Origin: an uncultured Gemmatimonadales bacterium
Lineage (GTDB): Bacteria; Gemmatimonadota; Gemmatimonadetes; Palauibacterales; Palauibacteraceae
Reading direction: 5' to 3'
DNA length: 64,000 bases
NCBI GenBank assembly: GCA_963783385.1
Contig: CAWANJ010000003.1
Coordinates: 256,001 to 320,000, forward strand
Positions within the stretch are counted from its first letter, which is position 1; every line of letters starts with the position of its first letter. The position numbers were made by a program, and so were the translations under genes. The notes beneath the pieces were generated by a model. That model was not told where the DNA came from and searched no databases. It saw only the letters and a program-made list of their open reading frames with translations. Below, one piece after another: positions 1 to 64,000 of this stretch.

Positions 1-439
1 TGACGTCGGTGGCCGCCACCTTGGGCGTGGCCGGCCGTGCGATGGACTGGGGTGGAGGCGGGATCTTGACGTCGGGCGGCAGCCGGATCGTCTGTAGCGC
101 CCTCGAGGAGGTGGCCATGCTGTCGCTATGGAAGTTGGGCGACCAGCTGAAGATGGCCGCATGGATCCCCACCGAGGCCAGCAGCGCGAGCCCGAGGACG
201 AGGCGCTGCTGGTGGACCACCCCCTCGCGGCGCTCGTCCTCGAGTCCCGCGGTGCGGGTCGTCTCCCGTGCCCGACCGGGGCGTTCCGTCTGAACGGTGG
301 GGCGAGCCGAGATCTCGACCGCCGGCTCGAGGACCGCCGTCCCACCCCCGGTGCCCGCCCGCCAGGCCGGCGCGGGTGCGTCGCCCTTCGCCGTCGCCAT
401 CCCCGGATGCGCACCGTGCACGTCGTCGTAGTCCGACAT
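1..439 (-). CDS. tonB: Energy transducer TonB-like protein, N-terminal part (runs off the window edge)
   Basis: Not in the ORF track. Manual translation from ATG 439 (SD GGAGGAG at 450-444) is open to position 1. It has one TM helix with an S-x3-H motif (LVLGLALLASVGIHAAIF) followed by Pro-rich LPPDVKIPPPPQSIARPATP. Confidence 0.7.
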   Translation of the reverse strand, partial: MSDYDDVHGAHPGMATAKGDAPAPAWRAGTGGGTAVLEPAVEISARPTVQTERPGRARETTRTAGLEDERREGVVHQQRLVLGLALLASVGIHAAIFSWSPNFHSDSMATSSRALQTIRLPPDVKIPPPPQSIARPATPKVAATDV

Positions 440-579
440 GACGCTCCTCCCGTGTCCACCGGGGGCTGGATGCCCCCGTATAATTGTGGACGGGACGGCT
501 CACTCCGGCCGTCGGGAGGATCCGGAGCCCCGCGTGGGGCTCCGGTCGAGGCCGCTTGTGGGGAAATGCCCTCGCGCAA

Positions 580-2290
580 CTACTGCTGGCAGGGCGCGTT
601 CCGGTCGGGCACCGGGTGGTCCACCACCGGCCGGTGGTCCAGGTCCGCCACGTGCACGGCCACATCCGCCACCAGGTTGACCACCTTCGCCATGTGCGGG
701 TAGTCGATGTGCTCGGCTTCGTCGGTCACCTGGTGGTAGTCCGAGTGGAGCCCCGTGGTGAAGAAGGTGATCGGGATGCCGTAACGCGCGTAGGAGTAGT
801 GGTCGCTGCGGCAGTAGATGTTGGACGGGTGCCCGTTGGCGTCCATCGCGTAGTCGAACGTCAGGTCGTGCCCGTCCTCGGTGTTCACCTTCTCGATCAG
901 GTCTCCGAGCTCGGTGGACAGCCGGCGCGAGCCCACCAGCTGCACGTAGCTCGGGCTCCCGTGCAGCGGCTGGCCGTCCTTCGTGCGGCCCGTCTCGTCC
1001 GTGGCGTCGCCGCGGCCGACCATGTCCATGTTGAGCTGCGCCACGATCGAGTCCCGGGGGACGGTCGGATGGTCGGTGAAGTACCGCGAGCCGTACAGGC
1101 CCCTCCTCCTCGCCGACGTGCCACACGAAGAGGATCGAGCGCTTCGGGTGCGGGTCCATGGCCTCGATCTTCTGGGCGATCTCGAGGGCGGACACCGAGC
1201 CCGAGCCGTCGTCGTCGGCTCCGTTGTACGTGGAGTCCATCCGGTCCGGGTGGCTCTTCCGGTAGACGGCCAGCAGGGAGTCGACCTCCTCCTGCTGGGC
1301 CGGCGTGGTCCGCTTGCCGCCGTCATCGGCCCCCTCGGGACGCACGACGTGGTTGAAGATCATGATCGAGTCGTGGTCCACGGGCCGGCCCACGCCCAGG
1401 TGATCGTTGTGCGCCCCGATGGCCACGTACTCTCCCTTCAGCTTCGGGTCGCTGCCGGGCACGATGCCGACCACGTTGCGGGCCGGGTAGGGGACGGGCT
1501 CGAGCGAGTAGCGCACGTGGACCGCGGCCGATCCGCCCGCGGTGCCGGGGGACAGGCCCGCCAGGGGCGAGGAGAACATCTTGCCGGCGGCCGCCTCGCT
1601 CACCAGGAACACGGGCATCTGCTCCGAGCCCTGCGGCTGGTCGTCCACGAACATGCGCGGCCGCGTGAAGAAGGCGCGGAACCGGGCCGGCACGCTGTCC
1701 AGGGCGGCGACCGCGATCGCCGCGGCTCCCTCGATCGCCGGGGCGGCGCGGAACAGGCGGCGCAGCGACACGCCCGGCGCGACCCCGAACACCACGAGCT
1801 TGCCCCTGGCCTGGTCGGCGGTGATGGGATGCGAGGCGTCTCCCACCACGCCGCCGTACACGATCGGCAGGGATGCGGCGTCGAAGGAACGGGGCGTGAT
1901 CGGGACGAAGTCGTCGAGGAGCTTCAGCGGGCCGCCGTCCACCGTGAAGCTCGAGCTGTCGCTCAGGGCGCGCGTCTTGAGCGGGATCGTCTGGAAGTAG
2001 GTCCCGTCGTCCCCGGCGGGCACCAGGCCCATGCGCTCGATCTCGTGGGCGATGTAGTTCGTGCCCTTGACGTTGCCCAGTTCGCCCGTGCGGCGGCCCA
2101 GCATCGAGTCGTCGGAGAAGATGTAGAGGCGGGTCATGAGGTCCGCCGGCGTGATGGCGACCGTCGTGGGCTCGGGCGCGTGCTGGCGCGGCAGGCCGCG
2201 GTCGACCGGGAGGGCCGATTGGGCGGCCGCGGCGGCCGGCAGGAGCAGGGCGCAGACCGCAAGCGGGATCGGACGGGTGAGGCGTCGCAT
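580..2290 (-). CDS. Secreted M28 family metallopeptidase with PA-like insert (one frameshift near 1100)
   Basis: Signal peptide; zinc-ligand motifs GAHNDH, GADDDGSG, GEEE in ORF 500..2317. Continues in ORF 580..1326 with LNMDMVGR, RSDHY and DYHQVTD. Confidence 0.88.
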
Positions 2291-2400
2291 GGCCATCTCC
2301 GGGTGACGCGGAAACAAAGGAGTCGCGTCGCCGAATCTGGCGCGGGCCCGGGCCCGGGAAAAGGGCGTCCGCCCGGGGCGGCGCGCTCGTCACTCGAGGC

Positions 2401-2443
2401 TTGACGCGGAGCTCCTTCATTAGAGACTCTTCGATGAGTCTCT
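2401..2443 (+). promoter_or_regulatory. Sigma70-like promoter with an overlapping palindromic operator (putative PadR site)
   Basis: TTGACG at 2401-2406 and GAGACT at 2423-2428. Inverted repeat AGAGACTC-TTCGAT-GAGTCTCT at 2422-2443 lies just upstream of the padR SD and ATG. Confidence 0.6.
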
Positions 2444-2456
2444 CAAGTGAGGAGCC

Positions 2457-2792
2457 ATGACCGAACCGATACCCGTCCTCAAGGGGACCCTGGACGTGCT
2501 GGTGTTGAAGGCGCTCAGCGGGGCGCCCATGCACGGCCTCGAGATCACGGATTGGCTGACTCGTCGCTCGGGCGGGGAGCTCAGCTTCGACGAGTCGGCC
2601 GTCTACCAGGCCCTGTACCGCATGGAGGGACGGGACCTCGTCGAGGCGGAGTGGGGCGTGAGCGACCACAACCGCAAGGCTCGCTACTACCGCATCACGA
2701 AGGCTGGCGAGCGCCACCTCGAGGAGGAGTCGCGACAGCTCGTCCGCTTCGGGGAGCTCGTGAAGACCATCCTCTCTCCCTCTCCCGCCTGA
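2457..2792 (+). CDS. PadR-family transcriptional regulator (short acidobacterial type)
   Basis: 111 aa; [45 protein letters not shown]. Confidence 0.93.
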
Positions 2793-5521
2793 TGCTCCGG
2801 CCCGGCGTCCGCCGGCTGTTCCGGCTGCGTCTCGGGCGCCGCGACGACGTCGAGCGCGAGACCGACAACGAGATCCGGGCGCACCTGGAGATGAGGGCCG
2901 AGGCGCTGGAGAGCCGAGGACTCTCGCCGGAGGAGGCCAGGGCGGAGGCGCGGCGCCGCTTCGGCGAGCTGGAATCCGCCCGGGACGAACTGGTGCGGGC
3001 CGCCCGGCGGCGGGAACGAAGGGTGAGGTGGCGGGACCGGCTGGACGGGGTGCGCCAGGACGTGCGGCACGCGTGGCGGTCGGTGAAGGGCGAGCCCGGC
3101 CTCGCGGCCGTGGTCGATCCTCATCATCGCGCTCGGCGTCGGCGCCAACGCGGCCATGTTCGGGATCCTGGACCACCTCCTGCTCGGCGGCCCGGCGCAC
3201 GTGGTCGACTCCGGCCGGGTCGTCCGTTTCTCCATCCATGCGACGGTGCCGGGCCAGGGCGAGGTGTCCGACAACACGTTCGGGTACGTCGCCTACGCGG
3301 CCCTGCGGGACCACGCACGCGGCCTGGACAGGGTCGCGGCCTACTCCGAGTGGGACGACGTCGTCGGGCAGGGCCGAGGACGCCCACCCCGTGCGCGTCG
3401 GTCACGCCACGGCCGGCTTCTTTCCGCTGCTCGGCGTCCAAGCGGCCGTGGGGAGGTTTTTCGGCCGGGCGGAGGACAGGCCGGGGGACGCCCGGCACGT
3501 GGCGGTGCTCGGGCACGAAGTCTGGCGGAGCCGCTTCGCGGGGGACTCCTCGGTCGTGGGCCGGACCGTGCGCATCGGTGGCGAGCCGTACACCGTCGTG
3601 GGCGTGGCGCCGGCCGGGTTCACCGGCGTGGCGCTGCAGCGCGTTGACGCCTGGCTCCCCATGTCGCTCGTCCATCCGTCGCCGGACTGGAGGACCTCCT
3701 GGCAGGCGCAGTGGCTCAAGATCGTGGCACGACTGGCGCCCGGCGTCACCAGGGAGCGCGGCGCCGCCGAGGCCACCCGGAGCCTTCGGGCCGCCTACCC
3801 CGGAACGGAGAAGTTCATCGAGCGCGCCGACCTCCACGCCGACCCGCTGTCCTACGACGATTCGGGCCACGAGGCCCGGGAAGTGGCCGTGTCGCGCTGG
3901 CTGTTCGCCGTGTCGCTCATCGTCCTCCTGGTGGCGTGCGCCAACGTGGCCAACCTGCTCCTGGCCCGCGCGCTCCGCCGCCGGCGCGAGGTCAGCCTCC
4001 GCGTGGCGCTCGGGATCTCGCGTTGGCGCCTCGTGCGGCTCCTGCTCGGAGAGAGCCTGGCGCTCGCGCTGCTGGGCGGCGTCGCCGCCCTGGCCGTCAT
4101 CCCGGTGGTAGGCCACGTGGTGCGCTCCGCGCTCCTTCCCACGGTCGCGTGGGGCGACGGTCTCGTGCGACGGAAGGGTCCTGGCCGTGGCGGCGGCCCT
4201 GACCCTGGCGACGGGGCTCGCGGCGGGCCTCCTGCCGGCCCTCCACGCGGGCCGGCACGATGTGATCGGATCCCTGCGGGCCGGCATGCGAGGAGAAGGG
4301 GCGGGGACGTCTCGGCTACGATCGGCTCTCGCGGTAGCCCAGGCGGCCCTCTCGGTGCTCCTCCTGGTGGGTGCCGGCCTGTTCATCCGGAGTCTCCATC
4401 ACGCGCGCGGCGATCGACCTGGGGTTCGAGCCCGAACGGGTGCTGATGGTCCGGCCCGACTGGTCGGTCCCCGGGCCGAGCCTCCGCTCCGACGCCGAGG
4501 AGCGGGACCGGCGTCGCGCCCGGCGGAGCGCGTTCTTCGCCGCCGCACTGGTCCGCGCCCGACGCCTGCCGCGAGGTCGAGCGGGCGGCGATCACCGTCG
4601 GTCTCCCGTTCCAGATGTGGTTCACGTTGCGGCTCCGGGTGCCCGGCCTCGACTCCATCCCGAAGCTCCCCGGGGGAGGGCCCTACATCCAGGCCGTGTC
4701 GCCCGGGTACTTCGCCACTATGGGCCTCTCCCTCCTCGAGGGCCGCGTCGTTCGGACCGTCGGACCACGAGGGCAGCGAGTCGGTGGCGGTGGTGAGCCG
4801 CACCATGGCGCGCACCCTGTGGCCCGGGGGCGAGGCGCATCGGGCGATGCCTGCTGATCGGACGGGCCGAGCGGCCTCCCTGCGCACGCGTGGTCGGGAT
4901 CGTCGAGGACGCCCACCGGAACGCCCTGCACGAGCGGCCTTCCATGCAGTACTACATCCCCCTCGGCCAGGAGCGGGGATTCGGCGGATCGGCGCTCGTG
5001 ATACGGCCGCGGGGCGATCCCGAGGCCTTGATCGGGCGTTTGCGCCGGAGGCTGGCGGGACTGGACCCGGAGGTGCTCTACCTTCGCATCGAGAGCCTGG
5101 AGAGCGTCATCGACCCCCACTACCGCCCGTGGCGACTGGGTGCGACGCTCATGGGTGCCTTCGGATCCTGGCCCTGCTCATCGCGGCCATGGGGCTGTAC
5201 AGCCTGGTGGCCTATACGGTCGCGAGTCGGCGCCACGAAGTCGGGATCCGGATGGCGCTGGGGGCCGGCCGCCTGGACATCCTCCGGTGGGTGCTACGGC
5301 GGGGCGTCCTCCTGGTCGCGTCCGGCGTCGCCATGGGCGCGCTGCTGGCGGCCGCGGCGGCTCCGCGCCTCGGCAGGCCTCCTGTTCGAGGAGTCACCGC
5401 TGGACCCGGCGGTGTACGCGGGGGTGGCGGCCCTCCTCTGGCCGTGGCGGTGGCGGCCTGCCTTGTGCCGGCCGGCAGCGCCGCGAAGCTGGACCCGGTC
5501 CGGGCGCTGCGGGCCGACTGA
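2792..5521 (+). CDS. ADOP-like duplicated ABC permease with N-terminal permease-prefix domain (several frameshifts)
   Basis: TGATG-coupled to padR. Prefix [15 protein letters not shown]...ARRRFG; [16 protein letters not shown]; C-terminus [13 protein letters not shown]. Pieces lie in ORFs 2447..4111, 3156..3647, 3028..4446, 4187..5521 and 4890..6923. Confidence 0.85.
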
Positions 5522-5546
5522 CGTCGGCGGCCGGGACGGCGACTCC

Positions 5547-5572
5547 GGCCGCGCGCGCCCCCGCGCGCGGCC
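5547..5572. terminator. GC-rich hairpin between convergent genes
   Basis: GGCCGCGCGCG-CCCC-CGCGCGCGGCC, an 11-bp stem with no U-tract. Confidence 0.4.
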
Positions 5573-5606
5573 ACGGCGACCAGCCGTCGGGCCCGCGACC
5601 GATCCG

Positions 5607-6928
5607 TCACATCTCATTCGGGGGCCCCGGCCTGGGCAATACGATCCTCGCCACGCAGCCCTGGCCTCCGTCGCGGTTCCGCAGCGTGAGGCTGCCGCCG
5701 TGCGCCTCGGCGATCTGGCGGCTGAGGGCCAACCCGATGCCCGATCCGTCCGGCTTCGTGGTGAAGAAGGGCACGAACAGGTTGGCGGTGTCCGAGATCC
5801 CCGGTCCCTCGTCCTCGACGAGCACCTCGACGTAGAGGGCGGTGACTCGCCACCGGACGCGCACGCCGCCCCCCGTCTCCGAGACGGCGTCGACCGCGTT
5901 GTCCAGCAGGTTGATGAGCATCTGGTCCAGCTGATCCGAGTCGGCCCGAATGACGACGTCGGGGCCCGGCTCCACTCGCACCGGGAGCCGGGTCTCGAGC
6001 TTCGCCACGCGGCCGACCCATGTCTCAATGTCCACCGGATTCAGCTCCGGTGGCGGCAGGCGCGCCAGCCGGGCGTAGGAGGACATGAACCGGCCCAGGG
6101 CGGCGGCCCGGCCCGAGATGATCCCGAGTCCCTGCTCCACGTCCGCGGGCTCGAGCGCCGCCCCGCCGTCTCCGAGGCCGTCCCGCAGGCTCTCGGCGAT
6201 GGAGCGGATGGGGGCGAGCGAGTTGTTGATCTCGTGCCCCAGCACCCGAACCAGTCGGCGCCACGCCTTGCGCTCCTCCTCGCGGAGGACCCGGCTCAGG
6301 TCCGACAGGACCAGCAACGTCTGGGGCCGGCCCTCGTGGCGGAGGCCGGTGCGCCGGATCTCCCAGCGGCCCGAGCCGCCCGGGAAGGTCATCTCGACCA
6401 CCCGCGGCGTGTCGCCGGACAGGAAGGGCGCCAGTCCGACGGTGCTGGCGGGACGGCCCGTGAGCGCCCGGGCCGGCCGGTCCAGGAGCTGGGCCCCGGC
6501 CCGGTTGACCAGCCACAGACGGTCGTCCGCGTCGAAGGCGAACACGGCCACGTCGATCTCCTCGAGCACGCCCCGCAGGAGGGCCGTGGCCTCCAGCGTC
6601 CCGATGCGTTCGGTTCGCAGCGTCTCGCCGAGCGCGTTCACCTCGTGCGAGACGAGGCCGAGCGCCCGGTCGGTGCCCTCGGCCCGAACGCGCATCGAGT
6701 AGTCCCCCCGCGGAAGGCGGCCAGCACGTTGGCCAGGGTCTGGAGGGGCCGGACGAGCTCGTGGTGGAGGACGGCGACGAGGGCGATCCAGGTGCCGACG
6801 AGGAGAATGGACGGGACGACCCGCGCCCACGTCGGCCACGGCGCCCGCCACAGGAACAGGAGAGCCAGCAGAACGGCGGGCAGGCCCGCGACGAGGGCGA
6901 GGGCGGGCAAGCGGCGCTGGTAGCTCAC
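5607..6928 (-). CDS. Sensor histidine kinase (2 close TM helices, HAMP/PAS-like region, NtrY-like HisKA + HATPase), frameshift near 6705
   Basis: N-terminus in ORF 6638..6928. H-box RVLGHEINNSLAPI, N-box NLLDNA, DEGPG and FFTTKPDGSGIGL in ORF 5607..6851. Confidence 0.9.
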
Positions 6929-6938
6929 CGCCCGTCTC

Positions 6939-8304
6939 TCAGGGCTCGAGGCCGTAGCGGTCCAGCCGCCGGTACAGGGCGCTGCGGCTGAGTCCCAGCT
7001 CCCCGGCCGCCCGGCTCACGTTGCCCTCGTGGCGGCGGAGCGCCTTCTGAATGAGGATGCGCTCGGCCTCCTCGAGCGTGAGGCCCTCGAGCCCGGGCGC
7101 GCCCTCGCCCGGGGCCCGGAGGCCGAGGTGGGCGACCTCGATACGCCGGCCCTCCGACATGAGGAGCGCGCGCTCGATCACGTGTTCGAGCTCCCGGACG
7201 TTGCCCTTCCACGGGTGGGCGCGCAGCGCCTCCATGGCATTGGCTGCCAGCTCGGGCACGGGCTCGTCCCGGCGCCGGGCCTCGCGGCGCAGGAAGTGCG
7301 CGGCCAGGGCGGGGATGTCCTCGGGCCGACGCCGCAGCGGGGGCACGTGGATCTCCACCGTGTTGAGCCGATAGAAGAGGTCTTCTCGGAAGTTCCCCGC
7401 CGCCACGGCCGCCGCCAGGTCCGCGTTGGTGGCGGCGATCACGCGCACGTCGGCCGTGCGGGTCCGCGAGGAACCCAGGCGCCGAAACTCCCCCGTCTCC
7501 AGCGCCCGGAGGAGCTTGGCCTGCTGGGCGGCCGGCATGGTACCAATCTCGTCCAGGAACAGAGTGGCGCGATCGGCCATCTCGAGGTAGCCGATCCGGT
7601 CGGCCTTGGCGTCCGTGAAGGCGCCGCGGACGTGTCCGAACAGCTCGCTCTCGAACAGGCCCTCCGGAACGGCGCCGGCGTTGAGGGTCACCAGCGGCCG
7701 ACCCGAGCGCGGCGAGCGAGCGTGGAGCCAGCGGGCTACCACCTCCTTCCCCGTCCCGGGCTCCCCGGTGATGAGCACGTTGGCGTCCGAGGGGCCGGCG
7801 CGCTCGATGAGCTGCAGGACCGGCTGCATGGTGCGCGACTCGGCGACCAGCTCCGGCAGGTCGCCCTCTCGCGCCTCGCGCTCCACCTCCAGCCGCTCGA
7901 CGCGGCGCAGGGCCCGGGTGAGCTCGACCTGGTTCTGGAGGGTGGCCAGCAGGCGCTCGTTGTCCCAGGGCTTCTCGACGTAGTCGCGGGCGCCGCGGCG
8001 CATGGCCTCCACCGCCCCCTCCACGCTGCCCCAGGCCGTCATCACCACCACGGAGAGCGTCGGATCCAGGCCGCGGACCGCCGACAGGAGGTCGAGGCCC
8101 TCCTTCCCCGAGGTGGTGTCGCGCGTGTAGTTGAGGTCGAGGAGGGCGAGGTCCAGCTCGCGGGCCTCGACGGTGCGCAGGACGGCCGCGGGCGACGTGG
8201 CCGTCTCGATCTCGTAGCCGTGCCCCTTGAGCAGGAGACGCAGCGCCTCCAGCACGTCGCTTCTGGTCGTCGGCGACCAGGATGCGGGGCGGCGGCTCGC
8301 TCAC
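6939..8304 (-). CDS. Sigma-54-dependent response regulator (REC-AAA+-Fis HTH, NtrC family), frameshift near 8260
   Basis: GTG 8304 overlaps the ATPase stop. RILVADD, phosphoacceptor LLDLNY, GEPGTGKE, ESELFGHVRGAFTDA, FREDLFYRLN, WKGNVREL and a C-terminal HTH. Confidence 0.93.
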
Positions 8305-8972
8305 GCCGGCGGGTCCACGATCCATCCGTCTTCCAGCTGGATGACGCGGTCGCTGCAGGCCGCCACCGCGGGATCGTGGGTCACCTGGATGATGGTCGTT
8401 CCCTCGCGGTTGAGGCCCGAGAGCAGGTCCATGATCTTCTCGCCCTGGCTCGAGTGCAGGCTCCCGGTGGGCTCGTCGGCCAGGATGAGGCTCGGCTCGG
8501 CGATCACGGCCCGGGCCACGGCCACGATCTGCTGCTGCCCGCCCGAGAGCTGGGACGGGAACAGGTCCTTCTTCCCGACGATGTGGAACTGGTCCAGCAT
8601 GTCGGCCACCCGCGCCTCGCGCTCGGCGCGCGGGACGTCCCGGTAGGAGAGGGGGATCTCCAGGTTCTCGGCGACCGTGAGGTCGTCCAGCAGGTGGTAC
8701 TGCTGGAATACGAATCCGATGTGCTCCCTGTGGAGGCGGCTCCGCTCCTTGTTGGAGAGCTCGTGCACGGGCGAGTCGAGGAAGCGGTACTCCCCCCGGT
8801 ACGCGCCGTCCAGCATGCCGAGGATGCCCAGCAGGGTCGACTTCCCGGCCCCGGAGGGCCCCATGATGGTCACGAAGTCGCCGGCCCGGACGTCCAGGTC
8901 GATGCGGCGGAGCACGAAGGTCTCCCCGCCCTTGTAGCCGTAGGACTTCTCGAGGTTGCGTAGCTGGATCAA
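8301..8972 (-). CDS. ABC transporter ATP-binding protein (MacB/LolD-like), second ATPase of the unit
   Basis: GPSGAGKST, LSGGQQQ, LILADEPTGSLHS, VTHD; 223 aa. Confidence 0.93.
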   Translation of the reverse strand: MIQLRNLEKSYGYKGGETFVLRRIDLDVRAGDFVTIMGPSGAGKSTLLGILGMLDGAYRGEYRFLDSPVHELSNKERSRLHREHIGFVFQQYHLLDDLTVAENLEIPLSYRDVPRAEREARVADMLDQFHIVGKKDLFPSQLSGGQQQIVAVARAVIAEPSLILADEPTGSLHSSQGEKIMDLLSGLNREGTTIIQVTHDPAVAACSDRVIQLEDGWIVDPPA

Positions 8973-9019
8973 GGAAGAGCGCTCCGTTTCATGTGGACGG
9001 TCCGCGATGACGCCGGCAT
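8969..9019 (-). other. Bridging mini-ORF (16 aa, MPASSRTVHMKRSALP)
   Basis: ATG directly follows the permease TAG; its TGA overlaps the TTG start of the ATPase (TTGA). Confidence 0.3.
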
Positions 9020-11473
9020 CTACCGATCACGATCCCCGGGCGGCCGACCCTCGGCCCGCAGCGCCACGAGCGGGTCGACCCGTGTGGCCCGCAGCGCCGG
9101 GACCAGGCAGGCCGACAGGGTGGCCACGAGCGTCACGCCGAGCGCGACCCCCACGGTCCGCGGATCCGTCGGCGCCACGCCGAACAGCATGCTCCTCAGA
9201 TAACGGTTCAGAACGACCACGCCGATCATCCCAAGGATAGCCCCCCCCGCCGTCAGGCGCAGACCCCGGAGCAACACGCTGCGCAGGATGGCCCCCCGGC
9301 CGGCCCCGAGTGCCATGCGAATTCCGAACTCCCGCGTGCGTTCCGACACCGCATACTCGATCACCCCGTACATCCCGACCAGCACCAGGATCAGCGCGAC
9401 GCCCGCCACGCTCCCGAGCAGCACCGCCCGGAATCGCTGGGGGGCCACGCCCCGGGCGATGTCGGCGGCCAGCGTCGAGATCTCCGGGACGGGTTGCCGC
9501 GGGTCCACCGAGCGGATCGCCCGGCGCAGCGGTCCAGCGAGCACGCCCGCTCCGAGCCCGGAGCGCACGAGAAAGACGGCCTGGTGGCCCATCGTGATCT
9601 CCGGGACGGTCGACGGTCGCTGCCTGAACGGTATGTAGAAGCCCGGTCCCGGATCCCTGGCCAGGCCGCCGCCGCGGATGTCGGCCGCCACGCCCACCAC
9701 GGTGAGCCAGGCGTCGTCGCCCTCCTCGAAGCGGATCCGTCGACCGATCGGATCGCGGCCCGGGAAGGCCTCCCGCGCCATGGCCTCGTCGATGATCGCC
9801 ACCCTGGTGGCATCGCGGTCGTCACCCTCCCGGAACGAGCGGCCCCGGAGCATCGGGATCCCCACCGTCCGGAAGTAGTCGGGACTGACGACCCCGTACT
9901 GCGCCTGTCGCGCAGCGGTCTGTTCGACACCCTCGACCACGTAGTCGCGGATCGCGTGCCCGCGGTCGATGGGCAGGTTGTTGGCGAGCGCCGCGTGCTC
10001 CACGCCCGGCACGGCGCGCAGCCGCTCCAGGGTCCGGCGATAGAAGGCATCGAGCTCCGTCACGCCCTCGAAGCGCGTGGGAGGGATCCGGACCGCCACC
10101 GTCAGCACGTCCCTCGTGCGGAAGCCGGGGTCCCGCCCCGTCAGCAGGAGAAAGCTGCGCACCAGGAGCCCGGCCCCTACCAGGAGGACCAGGCCGAGGG
10201 CGATCTCCGTGATCGCGAGGCCTTCGCTCACCCTGTGGTGGCGGCCGGAGAGCGAGGGGCTGCGCCCGCCTTCCGCGAGATCCTCGTGCAGCGATCGCCG
10301 AGCGGTGAGGACGGCCGGGACGATCCCGAACAGGCAGCCGGTGGCGATCGACGTGCCCAGGGCGAAGAGCAGCACGGTGAGGTCCACGTGGACCTCGCCC
10401 AGGCGGGCCACGCCCGCCGGCGCCGCGTGCAGCAGCAGTCCGAGAGCCGGATGCACGACGAGCAGGCCCGCCAGGCCACCCAGCAGACACAGGACCAGGC
10501 TCTCCGTCATCAGGCGCTGGATCAGGCGGCGCCGGCCGGCACCCAGCGCCGCACGGATGGCCATCTCCCGGCGCCGCGCGTTGGCCCGCGCGAGCAGGAG
10601 GTTGGCGACGTTGACGCAGGCGATGAGCAGGAGAAGGGCCGTCGCGAGCTGTAGCAGGATCAGCGCCGTGCGGATGCCCCTCACCATCTCCGACTTGAGA
10701 GTGGCGAGCCGAAGTCTCCAGCGTTCGTTCGAGGCGCTCTCGGGGTGCCGGCTCCTGAACATCGAGAACTCATGGTCGAGAGCGGCCTGCGCCTGCTGGA
10801 CCGAGACACCGGGCTTCAATCGCGCGAGAGGGATGACCCACATCATCCGACCTTCGTCGTCCCGTGGCCGCAGGGCGAGCGGCGTCCAGATCCCCGGATC
10901 GTCGACGCGAGGCCCGAGCTGACGGAATCCGCGGGCGGTGACCCCGACGACCCGATGCGGCCTGTCGTTGAGCCGCACCGTTCGCCCCAGGATGTCGCGG
11001 CGCCCCGCGTACCGCGTCTGCCACACCCGGTAGCTGAGGATGGCCGCGGCAGGTGCGCCCGGCCGGGCGTCGGCGGCCGTGAAGTCACGGCCGATCGCCA
11101 TCCCCGCGCCCAGGAGCCCGAGGAGATCGGGCGTGACGCGCGATCCCGCCAGCTGGTAGGCGCGGTCCCCGTCGGTGATGGCGAACGGCTCGGGGGAGTA
11201 TGCGGCCACCCCCTCGAAGATCGTCGAACGGCGCTCCAGGCCCATCGGAATCTCGGCCGGGCTCCACGGCGCCTGTCCCAGGACCACCAGCTCCCCGGAT
11301 TGGGGGTAGGGCAGCGGCCGCAGGAGCACGGCGTCGACGACGGTGAACAGGGCCGTCGTCGCGCCGATTCCCAGGGCCAGGGTGAGGACGGCGATGACCG
11401 TGTAGCCAGGGCTGCGGCGGAGCTGCCGCAGCGCGAAGCGGAGGTCCTGGAGGAGGGCGTCCATGCGTGTCAC
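9020..11473 (-). CDS. ADOP-like duplicated MacB/FtsX ABC permease (array member 14, intact)
   Basis: 817 aa; [31 protein letters not shown], two FtsX domains, [13 protein letters not shown]. Confidence 0.93.
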
Positions 11474-11553
11474 CGCCTCGGCAGCGTGCGGTCCGACCGC
11501 GTCGGGGCGTTCCCGATCGATCTCCGAGCGGCCGTCGCTCCCTCCTCACTCAT
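11470..11553 (-). other. Bridging mini-ORF (27 aa, [27 protein letters not shown])
   Basis: Starts within ATGAGTGA at the end of member 13 and ends in a GTGA overlap with the start of member 14. Confidence 0.35.
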
Positions 11554-14008
11554 GACGGAGCGCCTCCATGGGGTCGATTCGGGTCGCACGGCGGATCGGC
11601 ACCCAGCAGGCCAGGGTCGCGGTCGCCGCCAGTACGAGCGCCGCGGCCACGAACGGCGCGGGATCCAGCGGCGAGATCTCGTACAGCTGGCCGCGCAGGA
11701 AGCGGCTGAGGGCCGCGGCCATCAGGAGGCCGGCGCCGAGCCCCAGGAGCGTGAAGCGAAGACCCTCGGCCAGCACGAGGCGGACGAGGTCTCCGCGGCG
11801 GGCACCGATCGCCATGCGGAGCCCCATCTCCCGTGTCCGTCCGGCCACGGAATAGGCCAGGATGCCGTAGAGCCCGACCGCCGCCAGCAACAGGGCGAGG
11901 ATCCCGAACGTCCCCAGGAGGACGGTGCTGAAGCGGTCCCGGGCCGTCACCCGGCTCAGTCGCTCGTCCATGGTGCGGACGTCCCACAGCGGGAGGCCGG
12001 GGTCGAGGTCCCGGACTACCGAGCGGGCGCTCGCCGCGAGCGCGTGCGGATCACCGGCCGACCGCGCGACCAGGTAGTTGGAGCGGTAGGAGAACTGGGG
12101 GTACGCCAGGTAGACGCCCGGCCGGGCCGGTTCCCGGAGGCTTCCTCCCACCACGTCACCGGCGACGCCCACCACTTCGGCCCACCCCTCCGAGGCATCC
12201 CACACGCTGAGCCGGATGCGCTGTCCGACGGGGTCGCGCCCGGGCCAGTATCGGTCGGCGGCGGCCCGGGTCACGATGGCCACCCGGGGCGTCCCTTCGC
12301 GGTCGCCCTCCTCGATGGAGCGACCCTCGACGATGGGGATCCCCATCGCGGCGAAGTAGCCGGCCGACACCATGTTCAGCCAGACCTCGTGCCCCTGGCG
12401 GTCGGACGTCGTCTCGCCCCGGATGCCCATGCGCACGTGGTCGCATCCGCCGCCCGCGACCGCGTCCGCGTGGGCCGGGAGGCAGTTGGCGACGGCGGCC
12501 GTCTCCACGCCCGGGCGCGCCTGCAGCCGGTCGACCGCCTCGGTGAACAGGGACGCGGCCTCGGCCCCCGAGTACCCCTGGCGGGGCACGTTCACCCACG
12601 CCGTGAACACGTGGTCGGGCCGGAAGCCCGGCGGCGTCGCGCGGAGCTGACCCAGGCTCCGGAGGAGCAGGCCCGCCCCGATGAGCAGCACCGTCGCCAC
12701 GGCGACCTCGGCGACCACGAGCACGGCGCGCGGTCCGCCCGCCCGGCGTCCGAGACCCGCGGACCCGAGCATGGTGGGGGCGTCGTGCCGGGTCGCCGCG
12801 ATCGCCGGCGCGGCCCCGAAGGCGAGGGCGGCCACGACGGCGACCAGGAAGTTGAAGGCGAGGACCGGTTCGGACAGGCCGAGCCCCTCCAGGGTCCCCG
12901 GGGCGGCGAGCGCCGCAGGTCTCAGACCGCGCACCAGGGACAGCCCGCCCCAGGCCACGAGGAGGGCGGCCCCACCGCCCAGGACGCCCAGCACCGCGGA
13001 CTCCGTCAGGAGCAGGCGGAGCAGGCGCGCGCGGCTGGCACCGAGCGCGACGCGCAGACCCAGTTCGCGGGACCTTCGAACGCCCCGCGCCAGGAAGAGG
13101 TTGGCCAGGTTGCTGCACGCGATCAGGAGCACGCAGCCGACCGCGGCCAGCAGGATGAGGAGCATGCGTCCGAGCGATCGGTCGATGCCGATGACTGCGA
13201 GGGATCTGGCGGCGAGGCCGACCTGCACGGGGCCGAAGGCGTCGGTGAACGGAATCCGCTCCGACACCGCCCGCGCGGCCGATGCGAGCTCCGCGGTCGC
13301 CAGGGGCGCCTCCGCCCGCGGGACCCGCGCGACCACCGAATGCCAGAAGGATAGCCGCTGCTGGAGGCGGTTCCTGAACACCAGCGTCGGCGCCATGGTG
13401 ATGGGCACCCACACGTCGGCCTCGCCGGAGAGGCCCGAGAACCCGGCCGGCATGATGCCGACGATCGTGAGCCGCACGCCGTTCAGGGTCACGGGCCGGC
13501 CCAGCGCGCCCGGGTCGCCGCCGAAGGCCGTGTGCCACAGGCCATCGCCGATGACGGCCACCGCCCCGGCGCCCGGCGCGGCGTCCTCGTCCGGGGCGAA
13601 CGTGCGACCGTGCGCGGCCGGCACCCCCAGCACTCCGAAGTAACTGGCCGACACGAGCTCGACCCGGGCCCGCTCGGGGTGGCCGGCGGCCGACAGGTTG
13701 TAGGTCAGCGCGTCCGGCGTGTAGGCGGCGACCGTGATGTCGCGGGCCGCATCCCGGAACGCCTCGTACTCCGGATAGGACCAGTAGCGCATCGAGTCGA
13801 CGGTCCCGCTCGGCTGCGTCAGCGTCGGCATCACGACCTGGAGCTGGTCGCTGTCCGGATAGGGCGGCCGGGCCAGCAGCACGGCGTACACGGCGGAAAA
13901 CACGGCCGTGTTGGCCCCGATCCCGAGCGCGAGGGTGAGCACGGCGACGACGACGAAGCCGGGCCTACGGGCCATCTGGCGGAGCGCGAAGCGGAGGTCC
14001 TGGATCAT
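11546..14008 (-). CDS. ADOP-like ABC permease (member 13, intact)
   Basis: 820 aa; same architecture, ends [13 protein letters not shown]. Confidence 0.93.
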   Translation of the reverse strand: MIQDLRFALRQMARRPGFVVVAVLTLALGIGANTAVFSAVYAVLLARPPYPDSDQLQVVMPTLTQPSGTVDSMRYWSYPEYEAFRDAARDITVAAYTPDALTYNLSAAGHPERARVELVSASYFGVLGVPAAHGRTFAPDEDAAPGAGAVAVIGDGLWHTAFGGDPGALGRPVTLNGVRLTIVGIMPAGFSGLSGEADVWVPITMAPTLVFRNRLQQRLSFWHSVVARVPRAEAPLATAELASAARAVSERIPFTDAFGPVQVGLAARSLAVIGIDRSLGRMLLILLAAVGCVLLIACSNLANLFLARGVRRSRELGLRVALGASRARLLRLLLTESAVLGVLGGGAALLVAWGGLSLVRGLRPAALAAPGTLEGLGLSEPVLAFNFLVAVVAALAFGAAPAIAATRHDAPTMLGSAGLGRRAGGPRAVLVVAEVAVATVLLIGAGLLLRSLGQLRATPPGFRPDHVFTAWVNVPRQGYSGAEAASLFTEAVDRLQARPGVETAAVANCLPAHADAVAGGGCDHVRMGIRGETTSDRQGHEVWLNMVSAGYFAAMGIPIVEGRSIEEGDREGTPRVAIVTRAAADRYWPGRDPVGQRIRLSVWDASEGWAEVVGVAGDVVGGSLREPARPGVYLAYPQFSYRSNYLVARSAGDPHALAASARSVVRDLDPGLPLWDVRTMDERLSRVTARDRFSTVLLGTFGILALLLAAVGLYGILAYSVAGRTREMGLRMAIGARRGDLVRLVLAEGLRFTLLGLGAGLLMAAALSRFLRGQLYEISPLDPAPFVAAALVLAATATLACWVPIRRATRIDPMEALRHE

Positions 14009-14064
14009 CTCAGTCTCCGGGCGTGGGCTGGGGGTCGGTGCGAGGTCCGCGGCCGGGCCATCAT
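14005..14064 (-). other. Bridging mini-ORF (19 aa, MMARPRTSHRPPAHARRLR)
   Basis: ATGA overlaps at both ends (14064-14061 and 14008-14005). Confidence 0.35.
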
Positions 14065-16483
14065 CCGTCCCTGAGAGCGTGGATCGGGTCGACCCGCGTG
14101 GCCCGCCGCGCGGGGATCCAGCAGGCCAACGCGGCTACGGCGGCGAGCGCCGCCGGCACCAGCAGGAAGGTGACCGGATCCAGGGGGGCCACGCCGTACA
14201 GGAGCCCGGAGAGCACCCGCACGGACAGCAGGGCCCCGACCAGGCCGATCGCGATTCCCGCCAGGACCGGGATCATCCCGAGCCGGAGCACGAAGCGCAG
14301 CGTGGTGGCGCGGTCCGCTCCCAGCACCATGCGGATGCCCAGCTCGCGTAGCCGGCGGGTCACGGCGTAGGACAGCACCCCGTAGATACCGATCAGGGCG
14401 AGGAGCAGCGCCAGACCGGCGAACGTGGCCAGGGTCATGACGTCGAAGCGCGGGCGGAGGATGGACGTCTCGACGATCTCCCGCATGCTCCGCAGCGAGT
14501 AGATCGGGAGCGTCGGGTCCAGGGCGCCCACGGCGGCGCGCACTGCGCCGGCCAGGGCCGTCGGGTCTCCGTCCGTGCGCAGGGCGAGCGCCATGCCGTG
14601 ACGGGGACTCTGCAGGTACGCTGAGGTAGGCGTGCGGGATAGCCCGGGCGATCGAGGCTCTCCGTCCGAACGCTCCCGACCACGCCGACGATCGTGTACC
14701 AGCGGTTCCCGTCGAAGGAGATGCGGTCGCCAATCGGGTCGTGCTCGCCCCAGTACCGCCGCAGCCATGGCGCGGTCGATCACGGCCACGGGCCGGTCTC
14801 CCGGGCCGTCCCGCGCGTCCGGGAGCCGTCCCCGCACCAGCGGGATCCCGAGCGATCGGAAGTAGTCGCCTCCCTCGGAGCACACGACCGCGTCCTGGAC
14901 GACGTCCGGGCCGGGCGCGGGCCTTCCCTGGATCCGGAAGGAGAGGTAGCTGACCCGCTCTGTAGCGGCAGGTCGGTGGTGGCGCCGGCGTCGGTGACGC
15001 CCGGGAGCCTCCCGACCCGAGCCAGCAGGCTGGTCCAGAACTCGCGGACTCGCGGATCGTCCGGGTAGCGGCCGTCCGGCAGCGACACCCGGGCCGTCAG
15101 GACGCCCGCGCGCGCGGAAGCCGGGATCGACGCCCTGGAGATGGGCGAAGCTTCGGATCAGGAGCCCGGCGCCCGACCAGGAGGACGAGGGCGATGGCCA
15201 CCTGTGCGGCCACGAGGCCCCGGTCGAGGACGCCACGTCCGATCGGGTCCCGCCGTGCGGGCCCCGTCGACCAGGCTCCCCGCGCAGGTCGGTCCGGGTG
15301 AGCCGCAGCGCCGGAACGAGGCCGAACAGCGCGGTCGTGACGAGCGCCGCGCCGAGGGCGAACAGGAGCACCGCGCCGTCCAGGCGGACCTCGCTCAGCC
15401 GCGGCAGCGCGCCGGGGTCGAGCCCCACCAGCGCCCGCGTGGCCCAGAAGGTCAGCAGGATGCCGAGTCCGGCGCCCAGCACCGAGAGCACGAGGCTCTC
15501 GGCCAGGAGCTGGCCGATCGAGGCGGCGGCGCGGCGCCCCGAGGGCGGCGCGCAGCGCCAGCTCGCGGCGCGCGGGCGGCGCCGCGGGCCAGGAGGAGGT
15601 TGGCGACATTGGCGCACGCGATGAGCAGGACCAGGCCCACGGCCCCGAGGAGCACGAGCAGGGCCGGGCGCACGTCGCCCACGATGCGCTCCCGGAGCGG
15701 GGTGACGGCCACGCTCCAGCCGGTGTTGGTGGCGGGGTACTGCCGCTCGAGACGGCGGCCAATGGCGGTCATGTCGGCCCGGCCCGCCTCGAGGGTGATG
15801 CCCGGCGCCAGGCGTCCCACCACGCCCAGGAAGTCGCTGCGCCGACCCTGGCCGGGGGAGCCGGGCCGGGGCGCCACCGGGATCCACGCCTGCGCCCAGG
15901 AGGGGAACTGGAAGCCGGGCGCCGTGATCCCGACCACAGTGTAAGGCTCCCCGTCCAGGGTGACCGCGCGCCCGATCACGTCCGGGTCGCCGCCGAAGCG
16001 GTCCTTCCACAGCGAGCGCCCCAGGACCACGACCTTGCCGGCTCCGGCCCGATCCTCCTCCGGCGTGAACCCGCGGCCGGGAGACGGACCCACGCCCAGG
16101 GTGCGGAAGAAGTCGGAGGTGACGCGGGCCGCGATGAGCCGCTCCGGCGGCCGTCCCTCGCTGCCGGCCAGGTTGAGGCTGGCGCCGGCGAAGGCCGTCA
16201 TGCCGGAGAAGGAGCGACTCTGCGCCTTCCAGTCCAGGAAGTCGGGCACCGAGGCGGCCTCGTTCCCGATCCCCTCCTTGTGGCCCTGGAGGAGGACGAG
16301 TCGGCTCGCCTCGGGGTAGGGCAGCGGCCGGAGCAGCACGGCGTCCACCACGCTGAACATGGCCGTGTTGGCGCCGATGCCCAGTCCCAGGGTGAGGAGC
16401 ACGACGGCGGTGAAGCCGGGATGGCTCCGCAGCTGACGGAGGGCGTAGCGCAGGTCCTGCTTCAGTGCGTCCAGCACGGTCAT
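14061..16483 (-). CDS. ADOP-like ABC permease (member 12, several frameshifts)
   Basis: [18 protein letters not shown] in ORF 15452..16816; C-terminus ATRVDPIHALRDG in ORF 14061..16010. Confidence 0.88.
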
Positions 16484-18921
16484 TCCTCTCTGAGGGCGGC
16501 GGCGGGGTCGACGGAAGCGGCGCGGCGAGCGGGGAGCCAGGAGGCCACGGCTCCGACGGTCACCACGATGCCGACGGCGAGGACCGTGGTGCCCGCGTCG
16601 TGCGTGCTTACGCCGAACATCAGGCCGCCGACGAAGCGCGTCGCCGGAATCGAGGCGAGGACACCCGCCCCGGCGCCGACGAGCACCGGAGCCGAGCCCC
16701 GGGCCGCCACGGCGGCCAGCACGCCGCGCGGCGTGGCTCCCAGTGCAATGCGGATCCCGACCTCGCGGGTCCGCCGGGCGACGGCGTATGAGACCGTCGC
16801 CCACACGCCCAGGCACGCGAGGATGAGTCCCGCGGTCGAGAACAGGCTCAGCAGGAAGACTACGAACCGGTGACGGGCCAGCCCCGCGCCCAGCACCTCA
16901 CGCATCGTGCGCACCTCGTAGAGCGGAAGCGTCGGGTCCAACGCCGCCAGGCGGGCCCGAACGGCGGCTGTCAGATCGCCAGGAGGTCCTTCGCTCCGGA
17001 GCACGAGGGTCATGGTTCGTTCCGGTTGCTGCGCGTGCGGCACGTACAGGACGGGAGGGGCTTCCGCGGCCAGTGACTGGCGAACGTCGCCGACGACGCC
17101 GACCACGGTCCGCACGTGTCCTCTCCTTCCTGGCCGAGGCGGGGTAGCCGAATACGCGCGCCCAGCACTCGGCCATCCCGCAGGTACCGCCTGGCGAAAG
17201 CCTCGTTCACGACTGCCACTCGCGGGGCATCGGCATCATCGCTCTCCTGGAGGAGCCGACCTTGCAGGAGCGGCACCCGAAGCGTCCCGAAGAAGCCCGG
17301 CGTGACCGGTCGGTATTGGAGCGACGGCTCTGGAGCGCCCTCGGCGCGCTCGGTGGCCTTCGACGGTGAATGACACCTCCCACGCGCCGCCGTCCAGGGG
17401 GAGAATGGCCGTGGCGCCTGCTGAACGGACGCCTGGCAATGCGCGGAGATCCCCGAGCAGGTGGTCGTAGAAGCCCCGTACCTGCTGCGGGCTCCGTGTA
17501 GGCCGCGGACGGGAGTCCCACTCTCGCTGTCAGGGTCCGACTCGGATCCAGCCCCGGATCGACGTCCCGCAGAATGCTCCAGGCTGCGGACGACCAGGCC
17601 CGGCTGCGATCAGCAGGACCAGGGTCACAGCGACCTGTCCCGCCACGAGGGTGTCGCGGGCTCGCCTTCGACCTCGGGGCTCCCCGGTTCGGGGACCACC
17701 CAGGGCCAGGCTGCTCCCGAGACGACGGGCGCCTCCCAGGATGGCAGGCACGGCCCCCGCCGACACGCCGGTGATCAGCGCCAGCCCGAATCCGAACGCC
17801 AGGACCCGCAGGTCGGGTCGAGTCGCTGCGAGGCGGGGAAGGTCCGCCGGCGCCAGGCGGGCCAGCGCGCTGACGCCCCACCAGCCGAGCGAGGCACCCG
17901 CCGCGCCCCCGAGGAAGGCCAGAGTCAGGTTCTCCAGCATGAGCTGCCGGAGCAGACGGCCCCGGCTAGCGCCCAGCGATGCACGGACCGCCATCTCCCG
18001 GCTACGCGTGGTGGCGCGCACCAGCGACACGTTGGCGAGATTCGCGACGGCCACCAGCAGCAGCAGCGCCACGCCGGCCAGGAGGGCGAGGAGCGCGGGT
18101 CGCACGTCTCCGAGGAGGTCTTGCCGCAGACCCACGGCCGTGAGTGCGAAAGCCGTGTCCGTGTAGAACGTGGCATGTTCGCGGCGAAACGCCGGTACGA
18201 GGGAGCGGAGGTCACGCTGGAGCGCGGCCGGCCGCAGGCCTGGACGCATCCGGCCTACGACCCTCAGATAGCGGTCTCCGCGTTCCCCCGGTGTCAGCAT
18301 CCCCTGTGTGAAGCGTAGCGAGGTCCAGATTTCGGCCTCCGGGGGATAGTCGAAGCCCTCGGGCATGACGCCGACCACCCGGCGCGCCCGGCCGTCGAGG
18401 GTCAGGGTTCGTCCTATGATGGCGGGATCGGCTCCGAATCGGACGCGCCACACCCGATTCGAGAGGACGACGAGGGGTTCCGCCCCCGGGGCGCGGTCTC
18501 GCGGGGACGGGACACGGCCGAGGTCGGGAGTGACGCCGAGCGTCGCGAAGAAGCCCGGTGTCACCCACGCGCCGGTCAGACGCGCGGCTTCGTTCTCTCC
18601 CAGGAGCGTGTAGCTGTCGGGAATGAACCCTCCCATCGAGGCGAACGCGTGGGAGCGCGTCTGCAGGTCGACGAACTCGTCGGCCGAGAGCGACAGGTTT
18701 TCGAGGCCGGAGGTCGGGAACGCCGTGTTGATCCGCACCAGCCGGTCCGCGTGGGGGAAGGGCAGAGGCCGGAGGAGGACGGCATCCACGAGTCCGAAGA
18801 CGGCCGCGGCCACGCCCAGCGTGAGCGCCAGGATACCGGCCCAGAGGGCCGCGTACACGGGGTCTCGAACGAGCCGATAGAGCGCCCCACGCGCGTCGAG
18901 CGCCAGGCCTCGCACGGTCAC
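16480..18921 (-). CDS. ADOP-like ABC permease (member 11, frameshifts, divergent N-terminus)
   Basis: ORFs 17530..18921, 17010..17276 and 16480..17115; ends ASVDPAAALREE. Confidence 0.88.
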
Positions 18922-21377
18922 TCCTCCCTCAGCGCGGCCGCGGGGTCCACGGAGGCGGCCCGGCGGGCGGGGAGCCAGGAGGCCAGCAGGGCCGAGAGGG
19001 TGAGCACGGCCGTCACGGCTCCGAACGCCACCGGGTCCAGCGGCGACACTCCGAACAGGAAGCGGGAGGCCACCCGGCCCAGAAGCGCGGCAAGTCCGAG
19101 CCCGAGGGCCAGGCCGACCGCCGTGACGCCGAGGCCGCGGCGCACGACGAGTCCGAGCACGGAGCCCCGGTCCGCGCCCAGCGCCATGCGGATGCCGATC
19201 TCCCGGGTCCGCCGGCTCACCACGTAGGCGAGGACGCCGTACAGGCCGATGGCGGCCAGGAGCAGCGCCAGGGCGGCGAACAGCGACAGGACGGCGGCGC
19301 CGACCCGCTGCGGGAGGAGCGAGGCCTCCATGAGCTTAGGCATCGGCGTCAGCGTGGTGATCGGGAGATCCGCGTCCACGTCGTGAATCGTCCGGCGCAC
19401 CTCCGGGACGAGGCGGTCCGGGTCACCCCGGGTCCGGACGTGCACCTTCACGTCCCGGGGCGTCTGCAGGAAGGGGAGGTAGACGAACGGCGTCGGGTCC
19501 TCCCCGAGGCTCGTGTACTTGCCGGTCGGCACGACCCCGACGACGGTCAGGTGCTCCAGGTTCGAGCTGTAGGTGAGCTGCTTGCCGAGCGGGTCCTGGT
19601 CGGGCCAGAAGCGCCTGGCGAACGCCTCGTTGACGACGGCCGCGGCCGTCGCCCCTTCCCGGTCGTCCGCCGTGAAGCCGCGCCCGCGCAGCAGCGGGAC
19701 GTGGAGGACGCGGAAGTAGCCCGGACCCACCACGGCGAAGTGGAACTCCATGTCCTCGCCCTTGCGGGGCTCGTAGCCCGCGACCCCGGTCCCCGTGCGG
19801 CTCGACGTGCCATCCAGCGGGACGGCCGAGCCCAGGGTCACGCCGGTGACGCCGGGCAGCCGGCGGAGCCGGTCCTCCAGGCCCCGGTAGAACTGGACCT
19901 CCTGGGCCTTCGAGTAGCCCTGGGTGCCCAGGTCGACGCCGGCGACCAGCACGCCCTTCGGGTCGAGGCCGACGTCCACGTCGCGCGCGGCCGCCAGGCT
20001 GCGCAGGAAGAGCCCGGCGCCCACGAGGAGCACCATCGACACGGCGACCTGGGCGACCACGAGGCCGTTCTGGAGGGTGACCCTGCGGCCCGTCCCGGTC
20101 GGCCGTGACTCCTTGAGCGAGGAGGCGACATCCGCCCGGGAGGCGCGCAGCGCGGGCGCCAGACCGAACAGGAGGGCTGTGACGAGGCTCGCCCCGGCCG
20201 TGAAGGCGAGCACCCTCCAGTCGGGTGAGACGTCGAACTGGAGCGGCACCGGCAGCGGGGGGAGCAGGGCCGGGAACAGGCGCACGGCCCACCCCGCCAG
20301 GAGGAGGCCCGCTCCACCTCCCAGGAGGCCGAGGATGGCGCTCTCGGTGAGGAGCTGCCGGATCAGCCGTCCGCGCCCGGCGCCCAGCGAGCGGCGCACC
20401 GCGAACTCCCGGGTGCGTCCCGCGCCCCGTGCCAGCAGGAGGTTGGCCACGTTGGCGCAGCACAGGAGCAGGACCAGGCCCACGACCCCCATGAGGAGCC
20501 CGGCCAGGCCGACGGCCGTGCCGCGGATCATCATCGGGACGCGCGAGAGCCGCTCGGGGACCACGGTGATGCGACGGCCCTGGTCGTGCGCGTCGGTCCA
20601 GCTGTCCGGGTAGGCCTGGTGCAGGCGGGCGGCCACCACTCGGAAGCCGGCCTGGGCCCGGGCCGGGGTCACGCCGGGGGCCAGGCGGCCGATCACGAAC
20701 AGCCCGCGGTTGCTTCGGTGCCCCACGTAAGGCTGGGACCCCGTCAGCAGGGGCGCGGCCTGGAACGGGAGCCACACGTCCACCCCGAGACCGCGGATCG
20801 AGCCCCGGAAGTCGGGCGGCGCCACGCCCACCACCGTGAAGGTGCCACCGTTCAGGTGGATCGGCTTCCCGACGATTCCCGGGTCGCCGCCGAACCGACG
20901 CTGCCACAGCCCGCGGCCGATCACGGCCACCGGCGTGGGCGCTTCGCCCTCCTCCGCCCGGAAGCCGCGACCGAGCTCCGGCCGCACACCGAGGACGTCG
21001 AAGTAGTCGGCGCTCACCAGCTCGGACATCAGGCGCGTCGTCCGGCCGCCCTCGACCAGGTTGACGGGTTTGGGAGAGAAGGCCGCCGCTCCGGACAGGA
21101 CGTCCTTCTGGTCCCGGAACGCCTCGAAATCGGGGTACGAGGAGGCGCTGTACGGAGGCCCGCTGAAGTCGCTCGTGTAAATCCACACCAGGCGGTCCGG
21201 GTGGCTCACCCGCGGCGGCGGCCGCAGAAAGAGCCCGTCCACCACGCTGAACACGGCGGCGTTGGCTCCGATCCCCAGCGCCAGCGTGAGCACCGCCACA
21301 ACGGCGAAGCCGGGGCTGCGGCGCAGCTGACGGAGGGCGTAGCGCAGGTCCTGCCTCAGAGCGTCCAGCACGGTCAT
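18918..21377 (-). CDS. ADOP-like ABC permease (member 10, intact)
   Basis: ATG 21377 (MTVLDALRQDLRYAL) lies inside ORF 18918..21638 and is ATGA-coupled to member 9. Confidence 0.92.
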   Translation of the reverse strand: MTVLDALRQDLRYALRQLRRSPGFAVVAVLTLALGIGANAAVFSVVDGLFLRPPPRVSHPDRLVWIYTSDFSGPPYSASSYPDFEAFRDQKDVLSGAAAFSPKPVNLVEGGRTTRLMSELVSADYFDVLGVRPELGRGFRAEEGEAPTPVAVIGRGLWQRRFGGDPGIVGKPIHLNGGTFTVVGVAPPDFRGSIRGLGVDVWLPFQAAPLLTGSQPYVGHRSNRGLFVIGRLAPGVTPARAQAGFRVVAARLHQAYPDSWTDAHDQGRRITVVPERLSRVPMMIRGTAVGLAGLLMGVVGLVLLLCCANVANLLLARGAGRTREFAVRRSLGAGRGRLIRQLLTESAILGLLGGGAGLLLAGWAVRLFPALLPPLPVPLQFDVSPDWRVLAFTAGASLVTALLFGLAPALRASRADVASSLKESRPTGTGRRVTLQNGLVVAQVAVSMVLLVGAGLFLRSLAAARDVDVGLDPKGVLVAGVDLGTQGYSKAQEVQFYRGLEDRLRRLPGVTGVTLGSAVPLDGTSSRTGTGVAGYEPRKGEDMEFHFAVVGPGYFRVLHVPLLRGRGFTADDREGATAAAVVNEAFARRFWPDQDPLGKQLTYSSNLEHLTVVGVVPTGKYTSLGEDPTPFVYLPFLQTPRDVKVHVRTRGDPDRLVPEVRRTIHDVDADLPITTLTPMPKLMEASLLPQRVGAAVLSLFAALALLLAAIGLYGVLAYVVSRRTREIGIRMALGADRGSVLGLVVRRGLGVTAVGLALGLGLAALLGRVASRFLFGVSPLDPVAFGAVTAVLTLSALLASWLPARRAASVDPAAALREE

Positions 21378-23848
21378 TCCTCCCGGAGCACGGTCATCGG
21401 ATCGACGCGGGTGGCGCGCAGGGCGGGGAGCCAGGAGGCGAGGACGGTCGCCGCGAGGACGAGCGCGGCCACGCCGGCGTACACGGGCGCGCTCACCGGC
21501 TTCACCTCGAACAGGAGGCTGCCGAGAGAGCGGGCCGCGAGCACCGCCGCGGCCAGTCCCACGGCGAGGCGAGGCCCGCGAGCCTGCGAGGCCGTCGCCG
21601 ATGACCATGGCGCGGACGCGCCGCGCCTCCGGCGCCAAGCGCGAGCCGGATGCCGAGCTCCGGACGCCGCCGTGCCACCGCGTAGGCGAGCACGCTCTCG
21701 ACCCCCACGAGGGCCAGGAGCACGGCCAGGGAAGCGAACAGGCCGAGGAGGACGGTCACGAACCGCTGCTCGGCGAGCAGGCCGGCGAGCGCCGTGGACA
21801 TGGGCTCCATTCCGTACACGGCCAGGTTCGGGTCCAGGTCGTGAACGATCGCGCGGATCGGAGCCTCGAGCGAGGCCGGGTCGACCGATGGTGCGCACCA
21901 GCAGGCCGGCCCGCTCTCGGTGTCTGGTCCAGCGGCGACGTAGACCGCCGGCGGGGTGGACTGCCCAGGCCCTCGAACTTGACGTCACCCACGACCCCAC
22001 GATCCGGCGGTTCACGCCGTAGAATCGGATCTGCTGCGCCGATCGGGTCCCGCGTGGGAAGAAGCGCCGCACGGCGGCGCCTGGTTGACGAGGGCCACGG
22101 GCTCGGCGTCGGCGTCGTCGGGACGAAGGATCCCCCGGCCGTTCAGGAGCGGAATACGCGCCGTGGCCAGATAGTCGGGCTCACCTGGCCGCACGCGGAT
22201 CTCGGGCTGACTGGGCGGCTTCCTCTTCGCGTCCGACGATCACGAAGGAGTTGGTGTAGCCGGCGTCCAGGGGGTCGGAGCCCGAAACGGCGGCCGACGT
22301 CACGCCCGGGAGCGCCTCGACCCGTCGCAGCAGCTCGCGGTTGAATCCCGGGACCTCCGTCCAGTTCGGGTAGTTCGGGTAGTCCTGCGGATACCGGCTC
22401 GCGGGGAGCGCGTAGCGGGCCTTGAGCGTCCCGTGGACGTCGAAGCCGGGGTCCACGTGGCGGAGGTGCTGGAAGCTCTCGACCAGGACCGACGCGCTCA
22501 CCAGCACCACGACCGCCAGGGCCACCTCTCCCGTGACGAGGACGGAGCGCAGCCACCGACGTGTCCCCGAGGCCGAGCTTCCGCGACTGGACTCGGAGCG
22601 CAGCGCGCTCGTCAGGTCCACCCGGCGTGCCTGGAGCGTGGGGAGGAGGGAGAAGGCCACGGCGACGAGGCCGGCGATCAGCGTGGTGACCAGGAGCACG
22701 CGGCCGTCGACCGCCACCTGGTCCAGCCGCGGTATCCCGGCCGGCGCCAGGGCGAGGAGGAGGCGTAGCCCGCCCATCGCCAGCGCCACGCCCAGGGCGG
22801 CGGCCGCCGCGGTCAGCACCAGGCTCTCGGCCAGGAACTGCCCGGCCAGGCGCCGCGCCCCCGCTCCCAGCGCGCTCCGCACGGCCACCTCGCGGGCCCG
22901 CCCCGTGCCGCGGGCCAGGAGCAGGTTGGCGACGTTCGCGCAGGCCACCAGGAGGACGAGCGCCACCACGGCGAGGAGGAGGCGGAGCGCCGGCCGGGCC
23001 GGGCCGAACACCACGTCGTCGAAGCGCTCCAGGTGGACACCGCGGCCCGCGTTCTCCCGGTACTGCGCCTCCAGGCGTGAGGCGATCCCCGACAGCTCGT
23101 GACGGGCACCGTCCAGCGTGGCGCCGGGCGCCAGGCGGCCCAGGAAGAAGACCGGGTGGGTGGAGCGGGGCAGCATCTTGGCGCTCGCCTGGAGCGGGAC
23201 CCACACGTCCACGTGTCCGCGTCCCTCGAACGGGGCGTGGTAGGCGGCCCGGGCGTTGATCTGGTCAATGCCCAGGTCGGTGCCCGAGGGCACCACTCCG
23301 ATCACCGTGTAGGGCCGACCGTCCAGCCGGAAGGTGTGGCCGATCACGTTCGGGTCGCCCCCGAAGCGGGTCTTCCAGAACCGCTCCCCCAGCAGCGCCA
23401 CGCGCGCGCCTCCGGGTACGTCCTCCTCGGCCCCGTACAGGTGGCCCACCACGGGCCGGACGCCCAGGAGCGGCAGGAGCTGGTGGGTGCCCAGCACGAC
23501 CGCCACGCGGTCGGGGTCCCGGTCCGGCGCGGTCATCGTCTGCTGGAGGGCGACGAACCCGGCGAGCTTCCGGAAGCTGCGGCTCCGGGCCTGGTAGTCC
23601 TCGAGGTCCGGCCACGAGCCCGGCTCGCGGGTGGTGCCGCTGTTCCGGTCCGTCTCCCATACGACCACCAGCCGATCGGCCGACGGGAAGGGCGACGGCC
23701 GCAGGAGCACGCCGTCCACCACGCTGAAGATGGCCGTGCTGGCTCCGATTCCCAGTGCCAGCGTGAGGATGGCGACGGAGGCGAAGCCGGGGCTCCTGCG
23801 GAGCCGGCGGAGGGCGTGGAGGAGATCCTGCCGAATGCGTTCGATCAT
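21374..23848 (-). CDS. ADOP-like ABC permease (member 9, frameshifts in the 3' third)
   Basis: MIERIRQDLLHALRRL; an in-frame GTG at 23872 overlaps the upstream stop. Ends ATRVDPMTVLREE. Confidence 0.88.
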
Positions 23849-23868
23849 CGCTTCATCCCCTCCGTTCG

Positions 23869-26313
23869 TCACTCGGCCCGCAGCGTAGCGGCCGGATCGA
23901 TCCGGCCGGCGCGTCTGGCCGGCAGCCAGCTGGCCGCGAGGACGGACGCGGCCAGGATCAGCGCCCCCGCCACGTAGGCGGCCGGATCGGTCGAGGTGAC
24001 GCCGTACAGCAGGTTGGACAGGAGCCGCGTCAGGGCGAGTGAGGTCACGATCCCGACCCCGATCCCGATCCCGGCCAGCACGGCCCCGCGGCCCACCACC
24101 AGGCGCATCACGTCGCCCGGCCGCGCGCCGAAGGCGATGCGGACGCCGAGCTCCCGGCCCCGCTGCGCGACCAGGAAGGAGACGACCGCGTACATTCCGC
24201 TCACCGCCAGCACGAGCGCGGTCACCCCGAACACCCCCAGGAGGAGGAAGGCGAACCGCCGGTCCGCCGTGCCGCTGCCCACCACCTGGGCCATCGTGCG
24301 GAAGGTGGGGGGCACCTGCGGGTCCACCTCTCGCAGCGCCTCCCGGGCGGCCGGGATCAGCGCGCGGGGATCCGTCCGCGTGTGGAGCGCGACGTGGAAC
24401 AGCCCCGCCCTCGCCGGCCTCTGTCGGTTGAGCGCGTACAGGATCGGCTGCGGCTGCCGGTCCATGGACTGCTCCCGGACGTCGCCCACCACGCCCACCA
24501 CCCGGAAGGGGCGCAGGTCGCCGTCCATGTTGCCGAACTGGATGAGCTTCCCGATCGGGTCCGCGTTCGGCCACCGCCGGGCGGCGAACGAGGCGCTCAC
24601 CACCGCGCTCGTCACGTCGGCGTCCGGAGCGTCCTGCCCCGAGAAGACGCGGCCCCGGCCGAGCGGGATCCCCATGGCTTCGAAGTAGCCGCGGCTGGCC
24701 ACGCAGAAGAGCGCGGTCCCCGAGCGCCCTGGGAGCCGGGCCAGCTTCTGGAGCCCCCGGGGCGTCGTGGCCTCGTCGGGGCGGGCCATCTCCAGGTAGG
24801 TGCCGTCGGCGCAGCCATCCTGGAGCGGGAGCCCGCTGATCCCGCCCGCCGCCTGGACGCCGGGGAGGGTCCTCAGCCGGGCGAGGAGCCGGTCCTCGAA
24901 GTCACGGACGCTGGCGGGGTCCTCCGGATGGACGGCGGCGACGTTCATGACGAGGACGTGGTCGGTCCGGAAACCGGTCGGCACCGACAGGAGGTGGAGG
25001 AGGCTCCGCGCCATGAGGGCGGCGCCCGCCAGGAGCACCAGCGTGAGCGCCGTCTGTCCGACCAGGAGCCCGTCCCGCACCAGCCGACCGGCCCCGGCGC
25101 CCGTCACGGTCCGCTGCCCGGCGGCCAGCGCGCCCCGCACGTCGGACCGGCAGCCCAGCGCCTCGACCAGCGCCAGCCCCAGGCCGGTGGCCAGCGACAC
25201 GGCCAGCGCGAACGCCAGGACCCTCCCGTCGACGGAGATCCCGCCCAACCGCGGCAGGTAGTCGGGGCTCAGCGCGAGGAGGGCCCGCGTGCCCGCCAGC
25301 GCCAGGAGCACGCCGACAGCGCCCGATGCCAGCCCCAGCACCGTCGACTCGGCCAGGAGCTGTCCCAGGATCCGTCCCAGGCCCGCCCCCAGCGCCCTCC
25401 GCACGGCGATCTCCCGCCGGCGGGCGGTCATCCGGGTCAGGAGGAGGTTGCCGACGTTGGAGACAGCGATGAGGAGGAGGAACGCCGCGGCGCCGAGGAG
25501 GACGAGGAGGGGCGTGCGTACGGCGCCGACCAGCGCCTGCCGAAGCGGCACCGCCGACAGGCCCACCAGGTCGACCTCCCCCCGGTTGGCCCGCACGATC
25601 CGGTGTGCGATCGCGTCCAGCTCGGCCCGGGCCTGGCCCCAGGTCACGCCGTCCGCGAGCCTCCCCACGACGCGCCAGTTGTGGGCGGTGCGGCTGGTCC
25701 CGTGCGCTTCCAGCCCGGCGGGGGTCCACAGCTCGGTCCCGGCCGGGTAGTCGAAGCCGCGGGGCATGACGCCGACCACCGAGTACAGCCGGCCGCCGGA
25801 GGAGAGCGTCCTCCCGTCGATCGGGCCGCCCGCCAGGGTGTGCTGCCAGAAGCTCCAGCTCACGACCACGGCCGGCGGGCCCCCCTCGCGCTCCTCCCCG
25901 GGGAGGAAGGTGCGCCCGCGGACGGGGTCCACGCCCATCACGCGGAAGAAGTCGCCCGAGATCATGTCGGCGGTGGCTCGGACGGGCTCGGTGCCGCCGG
26001 TCACGGAGACGGGGAAGGGGCCGGTCCTCTCCGCTAGCGCCTGGAAGCTCCGGCTCTGAGCCCGCAGGTCCAGGAAGTTCGGGTCGGCCAGGGCCATGCC
26101 GTGCCCGTCCCTGGCGGTCTCCTGCACCCAGGCGATGCGGTCCGGCCGGGGATAGGGCAGGGGGCGAAGGAGCACGCCGTCCACCACCGTGAAGATGGCG
26201 CTCGCGGCTCCGATCCCGAGGCCGAGGATGCCGATGGCCGAGAGGGCGAAGCCGGGACCGCGTCGCAGGCGGCGGATGGCGAGGCGAAGGTCCCGGTGGA
26301 TGGCTTCCAGCAT
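23869..26313 (-). CDS. ADOP-like ABC permease (member 8, intact)
   Basis: 814 aa, full duplicated architecture. Confidence 0.93.
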   Translation of the reverse strand: MLEAIHRDLRLAIRRLRRGPGFALSAIGILGLGIGAASAIFTVVDGVLLRPLPYPRPDRIAWVQETARDGHGMALADPNFLDLRAQSRSFQALAERTGPFPVSVTGGTEPVRATADMISGDFFRVMGVDPVRGRTFLPGEEREGGPPAVVVSWSFWQHTLAGGPIDGRTLSSGGRLYSVVGVMPRGFDYPAGTELWTPAGLEAHGTSRTAHNWRVVGRLADGVTWGQARAELDAIAHRIVRANRGEVDLVGLSAVPLRQALVGAVRTPLLVLLGAAAFLLLIAVSNVGNLLLTRMTARRREIAVRRALGAGLGRILGQLLAESTVLGLASGAVGVLLALAGTRALLALSPDYLPRLGGISVDGRVLAFALAVSLATGLGLALVEALGCRSDVRGALAAGQRTVTGAGAGRLVRDGLLVGQTALTLVLLAGAALMARSLLHLLSVPTGFRTDHVLVMNVAAVHPEDPASVRDFEDRLLARLRTLPGVQAAGGISGLPLQDGCADGTYLEMARPDEATTPRGLQKLARLPGRSGTALFCVASRGYFEAMGIPLGRGRVFSGQDAPDADVTSAVVSASFAARRWPNADPIGKLIQFGNMDGDLRPFRVVGVVGDVREQSMDRQPQPILYALNRQRPARAGLFHVALHTRTDPRALIPAAREALREVDPQVPPTFRTMAQVVGSGTADRRFAFLLLGVFGVTALVLAVSGMYAVVSFLVAQRGRELGVRIAFGARPGDVMRLVVGRGAVLAGIGIGVGIVTSLALTRLLSNLLYGVTSTDPAAYVAGALILAASVLAASWLPARRAGRIDPAATLRAE

Positions 26314-26316
26314 GCT

Positions 26317-28724
26317 CTAGTCCTCCCGAATGGCGACGAGGGGGTCGACGCGAGCGGCGCGCCGGGCGGGCAGCGCGCTGGCGGCTGCGGCGACCAGCAC
26401 GAGGACGAGGGACGAGCCGGCGAACACCCACGGGTCCAGCCGGCCGACGCCGAACAGGAGGGACTGCAGGATCCCGCCGGCGGCGGCCGCCGCGACAAGC
26501 CCGCGGCCGCTCCGCCCGCGACCAGGGCCAGGCTGCGGCCGACCACCAGCCGGATCACGGCGGCGGGGCCGGCGCCCAGCGCCACGCGGATCCCGATCTC
26601 CCGCACCCGCCGGCTCACCGTGTAGGCCACCACGCCGTAGATCCCGACGGCCGCGAGCAGTAGCGCCAGGGCCGCGAAGATCCCCAGAAGCGCCATCGAG
26701 AAGCGCCGCCCGGCCGTCGCGGAGGCGAGGAGGCTCTCCATGGAGGCCACGTCCTCGATCGGCTGGTCGGGGCGCAACGCCCAGATCGCCTTCCGGATGG
26801 GGCCGAGCACCGAGGCGTCGTCGTCGGTGCGAACGACCAGGGTCATGCCCCGACGGCTGCGCTGGTCGAACGGGACGTACAGGGCCGGCCCGGGGTCCTC
26901 CTCGAGGCTCGTCTGCCTGACGTCGTCCACCACTCCGACGATCTCGGCCGAGACCTTTCCGACGCGGATCTGCTGACCGACGGGAAGCTCGTCCCCCCAG
27001 TATTTCCGGGCTGCGCTCCGGGAGAGGATGACCACCGGCGGCACGTCGGGCGCATCCGCTCTGGTCGAAGTCCCGCCCGTCGAGGAGCGGGATCCCCATG
27101 GTGCGGAAGTAGCCGGGGCTCACCATGCGGAGATTCGCCTGCGGCTCCTGGCCTTCCGGTGCGGGCGGACGCCCGGGGATCGAGAACGTCAGGGTCTCGC
27201 CTCCGAACGTGTTCGGACCCAGGGGAAGGGGCCGGACCATGGCCGCGGACCGCACGCCGGGCACGTCGCGCACGTCCCGCAGCGCCTGCTGGAGGAACTC
27301 CCTGTAGTCGTCGCCGTCCGCGTGGACCCCGAGCGTGAGGAGCCCACGGGCCCGAAAGCCCGGGTCCACGGAGCGGACGGCGGCGTAGCTCCGCACCAGG
27401 AGGCCGGCTCCCACCGCGAGCAAGGCCACGAGCGCGACCTCCCCGAACAGGAGGGCGCCCCGTAGCCGGCTGGACCGCGGACCCGTCGACCCTCCGCGGC
27501 CGCCTTCGGCCAGGGCGGCCGCGGGGTCGGCCCGGGAGGCGCGGAGCGCGGGGAGGAGTCCCGACAGGAGCGCGGTCGCCGCCGAGACGGCGGCCGCGAA
27601 GGCCAGCACCCGCCAGTCCAGCGTCACCTGGCCAAGGCGGGGGATGCCGGCGGGGGCGAGGGCGACGATGGCGCGCGTGCCCCATGCCCCGAGCGCGAGT
27701 CCGACTCCGCCTCCCGCCACGGACAGCACGGCGCTCTCGGTGAGGAGCTGGCGCACCACCGCGGCCCGTGAGGCCCCGAGGGCGGCACGAACGCCGAGCT
27801 CGCGCCCGCGGTCCTCCGAGCGTGCCAGGGCCAGTCCCGCCACGTTCACGCAGCCGATGAGGAGGACGAGCGCCACGGCGCCGAAGATGGCCAGCATGGC
27901 CGGCCGCACGCCCCCGACGATCTGGTCGCGGAGCGGTTGCACCGAGACCGCCGTGAGGTCCCGGTCCGCGTCCGGATAGGCCCGGGCCAGGCGGCCGGCG
28001 ATCGCGTCCATTTCCTGCCGCGCCGAGGCCGGCGTGGCGTCCGGGGCCAGGCGGCCGACCACGCTCAGGAAGCGCACCTGCCTCAGCCGCGGGATGCCGG
28101 ACTCCGGGATCACGGAGAGGGGGACCCAGGCGTCGATTCCGGAGCTCGGGTACGAGAAGCCGCGGGGCATGACTCCGGCCACCCGCCACGCCTGGCCGCT
28201 CAGGGTCACCGTTCGACCGACGAGGCACCCGCGTCGCCCCCGTACAGGCCGTTGCCAGGCCCCGAAGCCAAGCACGATCACGTGATTCGTCTCCGCTGCG
28301 CTCGTGGTCCGCGGGCCGGAGCGCGCGTCCGCGGGCCGCGGGCACACCGAGCGTCTCGAAGAAGCCCGGCGTCACGTACTCGGTCTCGAGCTCGGAGGGC
28401 GTCCCGTCGCGCGTCGTGACCAGCCCGGCGATGTGGATGGCGGGCCAGGCTCCGATCGACTCCACCGTGCGACTCTGGGCGCGCCAATCCTCGAGGTCGG
28501 GCTCCGATGCCGATCCCACGGGTGATCGTTCTGGGCCGGGTAGGCGCTCCACAGGCGCACCAGCCGGCCGGCGTCGCGTAGGGGAGGGGCCGGAGGAGGA
28601 CCGCGTCCACGACCGAGAACATTGCCGTGTTGGCCCCGATCCCGAGCGCCAGCGTGGCCACCACGATGGCGGCGTAGCCGGGGTGCCGGCGGATCTGGCG
28701 GAGGGCGTAGCGGAGGTCATTCAT
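26317..28724 (-). CDS. ADOP-like ABC permease (member 7, several frameshifts)
   Basis: [16 protein letters not shown] in ORF 28278..28724; core in 26317..28347 and 26034..27044; ends [13 protein letters not shown]. Confidence 0.88.
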
Positions 28725-30363
28725 GGCGGAGCGCCTCCATGGGGTCGAGCCGGACCGCCCGGCGGGCCGGGATCCAGGTGGCGAGGGCGGCGGCGGCCGC
28801 CAGCACGAGAGCGGCGGCGGCGAGGCTGAGCGGATCGACCGGAGCCACGCCGAACAGGAGCCCCCGGACCAGCCGCGACAGGAGGACGGCGCCGGCCAGG
28901 CCGATCCCGATCCCGGCGCCGACCAGCCGCACGCTGGAGCGCGCGATCGGGACGGCGACGTCGCGGCGGCCGGCCCCGAGGGCGAGCCGCAGGCCGATCT
29001 CCCGGGTGCGGCTGGAGACGCCCTGGGCGATCACGCCGTACAGTCCGAGCGCGCCGAGCAGGAGCGCCACCGCCGCAAACACGCCCGCCAGGGCGAGGAG
29101 CACGCGCTGCCGCCCCAGGGAGGCGCTCACCACGCGATCCATCGTCACCACGCGAGCCAGCGGCAGGCGCGCGTCCACCGCGTGGACCGCCTGGCGCACG
29201 GGGCCCGCGAAGCCGGCGGGATGGCCCTTCGTCCGCACGGCCAGGGTCAGCGACCGCACCACGCTGCCCCCGTTCCAGAAGCGGAACTGGGCCTGTGACA
29301 GGTACATCTGGCTCGTGCGCGGCGCGGCCAGGCTCTCGTGGCGCACGTCGTCCGCCACGCCGACCATGGTGACCGTGCCGGGCCCCGCTCCGCCGCCGAG
29401 CACGAAGCGGGCGCCGAGGGGGTCCTGGCCGGGCCAGTAGCGCTCGGCCATGGTCCGGTCGATGACCACGGCGCCGGGCGCGTCGGCGACGTCCCGCCCG
29501 TCGAGCGCCCGGCCGCGCACCACGGTCATGCCCATGGCCGCGAAGTAGCCCGGGGTGACGACCTGCCAGTCCGCCTTCGGCGACACGGCCCCCTTCGGCA
29601 CGGGCCGCCCCTCGATGCGGAAGTTCAGGTCCCCGAGGCTCGAGCCCAGGGGGAGGTTGGACACGGCCCCCACCGCCTCGACGCCGGGAATCGCCGCCAC
29701 GCGGCGGCGCAGGGCCTCGAACGTGCCGATGACCCCCGGCTCGGTCGGATAGTCGGCCGGCGACAGCGTCAGCCGCCCGGTGAGCCGCAGGAAGTGGCTG
29801 CCGCGGTTCGTGACGTCCGCCGGATCCAGCGGCAGTGGAAGCACGGCTTCCGTGGCCTCGCCCACGCTCGGGTCGGACCCGAAGCGCTGCGCCCAGAGGC
29901 CGTGACTGATCAGCGCCACGTCGCGGTGCTCCTTCTGTTCGTCCGCGCCGTACGTCCGGCCCAGCTCGGGACGCACGCCCAGGGCCGGAAACAGGTCGGC
30001 CGTCGCGTACGCCACCCGTAGCCGGACCGGGCTCCCCGAGCCCACCAGGTTGGCGGCGTCGGTGGCGTACGCCCCCAGCGCGCTGAACGCACTTCCCACC
30101 GCGGCCCGGTAGTCCAGGTACTCGGCCGGCGAGACGTCCGCGCGCGGCGTGCCCTTCCAGGCGCTCGACACGGTCAGCACACGGTCCTGGCCGGGATAGG
30201 GCAGGGGCCGCAGCAGCGAGGCGTCAACCACGCTGAAGATGGCCGTGGTCGCTCCGATCCCCAGCGCCAGCGTGGCCACCACCAGGGCCGCGAAGCCGGG
30301 GCCGTGGCGGATCTGCCGAAGCGCGAAGCGCAGGTCCTGGCGAGCGCCGTCCAGCATAGTCAT
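28717..30363 (-). CDS. Internally deleted ADOP-like permease (member 6, 548 aa, single FtsX domain)
   Basis: Starts [15 protein letters not shown]. In-frame jumps at GSDPSVG|EATE and FLRLTGRL|TLSPADYP remove the first FtsX TM block. Confidence 0.82.
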
Positions 30364-32808
30364 TCCTCCCGGAGCACGGTGGCCGGCTCGAGCCGGGCGG
30401 CCCGCCGGGCGGGGAGGGCACAGGCGAGCATGGCCACGAGCGCAAAGCCGAGACGCCACGACGACGTACGTCAGGGGATCGAGGGCCCCGACCCCGTACA
30501 GGAGGCTGCCGAGCGCCCGACTCGCGGCCACCGAGACGGCCAGCCCACCGGCGAGTCCGGCGCCCACCGGGAGGAGTCCCTGCCGGAGGACGAGCCCGAC
30601 CACCTGCCCGGCGTGCGCCCCCATGGCCATCCGGACCGCGACCTCGCGGTCCCGCTGGCGGACGTAGTAGGCCATGACGCCGTACAGGCCGATGGCCGCC
30701 AGTAGCGTGGCGAGGACCGCGAACGAGACGAGCACGGTCATGAGGAAGCGTGGCTCGGCCCGTGCACTGGAGACCACGTGGTCCAGGGAGGCGATGCGCG
30801 CGAGCGGGACGCGCGGATCCAGATCGTGCATCACGCCGCGCACCGGCCCCACGAGGGCGCCGGGGTCGCCGGAGGTCCGCACGAGTACGCTCAGGCTGCG
30901 CATGGGGCCGCGAAGCACCGTGCCGGACTGTGCCTCGGGGATGTACCAGGTCGGGTGGGCGGACCCGGTGAGCGTGTTGTAGCTAACGCTACCGACCACC
31001 CCGATCACGGTCATCCATGGGGCGTCGTCTCCGGCGTGGATGCGGATCCGGTGCCCGAGCGGGCTCTCGCCCGGCCAGAAGCGTTCCGCGAACGCCCGGT
31101 CGATCATGATGGCGCCGGGGGCCCGCGGATCGTCCGTGGCGCGGAAAGTCCGGCCGGAAACGACCGGGATCCCGGCCGCCCGGAAGTAGCCCGGCGTGGC
31201 CACCTGCCAGTCGGCCGTGAAGGAACGACCCCTGGGGGGCTGCCGCCCCTCGATGTCGAAGTTCCAGTCACCGATGGACCCGCTGAGCGGCAGGGCCCGC
31301 ACGGCGCCGGCGTCCTGCACGCCGGGAATGCGCCGCAGGCGCTCCAGGAGACGGGCGTAGAACCCGTTCACGTCGGCGTCGTCCGGGAACTCGGCCGAGG
31401 GGAGAGAGATGCTGTAGCTCAGGACGCCCGCCGAGCGCACCCCGGGGTCCACGGCCGTGAGGCCCCAGAAGCTCCGCACCAGGAGCCCGGCTCCCACGAG
31501 CAGGACCAGGGCGAGCATGGCCTGCAGGCCGACCAGCACGCGCCGGAAGCGCAGTCGGGGGCCCCTCCCCATGGCGCCTCGGCCGCCTTCCCGAAGCCGG
31601 CCGGCCAGCCCGTCCCGACCCAGGTGGAGGAGCGGCGCGAAGGCGAAGAACAGGGCGCAGCCGGCCGTGACGAGCGCGGTCACGGCGAGCACGGGAAGGT
31701 CGAGGCGCACGTCGCCCAGGCGTGGCACGCTGCCCCCTCCGAGCCCGGCGAGCAGCCGGAGGGCCGAGAGCGCCACGCCGATTCCGAGCGCCCCGCCTCC
31801 GACGGCCAGGAGGCCTCCTTCCACGAACAGCTGTCGGGCCAGCGCCGCGCGTCCGGCTCCGAGGGCCGAGCGCACCGCGAACTCACGGCGGCGGGCCTCG
31901 AGGCGGGCGAGCAGGAGATTGGCGATGTTCACGCACGCGATGAGGAGGACGAAGCCCACCGCGCCGAGGAGCACCCACAGCGCCGCCCTCACGGACCCGA
32001 CCACCTGGTCCAGCACCGGGAGCGCGAAGGGCTCGAAGTGCATCTGGGGCGGGTAGGCACCGGTCTCCGCGTGGATGCGCCCGACGATCGTGCGGAGCTC
32101 GGCCGTCACCGAAGCGGTCGTGGCGCCCGGGGCCAGCCTCCCGACACCGTACAGGTAGTGGCTGCCGCGGGTGAGATTGGCCGGGTCGAGCACGAGGGGC
32201 ACGAACATCTCCGCGGGTCGCTGCGAGCCGAACTGCAAGGGCAGCCGGACGCCGGGCGGGAGGATGCCGACCACCGTGCGGGGCGCCCCGTCCACCACGA
32301 TCCTCCGGCCCAGGACCGAGGGATCCGCCCCGTACCGGCGGCGCCACAGCTCGTCCGCGAGGATCACGACATCGCTCGGTCCGCCCGGCCGACCTTCCTC
32401 CTCTCGGAAGGTCCGACCCCTCTCGGCCGAGACGCCCAGGACGTCGAAGACCCCGGGCGTCACGTCCGCGGCCGCCACCCGCTCGGCCCCCTGCTCACCC
32501 TCCAGGTTGGCGGCATCGGGGCTGAAGGCGGCCACGGAGGTCAGACCCTTCGCCTTGCGGTAGTCGAACAGCTCGGCCGGCGAGATCCACGTGCGCTCGT
32601 AGCCGGTCCAGCGGTTCCAGACCATCACCACGCGGTCGGGATGCCCGTAGGGGAGGGGGCGAAGGAGCACGCCGCGCACCACGCTGAAGATGGCCGTCGT
32701 GGCCCCGATCCCGAGCGCCAGGGTGACGAGAGCCACGGCGGCGAAGCCGGGGCTCCGGCGGAGCTGGCGAAGCGCGTAGCGCAGGTCCTGCTTCAGGGCG
32801 TCCAGCAT
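30360..32808 (-). CDS. ADOP-like ABC permease (member 5, one frameshift near 30450)
   Basis: [16 protein letters not shown]; its own C-terminus [16 protein letters not shown] ends at TGA 30362-30360 in another frame. Confidence 0.9.
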
Positions 32809-32810
32809 GC

Positions 32811-32921
32811 TCACTCCTCCGGCGACGGGCACATGGGCTCGGTCCCCGCGGCCGGCCGGGCCGGCGCACGGAAGATCGCGAGGTTGCGGCGAGCGCGGGC
32901 CGACCGTCCGACGGCTGTCAC
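32811..32921 (-). pseudogene. Collapsed permease relic / bridging mini-ORF (36 aa)
   Basis: [36 protein letters not shown] resembles the family tail PARRAARxDPMxALREE*; GTGA overlaps at both ends. Confidence 0.55.
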
Positions 32922-35344
32922 TCCGACCTCAGCGCCCGGACCGGATCGACCCGGGCGGCGCGCCGGGCCGGAATCCAGGTGGCGGCGGCGGCCACGGAGG
33001 CCAGGACGACCGCGGCGGCGGCCACGGTCGCCGGGTCCGTGGGCCTCAGGCCGTACAGGAGGCTGGAGAGCAGCCGCGACGAGACCAGCGTGCCGGCGAG
33101 GCCTATGGCGATCCCGGCCCCGACGGGAAGGAGCCCATCGCCGAGCGCTCGCCTGAGGATCCGGCCCGGCGTGGCGCCCAGAGCCATGCGGACCCCGAAC
33201 TCCCCGTGGCGCCCTCCCACCTGGTAGGCCATCACGCCGTAGACGCCCACAGCACCCAGGGCCAGGGCCAGGAGCGCGAAGAACGCGAGCACGCCCGCGA
33301 AGAAGCGCTCACGGGCCAGTGAGTCGGTCAGCACGTCCCCCATCAGCCGCGTCCGCGCCACCGGGACGTCGGGGGCCACGTCGTGCAGGGAGCGCGTCAT
33401 GGGCCCGATGAGGGCCGTCGGATCCCCCTCGGTCTTCAGGAAGACGTCCATGCCGGCGAGCGGGTACTGGGCCAGGGGTCGGTACATCTCCGGCCGGGGC
33501 GCCTCGCGCAGAGACCGCTGGTGGACATCGCCGACGACCCCGACCACCCGGAAGGGCTCCGAGCCGAACAGCTTGATCTCCTTGCCGACCGCGCTCTCGC
33601 CGGGCCACAGCTGTCGGGCCATCGTCGCATTGACGAGACCGACCGGGGCCCCGTCCTCGCGGTCGTCTGGACCCAGGAGGCGGCCCGCGACAAGCGGGAT
33701 GCCGAGCGTCCGGAAGTAGCCCGGCGTGACCACGCGGAAGTTGGCGCTGGGCAGCGGCGCGCCCTGCGGTGGCGGGTGGCCCTCCGCCAGGTACGGGAAG
33801 GCCCAGTTCCCGTCGGTGAGGGGCAGGAGCTGGATCGCTCCCACGCTCTCCACGCCGGGGAGGGCGCCGAGGCGGGCCTGGAGCTCCGAGTAGAGGGCGC
33901 GCGCCCGGCCACCGCCGCCTCCTTCGTAGGCATGGCTGGGGGGCTCGAGGCGGAGGTCCAGCACGTGATGCACGTCGAGGCCCGGGTCGACCGACCTGAG
34001 GGCGCGCAGGCTTCCGAGGAGCAGGCCGGCGCCCGTCACCACCACGAGGGCGAGCGCGACCTCGGCGGCGACGAGGACACGTCCGAGTCGGCGGCCGGAT
34101 CGGCTCCCCTCCGAGCGCCGCCCCTCACCGATTCCGGCCCGGATGGCGCCCGAGCTGGCCCGGAGCGCCGGGAGCAGGCCGAAGCCGACCGCGCATGCCA
34201 ATGAGACGCCGACCGCGAACGCGAGAACCCCGGGGTCGAGGGGAAGGGAGCCGGCCCGGGGCAGTCCCGAGATTCGAGACACCCTCAGCGCGGCGAGGAT
34301 CAGCCGGGCCAGACCGATCCCGGCCGCGCAACCCGCGAGGGATAGTACGAGGCTCTCCACGAGCTGGTCGCGGACCAGGCGGCTCCGGCCGGCCCCGAGG
34401 GCGGTCCGCACGGCCAGCTCCCGTTGGCGATGCTCGCCCCGGGCCAGCAGGAGGTTGGCCAGGTTCGCGCACAGCAGGAGGAGCACGAGCCCGACCGCGC
34501 CGAGCAGGGTCCACAGCGGCCGGCTCACGTCGCCGACCATGGACGCGAGCACGCCGGTCGCGCTCGCGGCGCGGACCGCGTCCCGGTCGATGACCTCCGG
34601 GAACCGGTCGTGCAGCCTCTCCATCGTGGCGCGGACCTCGGTCGCCACGCCATCCACGGTGGCGCCGGGCCGCATGCGGCCGACGATCGTGTTGACGTAC
34701 CACGTGCTGTCCGTGGCCACCGTCCGTCCGGGAGGCGCGTCGAGCGGCGCCCACGCCTGGAAATCGGAGCCATCCAGGGCGGCCGGGCCGTGAAAGCCAC
34801 GCGGCATCACGCCGACGACCGTCCGGAAAGCGTGGCCGTTGCCGTCGAGCGCCAGCCGACGCCCGACAATGGACGGGTCGCCCCCGAACCGGCTCTGCCA
34901 CAGCGACCAGCTCAGGATCACGACGTCCGAGCGGTCCCGATTCCGGTCGGCGGGCCGGAACGCACGGCCCAGGAGCGGCTGCACCCCGAACACTGGGAAG
35001 AAGCCGGCGTCGACCATCTGGGTGGGGATGGCCGCGGGCTCGCCCGCGCCGGTCAGGGTCAGGGTCCAGCCCGACAGGCCCGTCCACGCCTCGATGTCCG
35101 GGGCGCTCTCGGACACTTCCGTCGCCAGCGCGATGTTGGCGTTCTCTCCCGGCAGGAGCTCGACGAGCCGGTCCGGATGTGGGTACGGGAGCGGCCGGAG
35201 GAGGACGGCGTTCACGACCGTGAACATCGCCACCGACGCACCGACCCCGAGTGCGAGCGTGAAGATCACCGATAACGTGAAGCCGGGGCTGCGCGTCAGT
35301 CGTCGCAGGGTGTGGCGAAGGTCCCGGCGGAGAGCGTCACTCAT
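32918..35344 (-). CDS. ADOP-like ABC permease (member 4, intact)
   Basis: 808 aa, [16 protein letters not shown]...[13 protein letters not shown]. Confidence 0.93.
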
Positions 35345-37836
35345 GCCGGAGCGCCTCCATCGGGTCGATGCGCGCCGCCCGACGTGCGGGAAGCCAGGTG
35401 GCCGCCAGGGCCACGCCGGCGAGGAGGAGGGCGGCCAGCGCGAAGGTGGCCGGATCGAGGGTCGAGACGCCGAACAACATGGAGCCGAGGACCCGCGTCA
35501 CGGCCACGGCGCCCGCCAGGCCGAGGCCGACGCCGATGACCACCAGCGCCAGGTTCTCCCGGATCAGGAGACCCACCACCTGGCGGGGTCGGGCGCCGAT
35601 GGCCATTCGAAGGCCGATCTCCCGGGTGCGCTGCGCGACGGCGTAGGCCGTGATGCCGTAGATGCCCACCAGCGCCAGGAGGAGAGCCAGCCCCGCGAAC
35701 AGGGTTAGGAGCGTCATGCCCTGGCGTCGCGAGGCCGTGGAGCGCGAGAGCTCCTGGTCGAGACTCACGATCTCGCCGATGGGCTGGCCCGGGTCGATGC
35801 GCCGGACCGCCGACCGCACGGCCCCCGCCAGAGCCAGCGGGGTCTTGCGGGCCTTGAGGACGACCCACATCTGCGGGATCTCGCCCGCCTGAAGGACCGG
35901 CAGGTAAACCTCCGGCATCACGGTCGACTCGAGGGACGAGTAGTGGACGTTGCCGATGACTCCGATGACCACGGGGTGGGCATTCCCGATGCCGGGCATT
36001 CTCACCGGAAGGGTCTTCCCCACCGCGTCCTGGCCGGGCCACAGCTCGTCGGCCAGCGCGCGATTCACGATCACGACCTTGCGGGAGTCCGATCGGTCCG
36101 CCGGCGTGAAATCCCTTCCGTGGAGGGCGATTCCGGTGGCGGCGAAGTAGCGCGGTCCAACCACGCCGAACCGGACGAGCATGAACTCCCGCCCGGCGTC
36201 CGGTCGGATCGTGCGCGGGTCGAAGGCGAAGACGTTGACGCTCCGTGTGAGGGGAAGCGTGCGCGACAGACTCACCGCCGCGACGGCCGGATCGCGGGCC
36301 AGTGTCGTGGTCAGCGTCCCGAAGAAGTCGTCCTGTTGCCGCACGGTCGGATAGCGCGACGGTGTGAGCCTGACGCGCGCCGCCAGGACGTCCCGCGTGT
36401 CGTAGCCCGGGTCCACCGACATGAGGCGGATGAAGCTCCGAACCAGGAGCCCGGAGCCGACCACGAGAACGAGGGCCAGGGCCAGTTCCGCCGCGACGAG
36501 GGCGCTGTGGGTCCGCTTTCGTCGCCTGGATCCGGTGGTCGCGGTGCCTTCGGCCCTGAGGGCCTGCTCCATGTCGAAGGTCGTGGTCCGAAAGGCCGGG
36601 AGCAGGCCGAAGGCGAGGCCGGTGATGACGGATAGCCCAACCGCGAAGGCGAGGACGCCCGGGTCGATCCCGACCTCGCTCGCTCGCGGCACGTTCGTCC
36701 ACACGGCCAGGCCGGCTGCCAGTCCCCAGCGGCTCAGCAGCACGCCCAGCATCCCGGCCACCAGCGCCAGGAGCACGCTCTCGGTCAGGAGCTGCCGGAC
36801 CAGCCGACCGCGGTCCGCGCCCAGGGCTCGACGCACCGCCATCTCCCGGCGGCGCTCCGTGGCGCGCGCGATGAGCAGGCCGGCGGCGTTGGCGCAGGCG
36901 ATGAGGAGCACGAGCGCTACCGCGCCGAACAGGACGTACAGCGACGATCGCGCGTCCCCCACGACCGCCGCCTTGAGCGGCCCGATCTCCATTCGGAGGG
37001 ACCCGATCGCGGCGGCCGTCGGCGCGCCGGCCGGGGGCGGACCCTGGGCGCGCATCTCCACGCGCCGCTCGCCGCCGCTTCCCGGCTTCTCCCCTTCCTG
37101 GATGTGCCGGTTCAGGGCCTCGACGTCCGCGCGAGCGCGCTCGAGCGTGGCCCCCGGCGCGAGCCGCGCCACGTTCTGGAACGCGTAGACGTACCGTCCG
37201 AACTCGAGCTGCGGATTCGACCGGAACGCCTCCCCGATCGGGACCCAGAGCTGCGTCTCGTCGCTCGGGAAGCCGAAGCCGCGCGGCATGACGCCCACGA
37301 CGGTGAAGCTGCGGCCATCCAGGCTCACGGAGCGGCCGACGATCGTCGGATCGGAGCCGAAGTCCGTGACCCACATTCCTATGGCTCAGCACCGCGACAT
37401 GCGCATTTCGCTCGGAGTCCGTGAACGAGCGACCCACCGCGGGCGAACTGTCCAGGACCCGGAAGAGATCGGGCGAGACGACCGCGGCCCGGACCTCACG
37501 GGCCTCGTCGGCCAGGGCGAGGTTGAATCGCCGGGAGCTGTACGCCGCGACGCCGCTGAAGTCGGACGTGAGCTTCCGGGCGTCCTGCACGTCCGGATAC
37601 GACAGTCCGCTGCGGAAGGACGCGCCGCCCCGAGAGGAGAGTCTCGTGAGGTCGACCAGCCGATCCGCCTCCGGGTAGCGCAGCGGCCGAAGGAGGACCG
37701 AGTCCACCACGCTGAAGATGGCCGTGTTGGCGCCGATCCCGAGTGCCAGCGTCAGGATAGCCACGACCGCGAATCCGGGGCTCCGTCGGAGCTGCCGGAT
37801 CGCGAAGCGGAGGTCCTGGCGGAGCGTGTCGAGCAC
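35337..37836 (-). CDS. ADOP-like ABC permease (member 3, one frameshift near 37377)
   Basis: N-terminus in ORF 35341..37836, remainder in ORF 35337..37376. Confidence 0.9.
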
Positions 37837-37838
37837 GG

Positions 37839-37928
37839 TCAGGTCTCCCGGACCAGGCAGGGGACGCGGTGAACCCGGACGACCGTGAGCGTCGGGGCGT
37901 CGAACCGGAGCCGCCGCGCCTCACTCAT
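37839..37928 (-). other. Bridging mini-ORF (29 aa, MSEARRLRFDAPTLTVVRVHRVPCLVRET)
   Basis: Starts within ATGAGTGA at the end of member 2 and stops 2 nt before the GTG of member 3. Confidence 0.35.
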
Positions 37929-40317
37929 GGCGCAGTGCGTCCATCGGATCGGTGCGCGCGGCCCGGCGGGCGGGTAGCCACGCGGCCAGTCCCGCCACGG
38001 CGAGAAGAGTCATCCCGGCGGCTCCCAGGATGGCCGGGTCGCCCGGCCGCACCCCGTACAGCAGGGACGCGAGCGCGCGGGTCGTCGGCAGGGCGACCGC
38101 GATTCCGATCGCGACCCCGAGCGCGCCGACCGCGAGTCCCTGGCCGACCACGAGGCGGACCACGCGCCGGCGGTCGGCTCCCAGGGCGATCCGGATCCCG
38201 ATCTCGTGCGTCCGCTGCGCCGCCAGGAAGGCGATCACGCCGTAGATGCCGATGGCGGCGAGGACCAGGCCGAGGACGCCCAGGAGGGTCAGGAGGGTCG
38301 TGTTGAAGCGCCGGGTCGCCGTCGAGCGGCGGATGATCTCGTCCATCGTGCGCGGCGCCGTCAGGGCGAGCAGGGGATCCACCGAGGCGACGGCCCGGCG
38401 CACCTGGGGCGCGAGCCCCATGGCCGGCACGGAGCCGCGGACCACCAGGTACTGCGACCTCTGAGATCGCTGGCCCTCCGGATAGTAGACCTCGTCGGCG
38501 ACCTCCCGGTCGAGCCCGTTGGCGTGGGTGTCCGCCGTGACCCCGATCACCGTGTAGGCCCGGTCCCCGTCGCAGTGGGTGAGGCGCCGGCCCAGGGGGT
38601 CGGCGTCACCGAACAGGCGGTGGGCCAGGTCGGAGTTGATCACGACGACGCCCGGTGCATCCGCTACGTCACCCGGGCCGAAGGTCCGTCCCCGCAGGAG
38701 CGGGATCCCGAGGGTCGAGAAGTAGTCCCCCGTGGCCACGCGGAGGTTGGCGTCCACACCCACACGGCTTCCTTCCCGCCGGGCTCCGCAGTCGTAGCCG
38801 GACGCCCCGATCGGGATGCGCGAGACGAGTGCCGCCGAGGCTACGCCGGGGACCGCGCCCGCCGCGTCGTGGATGCGCTCGAAGGCGCTCCGGACCTCCC
38901 TCGCGGAGGGATACCGGGAGGCCGGGAGCTCGGTGGCCGCGACCAGCACGTCGCTCGGATCGAAGCCCGGAGAGACACGGCCCAGAAGGACGGCGCTCCG
39001 CACGAGCAGTCCGGCGGCCACCAGCAGCACGAGGGCCACCGACACCTGGGCGACCACTAGGGCCGATCGGAGCCGCGCGGAAACGTGACCGGCGCCCGAG
39101 CGCGAGCTCTCCCGGAGCGTGCCCTGCGGCTCGACGCGGGCCGCGCGGAGAGCCGGCAGGAGACCGAACAGCACGCTCGAGAGGAGGGCGAGTCCGACGG
39201 CGAAGGCCACGACCGTGCCGTCGACCGACGTGCCCTGGAGCCGTGGCACGCCGGCGGGGGCGCGGGTCACGAAGTAGCGCACGCCTGCCCACGCGACCGC
39301 CAGGCCGACGGCGGATCCCGCGAGCCCCAGGACGAGGCTCTCCGCGAGCATCTGGGACACGAGCCGGCCCCGATCGGCCCCCAGAGCGCCGCGGATCGCC
39401 AGCTCCGACCGGCGCGCCACGCCGCGGGCCAGCAGGAGGTTGGTGAGGTTGGCGCAGGCGATGAGGAGCACGAGCCCCACGGCGCCGAACAGGATGAGGA
39501 TCTGGTCGCGCACCGTACCCACCACCATGTCGCGCATGGGCCGAGCGACGATGTGTCCGTCGAAACCGCCGTCCGGGTACTGGCGAGCCAGGCGCGTCTC
39601 GATCCGTGTGAGCTCGCGGACGGCCGCCGCGGCCGTCACCCCGGTGCGCATCTTTCCCACGACGGCGAGCTCGTGGTCTCCATGCTCCGCTCGCTCGGAC
39701 GGACCGAACACGAGTGGCACGTAGACGAGATTCGGCCTGTCGGAGAGGGCGTAGGCCGGCGCGGCGACCCCGGCCACCGTGTACGGAGCCCCGCTGAGCG
39801 TGATCGTGCGGCCCACGACCGAGGGATCGCCCCCGAATTGCGACTCCCACAGCGAATGCGACAGGACCACGACGTGCGGCTCTCCGGGATCGGCGTCGCG
39901 CGGAGCGAAGTAGCGGCCCGCGCTCGGCTGGATGTAGAGGGTCTTGAAGTAGTCCGCGTTCACGGCCAGGGCCTGGAGCCGCCGGGGCTCCCCGGTGCCG
40001 GTCAGCGTGAACGCCCCGTAGCCCCACGCGGCGAACGACTCGAACGAGCGAGAACGCTCCTGCCAGGCGGCGAAGTTGCCGAAGGTCACCACCATGCCGT
40101 GGGTGTCCTGGGGCCCATTGCGCTCGCGGAGCTCCAGCAGGCGACCCGCGCCGGCGTAGGGCAGCGGCCGAAGCAGCACCTCGTGGGCCACGCTGAACAG
40201 GGCGGTGTTGGCGCCGATGCCCAGCGCGAGGGTGAGGATGGCGGCCAGGGCGAACCCCGGGCTCCGTCGGAGCTGCCGGAGCGCGAAGCGGAGATCCTGG
40301 CGGAGCGTGTCGAGCAT
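37921..40317 (-). CDS. ADOP-like ABC permease (member 2, intact)
   Basis: ATG 40317 ([13 protein letters not shown]), TGATG-coupled to member 1. Confidence 0.92.
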   Translation of the reverse strand: MLDTLRQDLRFALRQLRRSPGFALAAILTLALGIGANTALFSVAHEVLLRPLPYAGAGRLLELRERNGPQDTHGMVVTFGNFAAWQERSRSFESFAAWGYGAFTLTGTGEPRRLQALAVNADYFKTLYIQPSAGRYFAPRDADPGEPHVVVLSHSLWESQFGGDPSVVGRTITLSGAPYTVAGVAAPAYALSDRPNLVYVPLVFGPSERAEHGDHELAVVGKMRTGVTAAAAVRELTRIETRLARQYPDGGFDGHIVARPMRDMVVGTVRDQILILFGAVGLVLLIACANLTNLLLARGVARRSELAIRGALGADRGRLVSQMLAESLVLGLAGSAVGLAVAWAGVRYFVTRAPAGVPRLQGTSVDGTVVAFAVGLALLSSVLFGLLPALRAARVEPQGTLRESSRSGAGHVSARLRSALVVAQVSVALVLLVAAGLLVRSAVLLGRVSPGFDPSDVLVAATELPASRYPSAREVRSAFERIHDAAGAVPGVASAALVSRIPIGASGYDCGARREGSRVGVDANLRVATGDYFSTLGIPLLRGRTFGPGDVADAPGVVVINSDLAHRLFGDADPLGRRLTHCDGDRAYTVIGVTADTHANGLDREVADEVYYPEGQRSQRSQYLVVRGSVPAMGLAPQVRRAVASVDPLLALTAPRTMDEIIRRSTATRRFNTTLLTLLGVLGLVLAAIGIYGVIAFLAAQRTHEIGIRIALGADRRRVVRLVVGQGLAVGALGVAIGIAVALPTTRALASLLYGVRPGDPAILGAAGMTLLAVAGLAAWLPARRAARTDPMDALRHE

Positions 40318-42738
40318 CACTCCTCCCGCAGGGCCTTCATGGGATCCACTCTGCCCGCCTGCACCGCCGGGCGCAGCGCGGCTAGCAGCGCGCACGTGCC
40401 GAGCACCACGACCGCCGTCGCAAAGGTGACCGGATCCTCGGTCGGAACGCCGTGGAGCGTCCCCCGTAGCGCGCGCGCGAACAGGAGCCCGCCGGCGATT
40501 CCGGCCAGGCCCCCGACCGCGATCATTCCGGCGGCGTCGCCGAGCACCCACAGGACGACGCGACGCGGCGACGCGCCCAGGGCCAGGCGCATCCCGATCT
40601 CGCCGGCGCGGGCCCGGGTCGTGTACGCGATGAGGCCGTACAGGCCGAGCACGGCCAGGAGCATCGCGACCACCGCGAACATCGACACGACCAGCATCTC
40701 GAATCTCGGCTGCACGAGCTGGGCGTCGATGTGGGCGCGCATGGTGCCCAGGTGGGACGCCTCGAGGTCGGGGTCGATGCCGGCCAGTGCCCGCCTCACC
40801 GCGGGAGCGAGCGCGGCGGGATCGCCGTCGGTCCGGATGACGAAGTAGGTGGCCCAGCGCGTCCGCTGCCGGTTGGAGAGGTAGATCTCGGGCTCGATCG
40901 CCCGGTCCGGCAGGAACGGCTGGACGTCGGCCACGACGCCGACCACGCGAACGGTCGGGGCGCCGTCCAGCTCCGGCAGGGCGAGCGTCGCTCCTACCGG
41001 GTCTCCATCCGGCCAGAAACGGGATGCCATGGCCCGGTCGATGACCGCCACGGTCGGCGAGCCGGTGTCGTCCGACTCGCGGAACGTGCGGCCTCGCAGC
41101 AGCGGCTGACCCAGGGTGCTGAAGTAGTTCGGGCCGGCGTCGTACCAGGCCACGCCGGGAGCCTGGTCCCGGGTCCAGCCGCGCCCCTGGACGAGGAGCG
41201 GGGTGAGTCCATCGCCGCCGCCGAACAGCGGCCCGGCGGACACCGTCCCCACCGAGCGGACGCCCGGCAGCCCCTCCAGCCGAGCGTCGATGCGCCGGTA
41301 GAGGCTCAGCACCTGGGGAGGCTCCGGGTACTTCCCCGTCGAGGCGAAGGTCCAGAAGGTCAGCAGGTGCTCCGTGTCGAACCCCGGCCGCCAGTCCAGC
41401 AGGTTGGTGAAGCTGCGGAGCAGGAGGCCGGAGCCGGTGACCAGCACGAGCGCCAGGGCCAGCTGGCCGGCCACGAGGACGCGCCTGGACCGGCGCGTCT
41501 TACGGTCGACCGAGGTGCCCCGCGCACCGCGGAACAGGTGCGCGAGATTCTGCTCGCGGAGCCGCATCGCGGGCAGCAGTCCCACCGCGAGGCCGGTGAC
41601 CACGGTGACCAGGCCGGCGACGAGCAGGACGCGTCCGTCCACGGCCACCCGGTCCAGACGCGGGATCCCGGCCGGAGCGAGGGCCCGCAGCACGTGAACG
41701 CCCCACACGGCCAGGAGCGCTCCGGCGCCGCCCCCCAGCACGGCCAGCGCCAGGCCCTCGACGACGAGCCCGGAGGCCACCCGGCCGCGGCCGGCTCCGA
41801 GCGCGAACCGGACGGCCATGTCGCGCCGCCGGCCCACCGCCCGCGCCAGGACCAGCCCCGACACGGTGGAGCACGCGAGGAGCAGCACGAGCGCGACCGC
41901 GCACAGGAGGGCCAGGAGCAGGGGGCGCGCCGAGCGAACCAGGTACGCGCGCATCGGGTGCACGTCCACGCTCCAGCCGCGGACGGCATCCGGATAGGCC
42001 GCGGCCAGCGCGGACTCGGCCCGGCGCAGCTCGGCCCGGGCCTGTTCGACGCTCACGCCGGGCGCCAGTCGGGCGGCGGACGCGAAGCCGCGCCAGTTCC
42101 GGTACTGGGCGGTCGCAGGGTCCCACGGGAGCGGGATCCACAGCTGCGCGTGCTCCAGTCGGGGAACCGAAGTGCCCCGCGGGAGCACGCCGATCACCCT
42201 GTAGCTGTCGCCATCCAGGACCAGCGTCCGGCCCAGCACGTCCGGGTCCCCGCCCAGCTCGCGGCTCCAGAACTCGTGGCTCACGACGGCCACCCTGCCG
42301 TCCCCGTCGGGCGGGCCGTCGGCTGCGGCCAGCATGCGGCCGCGCTCGGGCGCGATGGCCAGGGCGCGGAGGAAGCCCGGCATGGCGATCCCGACGGTCA
42401 CGCCCCGGGCCCCCGCGGCCGTCCGCAGCGCCATCGACTCGGTGCGGGCCGCGCCCATGACCTCGATGCTCGGGCTGCTGCGGGCCCATTCGACCAGGTT
42501 CGGGGTGGCCACCGCGCAGTAGTCTCCGGATCGCGGGCCGGTCTCGCACAGCGTGACCACGCGACCCGAGTCCCGGATGGGAAGGGGTCGGAACAGGATG
42601 TGGTCCACGACGCTGAACACGGCCACGCTGGCCCCGATGCCGAGCGCCAGCACGAGAATGGCGGGCAATGCGAACCCCGGACTCCGCCACATTCTGGCGG
42701 AGGGCGAAGCGGAGGTCCTGGCGGAGCGTGTCGAACAT
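40317..42738 (-). CDS. ADOP-like ABC permease (member 1, frameshift near 42693)
   Basis: [15 protein letters not shown] with SD GGAGG, continuing in ORF 40317..42692; ends AGRVDPMKALREE. Confidence 0.9.
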
Positions 42739-42797
42739 CGGCGTGCCTCCGTCGCGCGGCGCTTCTCGGCGCCGGCGGGTGCGCGGTGGGTCTCGGT

Positions 42798-42817
42798 GGC
42801 CGGGCGCGCGCCCGGCC
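42798..42817. repeat. Perfect 20-bp palindrome between the ATPase and the first permease
   Basis: GGCCGGGCGCGCGCCCGGCC. Confidence 0.5.
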
Positions 42818-42851
42818 GGGTGTGGTCGCCGTGCTGGGATCTACGGAACGA

Positions 42852-43637
42852 TCACAGCTCCACCTCGTAGCCGCTCTCGCGAAGCTCCTCTATGACCTCG
42901 GGTGAGCGCACGCGGTCCTCGACGATCTGGCCGTCGAACAGGTGGATCTGGCGCCCGGCGTATTCGGCGTAGCGGGGGTCGTGGGTGACCATGCAGATGG
43001 TGGCGCCGTCGGCGTGGAGCTCGCTGAGGAGCTCCATCACCGCCTCGCCGTTGGTGGAGTCCAGGTTCCCGGTCGGCTCGTCGGCCAGGAGGATGAGCGG
43101 GTCGCCGACCACGGCGCGCGCCACGGCCACGCGCTGCTGCTGGCCGCCGGAGAGCTGGGCCGGATAGTGCCGCGTGCGATGCGACATGCCCACGCGCTCG
43201 AGGGCCTTCATGACGCGCTCCTTGCGCTCCGCCGAGGGCATGTCCCGATAGGTGAGCGGGAGCTCGACGTTCTCGAACACGTTGAGGTCGCCGATCAGGT
43301 TGAAGGCCTGGAAGATGAAGCCGATATGACGGTTCCGGATCGTGGCGCGCTGCGAGGCCGACAGCCGCGCCACCGGCGTGCCGTCCAGGTCGTACTCGCC
43401 CTCGGTGGGGGAGTCCAGGAGCCCCAGGATCGAGAGGAGCGTCGTCTTCCCGCAGCCGGACGGCCCGGCGATCGAGAGGAACTCGCCCTCCTGGATCGCC
43501 AGGTGCACGTCGGAGAGGGCGTGCGTCTCGACCTCCTCGGTGAGGAACACCTTCTTGACCCCCTCCATCCGGATGAGGGGCGACGTGGCGGTGGCGGCGC
43601 CGGCGCCCGTCTCGGAAAAGGACTCGCTCTGGTTCAT
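42852..43637 (-). CDS. ABC transporter ATP-binding protein (MacB/LolD-like), first ATPase
   Basis: [34 protein letters not shown]; SD GGAG. Confidence 0.95.
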
Positions 43638-43680
43638 GGCGTCTCCCCTGGAGGGTGGGTCGGACCGGCTCCGCGCCGGT

Positions 43681-45108
43681 TCACTTGAGCTTCACGCGGT
43701 CCACGTCCCCGTAGCGGGACATGTCCGAGAGGATGACCTCGTCGCCGGCCTGGAGGCCGGCGAGGACCTCGACCTGGTCGACCGAGGCGCGGCCGAGCTT
43801 GACCGGCACCCGCACCGCGGCGTGCCCGCCGTCGACCAGCTTGAACAGGCCCACGGTGCTCCGGGCCTCCCCGTAGGTGGGACGATCCACGTGCAGCACG
43901 TCGGTCAGGTGGTCGATGATCACGGTGCCGTCGACGCTGAGGTCGGGGCGCGCGGCGCGTGGCAGGTCGCCGCCCAGGTGGACGTCGATCTGCACCGCGC
44001 CCTGCTGCACGTTGGGGTCGATCCGGCTCACGGTGCCCGGCACCGTGTCGGTCCTGAGGTCGACGAGCACCCGCTGGCCGAGCTGGACGTCCCGGATCTG
44101 GCTCTGCGGGATGTCGATCTGGGCCTTGAGGGAGCCCGGCTGCGCGACCCGGGCCAGGGCCGTGCCGGACTGGACCCACTGGCCGGGCTGGAGCGTGAGG
44201 TCCTGGAGGATGCCCGAGCCGCCCGCCGTCACCTTCATGGAGGCCACGCGCCGCTCCTGGTACTCGTAGATGGACTTGAGCCGGGCCACCAGTTCCCTCT
44301 GCACCGAGAGCTGATTCTCCATGGTCCGTGCGAGGAGGTCGAGCTGCTCCTTCGCCGCGTCGAGCGCGGCCCTGGCGGCGTCCGCCTGCTCGGCCACGCG
44401 CTCCGCGTCGTTGCGGGCGATGAGCTGCCGGGCCGCCAGCGCGGAGTCCACCTGGGCCTCGCGCTGCGCGTTGAGCCACGTGGCCCGGGCGCTGGCCACG
44501 GCGGAAGCCTGAGCCGCCTTCTGCGATCCCAGCGTCCGCTGGAGCTCGACCAGGCCGCCCTGGGCGCTGGTCCACTGCTGCTGGGCCTGGAGGGCGGCCA
44601 GGTCCACGTCGGGGTTGCTGAGTTCCAGTACGACCGTGGAGGAGTCGACGGTTTCGCCGGCCTGCACGTGGACCCGGTCGACGCGGCCGGCGGTGAGGGC
44701 CGAGATGTAGTGGATGTGCTCGGGGACGAGGGTGCCGGGACCGCGCACCGAGATCGTCATGTCCCCTTGCTGGACCGTACCGGTGAGGATGGAGTCGCGG
44801 TCCACGGAGGGCGCGGCCGGGCCGAGGCGGGAGAGGACGATGCTGATCACGATCACGACCGCGACAGCCGCGGCGCCGATCAGGATGTACCGTCTCCGCT
44901 TGTTCGTGGGCTCGCGGGCCACGTCCATGCGCGAGCCCGCCACCGCGGAGGGGCGGTCGCGCGGGTCGCGCCGTCCGGACCGTCCCGAATCCGCGTCGTC
45001 CGCCAGGCGCGGCCCCAGGGGACGCGGTCCGGCGTCCGCTTCCGGGTCCTTCTTCCCACCGGGAAGGGCGCGGGCGGCGCCCTCGAGGAGGTCGCGGAGT
45101 GACTTCAT
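43681..45108 (-). CDS. Periplasmic adaptor subunit (MacA/HlyD-like membrane fusion protein)
   Basis: Basic patch plus TM anchor (KRRRYILIGAAAVAVVIVISIV), lipoyl-like barrel, coiled-coil hairpin, GLQAGDEVILSD. Start is 45108 or 44928; the ORF-track start 45255 overlaps the sigma-54 promoter. Confidence 0.9.
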   Translation of the reverse strand: MKSLRDLLEGAARALPGGKKDPEADAGPRPLGPRLADDADSGRSGRRDPRDRPSAVAGSRMDVAREPTNKRRRYILIGAAAVAVVIVISIVLSRLGPAAPSVDRDSILTGTVQQGDMTISVRGPGTLVPEHIHYISALTAGRVDRVHVQAGETVDSSTVVLELSNPDVDLAALQAQQQWTSAQGGLVELQRTLGSQKAAQASAVASARATWLNAQREAQVDSALAARQLIARNDAERVAEQADAARAALDAAKEQLDLLARTMENQLSVQRELVARLKSIYEYQERRVASMKVTAGGSGILQDLTLQPGQWVQSGTALARVAQPGSLKAQIDIPQSQIRDVQLGQRVLVDLRTDTVPGTVSRIDPNVQQGAVQIDVHLGGDLPRAARPDLSVDGTVIIDHLTDVLHVDRPTYGEARSTVGLFKLVDGGHAAVRVPVKLGRASVDQVEVLAGLQAGDEVILSDMSRYGDVDRVKLK

Positions 45109-45239
45109 GAGCGCTCGCTTCGGGGCGCGGCGGCGGACGGCGGTCGAGACGTCATCGGGCGTGCTCTCCCCTGTGCGGTCGGGGTCGCGGTTTCGGAGCG
45201 CCGCCGACGGGCGGAGCCGTTCCGTCGGGGCTCTGCAGG

Positions 45240-45254
45240 GCAACGGTCGTACCA
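45240..45254 (-). promoter_or_regulatory. Sigma-54 -24/-12 promoter
   Basis: Minus strand reads TGGTACGACCGTTGC against consensus TGGCACG-N4-TTGC, with exact GG-N10-GC spacing. Confidence 0.82.
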
Positions 45255-45282
45255 TGCGCTCATAGCATCGTACGATATTGTG

Positions 45283-45295
45283 TTACAGTGAGTTG
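45283..45295. promoter_or_regulatory. Possible IHF site
   Basis: AT-rich island between the promoter and the activator boxes; TTACAGTGAGTTG partly matches WATCAR-N4-TTR. Confidence 0.4.
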
Positions 45296-45330
45296 GCGGT
45301 GTCGCACGATCCGGCGCCCGGCGGCTGGAG

Positions 45331-45366
45331 TGTCCGATTCCGGGACCCGGTGTCCGGAAACGAACA
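45331..45366. promoter_or_regulatory. Tandem upstream activator sequences for a sigma-54 activator
   Basis: TGTCCG-ATTC-CGGGAC and TGTCCG-GAAA-CGAACA are imperfect palindromes with starts 20 bp apart, about 80-110 bp upstream of the -24 box. Confidence 0.68.
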
Positions 45367-45582
45367 CCGGCGGGTCCCCTCCGGGAGTGGGCCGCGGGCC
45401 GGATCGAGTGGCCGGCCCGGGCCGGGCGCGCCGCCGGGTGGCAGGTTCACGGCCGCGGTCGATATCTTGGTGACTCGACGCCTCGCCTGGCCGACTCTCG
45501 CAGGATCGTCCGACCGTGCCGGGGCGAGCTCCCAGGTGATGCTCCCCTCGATGTCGATGAGATTCCCCTGGAAGACGACGCC

Positions 45583-46938
45583 GTGATCGGCCGCCCCGCG
45601 GCCACCCGCCCGGTCGGGCCGAACCAAGGACCCCTCCCTCGCATCCTCGGCGCCACCTCGCTGGCGGCAGTCGCCGTGGGACTCATGATCGGGAGCGGCA
45701 TCTTCCGGGTGCCCGGCTCCGTCGCCGGGTCCGTCGGTTCGGTGGGGGCGCTGGCCCTCCTGTGGGTCTCGGGCGGGGTCCTGGCCCTGTTCGGCAGCAT
45801 GACCGTCGCCGAGCTGGCGTGCCTGTATCCCGAGGCCGGCGGAGTGTACGTCTTCCTCCGGGAGGCCTATGGCTCCCTGGCCGCCTTCCTGTACGGATGG
45901 ACGCGCCTCCTGCTCCTCGTTCCGGCCTCGATCGGAGCCATCGCGCTCATCTTCGCTGCCTACCTGCGTGGCCTGGTGGGGCTACCACCCGCGGCCGACC
46001 GGTGGCTGGCGGGCTCCCTCATTGCCGTTCTCGCCGCGGTCAACTACCGCTCGCTTCTGTGGAGCGCGCTCCTCGAGAACGCGGTCACCGCCGCCAAGGT
46101 GGTGGCGCTGGCCTGCGTGGCCGTGGCGGCCTTCGCGCTGGGGGGCGGGGGCGCGCTGAGCCGACCCGTCTCGCTGGCGCCCACGAGCTGGCCAGGCTTC
46201 GGTCTCGCCCTGGTCACGGTGATGTGGACGTACTCGGGATGGTCTAGCGTGGCGGCCCTGGGCGGCGAGGCGCGCGACCCGTCGCGGACGCTGCCCCGGG
46301 CCTTGCTCGGAGGGGTGGCGCTGGTCGTCGTGATCTACCTGGTCGTAAACGCTGCGTACCTGTATGTGCTCCCGATGGACGCCATGGCGCGCTCACCCGT
46401 GATCGCCGCCGATGCGGCCGTGCGAGTCGTGGGGAGGGCTGGAGCCGACGTGGTGGCCACCCTGGTGGTGGTCTCGACGATGGGCGCCGTGCAGGCCGCC
46501 CTGATGTTCAACCCGAGGATCTTCCTGGCCATGGCCCGTGACGGCCTCCTGCCCGGGCCGGTCGGCCGGGTGCACGAGCGCTTCCAGACCCCGCACGTGG
46601 CCACGCTCGTAGCGGCGCTGCTCGGAATCGTGTACGTGTCCGTGCGCTCGTTCGAGCAGCTCGCCCAGGCCTTCATCCTCGGGGTGTGGCCGTTCCACAT
46701 CTTGATGGTGTGGGCCGTGTTCCGGCTCCGACGGAGGCGCCCGGACGCGGACCGTCCGTATCGGACGCCGGGCTACCCGGTCGTGCCCGCGCTCTTCCTG
46801 TTCGCATCGGTGGCCATGATCATGAACGCGCTCTTCCGGCGGCCGGGACTCACCCTGTTCGGCTTCGGGCTCATCGCGGCCGGGCTTCCGGTCTACGCGT
46901 GGATCCGAAGGGCCCGGCGGAGCGATGCGCTCCGGTAG
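45583..46938 (+). CDS. APC-family amino acid permease (LAT/SteT-like)
   Basis: 451 aa, about 12 TM; MIGSGIF, AELACLYPEAGGVYVFL, WTYSGW, MARDG, RPYRTPGYP. Confidence 0.92.
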   Translation: MIGRPAATRPVGPNQGPLPRILGATSLAAVAVGLMIGSGIFRVPGSVAGSVGSVGALALLWVSGGVLALFGSMTVAELACLYPEAGGVYVFLREAYGSLAAFLYGWTRLLLLVPASIGAIALIFAAYLRGLVGLPPAADRWLAGSLIAVLAAVNYRSLLWSALLENAVTAAKVVALACVAVAAFALGGGGALSRPVSLAPTSWPGFGLALVTVMWTYSGWSSVAALGGEARDPSRTLPRALLGGVALVVVIYLVVNAAYLYVLPMDAMARSPVIAADAAVRVVGRAGADVVATLVVVSTMGAVQAALMFNPRIFLAMARDGLLPGPVGRVHERFQTPHVATLVAALLGIVYVSVRSFEQLAQAFILGVWPFHILMVWAVFRLRRRRPDADRPYRTPGYPVVPALFLFASVAMIMNALFRRPGLTLFGFGLIAAGLPVYAWIRRARRSDALR

Positions 46939-46995
46939 CGGCCCCACCCCGGCCCGACCGGGGCGCGGTCGCCCCTGGCACGGCGGGACCCGCGG

Positions 46996-49900
46996 TTACC
47001 GGGACGTGGCCGGCTTCAGCCGCTCCCAGCGCGCCGCTAGGCCGTCCAGCTCCTTCCGGTAGGCCTCCAGCACGTCCCGCAGCCCCGAGGCGGGCGCCGC
47101 GTCGGCGCCCTGCACGCGCCCGGCCAGCTCCGTGAGGACGCCGGCCACCGACCGCAGGCTGGGCTCGCCGCCGTCCGCCAGGGCGCGCAGCGAATCGGCC
47201 CGGTCGCCGGCGAGCAATGTCCCGCCCGCCTTCAGGGCGGCCTCCACCTCCCGGTGGGTCGACACGGCCCGGTCGAGGGTCGAGTCCACGGCCAGGGCGA
47301 GCGCGAGCTGCGCGCGCAACGCCTCCGCGTCGACGTGCGCCCTGGGATCGAGCTTCACGGTCAGGGGCTGCGCGTAGTCCTTCCCGTTCGCGTGCAGCGT
47401 GGCCGTGTAGCGTCCGGGCAGGACCAGCGGCCCCTCCGGGTCCAGCGGCTCGCCCTCCCTCCACACCGCGGCGATCGAGTAGCCGTAGCCGAGCGCCTTC
47501 GGCCGCGGGTAGCGGAGGTCCCACACGAAGCGGTGCATGCCGGCGCGCGCCGAAAGGGGACGGCCGCCGTACGGGGTGCCGGCGGCCACGCGCCGACCGT
47601 CCGGCCCCAGCCAGTCCGTCTCGAAGTAGCGGGTCGCCGGGAGCGCCTCGGTCGTGTCCGCGCTCGAGAAGCGCCGCACCACGCGCCCGGCGTCGTCCCG
47701 GACGGTGAGCGTCACGGGCCCGGACGCCGCGCCGCCCAGCCAGTAGTCGAGGATGGCGCCCGATGGCGGGTTCTGGCCCAGCGGCGTGGAGGGCGGCCAC
47801 GGCGTGTCCCGGTTCTCGTCGGCGCGCACGCGCAGGGCGGCGGGGGGCTGGAACAGCCGGGCGGGCTCGGAGGCCAGCTCGTCGCCCGCCTGCCGCAGGG
47901 GCGCCAGGTCGTCCAGGATCCAGATGCCCCGCCCCTGCGTGGCGGCGATCAGGTCCCCGTCGTGCACCAGGAGGTCCCGCACCCAGGTGGTCGGGAAGTC
48001 GAGCGACAGCGACTGCCAACGGGCGCCATCGTCGAACGAGACGTACAGGCCCCGGTCGGTGCCGGCGTACAGGAGCCCCCGCTTCTCGGGGTCGGCCCGC
48101 ACCACCGTGGTGTACTCGTCCCGCGGGATCCCGGCGTCGATGCGGCTCCAGCTCCGGCCCCCGTCGGTGGTCTCGAGGAGGAGGGGCTCGAACCGGTCGA
48201 TCCGGTGCAGGTCCACCGCCGCGTAGGCCACATCGCTGTCGGAGGGCGACAGCGCGACGGCGCTCACGCGGCCCCAGGCGGGGATCTGCTTGGGGGTGAC
48301 GTTCGTCCAGTGCGCCCCGCCGTCCCGGGTGACCCGGATGAGGCCGTCGTCCGTGCCCACCCAGATGGTGCGTGCCGAGGTGGGCGAGGGAGCGATCGTG
48401 TAGATGACCCCGAAGCCGCAGGCGCGGGCCGTGGCCAGGTCCGGCTCCCGGCAGGCCTTCGCGGAGGGCCCGTCACCTCCCGTGACTTTCCCGCTCAGGT
48501 CGGGGCTCACCACCGTCCAGTGGTCCCCGTCGTCGGTGGAGCGGAAGAGCACCTGCGCGCCGAAGTACATGGCGTGGTCCACGGGCGAGAACTCGAGCGG
48601 GCTGATCCAGGTGTAGCGGTACTTCACGCTGGTCGGCCGCGCCCCGTAGCTGGACACCGGCCACGGCGAGACCTCGGCCACCTGCCGCGTGACCTCGTCG
48701 AAGCGCGACACGTGCCCGCCGAGCCCGCTCCCGAACACGAGGTCCGGATCGCCCGGCTTGGGCACCATGTAGTCGCGCTCGTCGCCGCCCACCGGGTGCC
48801 AGTCCCGGAGCTCGATGACGCCGTAGGGCCCCCGGCTGGCGATCTCCACGGTGCCGTTGTCCTGCTGTCCGCTGTAGATCCGGTAGGGGAAGCGCTGGTC
48901 GGCGGCCAGGTGGTAGAACTGGCCGGTGGGCTGGTTGTACCAGCTCGACCAGCTCGCGCCGCCGTTCACGGTGACCGCGGCGCCCTGGTCGGCCCCCGAG
49001 ATCATGTGGTCGGGCGCCGCGGGGTCGATCCACATGAAGTGGTAGTCGTCCCCGCCCGGCGAGCCCTTGAAGATCGTGAAGTGGGCGCCGCCGTCGTCCG
49101 ACCGGTGGATCGAGCGCCCCATGACGTAGACCACGTCCGGGTCGTCCGGCGCCGTCGTGATGCGGCTGAAGTAGTCGTTGGCCAGCTCGGGATCGTCGTT
49201 CAGGAGCTTCCAGCTCCGGCCGCCGTCGTCGGAGCGGTAGAAGCCGTTCCGCCCCGCCGGGGGCGATCACGGTGGCGTACACGCGCCCCCCGCCGCTTCC
49301 GCGCGGGACCGCCAGCCCAATGCGGCCCAGCGGCCCCTTCGGGAGCCCGGTCCCGCCAGCCTCGTCCAGGTCTCGCCCCCGTCCTCGCTCTTGTAGATGC
49401 CCGATCCGGGACCCGCCTGGGGGATGAAGTAGTCCAGGTAGGGGTGGAGCCGCATCTGCCACGCGGCGGCGTACACGACCGCGGGGTGCTCCGGATCGCG
49501 GGCCAGGTCCACCACGCCCGTGTTGTCGTCGACCTTCAGCACCTGCTTCCACGTCCGGCCGCCGTCCGTGGTCAGGTAGATCCCGCGCTCGGGGTTGGGT
49601 CCGAACGCGTGCCCCAGGGCGCCGACCAGCACCCGGTTCGGGTCCTGCGGGTCGACCAGGATGCGGCCGATGTGCCGGGTGGCGTCCAGCCCCAGGTGCT
49701 TCCACGTCTTCCCGCCGTCGTCCGACCGGTACACGCCGTTCCCGGCCATGGCGTCGTAGCGGATGGTGGGCTGGCCCGTGCCTACGTAGATCACGTCGGG
49801 GTCCGAGGGCGCGACCGCCAGCGCTCCGATCGACGAGGCCTCCTGGTGCTGCATGAGCCCCTGCCACGTCCGGCCGGCGTCCGTGGTCTTCCACACGCCG

Positions 49901-50175
49901 CCGCCCGCCGAGCCGAAGTAGAAGGTGTTCGGCTTCCCCGGCACGCCCGCGGCCACCGTCGCCCACCCGGCCCGGAAGGGACCCACCAGCCGCCAGCGCA
50001 TGCCCCCGTAGGCGGCGGGTGGCACCGAGTCGGGACGGGCCTGGGCCGCGTGGCCGGCGGCGGCGACGGAGGCCTCCGCGAGTGAGCGCGGGTGGGAGGA
50101 CGCGATCCGGGTGCTCGGGAGCGCCGGGGCCGGGAGGGCGAGGAGCGCGGCGAGCAGGCAGGCGAGGGGCGTCAT
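46996..50175 (-). CDS. Secreted VPS10/BNR (Asp-box) beta-propeller protein, paralog 2 (frameshifts at 49250-49350)
   Basis: Signal peptide MTPLACLLAALL; MRWRLVGPFRAG; repeated S/T-x-D-G-G-x-x-W; WYNQPTGQFYH; ATQGRGIWILDD. Confidence 0.85.
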
Positions 50176-53100
50176 CGTGGGGACTCCGTGATCGTTCGCG
50201 TGGTATCGGACGGCGGGGCGGCGAGGGGCTGCAGCCCGGCCTTCTTCAGGCGTGCGTCGAGGGCCGGGACCTCCGTCCGCAACACGGCTTCCCAGCGCTC
50301 CCGGGCGCTTCGCAGGGCGGCCTCCTGGCGCGAGAACGCCTCGCGGGTCTGGGCCGGCGGCTCGCGGTCGGCGCTCTGCACCACAGTCTCCAGCGATGCG
50401 AGGCCGTCGGGCAAAGTCGCCGCGGCCGCCATCACCTGCCGGCGCAGGCGACGGGCGGCGTCGGCCAGTCCGGCGGGCAGATCCCCGCGGGCCGCGAGTG
50501 GCGCCGAGACGGCCGGCCAGACGCCCGGCGTCGCGGGCGATCCCGGTCCGCTCGGTGAGGGCGTCCCGGACCGCGAGCGCCAGGGAGAGCTGATCGCGGA
50601 GCGCGGCCTCGGAGACGTGGACGCGCGGATCGAGGGCGACCTCGAGCGGGACCTCGACGGTGCGGCTGTCGGCGGTGAGCCGGACCCGATATGTGCCCGG
50701 GACGGCCACCGGGCCCTGCGGCTCCATCACCGTTCCCTTGCCGGCGATGGCCGCAATGCTGTAGTCGCGCGTCGCGAGAGGCGGCGGCGCCCAGCGCAGG
50801 TCCCACACGAACCGGTGGTGACCGGCGCCGGCCCCGGGGATCTCCGAGCGCGGCAGCCAGTTCGAGGTGAAGTAGGTGGGCGCGGGGGGCGTGAAGGGCG
50901 CCTCGTCGCTCGAGTAGGCTCGCACCGTGTCGCCCGCCGCGTCCAGGATCTGGATGCGGACCGGCCCGGAGGCCCCGGCCGGGAGCCAGTAGTCGATGAT
51001 GGCGCCGGCCGGCGGATTCTCCCCCTGGGGAAACTCGGCCGGGGAGCGGCGTGTCGTTGTTCTCGCTGCGGCGCAGCCGCCACGCGCGGGCGCGGGCGGT
51101 ACAGGTGGGGCGCGGCTCCCACCGTCTCCGGGCCCAGCTGCCGCAGCGAGGGTGAGGTCGTCCAGGATCCAGAATGGAGCGTCCGTGCGTGGCGGCCACC
51201 AGGTCGCCGTGCGCTACGGCCAGGTCGCGCACCGCCACGGTCGGCAGGTCGAGCTGGAGCGACTGCCACCGCGCCCCGTCGTCGAAGGACACGTACACGC
51301 CCCGCTCGGTGGCGGCGTACAGGAGGCCCCGCCGTACCGGGTCGGCCCGCACGGCCCGCACGAAGGCCCCCTCGGGGATCCCGGAGTCGATCCGGGTCCA
51401 GTGCGCGCCCCCATGTCGCGGGTGCGGTAGATGTAGGGCGACAGGTCGTCCAGCCGGTGGCGGTCGATCGCCGCGTAGGCGGTGGCCGAGTCGAAGGGCG
51501 ACGCCTCGAGGACGCTCACCTTGCTCCAGGGGGTGAGGGCGGGCGGCGTGACGTCCCGCCAGCGGGCGCCGCCGTCGGTGGTGAGCTGGATGCGGCCGTC
51601 GTCCGTCCCGGCCCACACCAGGCCCTCGCGCACCGGCGAGGGGGCGATCGCGTACACGACCCCGTGCCCGCGCGCCGAGGCGTTGGCCACGGACAGGGGT
51701 CCCCGTCCCGTGTCGGCCGGGGCGCCGCCAGCCGCCGCCGCGCCGGTGAGGTCCGGACTCGCCGCCTCCCAGTGGAGCCCGCCATCCCGGCGTCCGGAGC
51801 ACCATCTGGGCGCCCAGGTAGAGGGTGTGGGGATCGAGCGGGTCGAACACGATCGGCGACGTCCAGGTGAAGCGGAAGCGGCGCTCCGAGAAGGGCGTGT
51901 AGAAGCTCGCCGCCGGGGCGGGAGAGACGTCCTGGCTCTGGCCCGTGGACCGGTCGAAGCGGTGCACGGTCCCGTAGGTGTCCCCGGCGTAGGCGACCCC
52001 CGGGTGCAGCGGATCGGGCGCGATGTAGCCGGCCTCGCCCCCACCGGCCGAGATCCAGTTCCGGAAGGTGATGCGGCCGTAGTCGTCCCGGCTGTCGATC
52101 ACCACGTTCCCGGCGTCCTGCTGGGCGCCGTAGATCCGATAGGGGAAGTGGTCATCCACGCTCACGTGGTAGAACTGCGCCGTGGGCTGGTTGTACCAGC
52201 TGCTCCAGGTCCGGCCGCCGTCCAGGCTCAGGGTGGCTCCCTGGTCCACGCCCGCGATCATGCGGCGCGGGTCGCGTGGGGTCGATCCACAGGTAGTGGT
52301 AGTCGTCCCCGCCCGGCGATCCCTTGATGGACGTGAAGGTCTTCCCGGCGTCCGTGGATCGGTACAGCCCCACCTTGGGGAGGTAGACGACCTCCGGGTC
52401 CTTCGGGTCCAGGAACACCCGCCCGAAGTACCATCCGCGCGCGGTGACGCGGGGGTCGTCGCTGGTGCGCTTCCAGGTGGCGCCTCCGTCGTCCGAGCGG
52501 TACAGCCCACCCTGCTGCGGAGCGTCCACGATCGCGTACACCCGCTTCCCGCCCGGTGCCACGGCCACGCCGATGCGCCCGACGCCCCCCCCGGACGGGA
52601 AGCCCCCGCCCGTGACCGCGGACCAGCTCTTCCCGCCATCGGTGGACCGGAACAGGCCACTGCCCGCTCCCTGCACGGGCGGATACTGGCTCCAGGTCGG
52701 GCGGTGCATGGACCACAGGGCCGCGTACACGAGGTCGGGGTTCGAGGGATCGGCGGCCAGGTCGATCGCCCCCGCCTCCGGACCTCGGTACAGGACCTTC
52801 GTCCACGTCTTCCCGCCGTTCGTGGTGCGGTACACGCCGCGCTCGGGGTTGGGGCCGTACGCGTGGCCCATGGCCGCGACGAGCGCCACGGACGGGTCCC
52901 GCGGGTCGACGAGGATCTTCCCGATGTGCCGCGTGGCCTCGAGCCCGACGTGCGACCAGCGCGCCCCGCCGTCGGTGGAGCGGTACACGCCGTCGCCGTA
53001 TGTCATGTCGGAGCGCATGTCGGCCTCTCCCGTGCCCACCCACAGCACGTCCGTGTCCGAGGGCGCGATCGCGATCGCGCCGATCGAGGGGGAGACCTGG

Positions 53101-53465
53101 CCGTCCGAGATGGACTCCCAGGTGAGGCCGGCGTTGGTGGTCTTCCATACGCCGCCGTCCACGGCCCCGAACAAGAAGGTGCGCGGGTTGCCGGGGATCC
53201 CGGCGGCCGCCAGGACGCGGCCCGCCCGGAAGGGACCGATCAGTCGCCAGCGCATGCCCACGTAGGCCGCGGCCGGGACCGTGTCGGTGGACGTCGATCG
53301 GTCCGCACCGACGATCCGGGCCGGGTCGACGCCGGCCGGTCGGAGGTCGTCGACGCTCGCGGCTCGCGTCTGGGAGAAGGGGACGGCCCCGACCACGAGG
53401 CCGAGGGCGAGGGCCGGGGAGGCCGTTCGGATCCGGCCCGCCACTCTCGAGATTCGCGCCAGCAT
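50172..53465 (-). CDS. Secreted VPS10/BNR beta-propeller protein, paralog 1 (several frameshifts)
   Basis: MRWRLIGPFRAG, Asp-boxes, WYNQPTAQFYH; its stop overlaps the ATG of paralog 2. Confidence 0.85.
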
Positions 53466-53684
53466 CGCACCACTCCGCTGCTTCGGGAAGGCCCCCGTCC
53501 ACACCGGAGGCAGGCCAAGATGCGCGGAGCCGCCGGGCGCCCACAAGCGGAGCGCCGCGCCGCGGAGCGGGGGCCTGTACGGGCCGGGAGCCCGGGCTCA
53601 GATTGCCTCGAGGATCGGCGAGTTGGCCGGGCGGCGGCAGCCTGGCGACGGCGAACCGCGAGGCGATCACGAGGAGGAGACGCG

Positions 53685-55430
53685 ATGAGGACTCTCTCGA
53701 GGATGGCGTTGGCGACGGCACTCCTTGTCGGGATCGGCGCCTGCGGTGGCGGGAGCGGTTCCGCGGGGAGCGGCGGCTGGGCCAGGGAGGACCTCACGCC
53801 TCGCCAGGGCTACGTGCACGTGCCCGGGGGGCGGATCTGGTACCGGATCGTCGGGACCGGCAAGGGCACGCCCCTGCTCACCCTGCACGGCGGCCCCGGC
53901 GTTCCCCATTACTACCTGAAGCCGCTGGCGGGGGTGGGCGCGGACCGGCCCGTCATCTTCTTCGACCAGCTCGGCGCCGGCCGCTCGGACCGCGTCACCG
54001 ACCCGGGCCTGTTCACGATCCCGAAGTACGTGGAGCGCCTGGACAGCCTCCGGCATCGGCTCGGCCTGCGGGAGGTGCACCTGTACGGGCAGTCGTGGGG
54101 GACGATCCTCGGGACGGAGTACGTGCTGGCCCACCCGGAGGGCGTGCGCAGCCTCATCCTGTCGAGCCCCGCCCTGGACATCCCGAGGTGGGGCGCGGAC
54201 GCGAACGAGCTGGTCGCCACGCTCCCCGACTCGCTGCAGGAGGCCATCCGCCGGGGGGACAGCACGGGAGACTTCCAGTCCCCGGCCTACCAGGCCGCCA
54301 CCCAGGCCTACTACCAGCGCTATCTGGCCAGGAAGCAGCCGTGGTCGGCCGACATCGACAGCGCCTTTGCCGGGATGGACACCGTGCAGTACTACGCCCT
54401 CAACGGGCACAGCGAGTTCACCATGGACGGCGGCCTGAAGGACTACGACATCACCGACAGCCTGCCCTCCCTGCACCTGCCCGTGCTCTACATCGCGGGG
54501 CAGTACGACGAGGCCCGGCCGCCGACGGTGCGCTCCTTCGCCGCCCGGACGCCCGATGCGATCCTGTCGATCACTCCGAACGCCGGCCACCTCACCATGC
54601 AGGACGACTCGGCCCACGACGTCGAGACGATCCGAAGCTTCCTGCGGCGAGTGGACGCGGGGGGGATGGCGGCGGGCGGAGCGTCGACCGCTTCGGCCGG
54701 AGGGACCGGGCCGGGCTCCGTGGCCGCGGCGCCGGCCGCCGCGACCCGGTGGACCATCCCCGACTCGGCGGCCTGCCGGGGCGTCACCTTCGCCTGGAGC
54801 GTGCCGCTGGAGCGGGCCCGGGCCCTGGTCGGCCCCGAACTGGAGCCGGCCGAGACCTCACCCGGCGAGAGCACGGTGAGCGTGTTCGGCACCACCTGTC
54901 CCGGCGGCGCGGTGGGCGGCGAGAGCACGGGACCCACCGGGCTCGCGGCCCTCATCGTTCCGGTGCGGGCGCCCTCCGACTCCCTGGGCCAGAGCGGCGT
55001 CGATTTCTGGGCCGCGATCCCGGAGGTCGTCGCCCCGGTCGGGAGCCCGGTGGCGGCGCTGTTCCGGAGGACCGGCTTCCACGTCACCGACGGCACGGTC
55101 CGGATCGAGTCCGGCGATCTCGCGGCCGGGGGGCGGGTGACCCTCGCGGTGACCACGGGCGAGGGCCGGCTTCGGGGCTCCGCGGCCGTTCCCCCGGCCG
55201 CCGCGGCCGTCTCCCGCTCCGTGCACTCGGGTCTCGTCGGGCCCGGCTCGGGTGCGGTGCCCCTGTTCCAGGGCATCGAGACTCCCCACCGACGGACCGC
55301 CACCTCGCCCGCGATGCGAGAGGAGGGGGCCGGGTGGCTCTCGCGCGTCGGGCTCGAGGGCCCGCCCGCCACCGCCTTCGTGGACACCGACTTCACCTGG
55401 GACTTCGGCTTCGCCCGGGTGAAGCGGTAG
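53685..55430 (+). CDS. Lipoprotein proline iminopeptidase-family alpha/beta hydrolase with an extra C-terminal domain
   Basis: SD GAGGAGG; lipobox IGAC; HGGPG, nucleophile GQSWG, QYDE, AGHL; Ala/Gly linker followed by a ~230-aa domain. Confidence 0.85.
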   Translation: MRTLSRMALATALLVGIGACGGGSGSAGSGGWAREDLTPRQGYVHVPGGRIWYRIVGTGKGTPLLTLHGGPGVPHYYLKPLAGVGADRPVIFFDQLGAGRSDRVTDPGLFTIPKYVERLDSLRHRLGLREVHLYGQSWGTILGTEYVLAHPEGVRSLILSSPALDIPRWGADANELVATLPDSLQEAIRRGDSTGDFQSPAYQAATQAYYQRYLARKQPWSADIDSAFAGMDTVQYYALNGHSEFTMDGGLKDYDITDSLPSLHLPVLYIAGQYDEARPPTVRSFAARTPDAILSITPNAGHLTMQDDSAHDVETIRSFLRRVDAGGMAAGGASTASAGGTGPGSVAAAPAAATRWTIPDSAACRGVTFAWSVPLERARALVGPELEPAETSPGESTVSVFGTTCPGGAVGGESTGPTGLAALIVPVRAPSDSLGQSGVDFWAAIPEVVAPVGSPVAALFRRTGFHVTDGTVRIESGDLAAGGRVTLAVTTGEGRLRGSAAVPPAAAAVSRSVHSGLVGPGSGAVPLFQGIETPHRRTATSPAMREEGAGWLSRVGLEGPPATAFVDTDFTWDFGFARVKR

Positions 55431-55725
55431 TTCGGACCGGTCGGCCGCCCCTCCCGGCCTTCGGCGCCGGCTCCGCAGGCGGGTGTAGCGCAGGCGCCAC
55501 GGTCGGGCGCGCGGCACGCCCGCGTGACGCGCGAGATCTCTGCCGCCCCCGGCCCGGCGCGGGACCGGGGACCGCGCCGCGGCGGGGCCTCCCCGGCACC
55601 TCCCGTGGGCGCCCGGCATGGCCTCCCTCCCCGGACGCAGCGGTGGCCGGGAACCTGCAAGGAGCGTGTCCCAGGTTGCGTGTCCCCGGATCCGGATAGA
55701 GACAGATCGCCTGCTGGAGGAATCG

Positions 55726-58165
<2,440 letters not shown>

Positions 58166-58182
<17 letters not shown>

Positions 58183-58420
58183 CGAGGCCGGTGAGGACCA
58201 GCGCGCCGGCCCACAGCCGGTCCAGGTCGAGCCACGCCGTACGCAGGAGGCGGAGTCCCACCCGGCGGTACACCACCAGGGCGACCACCGCGGTGACCAG
58301 GAGATAACCCGCCGTGTGGAACCCGGTCACGGCCAGCCCGGCCGGGGCCCCGCCGCCCCCGTGGGGAGCTCCCCGGCGCGACGAGGCGTGTGTTGCCCCA
58401 CGGGAAGATCCGGACTCTCC
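58166..58420 (-). pseudogene. C-terminal remnant of a conserved membrane protein
   Basis: Manual translation GLAVTGFHTAGYLLVTAVVALVVYRRVGLRLLRTAWLDLDRLWAGALVLTGLVTPWL*. In-frame TAG at 58423-58421 upstream, no ATG; overlaps the ppsA stop. Confidence 0.55.
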
Positions 58421-58524
58421 CTACAGCCGCACCGGCGGCGCCACCGCAGTGTGCAACCCATCGAAACAAGCGGGAATGCCCGGGCGCGGGGACCCAACGC
58501 CCGGCGGTCCGGTCGGAGGTCGCC

Positions 58525-58869
58525 ATGACGGAATACGGTTCGCGGTGGAACGGGCGGGAGCCCAGCTGGGACGTGATGCTGCGCGAGCGCCAGGTGACGC
58601 GTCGGCTCGAGCGCGAGCGCCGCGTGCCGCCCCTCACTCCGGCGGAGGCGAGGGCGGTTCGGGAGGCGATACGGGCCGTTCTTCGGGGACCGGGCGCCCC
58701 CTCGGCCTACGGGATCCTCAAGCGCTTCGATGGGGGCGATGGGGCCTTCGACAGCCGCCACCTGGACCTCCTCCGCGAGGTCGAGCGGCGGGTCAGCGAG
58801 CGCCGCGGCGGCCGCGCGGGCACCCGGGCCGCCGAGCGGGCCGCAGACCTGGAGCTCGTCGGAGTCTGA
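58525..58869 (+). CDS. Hypothetical protein (114 aa, charged, predicted helical)
   Basis: SD GGAGG then ATG 58525; GC3-biased codons; no recognised motif. Confidence 0.6.
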   Translation: MTEYGSRWNGREPSWDVMLRERQVTRRLERERRVPPLTPAEARAVREAIRAVLRGPGAPSAYGILKRFDGGDGAFDSRHLDLLREVERRVSERRGGRAGTRAAERAADLELVGV

Positions 58870-58913
58870 GCGATGGCGTGAAATCGGGGTCCGGGTCCCC
58901 TACCTTCGGGGGG

Positions 58914-59831
58914 ATGGCGATGCGCCGCACGGACCCCGAGACGATGGACCGACCGACGACCCTCCCCCTCCTGGCCGACCTGCTCCGCGACCGGAGCCTG
59001 GTGGTCCTCACCGGCGCCGGGATCAGCACCGAGTCCGGGATCCCCGACTACCGCGGCGCCGGCAAGGAAGAGCGCGTCCCCATGCCGATCCGCTACCAGG
59101 AGTTCGTGCGGAGCCGCGAGGCCCGGAGCCGCTACTGGGCCAGGAGCGCAGTGGGCTGGCCGCGCATGTCCAGCGCCCGCCCCAACCCGGGCCACCTCGC
59201 GCTGGCGAGACTCGAGCGGGCCGGCCTCGTCCGCGGAGTCATCACCCAGAACGTGGACGGGCTCCATCAGGCCGCCGGGAGCCGGCGGGTGGTCGAGCTC
59301 CACGGCACCCTGTCCCGCGTCCTGTGCCTGGAGTGCGGGGCGCCGGAGGCCCGCTCGGAGGTCCAGGACCGGCTCCGGGGGCTGAACCCGGGCCGGCTCC
59401 GACCCGACCGGGACGCCGAGCTCCGGCCGGACGGCGACGCGGATCTGCGGCCCGACGGCGACGCGGACCTGGGCGGGGTCGACCTCGGCGCCTTCTGTCT
59501 GCCCGGCTGCCGCTGCTGCGGGGGCGTCCTCAAGCCCGACGTGGTGTTCTTCGGCGAGAACGTGCCGCGCCCCACCGTGGAGCGGGCGTGGCGGCTGTTC
59601 GGGGAGTGCGAGGTTCTCCTGGTGGCCGGCTCCTCTCTGACCGTCTACTCCGGCTACCGGTTCGTGCGCCGCGCCGCCGAGGAGGGGAAGCCCATGGCCA
59701 TCGTCAACGTGGGTGACACCCGGGGCGACCCGCTGGCCGACGTCCGCGTGGACGGACGCACGGGAGAGGTGCTGCCGCGCCTGGCCGAGGCGCTCCTGGG
59801 CGCCGCCGGGGGCGACGGCCGGACCGCCTGA
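58914..59831 (+). CDS. cobB: NAD-dependent protein deacylase, Sir2 family (class II / SIRT4-like)
   Basis: [34 protein letters not shown], two CxxC motifs, [18 protein letters not shown]. Start may be 58914, 58920 or 58944. Confidence 0.92.
59400..59471 (+). repeat. 3 x 24-bp in-frame tandem repeat in the sirtuin
   Basis: Encodes [24 protein letters not shown]. Confidence 0.8.
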
Positions 59832-59864
59832 GCACCGGGCGGCCCCGGCGCGGCACCCGATGCA

Positions 59865-59892
59865 CGAAGGCCCCGCCGCGGCGGGGCCTTCG
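59865..59892. terminator. Probable bidirectional terminator hairpin
   Basis: Perfect palindrome CGAAGGCCCCGCCG|CGGCGGGGCCTTCG between convergent genes. Confidence 0.7.
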
Positions 59893-59946
59893 CGTGTCCG
59901 GTGGTCCCGGCGCCGCGCCCGCGCCGGTCCTTCGCCGCGCCCTGTC

Positions 59947-61488
59947 TCAGACCGCGGGCGGCTCCCCGGCGGCCGCCTCCCGCCTCTGCCGCAGCTGGCT
60001 GTTCCGGATCCCGTACGTGAAGTAGAAGATCATCCCGAGCACGAACCAGATGAGCAGCCGCAGCCACGTCACCATCGGCAGGGACGCCATCAGGTAGAAG
60101 GCCGAGATGGCGCCCATCGGCGCCACGAACCACACCCACGGCGTCCTGAAGGGACGGGGAAGCTCCGGCTCCCTCACCCGCAGCACCATGATCCCGATCG
60201 ACACGATCACGAAGGCCAGCAGGGTGCCGATCGACACCAGGCTGGCCGCGTCGCGCACGGGCAGGATGGCCGCGAAGAAGGCCACGATCGTGCCGGTCAC
60301 GATCGAGGTGATCCACGGGGTCCGGAACTTGGGGTGGATCTTGTTCACGAACTGTGGCAGGAGCCCGTCGCGCGACATGGTCCAGAAGATCCGCGACTGC
60401 CCCATGAGCATGACCAGGATCACCGAGGAGAGACCCGCGATGGCCCCCAGCTTGATGATGCCCGACATCCAGCCCAGCCCGGCGTGGTCGGCGGCCAGCG
60501 CGATCGGGTCCGGCACGTCGAGCTGCTTGTAGGGGACCACGCCCGTCGCCACCAGGGAGACCACGATGTAGAGGGCCGTGCAGATGAGGAGCGACCCGAT
60601 GATGGCCTTGGGCATGTCCTTCTGCGGGTTCTTCGCCTCCTGCGCCGCCGTGGTGATCGCGTCGAAGCCAATGTAGGCGAAGAACACGATCCCGGCGCCC
60701 GCCATGACCCCGGTCCACCCGAACGCCTCGCGCGTGCCGGCGTTGGGTGGGATGAAGGGGTGCCAGTTGGCCGGGTTGATGGCCGCCGCGGCTCCGCCGA
60801 TGAACAGCAGCACCACCGCGACCTTGATGAACACGATGATGTTGTTGGCGGTGGCCGACTCGCGGATCCCGAGCACGAGCAAGCTGGTGACGCAGAAGAT
60901 GATGAACACGGCCGGAAGGTTGAAGATGGCCGTGGCGTGCGGCAGCGTGGCCACGTTCACGCCGCCCTGCGTGAGGCTGTGCGTGAGGTCCGCGCTCATC
61001 ACCTGCCACCCGTGCCCGGGGACCTCGATGAGGTGCGTGCCCCGCGCGGCCTGCACCTCGGGCGGGATGTAGATCCCGATCCCGTCCAGGAAGGAGACCA
61101 CGTAGCCCGACCAGCCGATGGCCACGGTCACGGCGCCGAGCGCGTACTCGAGGATGAGGTCCCATCCGATGATCCAGGCGATGAGCTCGCCCAGGGTGGC
61201 GTAGCCGTAGGTGTAGGCGCTCCCCGCCATGGGGACGAGGGAGGCGAACTCGGAGTAGCACAGGGCCGCGAAGACCGAGGCCACGCCCGCCAGGATGAAG
61301 GAGAGGACGACGGCCGGGCCGGCGTTCTGGGCCGCCACGGTGCCGGTCAGGACGAAGATGCCGGTGCCGATGATGGCGCCCACTCCGAGCAGGGTCAGGT
61401 TGAGCGCGCCCAGGGCCCTCCGGAGCGTCTTGTCGGTGAGCGCCTCTTCCTGGAGCTCCGTGACCGTCTTTCGACGAAACAGGTTCAC
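59947..61488 (-). CDS. APC-family amino acid permease (cationic amino acid transporter / YfnA-like)
   Basis: GTG 61488 with SD GGAGG; GVGAIIGTGIFVLTG, ALCYSEFAS, FFAYIGFD, SRDGLLP. Confidence 0.93.
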   Translation of the reverse strand: MNLFRRKTVTELQEEALTDKTLRRALGALNLTLLGVGAIIGTGIFVLTGTVAAQNAGPAVVLSFILAGVASVFAALCYSEFASLVPMAGSAYTYGYATLGELIAWIIGWDLILEYALGAVTVAIGWSGYVVSFLDGIGIYIPPEVQAARGTHLIEVPGHGWQVMSADLTHSLTQGGVNVATLPHATAIFNLPAVFIIFCVTSLLVLGIRESATANNIIVFIKVAVVLLFIGGAAAAINPANWHPFIPPNAGTREAFGWTGVMAGAGIVFFAYIGFDAITTAAQEAKNPQKDMPKAIIGSLLICTALYIVVSLVATGVVPYKQLDVPDPIALAADHAGLGWMSGIIKLGAIAGLSSVILVMLMGQSRIFWTMSRDGLLPQFVNKIHPKFRTPWITSIVTGTIVAFFAAILPVRDAASLVSIGTLLAFVIVSIGIMVLRVREPELPRPFRTPWVWFVAPMGAISAFYLMASLPMVTWLRLLIWFVLGMIFYFTYGIRNSQLRQRREAAAGEPPAV

Positions 61489-61669
61489 GTGCGCCTCCAC
61501 GGCCCGCCCCGGGCGAGCCCCTCGGGTGAGTCCCCATCGACGTGTCCCGGGAGCTCCCCGAGGGGGGACGGGCCACGTCGCGCCGAGCCCAAAGAAGGGA
61601 CAGGGCCGGGCCGCCGCGCACAAGAGGCCGCGGCGGCGTCCGGCCCCTCGCCTCCTCCCGGGGCGCTCC

Positions 61670-63979
<2,310 letters not shown>

Positions 63980-64000
63980 GGGTGCACGGGCCTCCGATCG

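Follow-up and report, generated by a model that had tools for sequence, protein, structure and literature searches.

We found a cluster of about 40 kb in a Gemmatimonadota genome that combines one adaptor, two distinct ABC ATPases, 14 ADOP permease units and a sigma-54 two-component regulator. The cluster is real and represents an unusually long form of a widespread module. Within the window (the whole stretch of 64,000 nucleotides that was analysed), the cluster occupies the minus strand throughout, in the order -24/-12 element, HlyD-type adaptor, ATPase A1, 14 ADOPs, ATPase A2, NtrC-type activator and histidine kinase (Pfam and NCBIfam searches). This parts list and order, read from the letters alone in a first-pass annotation, are confirmed, and so is the close coupling of the array genes, with junctions that are tight or overlapping (-8 to +159 nt, the maximum falling to about 113 nt once the start of unit 14 is corrected). 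On balance, we lean toward reading the locus as a two-component-regulated, sigma-54-type MacB-like pump in which swappable ADOPs would use a shared A1/A2 pair and adaptor, and in which most of the frameshifts would be artefacts.

Searches by tblastn and with a profile of the intact copies delimited exactly 14 ADOP-like units between positions 9020 and 42738. The count of 14 permeases made at first reading therefore stands for units, but no more than 6 of the 14 (units 1, 2, 5, 7, 11, and 13) have a full-length ORF without interruption, and the two regulator genes are broken as well, which had gone unseen. The intact copies are unit 1 (9020-11473; 865 bits against TIGR03434), unit 2 (11546-14008; 832 bits), unit 5 (18918-21371; 944 bits), unit 7 (23869-26313; 782 bits), which was modelled, unit 11 (32918-35344; 855 bits), and unit 13 (37921-40317; 897 bits), whose start overlaps the stop of unit 14 by 1 nt. 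Three units carry a single lesion each. Unit 14 (40317-42738; TIGR03434 and profile) has one frameshift at about 42696, in codon 16, and an ORF open from an internal ATG at 42692; unit 12 (35337-37836) has a 1-nt insertion at 37377, seen by comparison with the protein P0121; and unit 10 (30360-32808; 845 bits) is frameshifted at 30438, loses its own stop and reads into unit 9 as one ORF of 1371 aa. Unit 9 (28717-30357) is half-size (546 aa, 521.7 bits, under the cutoff), with profile positions 166-456 deleted, and it most resembles unit 10 (260 of 546 positions identical). The remaining units are more heavily broken: unit 8 (26320-28736) by four frameshifts (28547, 28288, 27066, and 26512), unit 4 (16480-18915) by five between 17601 and 17116, and unit 3 (14061-16474) by eight between 15571 and 14610, all three placed with the profile, and unit 6 (21374-23848) by about 9-10, placed by comparison with the protein P0241. 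Near-full ORFs of units 1, 2, 5, 7, 10, 11, 13, and 14 scored 782-944 bits against TIGR03434 (curated cutoff, 622.3 bits), while units 3, 4, 6, 8, and 12 were scored as fragments with our own profile only. Every intact unit contains two stretches each of MacB_PCD and FtsX (Pfam), so that the HMM scan suggested in the first-pass annotation bears out its ADOP assignment.

Frameshifts or deletion thus interrupt ten genes of the cluster, namely, eight permeases, the activator and the kinase, and if these lesions were true, both regulators and eight permeases would be dead in this strain. The lesions are exclusively indels, they are clustered, and they are absent from near-identical proteins in other assemblies, for which reasons most of them are probably assembly, consensus-error or strain-mosaic artefacts rather than decay. 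Near-identical intact proteins were available for two of the eight broken units, both from other assemblies. P0121 (832 aa) matches unit 12 at 829 of 832 positions, with two substitutions near the insertion at 37377 and identity elsewhere. P0241 (823 aa) is identical to unit 6 over codons 1-490, beyond which unit 6 has its 9-10 or so frameshifts, about 45 substitutions and a mosaic 3' end. Genes other than ADOPs are also struck (activator, kinase, and sortilin-like genes), and loci from long-read MAGs show similar fragmentation across all gene classes. The alternative that survives best is true decay, in which the operon fell silent through frameshifts in its two regulators and lesions then built up in the permeases, leaving six intact genes and eight pseudogenes. 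It would account for the range of interrupted genes (both regulators, 8 of the 14 ADOPs, a PadR-linked ADOP and two sortilin-like genes); the changes in the unit 12 patch go toward A/T only, as new mutations tend to; and sponge-associated lineages are reported among the Palauibacterales (PMC10469786). We nevertheless regard decay as unlikely, at something over one chance in five. No in-frame stop appeared once frames were corrected, whether in six of the broken units or in units 6 and 12. Identity to homologues is normal (421 of 787 positions in unit 3), the lesions are patchy (490 perfect codons in unit 6, then 8 indels in about 320 nt), the coding GC3 signal continues through the broken stretches, and units 6 and 12 have near-identical intact counterparts elsewhere.

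The setting of the array is not particular to this genome. An adaptor alignment retrieved 80 related loci, examined in a 10-kb view, with ADOP counts being minimum values where the view ends. Besides Gemmatimonadota and Acidobacteriota, their sources include a few MAGs that bear other phylum labels. The module adaptor-A1-[ADOP]n-A2-activator-kinase recurs among them, where n ranges from 0 up to at least 4-5. Downstream features were present in 75 loci, and A1 comes first in 71 of them; the view includes an NtrC-like gene in 25 of the 80. This constant frame of adaptor, A1, A2 and two-component system around a variable number of ADOPs supports the shared motor and adaptor parts proposed from the sequence. 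The comparison of synteny and array length that had been suggested as a check gives a recurring, real module whose array length varies rather than being invariant. The architecture, for which the first-pass annotation knew of no characterised counterpart, is not unique, since at least four ADOPs follow the adaptor in 13 of the 80 loci (12 of them running past the 10-kb view) and a 42-kb ADOP cluster is described on genomic island 43 of Psychroflexus torquis (Feng et al. 2014, PMC3914696). The latter is reported to comprise 8-10 ADOP paralogues, ATP-binding transporter proteins and a thioesterase gene, with products seen at the protein level. It resembles our cluster in family (TIGR03434), in size and in having ATP-binding proteins alongside; set against the overall description of that cluster, the locus studied here differs in its 14 units, its Gemmatimonadota host, its defined adaptor, its two ATPase classes and its sigma-54 two-component system (PMC3914696).

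ATPase A1 (42852-43637) is an intact MacB/LolD/DarD-like nucleotide-binding domain (NBD) (ABC_tran, 117.8 bits), and A2 (8301-8972), also intact and recognised by Pfam ABC models, is 48% identical to it. The ATPases found directly after the adaptor in related loci were all of the A1 type (66 of 66, favoured by 130-213 bits), and those found later were of the A2 type in 29 of 34 cases, the remaining 5 being A1-type. Across 73 A1 and 30 A2 sequences, the two differ in the D-loop (LDS versus LHS, the latter also in the A2 of the window), the signature (LSGGQQQR versus LSGGQQQL) and the H-switch (MVTHDP versus QVTHSE), while Walker A, Walker B-E and the switch histidine are kept in both. A1 and A2 are therefore two distinct conserved ATPase classes. 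The pair is not universal, because four loci (L035, L051, L053, and L072) have a single ATPase despite having activator and kinase in view and because of the five later ATPases of A1 type.

The AlphaFold2 model of unit 7 (pLDDT, 87.6; pTM, 0.81) shows 8 TM helices along with two periplasmic domains. Its best whole-chain PDB matches were the YbbAP structures 9ge6 and 9ge7 (Foldseek E value, 6e-19), and matches to YbbAP, MacB, LolCDE, BceAB and HrtBA all had a Foldseek probability of 1.00, with MacB, LolCDE and BceAB matching halves of the model. At the sequence level, phmmer matched ADOPs to MacB chains, each half resembling the MacB permease region (5nik, 5lil, and 5gko). Each ADOP is accordingly modelled as a fused 8-TM pseudo-dimer with a fold closest to YbbP and MacB, and the MacB-type TM fold together with the Porter/Sabre periplasmic domain places the predicted structure in the type VII ABC (MacB-like) superfamily. 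Since an ADOP fuses two MacB-like halves, it should bind two NBDs. Each permease is probably served by an A1/A2 heterodimer, considering the two ATPase classes, the fused pseudo-dimeric fold and the stoichiometry of YbbAP, a mechanotransmission system in which there are two YbbA per fused YbbP (McAndrew et al. 2025, PMC12646458). The two ATPases of the first-pass annotation were thus both found, and they would be better read as one heterodimeric pair than as two motors.

Averaged over pairs among 10 full-length units, identity reaches 69% in the N-terminus and TM1, 46-47% in the two FtsX bundles and 30-32% in the pair of periplasmic domains, in agreement with the conserved ends and divergent periplasmic domains noted initially. 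Over their whole length, the 14 units are 33-41% identical to one another. No clade of the tree is restricted to the window, and the common ancestor of the window units spans 105 of the 107 leaves. Identity to orthologues is much higher (58-75% for unit 12 and 73-95% for unit 6), also in the periplasmic domains, which share 59-66% (unit 12) and 81-82% (unit 6) with their own orthologues versus 30-32% between units. From these comparisons, the 14 units are old paralogous lineages, each with its own orthologues.

The adaptor (43681-45108) is of the HlyD/MFP type (HlyD_3 and HlyD_D23, Pfam); its score against RND_mfp (85.6 bits) is under the cutoff of 94.9, and its DarC-like match is weak. The longest ORF (43681-45255) begins at 45255 and overlaps the promoter element, and the start is likely to be M50 (45108), as in P0001, a protein of 475 aa that is 99% identical to the adaptor, or M110 (44928), which is invariant across the adaptor-family alignment. 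The sole large intergenic gap upstream of the adaptor is occupied by a sigma-54 type -24/-12 promoter-like element found by motif scan, TGGTACGACCGTTGCC (45239-45254, minus strand), which reads TGGTAC-N5-TTGCC from 45254 to 45239 and agrees with the consensus at 9 of 11 positions, including both GG and GC. The motif as such occurs in the window at chance level (13 matches with at most 2 mismatches versus 13.2 expected), and the element is credible because of its position and its conservation in relatives: elements scoring at least 9/11 were found upstream of related adaptors in 21 of 78 regions versus 25 of 334 control segments, although most related loci score just 7-8/11, overlapping the controls. 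An inverted repeat (45330-45367, minus strand; 14-nt arms 10 nt apart, 86% complementary in a repeat search) precedes the -24 element by about 75-115 nt and is a candidate binding site for the activator. The whole array would be transcribed from this one sigma-54 promoter; scans of the locus for terminators and sigma-70 promoters are weak tests at 73% GC.

The activator (6939-8304) has the receiver, AAA+ and HTH regions of an NtrC-type sigma-54 protein, and its ORF (6939-8255) matches Sigma54_activat (218 bits), Response_reg, AAA_lid_14 and HTH_8. Its GTG start overlaps the stop of A2 (GTGA), and a frameshift follows at 8262, right after the DD pocket. The sigma-54 contact loop reads GAFTDA, versus the canonical GAFTGA, and in 22 relatives it reads GAFTDA in 18, SFTDA in 3 and AFTGA in 1, so that GAFTDA is the family norm. 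The histidine kinase (5607-6940, the 5' end being approximate; Pfam, ORF 5607-6851) is frameshifted at 6711 and has two TM helices with a short loop between them, followed by HAMP-like, PAS and HATPase regions. It has no periplasmic sensor domain and therefore probably senses through the membrane or the transporter.

Bce modules have a kinase that senses through the transporter, and the ADOP locus may work similarly: as in BceAB-BceRS, an FtsX-type permease is coupled to a two-TM kinase with almost no external loop, and BceAB is among the fold matches. Membership in the Bce group was rejected, since the kinase topology fits but the regulator is NtrC-type rather than OmpR-type and the permease is an ADOP with 8 TM helices and two periplasmic domains (BceB has 10 and one domain); the ADOP locus also has an adaptor.

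ADOPs are described in the TIGR03434 family as orphans without an adjacent ABC ATPase gene. This trait, which is descriptive and lies outside the HMM definition, fails here, with ATPase genes at both ends of the array and likewise in most of the 80 loci. It does favour the possibility that the adaptor and ATPases are not common to the ADOPs and that the array is a depot of permeases acting independently, with other ATPases or with none, of which at most one or two members use the adjacent frame. ADOPs are also widely sited away from ATPases, for example, in PadR-ADOP pairs, a link that was stated at first reading and that we can confirm: in the related loci, each of the 7 PadR matches has an ADOP no more than 600 nt away, and one such pair is also present in the window (2451-5515), consisting of a PadR regulator (2451-2789, plus strand) and, downstream of it, a 15th ADOP copy (3114-5515, plus strand) split over 7 frame pieces and convergent to the array. 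In addition, eight loci carry the frame with no ADOP between A1 and A2 (L033, L037, L038, L041, L045, L047, L064, and L076). We consider a depot improbable all the same. Many genomes place ADOPs between A1 and A2, the genes being closely spaced or overlapping at their junctions, and the N-terminal cytoplasmic helix and TM regions of the permeases, the docking sites for NBDs and partners, are the parts that are most conserved. Moreover, to our knowledge, no type VII permease of the MacB, LolCDE and YbbAP families is active without NBDs.

A still less probable alternative, which we rate at about one in ten, is that the locus does not perform efflux and that each ADOP handles a lipid or lipoprotein class or a periplasmic enzyme by mechanotransmission, as an extractor or activator like YbbAP-TesA, LolCDE or FtsEX. 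YbbAP, the best structural match, extracts hydrophobic molecules for TesA (PMC12646458), and the Psychroflexus cluster includes a thioesterase gene (PMC3914696). Like an ADOP, the permease of E. coli YbbAP-TesA (9GE6/9GE7) is a type VII protein with an internal duplication in one chain and two Porter/Sabre domains, but YbbP has 10 TM helices versus 8 in the ADOP model, sequence identity is 14-15%, YbbAP uses two copies of one ATPase instead of two distinct genes, and it has no adaptor, array or two-component system, all three of which are present in the ADOP locus. Adaptors are a hallmark of tripartite efflux, and the HlyD/MFP adaptor is the most constant partner of the module, having served as the query that retrieved all 80 loci. 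The best family matches of the ATPases and adaptor are also exporter components (DarD/DarC and MacB), all under cutoffs. MacAB-TolC, PvdRT-OpmQ and DarCDE share with the ADOP locus the MacB_PCD/FtsX domains, the HlyD-type adaptor and MacB/DarD-like ATPases. The differences are that MacB has its NBD fused to a homodimerising 4-TM permease, whereas an ADOP joins its two permease halves in one chain and leaves the NBDs as separate proteins, and that 14 permeases are found here in one predicted operon. No outer-membrane duct (TolC-like) gene was found among the window ORFs scanned, which favours a role other than efflux, but the duct could be encoded elsewhere in the genome, where E. coli tolC also lies.

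Returning to the pump that we favour, the locus is probably a sigma-54-dependent MacB-type (type VII ABC) envelope pump in a Palauibacterales-like genome. The constant frame consists of one adaptor, A1, A2, the NtrC-type activator and the kinase, with a variable number of ADOPs inserted between A1 and A2. Kinase and activator would turn on expression from the -24/-12 promoter in front of the adaptor gene. Each ADOP would recruit a pair of NBDs, most likely A1 with A2, and would dock to the adaptor common to all. The result would be 14 alternative pumps with different periplasmic or outer-leaflet substrates, served by a common motor pair and adaptor. Genomes of Acidobacteriota, Gemmatimonadota and some Bacteroidota each contain ADOPs by the dozen. 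As a tentative extension, which we think has somewhat less than a one-in-three chance of being right, the adaptor-A1-A2 frame and its regulators may be the missing engine of these "orphan" ADOPs, driving both the 14 copies in cis and PadR-linked copies elsewhere, with the kinase reading transporter activity. If so, this family would form a combinatorial envelope pump with no characterised precedent.

Because the window has a G+C content of 73%, lists of its open reading frames are full of spurious frames, and the real genes were placed by GC3 and frame statistics, by tblastn with intact copies, and by a profile run against all six-frame fragments. This profile was made from seven copies taken as intact, one of which (unit 14) was later found to be frameshifted at codon 16. 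With gene assignments based on Pfam and NCBIfam, the minus strand carries in order, between 45.25 and 5.6 kb, a -24/-12-like element, an HlyD-type adaptor, an ABC ATPase (A1, 42852-43637), 14 permease units, a second ABC ATPase (A2, 8301-8972), an NtrC-type activator, and a histidine kinase. The first-pass annotation had placed the permeases in the ADOP family, and eight near-full permease ORFs score 782 to 944 bits against TIGR03434 (NCBIfam cutoff, 622.3), each with two MacB_PCD and two FtsX stretches. The array it described is real, but its count of 14 permeases was overstated, since the only units without an interruption are 1, 2, 5, 7, 11, and 13. Neighbouring genes overlap by up to 8 nt or are separated by up to about 113 nt, and the stop of A2 and the start of the activator share a GTGA. 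No internal terminator or sigma-70-like promoter exceeded what shuffled sequence gives in consensus scans, which have little power at such a G+C content.

Domain conservation was compared in ten full-length units, with the homologous proteins P0121 and P0241 from other assemblies replacing units 12 and 6, respectively. Overall pairwise identity is 33 to 41%. Averaged over the pairs, the N-terminal helix plus TM1 is 69% identical and the two FtsX bundles 46 to 47%, against 30 to 32% for the two periplasmic domains, which agrees with the conserved ends and divergent periplasmic domains noticed at first pass. When 107 full-length ADOPs are placed in one tree, the paralogues do not form a group of their own; no clade is made up of window units alone, and their common ancestor takes in 105 of the 107 leaves. 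Unit 7 is close to a permease from a related locus (L052_d1, distance 0.77) and unit 12 to another (L057_d2, 0.65), the nearest window unit being always at least 2.24 away. Such a tree speaks against a recent tandem burst; only the pair of units 9 and 10 is a little more alike (260/546 identical positions, 48%) than is usual between units. Duplication during assembly was discarded as the source of the array, as its units are so dissimilar and each has its own orthologues. Periplasmic domain identity reaches 59 to 66% among 11 orthologues of unit 12 and 81 to 82% among 6 orthologues of unit 6. Since these domains are conserved among orthologues yet so divergent between units, the array is a stable collection of distinct permease types rather than a rapidly diversifying one.

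The nearest protein to the window adaptor (99% identity) comes from a MAG named Candidatus Palauibacterales at NCBI. Known habitats of this order of Gemmatimonadota are marine sediments, sponges, and saline soils, and the G+C contents of its members reach 71.7% (PMC10469786). We fetched 80 related loci with 10-kb flanks by adaptor alignment and annotated them with profiles of the window proteins; this set is without the window's own genome, and the best adaptor identity in it is 59 to 60%. The loci belong mainly to Gemmatimonadota and Acidobacteriota, with some MAGs labelled Verrucomicrobiota, Eisenbacteria, and Proteobacteria. The usual pattern is adaptor-A1-[ADOP]n-A2-activator-kinase, with an A1-type ATPase first in 71 of the 75 loci having any downstream feature. 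The number of ADOPs goes from none (L033, L037, L038, L041, L045, L047, L064, and L076) through one (L012, L050, L054, L060, L062, and L077, among others) and two or three (L059, L079, L022, and L074) to at least four after the adaptor in 13 of the 80 loci, counting both sides of any interposed ATPase. These last counts are lower bounds, as 12 of the 13 arrays run past the 10-kb view. Of the 80 loci, 25 show an activator gene within the view, which lies downstream in 21 of them and upstream in the other 4. Variant frames have A1 and A2 adjacent and followed by the ADOPs (L015, L019, L043, and L075), a second A1-type ATPase behind the first ADOP (L003, L007, and L055), or no A2 at all (L035, L051, L053, and L072). 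Closer orthologues were found at the protein level only, for the adaptor (P0003, 81%), unit 12 (P0122, 75%), and unit 6 (P0244, 85%); all three report the same longest contig of 133,029 bases, which suggests that one relative has at least part of the same array.

The window architecture is not unique; it stands at the extreme of a module that is common but uncharacterised. The accompanying idea that a set of permeases shares one adaptor and its motors is plausible and is strengthened by the synteny over the related loci. Another ADOP copy, the 15th in the window, lies outside the array behind a PadR gene (2451-5515, plus strand); it is convergent with the array and in seven frame pieces (3114-5515). 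All seven PadR matches in the related loci are within 600 nt of an ADOP, and PadR-ADOP pairs stand directly upstream of the adaptor in several of them (L023, L029, L040, and L059).

The two ATPases of the window are 48% identical. Among the related loci, all 66 first-position ATPases prefer A1 (by 130 to 213 bits), and 29 of the 34 later ones prefer A2, so that A1 and A2 form two position-specific classes. They differ in the D-loop (LDS in A1, LHS in A2), the signature (LSGGQQQR and LSGGQQQL), and the H-switch (MVTHDP and QVTHSE), and both classes retain the catalytic residues. Unit 7 was modelled with confidence by AlphaFold2 (pLDDT, 87.6; pTM, 0.81); the model has eight TM helices and two periplasmic domains, and the protein is predicted to consist of two MacB-like halves fused head to tail. 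The best whole-chain PDB match to this model is Escherichia coli YbbAP, single halves are matched by MacB, LolCDE, and BceAB, and phmmer reaches MacB entries only. YbbAP has been described as a mechanotransmission system with two NBDs on one pseudosymmetric permease (PMC12646458); by analogy, we infer that one ADOP may bind one A1 and one A2.

The -24/-12-like element (TGGTAC-N5-TTGCC, 45254-45239) overlaps the ATG of the long adaptor ORF; hence, the true adaptor start would be downstream, either at M50, as in the homologous protein P0001, or at the invariant M110. Within the window, matches to the motif are at chance level (13 found versus 13.2 expected), and the remaining ones were dismissed as internal promoters, being inside coding sequence or without the GC dinucleotide. 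Elements scoring at least 9/11 are present in 21 of 78 regions upstream of related adaptors versus 25 of 334 control segments, many of them 12 to 60 nt before the start (for instance, TGGCACGCCGGTTGCT in L078). Two loci (L034 and L036) have perfect elements about 330 to 355 nt upstream, a spacing that resembles the roughly 310 nt of the window leader. A 14-nt inverted repeat is located 75 to 115 nt upstream of the window element. The 120 to 310 nt between the element and the conserved start (44928-45238, minus strand) form either a long leader or an extension of the adaptor at its N terminus. A riboswitch or other leader RNA was considered and rejected, as no Rfam family, in the leader or elsewhere, and no tRNA was detected in the window.

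In the activator, the loop is GAFTDA, the usual form in its family and present in 18 of 22 relatives. In the relatives, the kinase has a pair of TM helices separated by about 10 residues and then HAMP-like, PAS, and catalytic parts; it therefore has no periplasmic sensor domain. In Bce-type modules, the kinase senses through the transporter; the window-type kinase resembles theirs in its missing sensor domain, and the likeness is one of analogy only.

Interruptions were mapped by aligning the best intact homologues, as proteins, to the DNA with frameshifts allowed. On the minus strand, there are eight frameshifts in unit 3 (15571 to 14610), five in unit 4 (17601 to 17116), about 9 to 10 in unit 6, four in unit 8, and one each in units 10 (30438), 12 (37377), and 14 (about 42696). 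The stop of unit 10 is lost, and its frame runs on into unit 9 to give a 1,371-aa ORF (28717-32832, minus strand). Unit 9 is without profile positions 166 to 456, leaving a half-size, 4-TM-like protein, and looks as if two internal repeats had recombined. The activator is frameshifted at 8262, right after its ILVADDQ pocket (the N terminus is IL[VIA]ADDQ in 17 of 22 relatives, or 18 if ILVADDD is counted), and the kinase at 6711, dividing the TM/HAMP part from the remaining protein. The single frameshifts of units 12 and 14 (37378 and 42694, minus strand) lie in one and the same context, GAATGTGG, with an additional A in front of ATGTGG; this 8-mer has no other occurrence in the window, in which GATGTGG is present 12 times. 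Two large sortilin/BNR-like genes (46999-53597, minus strand) are also disrupted, one by an in-frame stop (49267-49269) and the other by several frame changes between 52.5 and 50.5 kb; therefore, lesions are not confined to ADOP genes.

Most of these lesions are likely to be consensus or strain-mosaic errors. Unit 12 matches the intact 832-aa P0121 at 829 of 832 positions, from which it differs in the start codon and, within about 30 nt, by two substitutions and one extra base. Codons 1 to 490 of unit 6 are identical to the intact 823-aa P0241, then eight indels follow in about 320 nt, and the last 170 codons are nearer to another orthologue, P0246 (150/169), than to P0241 (138/170); unit 6 thus appears to be a mosaic with a dense indel cluster at the junction (21377-22376, minus strand). 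The alternative, that the locus is truly decaying and its lesions are real, seems unlikely to us. The changes in unit 12 are all toward A/T, as decay might have it, and only two broken units have near-identical proteins for comparison. However, after frame correction not a single in-frame stop is left in units 3, 4, 6, 8, 9, 10, 12, and 14 or in either regulator, homologue identity in broken units is within the normal range (421/787 for unit 3), and relatives from long-read MAGs have the same fragmentation over all gene classes. In four such loci (L045, L059, L078, and L080), ATPase, kinase, activator, and ADOP genes are all fragmented, as would be expected if indel errors are common in these records. 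The deletion in unit 9, which is in frame, may well be real. Stop-codon reassignment was rejected, the lesions being frame changes that leave no stops once corrected. Consensus or mosaic error remains our preferred reading, and the window also carries a caution: with half of its "genes" interrupted, probably through indel errors, naive ORF calling would misdescribe the array.

ADOP permeases rank among the largest paralogous families of soil and sediment bacteria and, to our knowledge, have not been assigned a function or an energising partner. For Psychroflexus torquis, a 42-kb cluster of unknown function, highly translated, is described with 8 to 10 ADOP paralogues plus other transporter and ATP-binding proteins (Feng et al. 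2014, PMC3914696), and Dyadobacter genomes are credited with 28 and 33 copies (PMC11573002); large ADOP clusters are therefore already described but never characterised. Excerpts of the Solibacter paralogue study (PMC3174227) contain nothing on ADOPs. A literature search joining MacB, sigma-54, FtsX, and two-component gave no match, nor was the adaptor-A1-A2-sigma-54 frame found in the published literature searched. From the window locus and its 80 relatives, a concrete set of partners can be proposed for the ADOPs, whose number varies within a frame of one conserved adaptor, two dedicated ATPase classes, and a sigma-54 two-component switch. Should the sharing model hold, it would explain how envelope transport could be diversified through permease swapping alone.

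Follow-up and report, generated by a model that had tools for sequence, protein, structure and literature searches.

The histidine kinase and the NtrC-family response regulator encoded at the end of the ADOP permease array are predicted, from sequence, to be a dedicated, self-activating regulator of this efflux battery, a reading to which we assign a probability of roughly 85 %. The phosphorylated regulator would bind a palindrome at 45330-45367 and activate sigma-54 polymerase at the -24/-12 element at 45240-45254, giving what is probably one ~39.6-kb transcript for the HlyD adaptor, ATPase 1, 14 divergent ADOP permeases, ATPase 2, the regulator and the kinase. Such a system would amplify itself, because the regulator and kinase sit on the transcript that they activate. 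The two ATPases are probably common to all of the duplicated permeases, which would act as interchangeable heads of a MacAB-TolC-like pump.

Organization of the permease array and its regulatory genes

The operon lies on the minus strand of the window (the whole 64-kb stretch of DNA that was analysed) in the order enhancer, promoter, HlyD-type adaptor, ATPase 1, 14 ADOP permeases, ATPase 2, regulator and kinase. The features are as follows:

45330..45367, unstranded: enhancer-like palindrome, GTGTCCG...CGAACAC with an inner CGGACA/TCCCGG-type repeat, centre ~95 nt upstream of the -24 element
45256..45300, minus strand: A+T-rich spacer between enhancer and promoter, read from the sequence as a possible DNA-bending (IHF-type) site
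45240..45254, minus strand: sigma-54 type -24/-12 element TGGTACGACCGTTGC, ~135 nt upstream of the adaptor ATG
43681..45105, minus strand: periplasmic adaptor (membrane fusion protein, HlyD family), first operon gene; Pfam HlyD_3 and HlyD_D23
42852..43637, minus strand: ABC ATPase 1 (MacB/LolD/FtsE-like); Pfam ABC_tran 117.8 bits
40317..42692, minus strand: ADOP permease 1, intact; TIGR03434 786 bits, HMM 14-806
37921..40314, minus strand: ADOP permease 2, intact; TIGR03434 896.6 bits, HMM 2-806 in a single frame
35337..37836, minus strand: ADOP permease 3; frame broken once near 37369-37385, HMM 2-154 and 154-806 in different frames
32918..35344, minus strand: ADOP permease 4, intact; TIGR03434 855.3 bits
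28717..32832, minus strand: ADOP permeases 5 and 6, sharing an open frame; 1371-aa ORF with four MacB_PCD and three FtsX stretches
30388-32805, minus strand: permease 5, lacking the last ~23 profile positions and the stop
28720-30354, minus strand: permease 6, lacking profile positions 168-457
26317..28733, minus strand: ADOP permease 7, five pieces with at least four frame breaks
23869..26313, minus strand: ADOP permease 8, intact; TIGR03434 782.3 bits
21374..23845, minus strand: ADOP permease 9, full length in four pieces; HMM 2-524, 521-568, 610-723 and 743-806 in alternating frames
18918..21377, minus strand: ADOP permease 10, intact; TIGR03434 943.8 bits
16480..18921, minus strand: ADOP permease 11, at least two frame breaks
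14061..16474, minus strand: ADOP permease 12, at least three frame breaks
11546..14008, minus strand: ADOP permease 13, intact; TIGR03434 832 bits
9020..11473, minus strand: ADOP permease 14, intact; TIGR03434 864.7 bits
8301..8972, minus strand: ABC ATPase 2; Pfam ABC_tran 107.2 bits
6939..8304, minus strand: NtrC-family sigma-54-dependent response regulator (REC, AAA+, HTH_8), directly upstream of the kinase gene
5607..6928, minus strand: histidine kinase gene, 440 aa after a single missing base in a G-run is bridged
5547..5572, unstranded: perfect G+C hairpin of 11 bp, separating the kinase gene from the convergent ADOP gene and possibly terminating transcripts from both sides

The count of 14 permeases in the original prediction stands, with 14 ADOP genes, two ATPase genes and one HlyD adaptor gene upstream of the pair on the same strand. 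All 14 permease genes were mapped by a profile built from alignment A3, and the array permeases have two MacB_PCD and two FtsX domains each. The seven intact copies scored 782-944 bits against TIGR03434, above its curated cutoff of 622.3 (803-position model), which places them in the ADOP family. The N-terminal helix and TM1 were the most conserved parts and the periplasmic domains the least, with paralogue identities of 62 % in the TM1 region and 29-33 % in the periplasmic domains. The two ATPases are 48 % identical; in NCBIfam, ATPase 1 matched DarD, LolD and the MacB NBD best, each time under the cutoff. The window ORFs that were scanned contained no OEP domain.

The regulator carries REC, Sigma54_activat and HTH_8 domains, in agreement with the earlier identification of the kinase's partner as a sigma-54 activator. 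Its Pfam domains (Sigma54_activat at 218 bits, Response_reg, HTH_8 and AAA_lid_14) were all above cutoffs, and it shows the full set of NtrC-family enhancer-binding features: REC, AAA+ with a GAFTGA-type loop and a C-terminal Fis-type HTH. The sigma-54 contact loop reads GAFTDA, with G to D at position 5, and this form was exact in 68 of 72 regulator orthologues and present exactly or as a one-residue variant (GSFTDA, GAYTDA) in 72/72. The frame is broken near 8262, between ...RILVADDQ and SDVLEALRLL..., and the GTG start overlaps the ATPase 2 stop (GTGA). The score was under the cutoff of every NCBIfam model listed (best 25 of 52), including PrsR (361 vs 503) and NtrC (360 vs 559). The names NtrC, AtoC, ZraR, NtrX and PrsR were rejected as equivalogs on these curated cutoffs.

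Promoter, enhancer and synteny across related loci

The -24/-12 element scored 9/10 and was the sole match with no more than one mismatch to TGGCAC-N5-TTGC in 64 kb. Among 21 related loci, 11 have a match of at least 9/10 ahead of the adaptor gene, against a background of 100 in 4000 (2.5 %) random 700-nt stretches. Within the array there were no further sigma-54 promoters with one mismatch or fewer, and two-mismatch matches numbered 38 vs 42.7 expected.

The motif GTGTYCG-N20-30-CGRACAC occurred once in the window vs 0.03 times expected. Its composite form, TGTYCGG-N3-TGGGAY-N5-RTCCCR-N3-CCGRACA, precedes the first ABC gene in eight loci (L002, L012, L041, L049, L063, L071, L072 and L074) and lies upstream of a 10/10 sigma-54 promoter in L044. 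A variant in Opitutaceae had exactly seven matches in 1.24 Mb, every one of them ~100-125 nt upstream of a sigma-54 promoter, and in these genomes the promoter and palindrome directly follow the kinase gene. Spacers similarly rich in A+T were seen in L002, L012, L059 and L068. The NtrC-type regulator presumably binds the palindrome at 45330-45367. With a -24/-12 element and a conserved enhancer-like palindrome ahead of the first gene, the proposal that the activator drives the array's own promoter is well founded.

Synteny was compared in 56 loci that extend 3 kb or more past the regulator on its upstream side, fetched with ±10 kb and sampled outside the closest kinases (83-90 % identical). 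The NtrC-type regulator was immediately before the kinase in 54 of these loci. An ADOP, ATPase or adaptor gene was within ±10 kb in 48/56 by loose criteria, and strict same-strand criteria gave an ABC-system gene in 45/56 (ADOP in 37, ATPase-2 type in 28, ATPase-1 type in 18, adaptor in 22). The regulator-kinase pair had no ABC gene within 10 kb in eight loci. TolC-like OEP genes lie between the permeases and the regulator in L036, L051, L054, L060, L075 and L076. L002, L012, L022 and L073 have an adaptor, two ATPases, regulator and kinase with no permease nearby. In the Opitutaceae loci the regulator and kinase occupy a separate upstream unit with an ATPase, and a sigma-54-driven ADOP operon then follows; the upstream unit of L062 holds a full set of adaptor, ATPase and single MacB-type permease. 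It is expected that any dedicated regulator would show such synteny and a shared promoter, whatever its signal.

Two candidates for a constant partner of the pair were rejected. ATPase 2 was present in 28/56 loci vs 37/56 for ADOP, and directly before the regulator in 12 vs 17. A conserved 'sensor permease' was likewise not recovered: the sole permeases of L007, L032, L044, L071 and L080 best matched permease 10 (L007 and L044 among them) or permease 2 at only 32-39 % identity, little above their identities to other paralogues in the window, and no orthologue stood out.

Kinase topology and candidate inputs

The first frame of the kinase gene, from GTG 6928, encodes VSYQRRLPALALVAGLPAVLLALLFLWRAPWPTWARVVPSILLVGTWIALVAVLHHELVRPLQTLANVLAAFRGG; within a six-G run at 6704-6709, where one base is missing, it switches to the frame of ORF 5607-6851 and continues as DYSMRVRAEG.... 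An intact 440-aa kinase, P0005, found on other contigs, has 100 % identity over 99 % of the query and reads ...AAFRGGDYSMRV... across the break site. The window's own gene call, P0006 (362 aa), begins past the break. The layout of the full protein is TM1 (~6-28), a short outside turn, TM2 (~33-56), HAMP (~56-108), PAS (127-210), DHp with H232 and a catalytic domain (297-432).

The two membrane helices and their short link RAPWPTWAR (residues 28-36), as described originally, were recovered by both methods used. Kyte-Doolittle hydrophobic segments fell at residues 6-30 and 35-56, and in the AlphaFold2 model (mean pLDDT 80.4, from an alignment of 82 sequences) the helices span 3-28 and 33-73 with only 29-32 non-helical, giving a connecting turn of 4-9 residues. 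Since only residues 29-32 separate the modelled helices, the kinase has no space for a periplasmic domain. The same was seen across the family in a survey of 95 homologues (425-480 aa): 86/95 had the HAMP landmark R[PSH][LI]QT, and fewer than 100 residues were ahead of it in 86/86. Under strict thresholds, 65 of these 86 had a pair of hydrophobic cores separated by 1-16 residues (median 7); the remaining 21 had one core (19 sequences), three (one) or none (one). This supports the absence of an extracytoplasmic domain, as now predicted for the frameshift-corrected kinase, as a family-wide trait.

The family is large, with at least 8000 matches in a protein search and at least 596 loci in a species-representative genome collection. 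By their record titles, the best 80 of these loci belong to Gemmatimonadota, Acidobacteriota, Verrucomicrobiota, Myxococcota, Methylomirabilota, Steroidobacteraceae and others. Kinase homologues are labelled NtrY in JGI annotations. None of nine longer homologues (771-2200 aa, E ≤ 1e-30) carried FtsX, MacB_PCD or ABC_tran, a blank that is weak evidence about kinase-ABC fusions; seven were regulator-kinase fusions and two were joined to a peptidase or alpha-galactosidase.

The description of the kinase as 'sensor-less' holds for the periplasmic side and is overstated as a whole, because a well-conserved cytoplasmic PAS domain lies at 127-210, between HAMP and DHp. The PAS fold was modelled with block-mean pLDDT of 87-96 to ~residue 210. 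Pfam PAS_8 scored 21.3 bits, slightly below its 21.8 cutoff, and precomputed PAS Pfam matches are present in many homologues. Columns conserved at ≥90 % made up 35/102 of the PAS domain, and the least conserved parts of the kinase were the membrane helices (3/19 and 4/19) and the outside loop (0/9). Within the PAS domain the helical half was the least conserved (5/33, vs 14/35 and 8/16 in the strands). This half of a PAS domain usually walls the ligand pocket, and its weak conservation is easier to reconcile with relaying or contact than with a fixed ligand. We identified no cofactor motif.

As to the signal, we tentatively propose, by analogy with Bce modules, that the kinase senses the working state of the transporter. 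It is blind to the periplasm, and a single PAS pocket is unlikely to recognize the substrates of 14 different permeases, so transporter state is what it would most likely read. The reading could take place through the membrane hairpin and HAMP, through the PAS domain or through both, and the contact point would be either the conserved membrane part of the permeases or the shared ATPases. There is precedent in BceS, which signals through BceAB by flux sensing (PMC4513084), and in DctA, described in PMC3892338 and PMC8307970 as a co-sensor of DcuS via the PASc domain. A complex prediction that combined kinase residues 1-88 in duplicate (alignment A2) with permease 10 (819 aa, alignment A3), run without controls, gave no answer for or against binding (score 0.00, mark 0.32). 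Such a prediction has little power, because the protein contact in the solved BceAB-S complex is only ~460 Å2 and largely lipid-mediated (PMC10314905).

Only slightly less probable is the same circuit with a kinase that senses alone, its PAS domain binding a metabolite, cofactor or imported compound, or its hairpin and HAMP feeling a perturbation of the membrane or envelope, while the pump only removes the cause. The confidently predicted and conserved PAS fold argues for this, as do the invariant or near-invariant charged and aromatic residues of its sheet (R176, R188, W189, R192 and R197), the closest solved architectures, which are PAS-containing kinases (WalK/VicK, ThkA and LOV-FixL chimeras), the JGI name NtrY and the eight of 56 loci in which the pair stands alone. 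A single promoter for 14 permeases would also suit a generic stress signal. Against it, conservation is poor in the helical half of the PAS domain, no cofactor motif was identified, a periplasm-blind kinase would control permeases with large, divergent periplasmic domains, and the linkage to type VII ABC genes spans several phyla.

A more specific form of transporter sensing, which we consider unlikely, is that the kinase monitors a shared motor made up of the two ATPases and the conserved TM1 region. 'Any head is busy' would then lead to sigma-54-dependent, self-amplifying expression of the battery, a many-inputs, one-output form of Bce-like signalling that would have arisen independently outside the Firmicutes.

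It is improbable that the module is decaying in this genome, with real frame breaks in the regulator, kinase and six permease genes and a switch that is dead here. The breaks are numerous (at least 13 in permeases 3, 7, 9, 11 and 12, one each in the regulator and kinase, and at least four in the convergent ADOP gene), and only that of the kinase sits in a homopolymer run of six or more, so a homopolymer origin for all of them was rejected. However, the intact, identical kinase P0005 exists on other contigs, 7/14 array permeases are clean, the breaks are scattered roughly like random indels (an estimated ~0.45 per kb), and the 417-kb contig of the window would fit an error-prone long-read assembly.

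Very improbable is a pair that is a mere neighbour and regulates other genes (e.g. of nitrogen or carbon metabolism, following the names NtrY, AtoS and ZraS) beside an ADOP array with a different regulator: the best NCBIfam matches of the kinase (AtoS, ZraS) and regulator (PrsR, NtrC, AtoC, ZraR) and the PadR repressors that accompany ADOP genes elsewhere, including a pair in the window, point that way, but the scores are far under cutoffs, synteny is kept in 45-48/56 loci, the ATPase-2 stop overlaps the regulator start, and in many loci the sigma-54 promoter and palindrome stand right in front of the ABC operon, in Opitutaceae immediately following the kinase gene.

Comparison with known systems

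Relatives of the Bce type include BraSR-BraDE/VraDE and GraXSR-VraFG, and in Mascher's class of intramembrane-sensing kinases the cytoplasmic part consists of HAMP, DHp and CA only. The present module resembles Bce modules in a kinase with two membrane helices, a minimal outside loop and then HAMP, in genetic coupling to a type VII (FtsX/MacB-superfamily) ABC transporter and in the predicted activation of the transporter's own promoter. The separate 'ABC + two-component' unit upstream of an induced pump operon in the Opitutaceae relatives is similar to the Bra/Vra arrangement. The kinase differs from Bce kinases in its extra PAS domain and length of ~440 aa, and the regulator is NtrC-type and sigma-54 dependent whereas Bce regulators are OmpR-type. 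Further differences, in keeping with diderm hosts, are the two distinct ATPases, the HlyD adaptor and the TolC-like channel of relatives; in addition, up to 14 permeases are under one switch. BceB has 10 helices (PMC10314905) and one large extracellular domain, vs eight helices and two periplasmic domains in the ADOP permeases. BceS was absent among the solved-structure sequence matches to the kinase at E ≤ 1e-10. Most defining features of a Bce-type module are missing, and the PAS domain, NtrC-type regulator and different permease type place the module outside the Bce family.

DcuS-DctA/DcuB of Escherichia coli is similar in having a membrane kinase with a cytoplasmic PAS domain, and the state of DcuS is set by transporter contact (PMC3892338 and PMC8307970). 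A PAS domain and transporter co-sensing are compatible, because DcuS-DctA combines both. DcuS differs in its periplasmic ligand-binding PAS domain and CitB-type regulator, and DctA is a secondary carrier rather than an ABC pump.

The array shares with MacAB-TolC a permease with MacB_PCD and FtsX domains, an HlyD-family adaptor, a MacB/LolD-like ATPase and, in related loci, TolC-like genes. MacB pumps are homodimers that carry permease and ATPase in one chain, whereas here the permease is duplicated, there are two separate paralogous ATPases and the permeases form a battery. ADOP (TIGR03434) was first noted in Acidobacteria, where, as in neighbouring groups, these permeases are among the largest paralogous families, and 'orphan' ADOP genes are PadR-coupled. 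Those orphans belong to the same permease family, and paralogue arrays of unknown substrate have already been recorded; the present array differs in its sigma-54 two-component switch and its own ATPases and adaptor. One such record is the 42-kb ADOP cluster of ten paralogues in Psychroflexus torquis, whose role is stated as unknown in PMC3914696.

The order HAMP-PAS-DHp-CA is shared with NtrY/NtrX, AtoS/AtoC, ZraS/ZraR and WalK/VicK, which also gave the best profile and fold matches, and an NtrC-type partner is found in the Ntr-, Ato- and Zra-type pairs. The NtrY, AtoS, ZraS and WalK/VicK kinases have periplasmic or multi-helix sensor parts. NtrY-, AtoS- and ZraS-type systems differ in genomic context and the NCBIfam scores are far under equivalog cutoffs (for the kinase, AtoS 106 vs 646 and ZraS 86 vs 479), and the names AtoS, ZraS and PrsK were rejected for the kinase on these curated cutoffs.

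A literature search returned no description of this module, nor of sigma-54 two-component control of ADOP arrays. The conserved, dedicated switch offers an experimental handle on ADOP pumps: because the promoter and enhancer are defined, a promoter reporter could be used to screen inducers, and hence likely ADOP substrates. If the transporter is the sensor, 'need-based' signalling would extend from the Bce modules of Firmicutes to sigma-54 circuits of several Gram-negative phyla, and the module would exemplify the integration of many permeases by a single kinase. If it is not, the pair would still represent an undescribed, widespread family of efflux regulators in soil bacteria.

A scan of 5300-9100 found no T-tract at the hairpin at 5547-5572 and no relevant intrinsic terminator or sigma-70 promoter. 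The z-score of the whole 98-nt stretch was only -0.78, which does not show the hairpin to be significant. The window also contains a PadR and ADOP pair, with PadR at 2457-2792 beside a broken ADOP gene that is convergent to the kinase gene.

The gene row and its reading frames

ORF and family scans of the window, which has a G+C content of about 73%, identified a single long row of co-directional genes on the minus strand, separated by short intergenic gaps.

Genes of the row, from the adaptor onwards
43681–45105 (−): HlyD-family adaptor
42852–43637 (−): ABC ATPase 1
42692 down to 9020 (−): fourteen duplicated permeases of the ADOP family (TIGR03434), with both the MacB_PCD and the FtsX domain present twice in each
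8301–8972 (−): ABC ATPase 2
6939–8304 (−): NtrC-type response regulator, assigned from its domain families
5607–6928 (−): histidine kinase

The GTG start of the regulator is overlapped by the stop of ATPase 2, and 10 nt separate the regulator stop from the kinase GTG. The window permeases are bona fide ADOPs, the seven intact copies scoring 782–944 bits against TIGR03434 (cutoff 622). In a comparison of all fourteen, the periplasmic domains were the most divergent (29–33% identity) and the TM1 region the least (62%). The two ATPases are paralogues with 48% identity, both retaining the Walker A, signature, Walker B glutamate and H-loop; a heterodimeric motor, with its own ATPase for each permease half, would be consistent with the internal duplication of the permeases. 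The regulator contains REC, Sigma54_activat, AAA_lid and HTH_8 domains. Its sigma-54 contact loop, within the stretch GHVRGAFTDA at about 7600–7630 on the minus strand, reads GAFTDA, where GAFTGA is the textbook form; all 72 orthologues have GAFTDA, 68 of them exactly and the rest with one residue changed.

The kinase is read in two frames, comprising the first 74 codons from the GTG at 6928 and then the frame of ORF 5607–6851, with the switch inside a six-G run at 6704–6709. This read-through is justified because P0005, an intact 440-aa database copy, is 100% identical to the kinase and continuous over the break. The regulator is frame-broken near 8262, and beyond these breaks permeases 3, 7, 9, 11 and 12 (numbered from the adaptor end) together contain at least 13 more. 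A single 1371-aa open frame spans permeases 5 and 6, of which 6 has an internal deletion; seven permeases of the array are clean. The convergent ADOP gene at 3087–5518 (+) is in five pieces with at least four frame breaks. A homopolymer of six or more was present at the kinase break only. We think that most of the breaks are assembly errors, given that an identical kinase copy is intact, that the window lies on a 417-kb contig and that the breaks are scattered more or less at random.

Architecture and conservation of the kinase

The original prediction described a sensor-less kinase with two TM helices, a tiny connector and no periplasmic domain. This topology was borne out by hydropathy and by an AlphaFold2 model of the corrected kinase, but the presence of a PAS domain makes the term sensor-less wrong. 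The first 74 codons encode two hydrophobic stretches linked by RAPWPTWAR, followed by the start of HAMP, and hydropathy placed the membrane segments at residues 6–30 and 35–56. The model, built from 82 homologues (mean pLDDT 80.4), comprised helices at 3–28 and 33–73 with a four-residue turn between them, a second HAMP helix at 89–124, a PAS fold at 127–210 (block-mean pLDDT 87–96 as far as about residue 210), DHp helices at 211–288 and a catalytic domain at 297–432. H232, the N box, DxGxG, FVPFFTTK and GxGxGL were invariant in the 82-sequence alignment. The closest solved folds were WalK/VicK, ThkA and ZraS, and none of the curated equivalog families claims the kinase or the regulator.

A protein search returned at least 8000 relatives of the kinase, the best 120 of which were 362–517 aa long and 61–100% identical. 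A HAMP landmark was found in 86/95 homologues of 425–480 aa, preceded in all 86 by fewer than 100 residues; as judged from these sequences, the short membrane hairpin is family-wide. Conservation was taken as the share of columns conserved at 90% or more in a set of 88 sequences whose identity to the query kinase was below 80%. Conserved columns numbered 22/53 in HAMP, 41/82 in DHp, 66/140 in the catalytic domain and 35/102 in PAS, the least conserved part of the latter being its helical half (5/33), while TM1 had 3/19, TM2 4/19 and the loop 0/9.

Gene order and promoter elements among related loci

A scan that took a single genome for each species yielded at least 596 confirmed loci, of which the best 80 were taken with 10-kb flanks. 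Judged by record title, with family names assigned to their phyla, these 80 comprised about 23 loci from Gemmatimonadota, about 41 from Acidobacteriota, 11 from Verrucomicrobiota (mostly Opitutaceae), three from Myxococcota, including the isolate Nannocystis radixulma (L072), and one each from Methylomirabilota and Steroidobacteraceae.

Window proteins were mapped on the 80 loci by tblastn; 56 remained once 24 in which the sequence ahead of the regulator was shorter than 3 kb had been excluded. An NtrC-type regulator was immediately ahead of the kinase in 54/56. By loose criteria, ADOP, ATPase or adaptor genes lay inside the fetched stretch in 48/56; by strict same-strand criteria, ABC-type genes were found in 45/56 (ADOP in 37, ATPase-2 type in 28, ATPase-1 type in 18 and adaptor in 22). 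The eight loci without any of these genes had unrelated neighbours, such as a T2SS/T4P ATPase or DNA polymerase I.

Layouts of the related loci
Layout 1, window type: adaptor–ATPase–permeases–ATPase–regulator–kinase
Layout 2, permease absent (L002, L012, L022, L073; also short contigs L034, L058): adaptor–ATPase–ATPase–regulator–kinase
Layout 3 (L036, L051, L054, L060, L075, L076): TolC-like OEP genes ahead of the regulator
Layout 4, Opitutaceae: ATPase (with OEP, or adaptor, ATPase and single MacB-type permease)–regulator–kinase, then a sigma-54 promoter and an ADOP operon

Layout-2 loci encode motor and switch together, and on gene order their ADOP permeases must lie elsewhere; such permease-free operons may be the reason that ADOPs look like orphans. 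In the Opitutaceae loci L062 (4503–11323) and L075 (6363–11320), the regulator and kinase stand in a separate ABC unit upstream of a sigma-54-driven ADOP operon, their partners in such units being adaptor, ATPase and single MacB-type permease, or ATPase-2 and a TolC-like gene.

In the window, TGGTACGACCGTTGC at 45240–45254 (−), about 135 nt ahead of the adaptor ATG, is the sole match within 64 kb to TGGCAC-N5-TTGC with at most one mismatch. About 95 nt farther upstream than this −24/−12 element is a 38-bp palindrome (45330–45367), the single window match to GTGTYCG-N20-30-CGRACAC (0.03 expected), with an A+T-rich stretch between palindrome and promoter. The 5′ part of the adaptor gene was visible in 23 loci, and 21 remained once two too close to a contig edge were left out. 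A −24/−12 match of at least 9/10 lay within 500 nt before the adaptor gene in 11/21 of these, against a background of 100/4000 random 700-nt stretches from the same loci; the remainder had matches of 8/10 (four loci) or lower (six).

The outer palindrome pattern gave 15 sites in 14/80 loci, compared with 0–7 in each shuffle. An inner TGGGAY-N5-RTCCCR core was present at eight sites (L002, L012, L041, L049, L063, L071, L072 and L074), all of them ahead of the first ABC gene by no more than about 250 nt, and the L044 site precedes a 10/10 sigma-54 promoter. At L006, which has no nearby ABC genes, the palindrome (4384–4420; outer arms TGTTCG...CGGACA) is directly upstream of the regulator gene and no good −24/−12 match follows it (best 4/10); its position suggests that the regulator may be autoregulated even where the pair stands alone. 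The five other sites look like chance matches. In Opitutaceae, a related three-part motif had seven matches in 1.24 Mb, 7/7 of them upstream of promoters.

The conserved −24/−12 element and palindrome before the ABC operon lend comparative support to the proposal that the sigma-54 activator drives the permeases' own promoter, and are strong comparative evidence that the predicted target of the regulator is the ABC operon itself. Where regulator and kinase form part of this target operon, which is the window arrangement, the circuit would be self-amplifying. The proposed circuit, an ADOP efflux battery that activates itself through sigma-54, is well supported.

Signal input to the kinase and relation to known systems

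The permeases are plausible as putative receptors of the kinase, and we give a probability of roughly 0.4 to perception that depends on the transporter. The kinase is blind to the periplasm. The pump works there, as indicated by the adaptor, the large periplasmic domains and the TolC-like partners in relatives. The fourteen permeases share the TM1 region but differ in their periplasmic domains, so that a common docking surface exists and a common substrate is unlikely. The variable helical half of PAS and the Opitutaceae layout, which resembles systems of a sensing unit plus an induced pump, point the same way. Two precedents are available: BceS reads the state of BceAB (PMC4513084, PMC10314905), and DcuS reads DctA via a cytoplasmic PAS domain (PMC3892338, PMC8307970). 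Against co-sensing, conservation within the kinase is lowest in its membrane parts, the kinase–regulator pair stands alone in 8/56 loci and kinase–ABC fusion was seen in 0/9 fusion proteins examined. The PAS domain could itself be the sensor, and autonomous sensing by PAS or the membrane part is a somewhat less probable but serious possibility; other modes of input take up the rest of the odds.

The suggested Bce-like design held in outline and for the short-loop kinase, but the window system is not a member of the Bce group: its kinase has an additional sensory domain (PAS), its regulator is NtrC-type rather than OmpR-type and its permeases are ADOPs rather than BceB-type. PMC3914696, one of two papers found to name duplicated orphan permeases, describes ten ADOP paralogues in a 42-kb cluster of Psychroflexus torquis, role unknown. 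In the literature searched, outside which most subscription journals lie, no paper joins MacB, sigma-54, histidine kinase and FtsX, and nothing relevant was found on sigma-54/enhancer-binding control of FtsX/MacB transporters or on Acidobacteria MacB paralogs and PadR. The sigma-54 ADOP circuit is apparently undescribed.

Other neighbouring genes (46996–50925 (−), 52182–55430 (+), 55618–58182 (+), 58314–59831 (+), 45583–46938 (+) and 500–2317 (−)) have no evident link to the module. Their products include two BNR/Sortilin-repeat proteins, an alpha/beta hydrolase in an over-long ORF, pyruvate phosphate dikinase, a Sir2-family protein, an amino-acid permease whose gene diverges from the operon promoter, and an M28 peptidase. 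A perfect 11-bp G+C hairpin without a T tract (5547–5572; minus-strand sequence GGCCGCGCGCG-GGGG-CGCGCGCGGCC) separates the kinase gene from the convergent fifteenth ADOP permease gene (3087–5518 (+)), which follows a PadR-family regulator gene (2457–2792 (+)). These two genes are a classical 'PadR + orphan ADOP' pair, and as the pair adjoins the sigma-54 array, the genome has two regulatory modes for the ADOP family.

Follow-up and report, generated by a model that had tools for sequence, protein, structure and literature searches.

In the 64,000-nt window analysed here (the whole stretch of DNA under study, which comes from an uncultured member of the Gemmatimonadota), 14 ADOP-family duplicated FtsX permeases (P1–P14) stand in tandem over 40 kb, and nearly every long spacer in the row holds a mini-ORF that touches the genes on both sides. 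Bridging is enriched over a frame-randomised null, and its frame is kept across insertions and deletions without conservation of the encoded peptides. The spacer ORFs could well be throw-away frames that relay ribosomes from gene to gene by termination-reinitiation. Ribosome hand-over along the row had been proposed in the original prediction, and it is the best-supported reading given the enrichment and the retention of frame through length changes. The accompanying terms, an "unbroken" chain with bridges in "all long spacers", do not fit the cluster as a whole: the ATPase1–P1 spacer has no bridge, and nine genes show frame breaks in the given sequence.

The permease row is flanked by an adaptor gene, two ABC ATPases and a sigma-54 two-component pair. 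The genes are as follows:

43681..45255, minus strand, HlyD-family periplasmic adaptor, gene 1 of the cluster (Pfam HlyD_3 and HlyD_D23; NCBIfam RND_mfp under cut-off)
42852..43637, minus strand, ABC ATPase 1, MacB/LolD/DarD-like
40317..42738, minus strand, ADOP permease P1, frame break near 42693
37921..40317, minus strand, ADOP permease P2, start overlapping the P1 stop (TGATG)
35337..37836, minus strand, ADOP permease P3, frame break at about 37380; the shifted frame remains open and its terminal TGA overlaps the P4 ATG
32918..35344, minus strand, ADOP permease P4, starting at the ATG of ATGAGTGA
30360..32808, minus strand, ADOP permease P5, frame break near 30455 that fuses P5 and P6 in the given sequence
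28717..30363, minus strand, ADOP permease P6, internal deletion (query residues 166–494 missing)
26317..28724, minus strand, P7, several frame breaks; short-read contigs have 1-nt indels at 26495 and 27058
23869..26313, minus strand, ADOP permease P8, 3 nt past the P7 stop
21374..23848, minus strand, P9, frame breaks in the 3' third
18918..21377, minus strand, ADOP permease P10, ATGA overlap
16480..18921, minus strand, P11, GTGA overlap; missing from G001 and G003
14061..16483, minus strand, P12, ATGA overlap, frame break near 15550
11546..14008, minus strand, ADOP permease P13, TIGR03434
9020..11464, minus strand, ADOP permease P14
8301..8972, minus strand, ABC ATPase 2, TTG start
6939..8304, minus strand, sigma-54-dependent response regulator (RR), GTG overlapping the ATPase2 stop
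5607..6928, minus strand, histidine kinase (HK), 10 nt past the RR stop, probable frame break near 6620

P13, the one permease scanned against NCBIfam, matched TIGR03434 with 832 bits against a cut-off of 622.3 and a full-length alignment of residues 2–820 to profile positions 2–803. The other permeases are paralogues of P13 with 31–41% identity. Two PF12704 (MacB_PCD) and two PF02687 (FtsX) domains per chain were found in the nine ORFs scanned for P1, P2, P4, the fused P5–P6, P8, P10, P13 and P14, and the broken permease copies show a single MacB_PCD/FtsX module. The ADOP family name alludes to "orphan" permeases, whereas here 14 permeases stand in one row between ATPases, an adaptor and a two-component pair.

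Five mini-ORFs coupled at both ends had been predicted in the row, and all of them are present on the minus strand, exactly where they had been placed. A further one bridges the 43-nt gap between the adaptor and ATPase 1:

37839..37928, minus strand, mini-ORF 1, P2 to P3, 29 aa; ATG within the CATGAGTGA of the P2 end, stop TGA 2 nt ahead of the P3 GTG
32811..32921, minus strand, mini-ORF 2, P4 to P5, 36 aa; GTGA overlap with the P4 stop, stop TGA 2 nt ahead of the P5 ATG
14005..14064, minus strand, mini-ORF 3, P12 to P13, 19 aa; ATGA overlap at both ends
11470..11553, minus strand, mini-ORF 4, P13 to P14, 27 aa; ATG within CATGAGTGA, TGA 5 nt ahead of the P14 ATG or overlapping an alternative in-frame GTG
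8969..9019, minus strand, mini-ORF 5, P14 to ATPase 2, 16 aa; ATG directly after the upstream TAG, TGA overlapping the ATPase2 TTG start
43634..43684, minus strand, mini-ORF 6, HlyD to ATPase 1, 16 aa; GTG overlapping the HlyD stop (GTGA), TGA overlapping the ATPase1 ATG (ATGA)

The start codons of the six mini-ORFs lie at −5, −1 or +3 relative to the upstream stop, and their stops at +1, −5 or −8 relative to the downstream start, so that the overlap or few-nucleotide spacing typical of termination-reinitiation is found at both ends of each. With them, six of the seven cluster spacers of at least 25 nt are bridged, which we count in favour of the relay, as we do the GGAG or GAGG found within each mini-ORF, 5–11 nt ahead of the downstream start in all six cases. 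The same motif argues in the other direction as well, since a downstream gene with its own Shine-Dalgarno motif need not depend on a relay. The conserved permease end His-Glu-TGA provides the mini-ORF start codon at no cost.

The short permease junctions were also as described beforehand (TGATG, ATGAGTGA, ATGA, ATGAATGA, a 3-nt gap, ATGA, GTGA and ATGA), except that the 20-nt P8–P9 gap was absent from that list. In contigs of three runs this gap is 19 nt, with a 1-nt difference at 23857, and at 19 nt the GTG of the P8 stop shares its frame with the TGA that overlaps the P9 ATG (frame arithmetic by hand). ATPase 2 and RR are joined by a GTGA overlap, and RR and HK are separated by 10 nt. In all, 9 of the 18 cluster junctions are of the −1, −4 or −8 type, and two more are the gaps of 3 and 10 nt. 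The sole long spacer without a bridge is the following:

42739..42851, minus strand, ATPase1–P1 spacer, 113 nt

It contains a 4-codon ORF (GTGA ... TAG) followed by two GC-rich hairpins, and there is no stop codon in it near the P1 start. The lack of a bridge here counts against the relay.

To assess chance, a spacer was scored as bridged when an ORF start began −9 to +5 from the first base of the upstream stop and the first in-frame stop began −10 to +1 from the downstream start. The null model held the spacer ends fixed, shuffled the interior and randomised the frame. The null probabilities for spacers 1–5 were 0.61, 0.29, 0.67, 0.60 and 0.46, and that for the spacer of mini-ORF 6 was 0.27. 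A frame match had been put at about one in three per spacer, which is too low for CATGAGTGA ends, where the probability is about 0.6 because starts are offered in two frames; stop codons are rare at 73% GC, as had been noted. Bridging of all four permease-permease spacers had p = 0.073, that of five of five p of about 0.033 (hand product), and that of six of seven long cluster spacers p of about 0.009 (by hand, on a hand-curated list whose seventh spacer has probability 0). On its own the window is thus no more than suggestive, and the bridging rule was shaped on the same five spacers, which weighs against the relay. The shuffled-spacer simulation that had been proposed favours the pattern over the null weakly (p of about 0.03 for five of five), and chance explains much of it.

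Independent spacers gave a clearer result. With the rule fixed on the window, a same-genus set drawn from outside the window spacers and their orthologues had 6 of 9 spacers bridged (2.04 expected, p = 0.0027). Genome-wide in G000, with the array left out, 51 of 492 same-strand spacers of 25–150 nt were bridged (25.1 expected), as counted with a home-made gene finder that placed 6 of 11 known permease starts exactly and on an assembly with indel errors. Among these 51, 38 begin with XTGA at the upstream stop and 41 finish with NTGA at the downstream start. In G019, a closed genome of the same family sampled over 1.6 Mb, 20 of 233 spacers were bridged (11.2 expected, p = 0.0016). These counts favour the relay. 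Against it stand the other genera of the family, where 4 of 17 spacers were bridged (2.46 expected, p = 0.18). In distant phyla, 4 of 15 were bridged (1.41 expected, p = 0.018), two of these four being paralogous copies on one contig. Bridging is not special to the permease operon but a genome-wide tendency.

Composition together with conserved gene ends may produce the whole pattern, with the frames agreeing by accident or because of some unrelated phase bias, and without selection; we regard this as possible, but on the unlikely side. At 73% GC stops are rare, Glu-TGA and His-Glu-TGA ends give a free GTG and ATG, and the far end can be made by a second codon starting with A or by a TGA that happens to follow the Shine-Dalgarno motif before the start. 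Null probabilities accordingly reach 0.29–0.67 per spacer with the ends fixed, and 56–100% of bridged spacers stay bridged under interior shuffles that keep the frame. The non-significant count in the other genera of the family fits this reading as well. Moreover, gaps of 1 (mod 3) are in general excess in G000 even in spacers without the motifs (93 of 222), and the chance expectation is therefore raised. The enrichment nevertheless outlasts this raised expectation: spacers with both motifs are in the matching phase in 42 of 64 cases, with p = 1.3e-7 against 1/3 and p = 1.1e-4 against the 0.419 of motif-free spacers. The corresponding test in G019 was not significant (9 of 18), which is a point against the relay, whereas the bridging counts themselves replicated both there and in the same-genus set. 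A by-product of composition also sits poorly with a frame that survives length changes of 54 and 29 nt, and with the position of the GC excess. In 17 pooled spacers, the bridging frame has GC contents of 0.81 at the third, 0.72 at the first and 0.70 at the second position, compared with 0.75, 0.73 and 0.71 in unbridged spacers; the third-position excess thus lies in the bridging frame, in favour of the relay. The statistical support for ribosomes passing from gene to gene is modest.

Comparison with orthologous loci showed which features are retained. Spacer 1 is 84 nt long in two genomes and 54 nt shorter (30 nt, with an 11-aa ORF) in G001, and it is bridged in all three. Spacer 3 is 81 nt in G003 (mini-ORF of 27 aa) and 52 nt in the window, a difference of 29 nt, and both versions are bridged. 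Mini-ORF 4 has 27 aa in three of three genomes, with peptides so diverged that they are almost unalignable. Conservation of the spacer frames in relatives, which had been suggested as a check, was thus found across the 54-nt and 29-nt changes, but the conservation of bridging is not strict. In G001, spacer 3 lacks a start codon at the stop and the Px–P5 spacer does not have the matching frame, and in G003 spacer 5 is open in frame without ATG, GTG or TTG; these three cases count against the relay. In G001, spacer 5 takes a different frame, with a GTG 8 nt ahead of the stop. Overlap junctions of the window correspond to bridged spacers of 58, 76 and 84 nt in G001, and one junction ranges from −8 to +109 nt among congeners. 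Length and frame, rather than the peptides, appear to be conserved.

It is improbable that the spacers are relics of array turnover, in which deleted permeases or displaced 5' ends left an old start and stop with no present function. The array is indeed fluid: P11 occurs in the window only, G001 has an extra permease exactly at the site of spacer 2, and in G003 that spacer is gone, leaving a gap of 2 nt. P6 has its large internal deletion, and P12 is a mosaic, 95% identical to its G003 orthologue towards the N-terminus and 65% towards the C-terminus. The ATG of ATGAGTGA at which P4 begins in the window opens a mini-ORF of 31 aa in G001, and the raised third-position GC could be a waning coding signal. 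However, permease N- and C-terminal profiles, run against 34 spacers in all three frames, matched none from the window or from genus g1 (best E = 0.13), and the sole match below 0.01 was an unbridged G022 spacer. In a sensitive blastn search of all the sequence collected for the analysis, spacer 2 DNA gave matches no better than GC-rich noise, and it has no real match in the genome. The second-position GC of 0.70 also differs from the 0.52–0.56 of genes. Relics alone would give no excess of bridging, because a random deletion keeps the frame one time in three.

A dispersed repeat family of the MIRU kind was considered and rejected. In a blastn-short comparison of the 34 spacers, the orthologous spacer 1 pair alone matched. 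A repeated 111-nt spacer was seen on the distant contig L043.

That the mini-ORFs code for functional small proteins, such as membrane peptides working with the permeases, is very improbable. They are open frames with a start and a stop, and the spacer 1 peptide is identical at 26 of 29 residues (29 aa in both) between the window and G003. However, the DNA identity of spacer 1 (96.4%) is not above its flanks (96.2% for the whole locus), and the G001 orthologue is short by 18 of the 29 codons. The spacer 4 peptides keep a constant length while almost losing alignability, and the mini-ORF peptides are rich in Arg, Pro, Ala and Gly, with a composition unlike that of genes.

Least probable of all, and largely refuted for the five spacers, is an assembly artefact in which indel errors made the spacer frames wrong: 1-nt indels relative to short-read contigs do occur at at least 12 places in 20 kb, one of them inside the P8–P9 gap, but none lies in spacers 3–5, and the relatives' own assemblies also have bridged spacers. 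One short-read contig of run X1 spans spacers 3–5 without gaps there (2 substitutions and 1 indel over 8203–14425, the indel being at 8259, outside the spacers), and the X4 and X6 contigs have no gaps over the same three. Two metagenome contigs from other assemblies match spacer 2 and its flanks at 100% identity over 331 nt, and spacer 1 has an equal length in the congener G003. The spacer frames thus held in these comparisons.

In the given sequence, frame breaks occur in nine genes (P1, P3, P5, P7, P9, P11, P12, RR and HK), and P7, P9, P11 and P12 stop 0.4–1.4 kb into the gene. These breaks may be assembly errors, because many are contradicted by short-read contigs, or they may be strain differences. 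P11 differs from such contigs by five 1-nt indels (net −3), and the RR break near 8259 is not present in the X1 contig. P8, P10, P13 and P14 have no frame breaks relative to G003, which had first suggested decay elsewhere; pseudogene decay was set aside because short-read contigs have 1-nt indels at the same places.

Spacer RNA gave no sign of a regulatory structure. Shuffled sequences folded as well as the seven spacers examined (z from −0.66 to +1.38), and hence there is no obvious structure that translation would melt, which counts against the relay. No Rfam family matched within 5000–46000. Within 28000–46000 there were no promoter-like sites, as judged by a sigma-70 consensus that may not apply to this phylum, and two terminator-like sites, no more than in shuffles. 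A leader-peptide attenuator was rejected on these grounds of folding, of terminators within 28000–46000 and of Rfam families within 5000–46000. Rho is encoded in the genome, a point in favour of the relay.

On the relay reading, a ribosome finishing a permease gene at UGA would restart at an AUG or GUG overlapping the stop or at most 5 nt away, and would then read 11–47 codons of arbitrary peptide. The relay would end at a UGA that overlaps the next start or precedes it by at most 8 nt, past the Shine-Dalgarno motif serving that gene, where the ribosome would restart again. A gap of 47–109 nt, too long for direct termination-reinitiation, would thereby become two tight junctions, and the RNA would remain under ribosome cover. 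Selection would be weak and genome-wide in the lineage, and its target would be the frame and its openness, not the peptide. In the ADOP array such a relay would cost little, as its start is already contained in the conserved His-Glu-TGA end. Translation of the mini-ORFs, reinitiation, and a benefit through coupling or through protection from Rho are what we infer from sequence, and so is the protection of distal genes from polarity, which would follow from them.

The principle is already known from NUGA-coupled uORFs, MIRU ORFs and bicistronic designs. Coupling is described as fading past about 30 nt, with classical operon spacings of −4, −1 and −8, and a short ORF is said to be able to "deliver" a ribosome (PMC12548453). 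Nine junctions of the cluster are of these classical types, and the six bridged spacers would stretch the principle to 43–109 nt via an intermediate ORF. Synthetic bicistronic designs are presented there as using a short leader ORF for such delivery (PMC12548453). As in those designs, the Shine-Dalgarno motif of the gene lies in the 3' end of a short ORF whose stop overlaps or abuts the gene start, but the designs are engineered with a strong initiation site of their own, whereas initiation of the short ORF here would be reinitiation at the previous stop. Such designs are known as "BCD", a name associated with Mutalik et al. 2013. MIRU ORFs, which according to Supply et al. in 1997 are said to overlap both neighbouring genes, are likewise oriented with the operon and coupled to the neighbour genes. 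MIRUs form a repeated, apparently mobile family, whereas the spacers described here evolve fast and have no mutual similarity. A review describes the MIRU as an intercistronic operon insert with a small ORF at −4 spacing to the downstream gene, and this coupling as the reason why the insert spares expression (PMC12548453).

A close likeness is to Mycobacterium tuberculosis, where a uORF can share NUGA with the following ORF or with a second uORF and where coupling may suppress Rho termination (D'Halluin et al., bioRxiv 10.1101/2022.06.01.494293). Those uORFs and their termination-reinitiation (TeRe) share with our spacers short, non-conserved ORFs whose stop overlaps the next start by 4 nt, such overlaps strung together from uORF to uORF and from uORF to gene, high GC, and a proposed role of tight coupling against Rho-dependent termination. 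They differ in lying in 5' leaders and in having been detected by Ribo-seq, whereas the present ORFs are intercistronic, join a gene at either end, and are predicted from sequence statistics in an uncultured Gemmatimonadota genome.

We propose only tentatively that relay ORFs are a pervasive, selected means of end-to-end operon translation in high-GC bacteria, beyond this array. If so, intercistronic gaps of up to about 150 nt would favour lengths of 1 (mod 3) genome-wide, the phase that lets an ORF run from XTGA at the upstream stop to NTGA at the downstream start. In this phase, the long alternative frame of the upstream gene, free of stops, also runs out just where the next gene begins. Array junctions could then grow and shrink freely with coupling kept. 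If the pattern is instead a by-product, it is a caution that at 73% GC an ORF tied to both neighbours arises by luck with a probability of 0.3 to 0.67, given the ends. If the relay is true, many "intergenic" operon spacers in high-GC bacteria would be translated on purpose, with consequences for gene annotation, as such ORFs are no protein genes, and for operon engineering in GC-rich hosts. Spacer indels would be read differently, since a 1-nt change could be polar. The relay would also explain how long arrays of paralogous membrane proteins stay co-expressed despite the quick turnover of their junctions.

The window has a GC content of 73%, and its source genome (3.54 Mb) was assembled in 9 contigs. 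Sequencing runs containing this DNA carry the labels salt-marsh and sediment metagenomes. The features under study are as follows.

45255 down to 5607, minus strand: single co-directional gene cluster, in the order HlyD-family adaptor, ABC ATPase (ATPase1), 14 tandem permeases (P1-P14), second ABC ATPase (ATPase2), sigma-54-dependent response regulator, histidine kinase
37839-37928, within the cluster: spacer 1, after P2
32811-32921, within the cluster: spacer 2, after P4
14005-14064, within the cluster: spacer 3, after P12
11470-11553, within the cluster: spacer 4, after P13
8969-9019, within the cluster: spacer 5, after P14

Each of the 14 permeases has about 800 residues with two MacB_PCD plus FtsX modules. 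P13 is a full-length duplicated permease of the ADOP family (TIGR03434, 832 bits vs a cut-off of 622) and shares 31-41% identity with its paralogues. P6 (28717-30363) lacks the segment matching P13 residues 166-494, and P5 and P6 are joined in frame in the given sequence, forming a 1363-codon ORF. The other (+) strand encodes a further ADOP-like permease at 3114-5500, with tblastn pieces spread over all three frames in the order 3, 1, 2.

The original prediction described an unbroken coupling chain, in which permease junctions overlap or leave 3 nt and each of the five longer spacers holds a mini-ORF that starts at the upstream stop and ends at the downstream start (a bridged spacer). The overlapping and 3-nt junctions match this description, and all five mini-ORFs are present at the coordinates claimed for them. 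A sixth of the same kind (16 residues, GTGA ... ATGA) was found in the gap between the HlyD-family gene and ATPase1, giving six bridged spacers in the cluster. Overlaps of -1, -4, or -8 make up nine of the 18 junctions; two others leave 3 and 10 nt, the latter between the regulator stop and the kinase start, and P8->P9 has a 20-nt gap. The response regulator starts with a GTG overlapping the stop of ATPase2. The sole unbridged long spacer is ATPase1->P1 (113 nt, 42739-42851), which contains a 4-codon ORF followed by two strong GC-rich hairpins that lack a U tract; processing, pausing, or termination might take place there and divide the cluster into two units.

A rival reading, composition combined with conserved gene ends, is possible but less than probable. 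At the permease C-termini the sequence reads ...Arg-His-Glu-TGA or ...Glu-TGA; CATGAGTGA supplies one ATG and one GTG, in the two non-gene frames, GAGTGA supplies GTG, and GGAG or GAGG, followed by TGA, lies ahead of every downstream start. Much of the bridging pattern comes free from the permease ends and the TGA ahead of the starts. A spacer was scored as bridged when an ORF start begins -9 to +5 from the upstream stop and its first stop begins -10 to +1 from the downstream start. The null model kept both spacer ends, shuffled the interior, and randomised the frame. The null probabilities for the window's five spacers are 0.61, 0.29, 0.67, 0.60, and 0.46. This null gives p = 0.073 for four of four bridged spacers and, calculated by hand, p ~0.033 for five of five; six among the seven long spacers of the cluster give p ~0.009, also by hand. 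The window's own statistics are weak because the rule was shaped post hoc on the same five cases.

Junctions in related arrays were located with N- and C-terminal profiles made from the window's permeases. Among 79 permease-to-permease junctions from the source genome and 11 other genomes of the family, which are few and in part related to one another, 34 have gaps of at least 25 nt, and 17 of these are bridged. Bridging is concentrated in the genus of the window (13/17 vs 5.95 expected); the other genera of the family give 4/17 vs 2.46 (p = 0.18). When the window's spacers and their five orthologues were left out and one further contig was added, the same-genus set still had six of nine bridged vs 2.04 expected (p = 0.0027). 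In distant phyla the count is 4/15 vs 1.41 (p = 0.018), with two of the four being copies of one repeated 111-nt spacer on a single contig. These homologous copies, at L043:4795-4909 and L043:7426-7540, belong to an ADOP array from a Pirellulales MAG (61% GC). They contain an inverted repeat, and in each a 37-40-aa ORF terminates in an ATGA at the start of the following permease.

Genome-wide counts were made with our own simple gene finder, which combines codon log-odds with filters on GC by codon position and a bonus for Shine-Dalgarno motifs; of 11 known permease starts, six were hit exactly and two more were missed by no more than 6 nt. With these gene calls, and with indel errors present in the assembly, 51 of 492 same-strand gaps of 25-150 nt outside the array are bridged in the source genome vs 25.1 expected. 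Among the 51, 38 begin as XTGA and 41 finish as NTGA, and their composition is not gene-like, save for a few plainly shifted gene ends. Gaps with both motifs fall in the one matching phase in 42 of 64 cases (p = 1.3e-7 vs 1/3; p = 1.1e-4 vs the 0.419 seen where both motifs are missing). In a 1.6-Mb sample of a closed genome of the same family (G019), 20/233 are bridged vs 11.2 expected (p = 0.0016); its both-motif phase test is not significant (9/18). The baseline is thus about 9-10% of gaps vs 6/7 in the cluster, an excess largely due to the conserved gene ends.

Co-directional gap lengths in the source genome also show a period of 3: gaps of 1, 4, 7, 10, 13, 16, and 19 nt number 26, 19, 21, 12, 19, 15, and 12, and neighbouring lengths 3-13. 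Phases 0/1/2 are occupied 49/132/59 times at 0-24 nt and 52/85/48 at 25-60 nt, independently of start-codon choice, with no bias above 150 nt (57/60/74). G019 shows the bias less strongly (36/52/37 and 23/49/42 for the two shorter classes). A study pooling co-directional pairs over 530 genomes reports no phase bias (PMC2784483).

Junction architecture changes quickly among congeners. The P1->P2 spacing goes from -1 in the window to +10 in the congener G001. At P3->P4 the window and a second congener, G003, both have -8; in G001 the spacer is 84 nt long and is bridged by an ORF of 31 aa that uses the same ATG as its start. P5->P6 and P6->P7 overlap in the window and are bridged spacers of 58 and 76 nt in G001. 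P4->P5 measures 109 nt in the window and 2 nt in G003, and in G001 it holds an entire extra permease and an unbridged 79-nt spacer. P11 (16480-18921) occurs only in the window among the compared congeners (G001:C123, G003:C57), and the array of a third, G002, is far shorter. Wherever spacer length changed and the start remained, the bridge was kept: spacer 1 shrinks from 84 to 30 nt and so loses 18 codons, spacer 3 grows from 52 to 81 nt with its stop shifting from +1 to -4, and spacer 4 gains 2 nt after the ORF's stop. The orthologues that lost the start, spacer 3 in G001 and spacer 5 in G003, are unbridged.

This turnover would suit mini-ORFs that are mere relics of array rearrangement, a reading we consider improbable; no similarity of the spacers to permease ends or to one another was found. 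That they encode small proteins is very improbable. GC at bridging-frame positions 1/2/3 is 0.72/0.70/0.81 (17 spacers pooled, some orthologous), and the third-position value in four of the window's spacers is 0.82-0.93; in genes the third position has ~0.90-0.95 and the second 0.52-0.56. The peptides are not conserved: those of spacer 4 in the three genomes have little in common apart from Met-Ser-Glu, a part of the permease end. Predicted folds of the spacers are no more stable than those of shuffled sequences; no Rfam family was matched in 5000-46000, and promoter- or terminator-like sites are not in excess in 28000-46000.

Assembly error as the source of the bridges is the least credible explanation. 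On paper, 9/19 genes of the cluster (5607-42738) are broken. Logan contigs from four runs were compared with window 8200-28199; X1 is possibly the source sample, and X4 and X6 come from other studies. One X1 contig spans 8203-14425 with two substitutions, one of which (14041) is synonymous within mini-ORF 3, and one indel (8259). No gaps occur over spacers 4 and 5 in X6 contigs or over spacers 3 and 4 in X4 contigs; the X4 contig across spacer 5 has one gap somewhere along its length. Spacer 2 and its flanks are identical in two metagenome contigs, and spacer 1 has equal length in G003 (96% identity). The five spacer frames, which polishing might have changed, therefore stand. The indels fall at or near spots where genes look broken.

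1-nt indels, contigs vs window
8259: regulator
14617, 14635, 14762: P12
17117, 17351, 17488, 17573, 17597: P11, net -3
23857: G run within the P8->P9 gap
26495, 27058: P7

In the given sequence, premature stops occur in P7 (after 148 codons), P9 (555), P11 (463), and P12 (343), with further frame changes in P1, P3, P5, the regulator, and the kinase. At least in the checked stretch, these may be assembly errors or strain differences; in either case, the given sequence does not support the word "unbroken". Depth was low in all four runs at 21540-22873 (3' part of P9) and 14203-15536 (P12). P12 (14061-16483) is a mosaic: identity to the G003 orthologue is 95% over residues 1-298 and drops to 65% over residues 322-802, with the frame break at the seam, which suggests recombination or gene conversion between paralogues. 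P3 (35337-37836) is shifted near 37380; its wrong frame remains open for ~680 codons, up to a TGA that overlaps the ATG of P4, so the "coupled" junction outlives the frameshift on paper. Open frames come cheap at this GC.

ORFs of MIRU elements are said to overlap both neighbouring genes, as reported in 1997. Near precedents are bicistronic expression designs, MIRU inserts with ORFs coupled at -4 (review PMC12548453), and NUGA-overlapping uORFs in M. tuberculosis (preprint 10.1101/2022.06.01.494293). The repeated Pirellulales spacer looks nearer the MIRU situation. The window's ORFs differ from these precedents: they lie between cistrons, are tied at both ends, belong to no repeat family, turn over fast, and are visible as a statistical excess in two genomes. 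A search of the available literature for bridging ORFs and for phase bias in co-directional gaps yielded the papers cited here and no description of non-repetitive intercistronic ORFs coupled at both ends, which does not prove absence.

The most likely mechanism, with about an even chance of being right, is a throw-away ORF with termination-reinitiation at each end. A study cited in the review PMC12548453 found coupling to be small or absent beyond ~30 nt, and the M. tuberculosis preprint suggests that coupling counters Rho, which the source genome encodes. A relay ORF would divide a gap too long for direct coupling and would keep the RNA translated.
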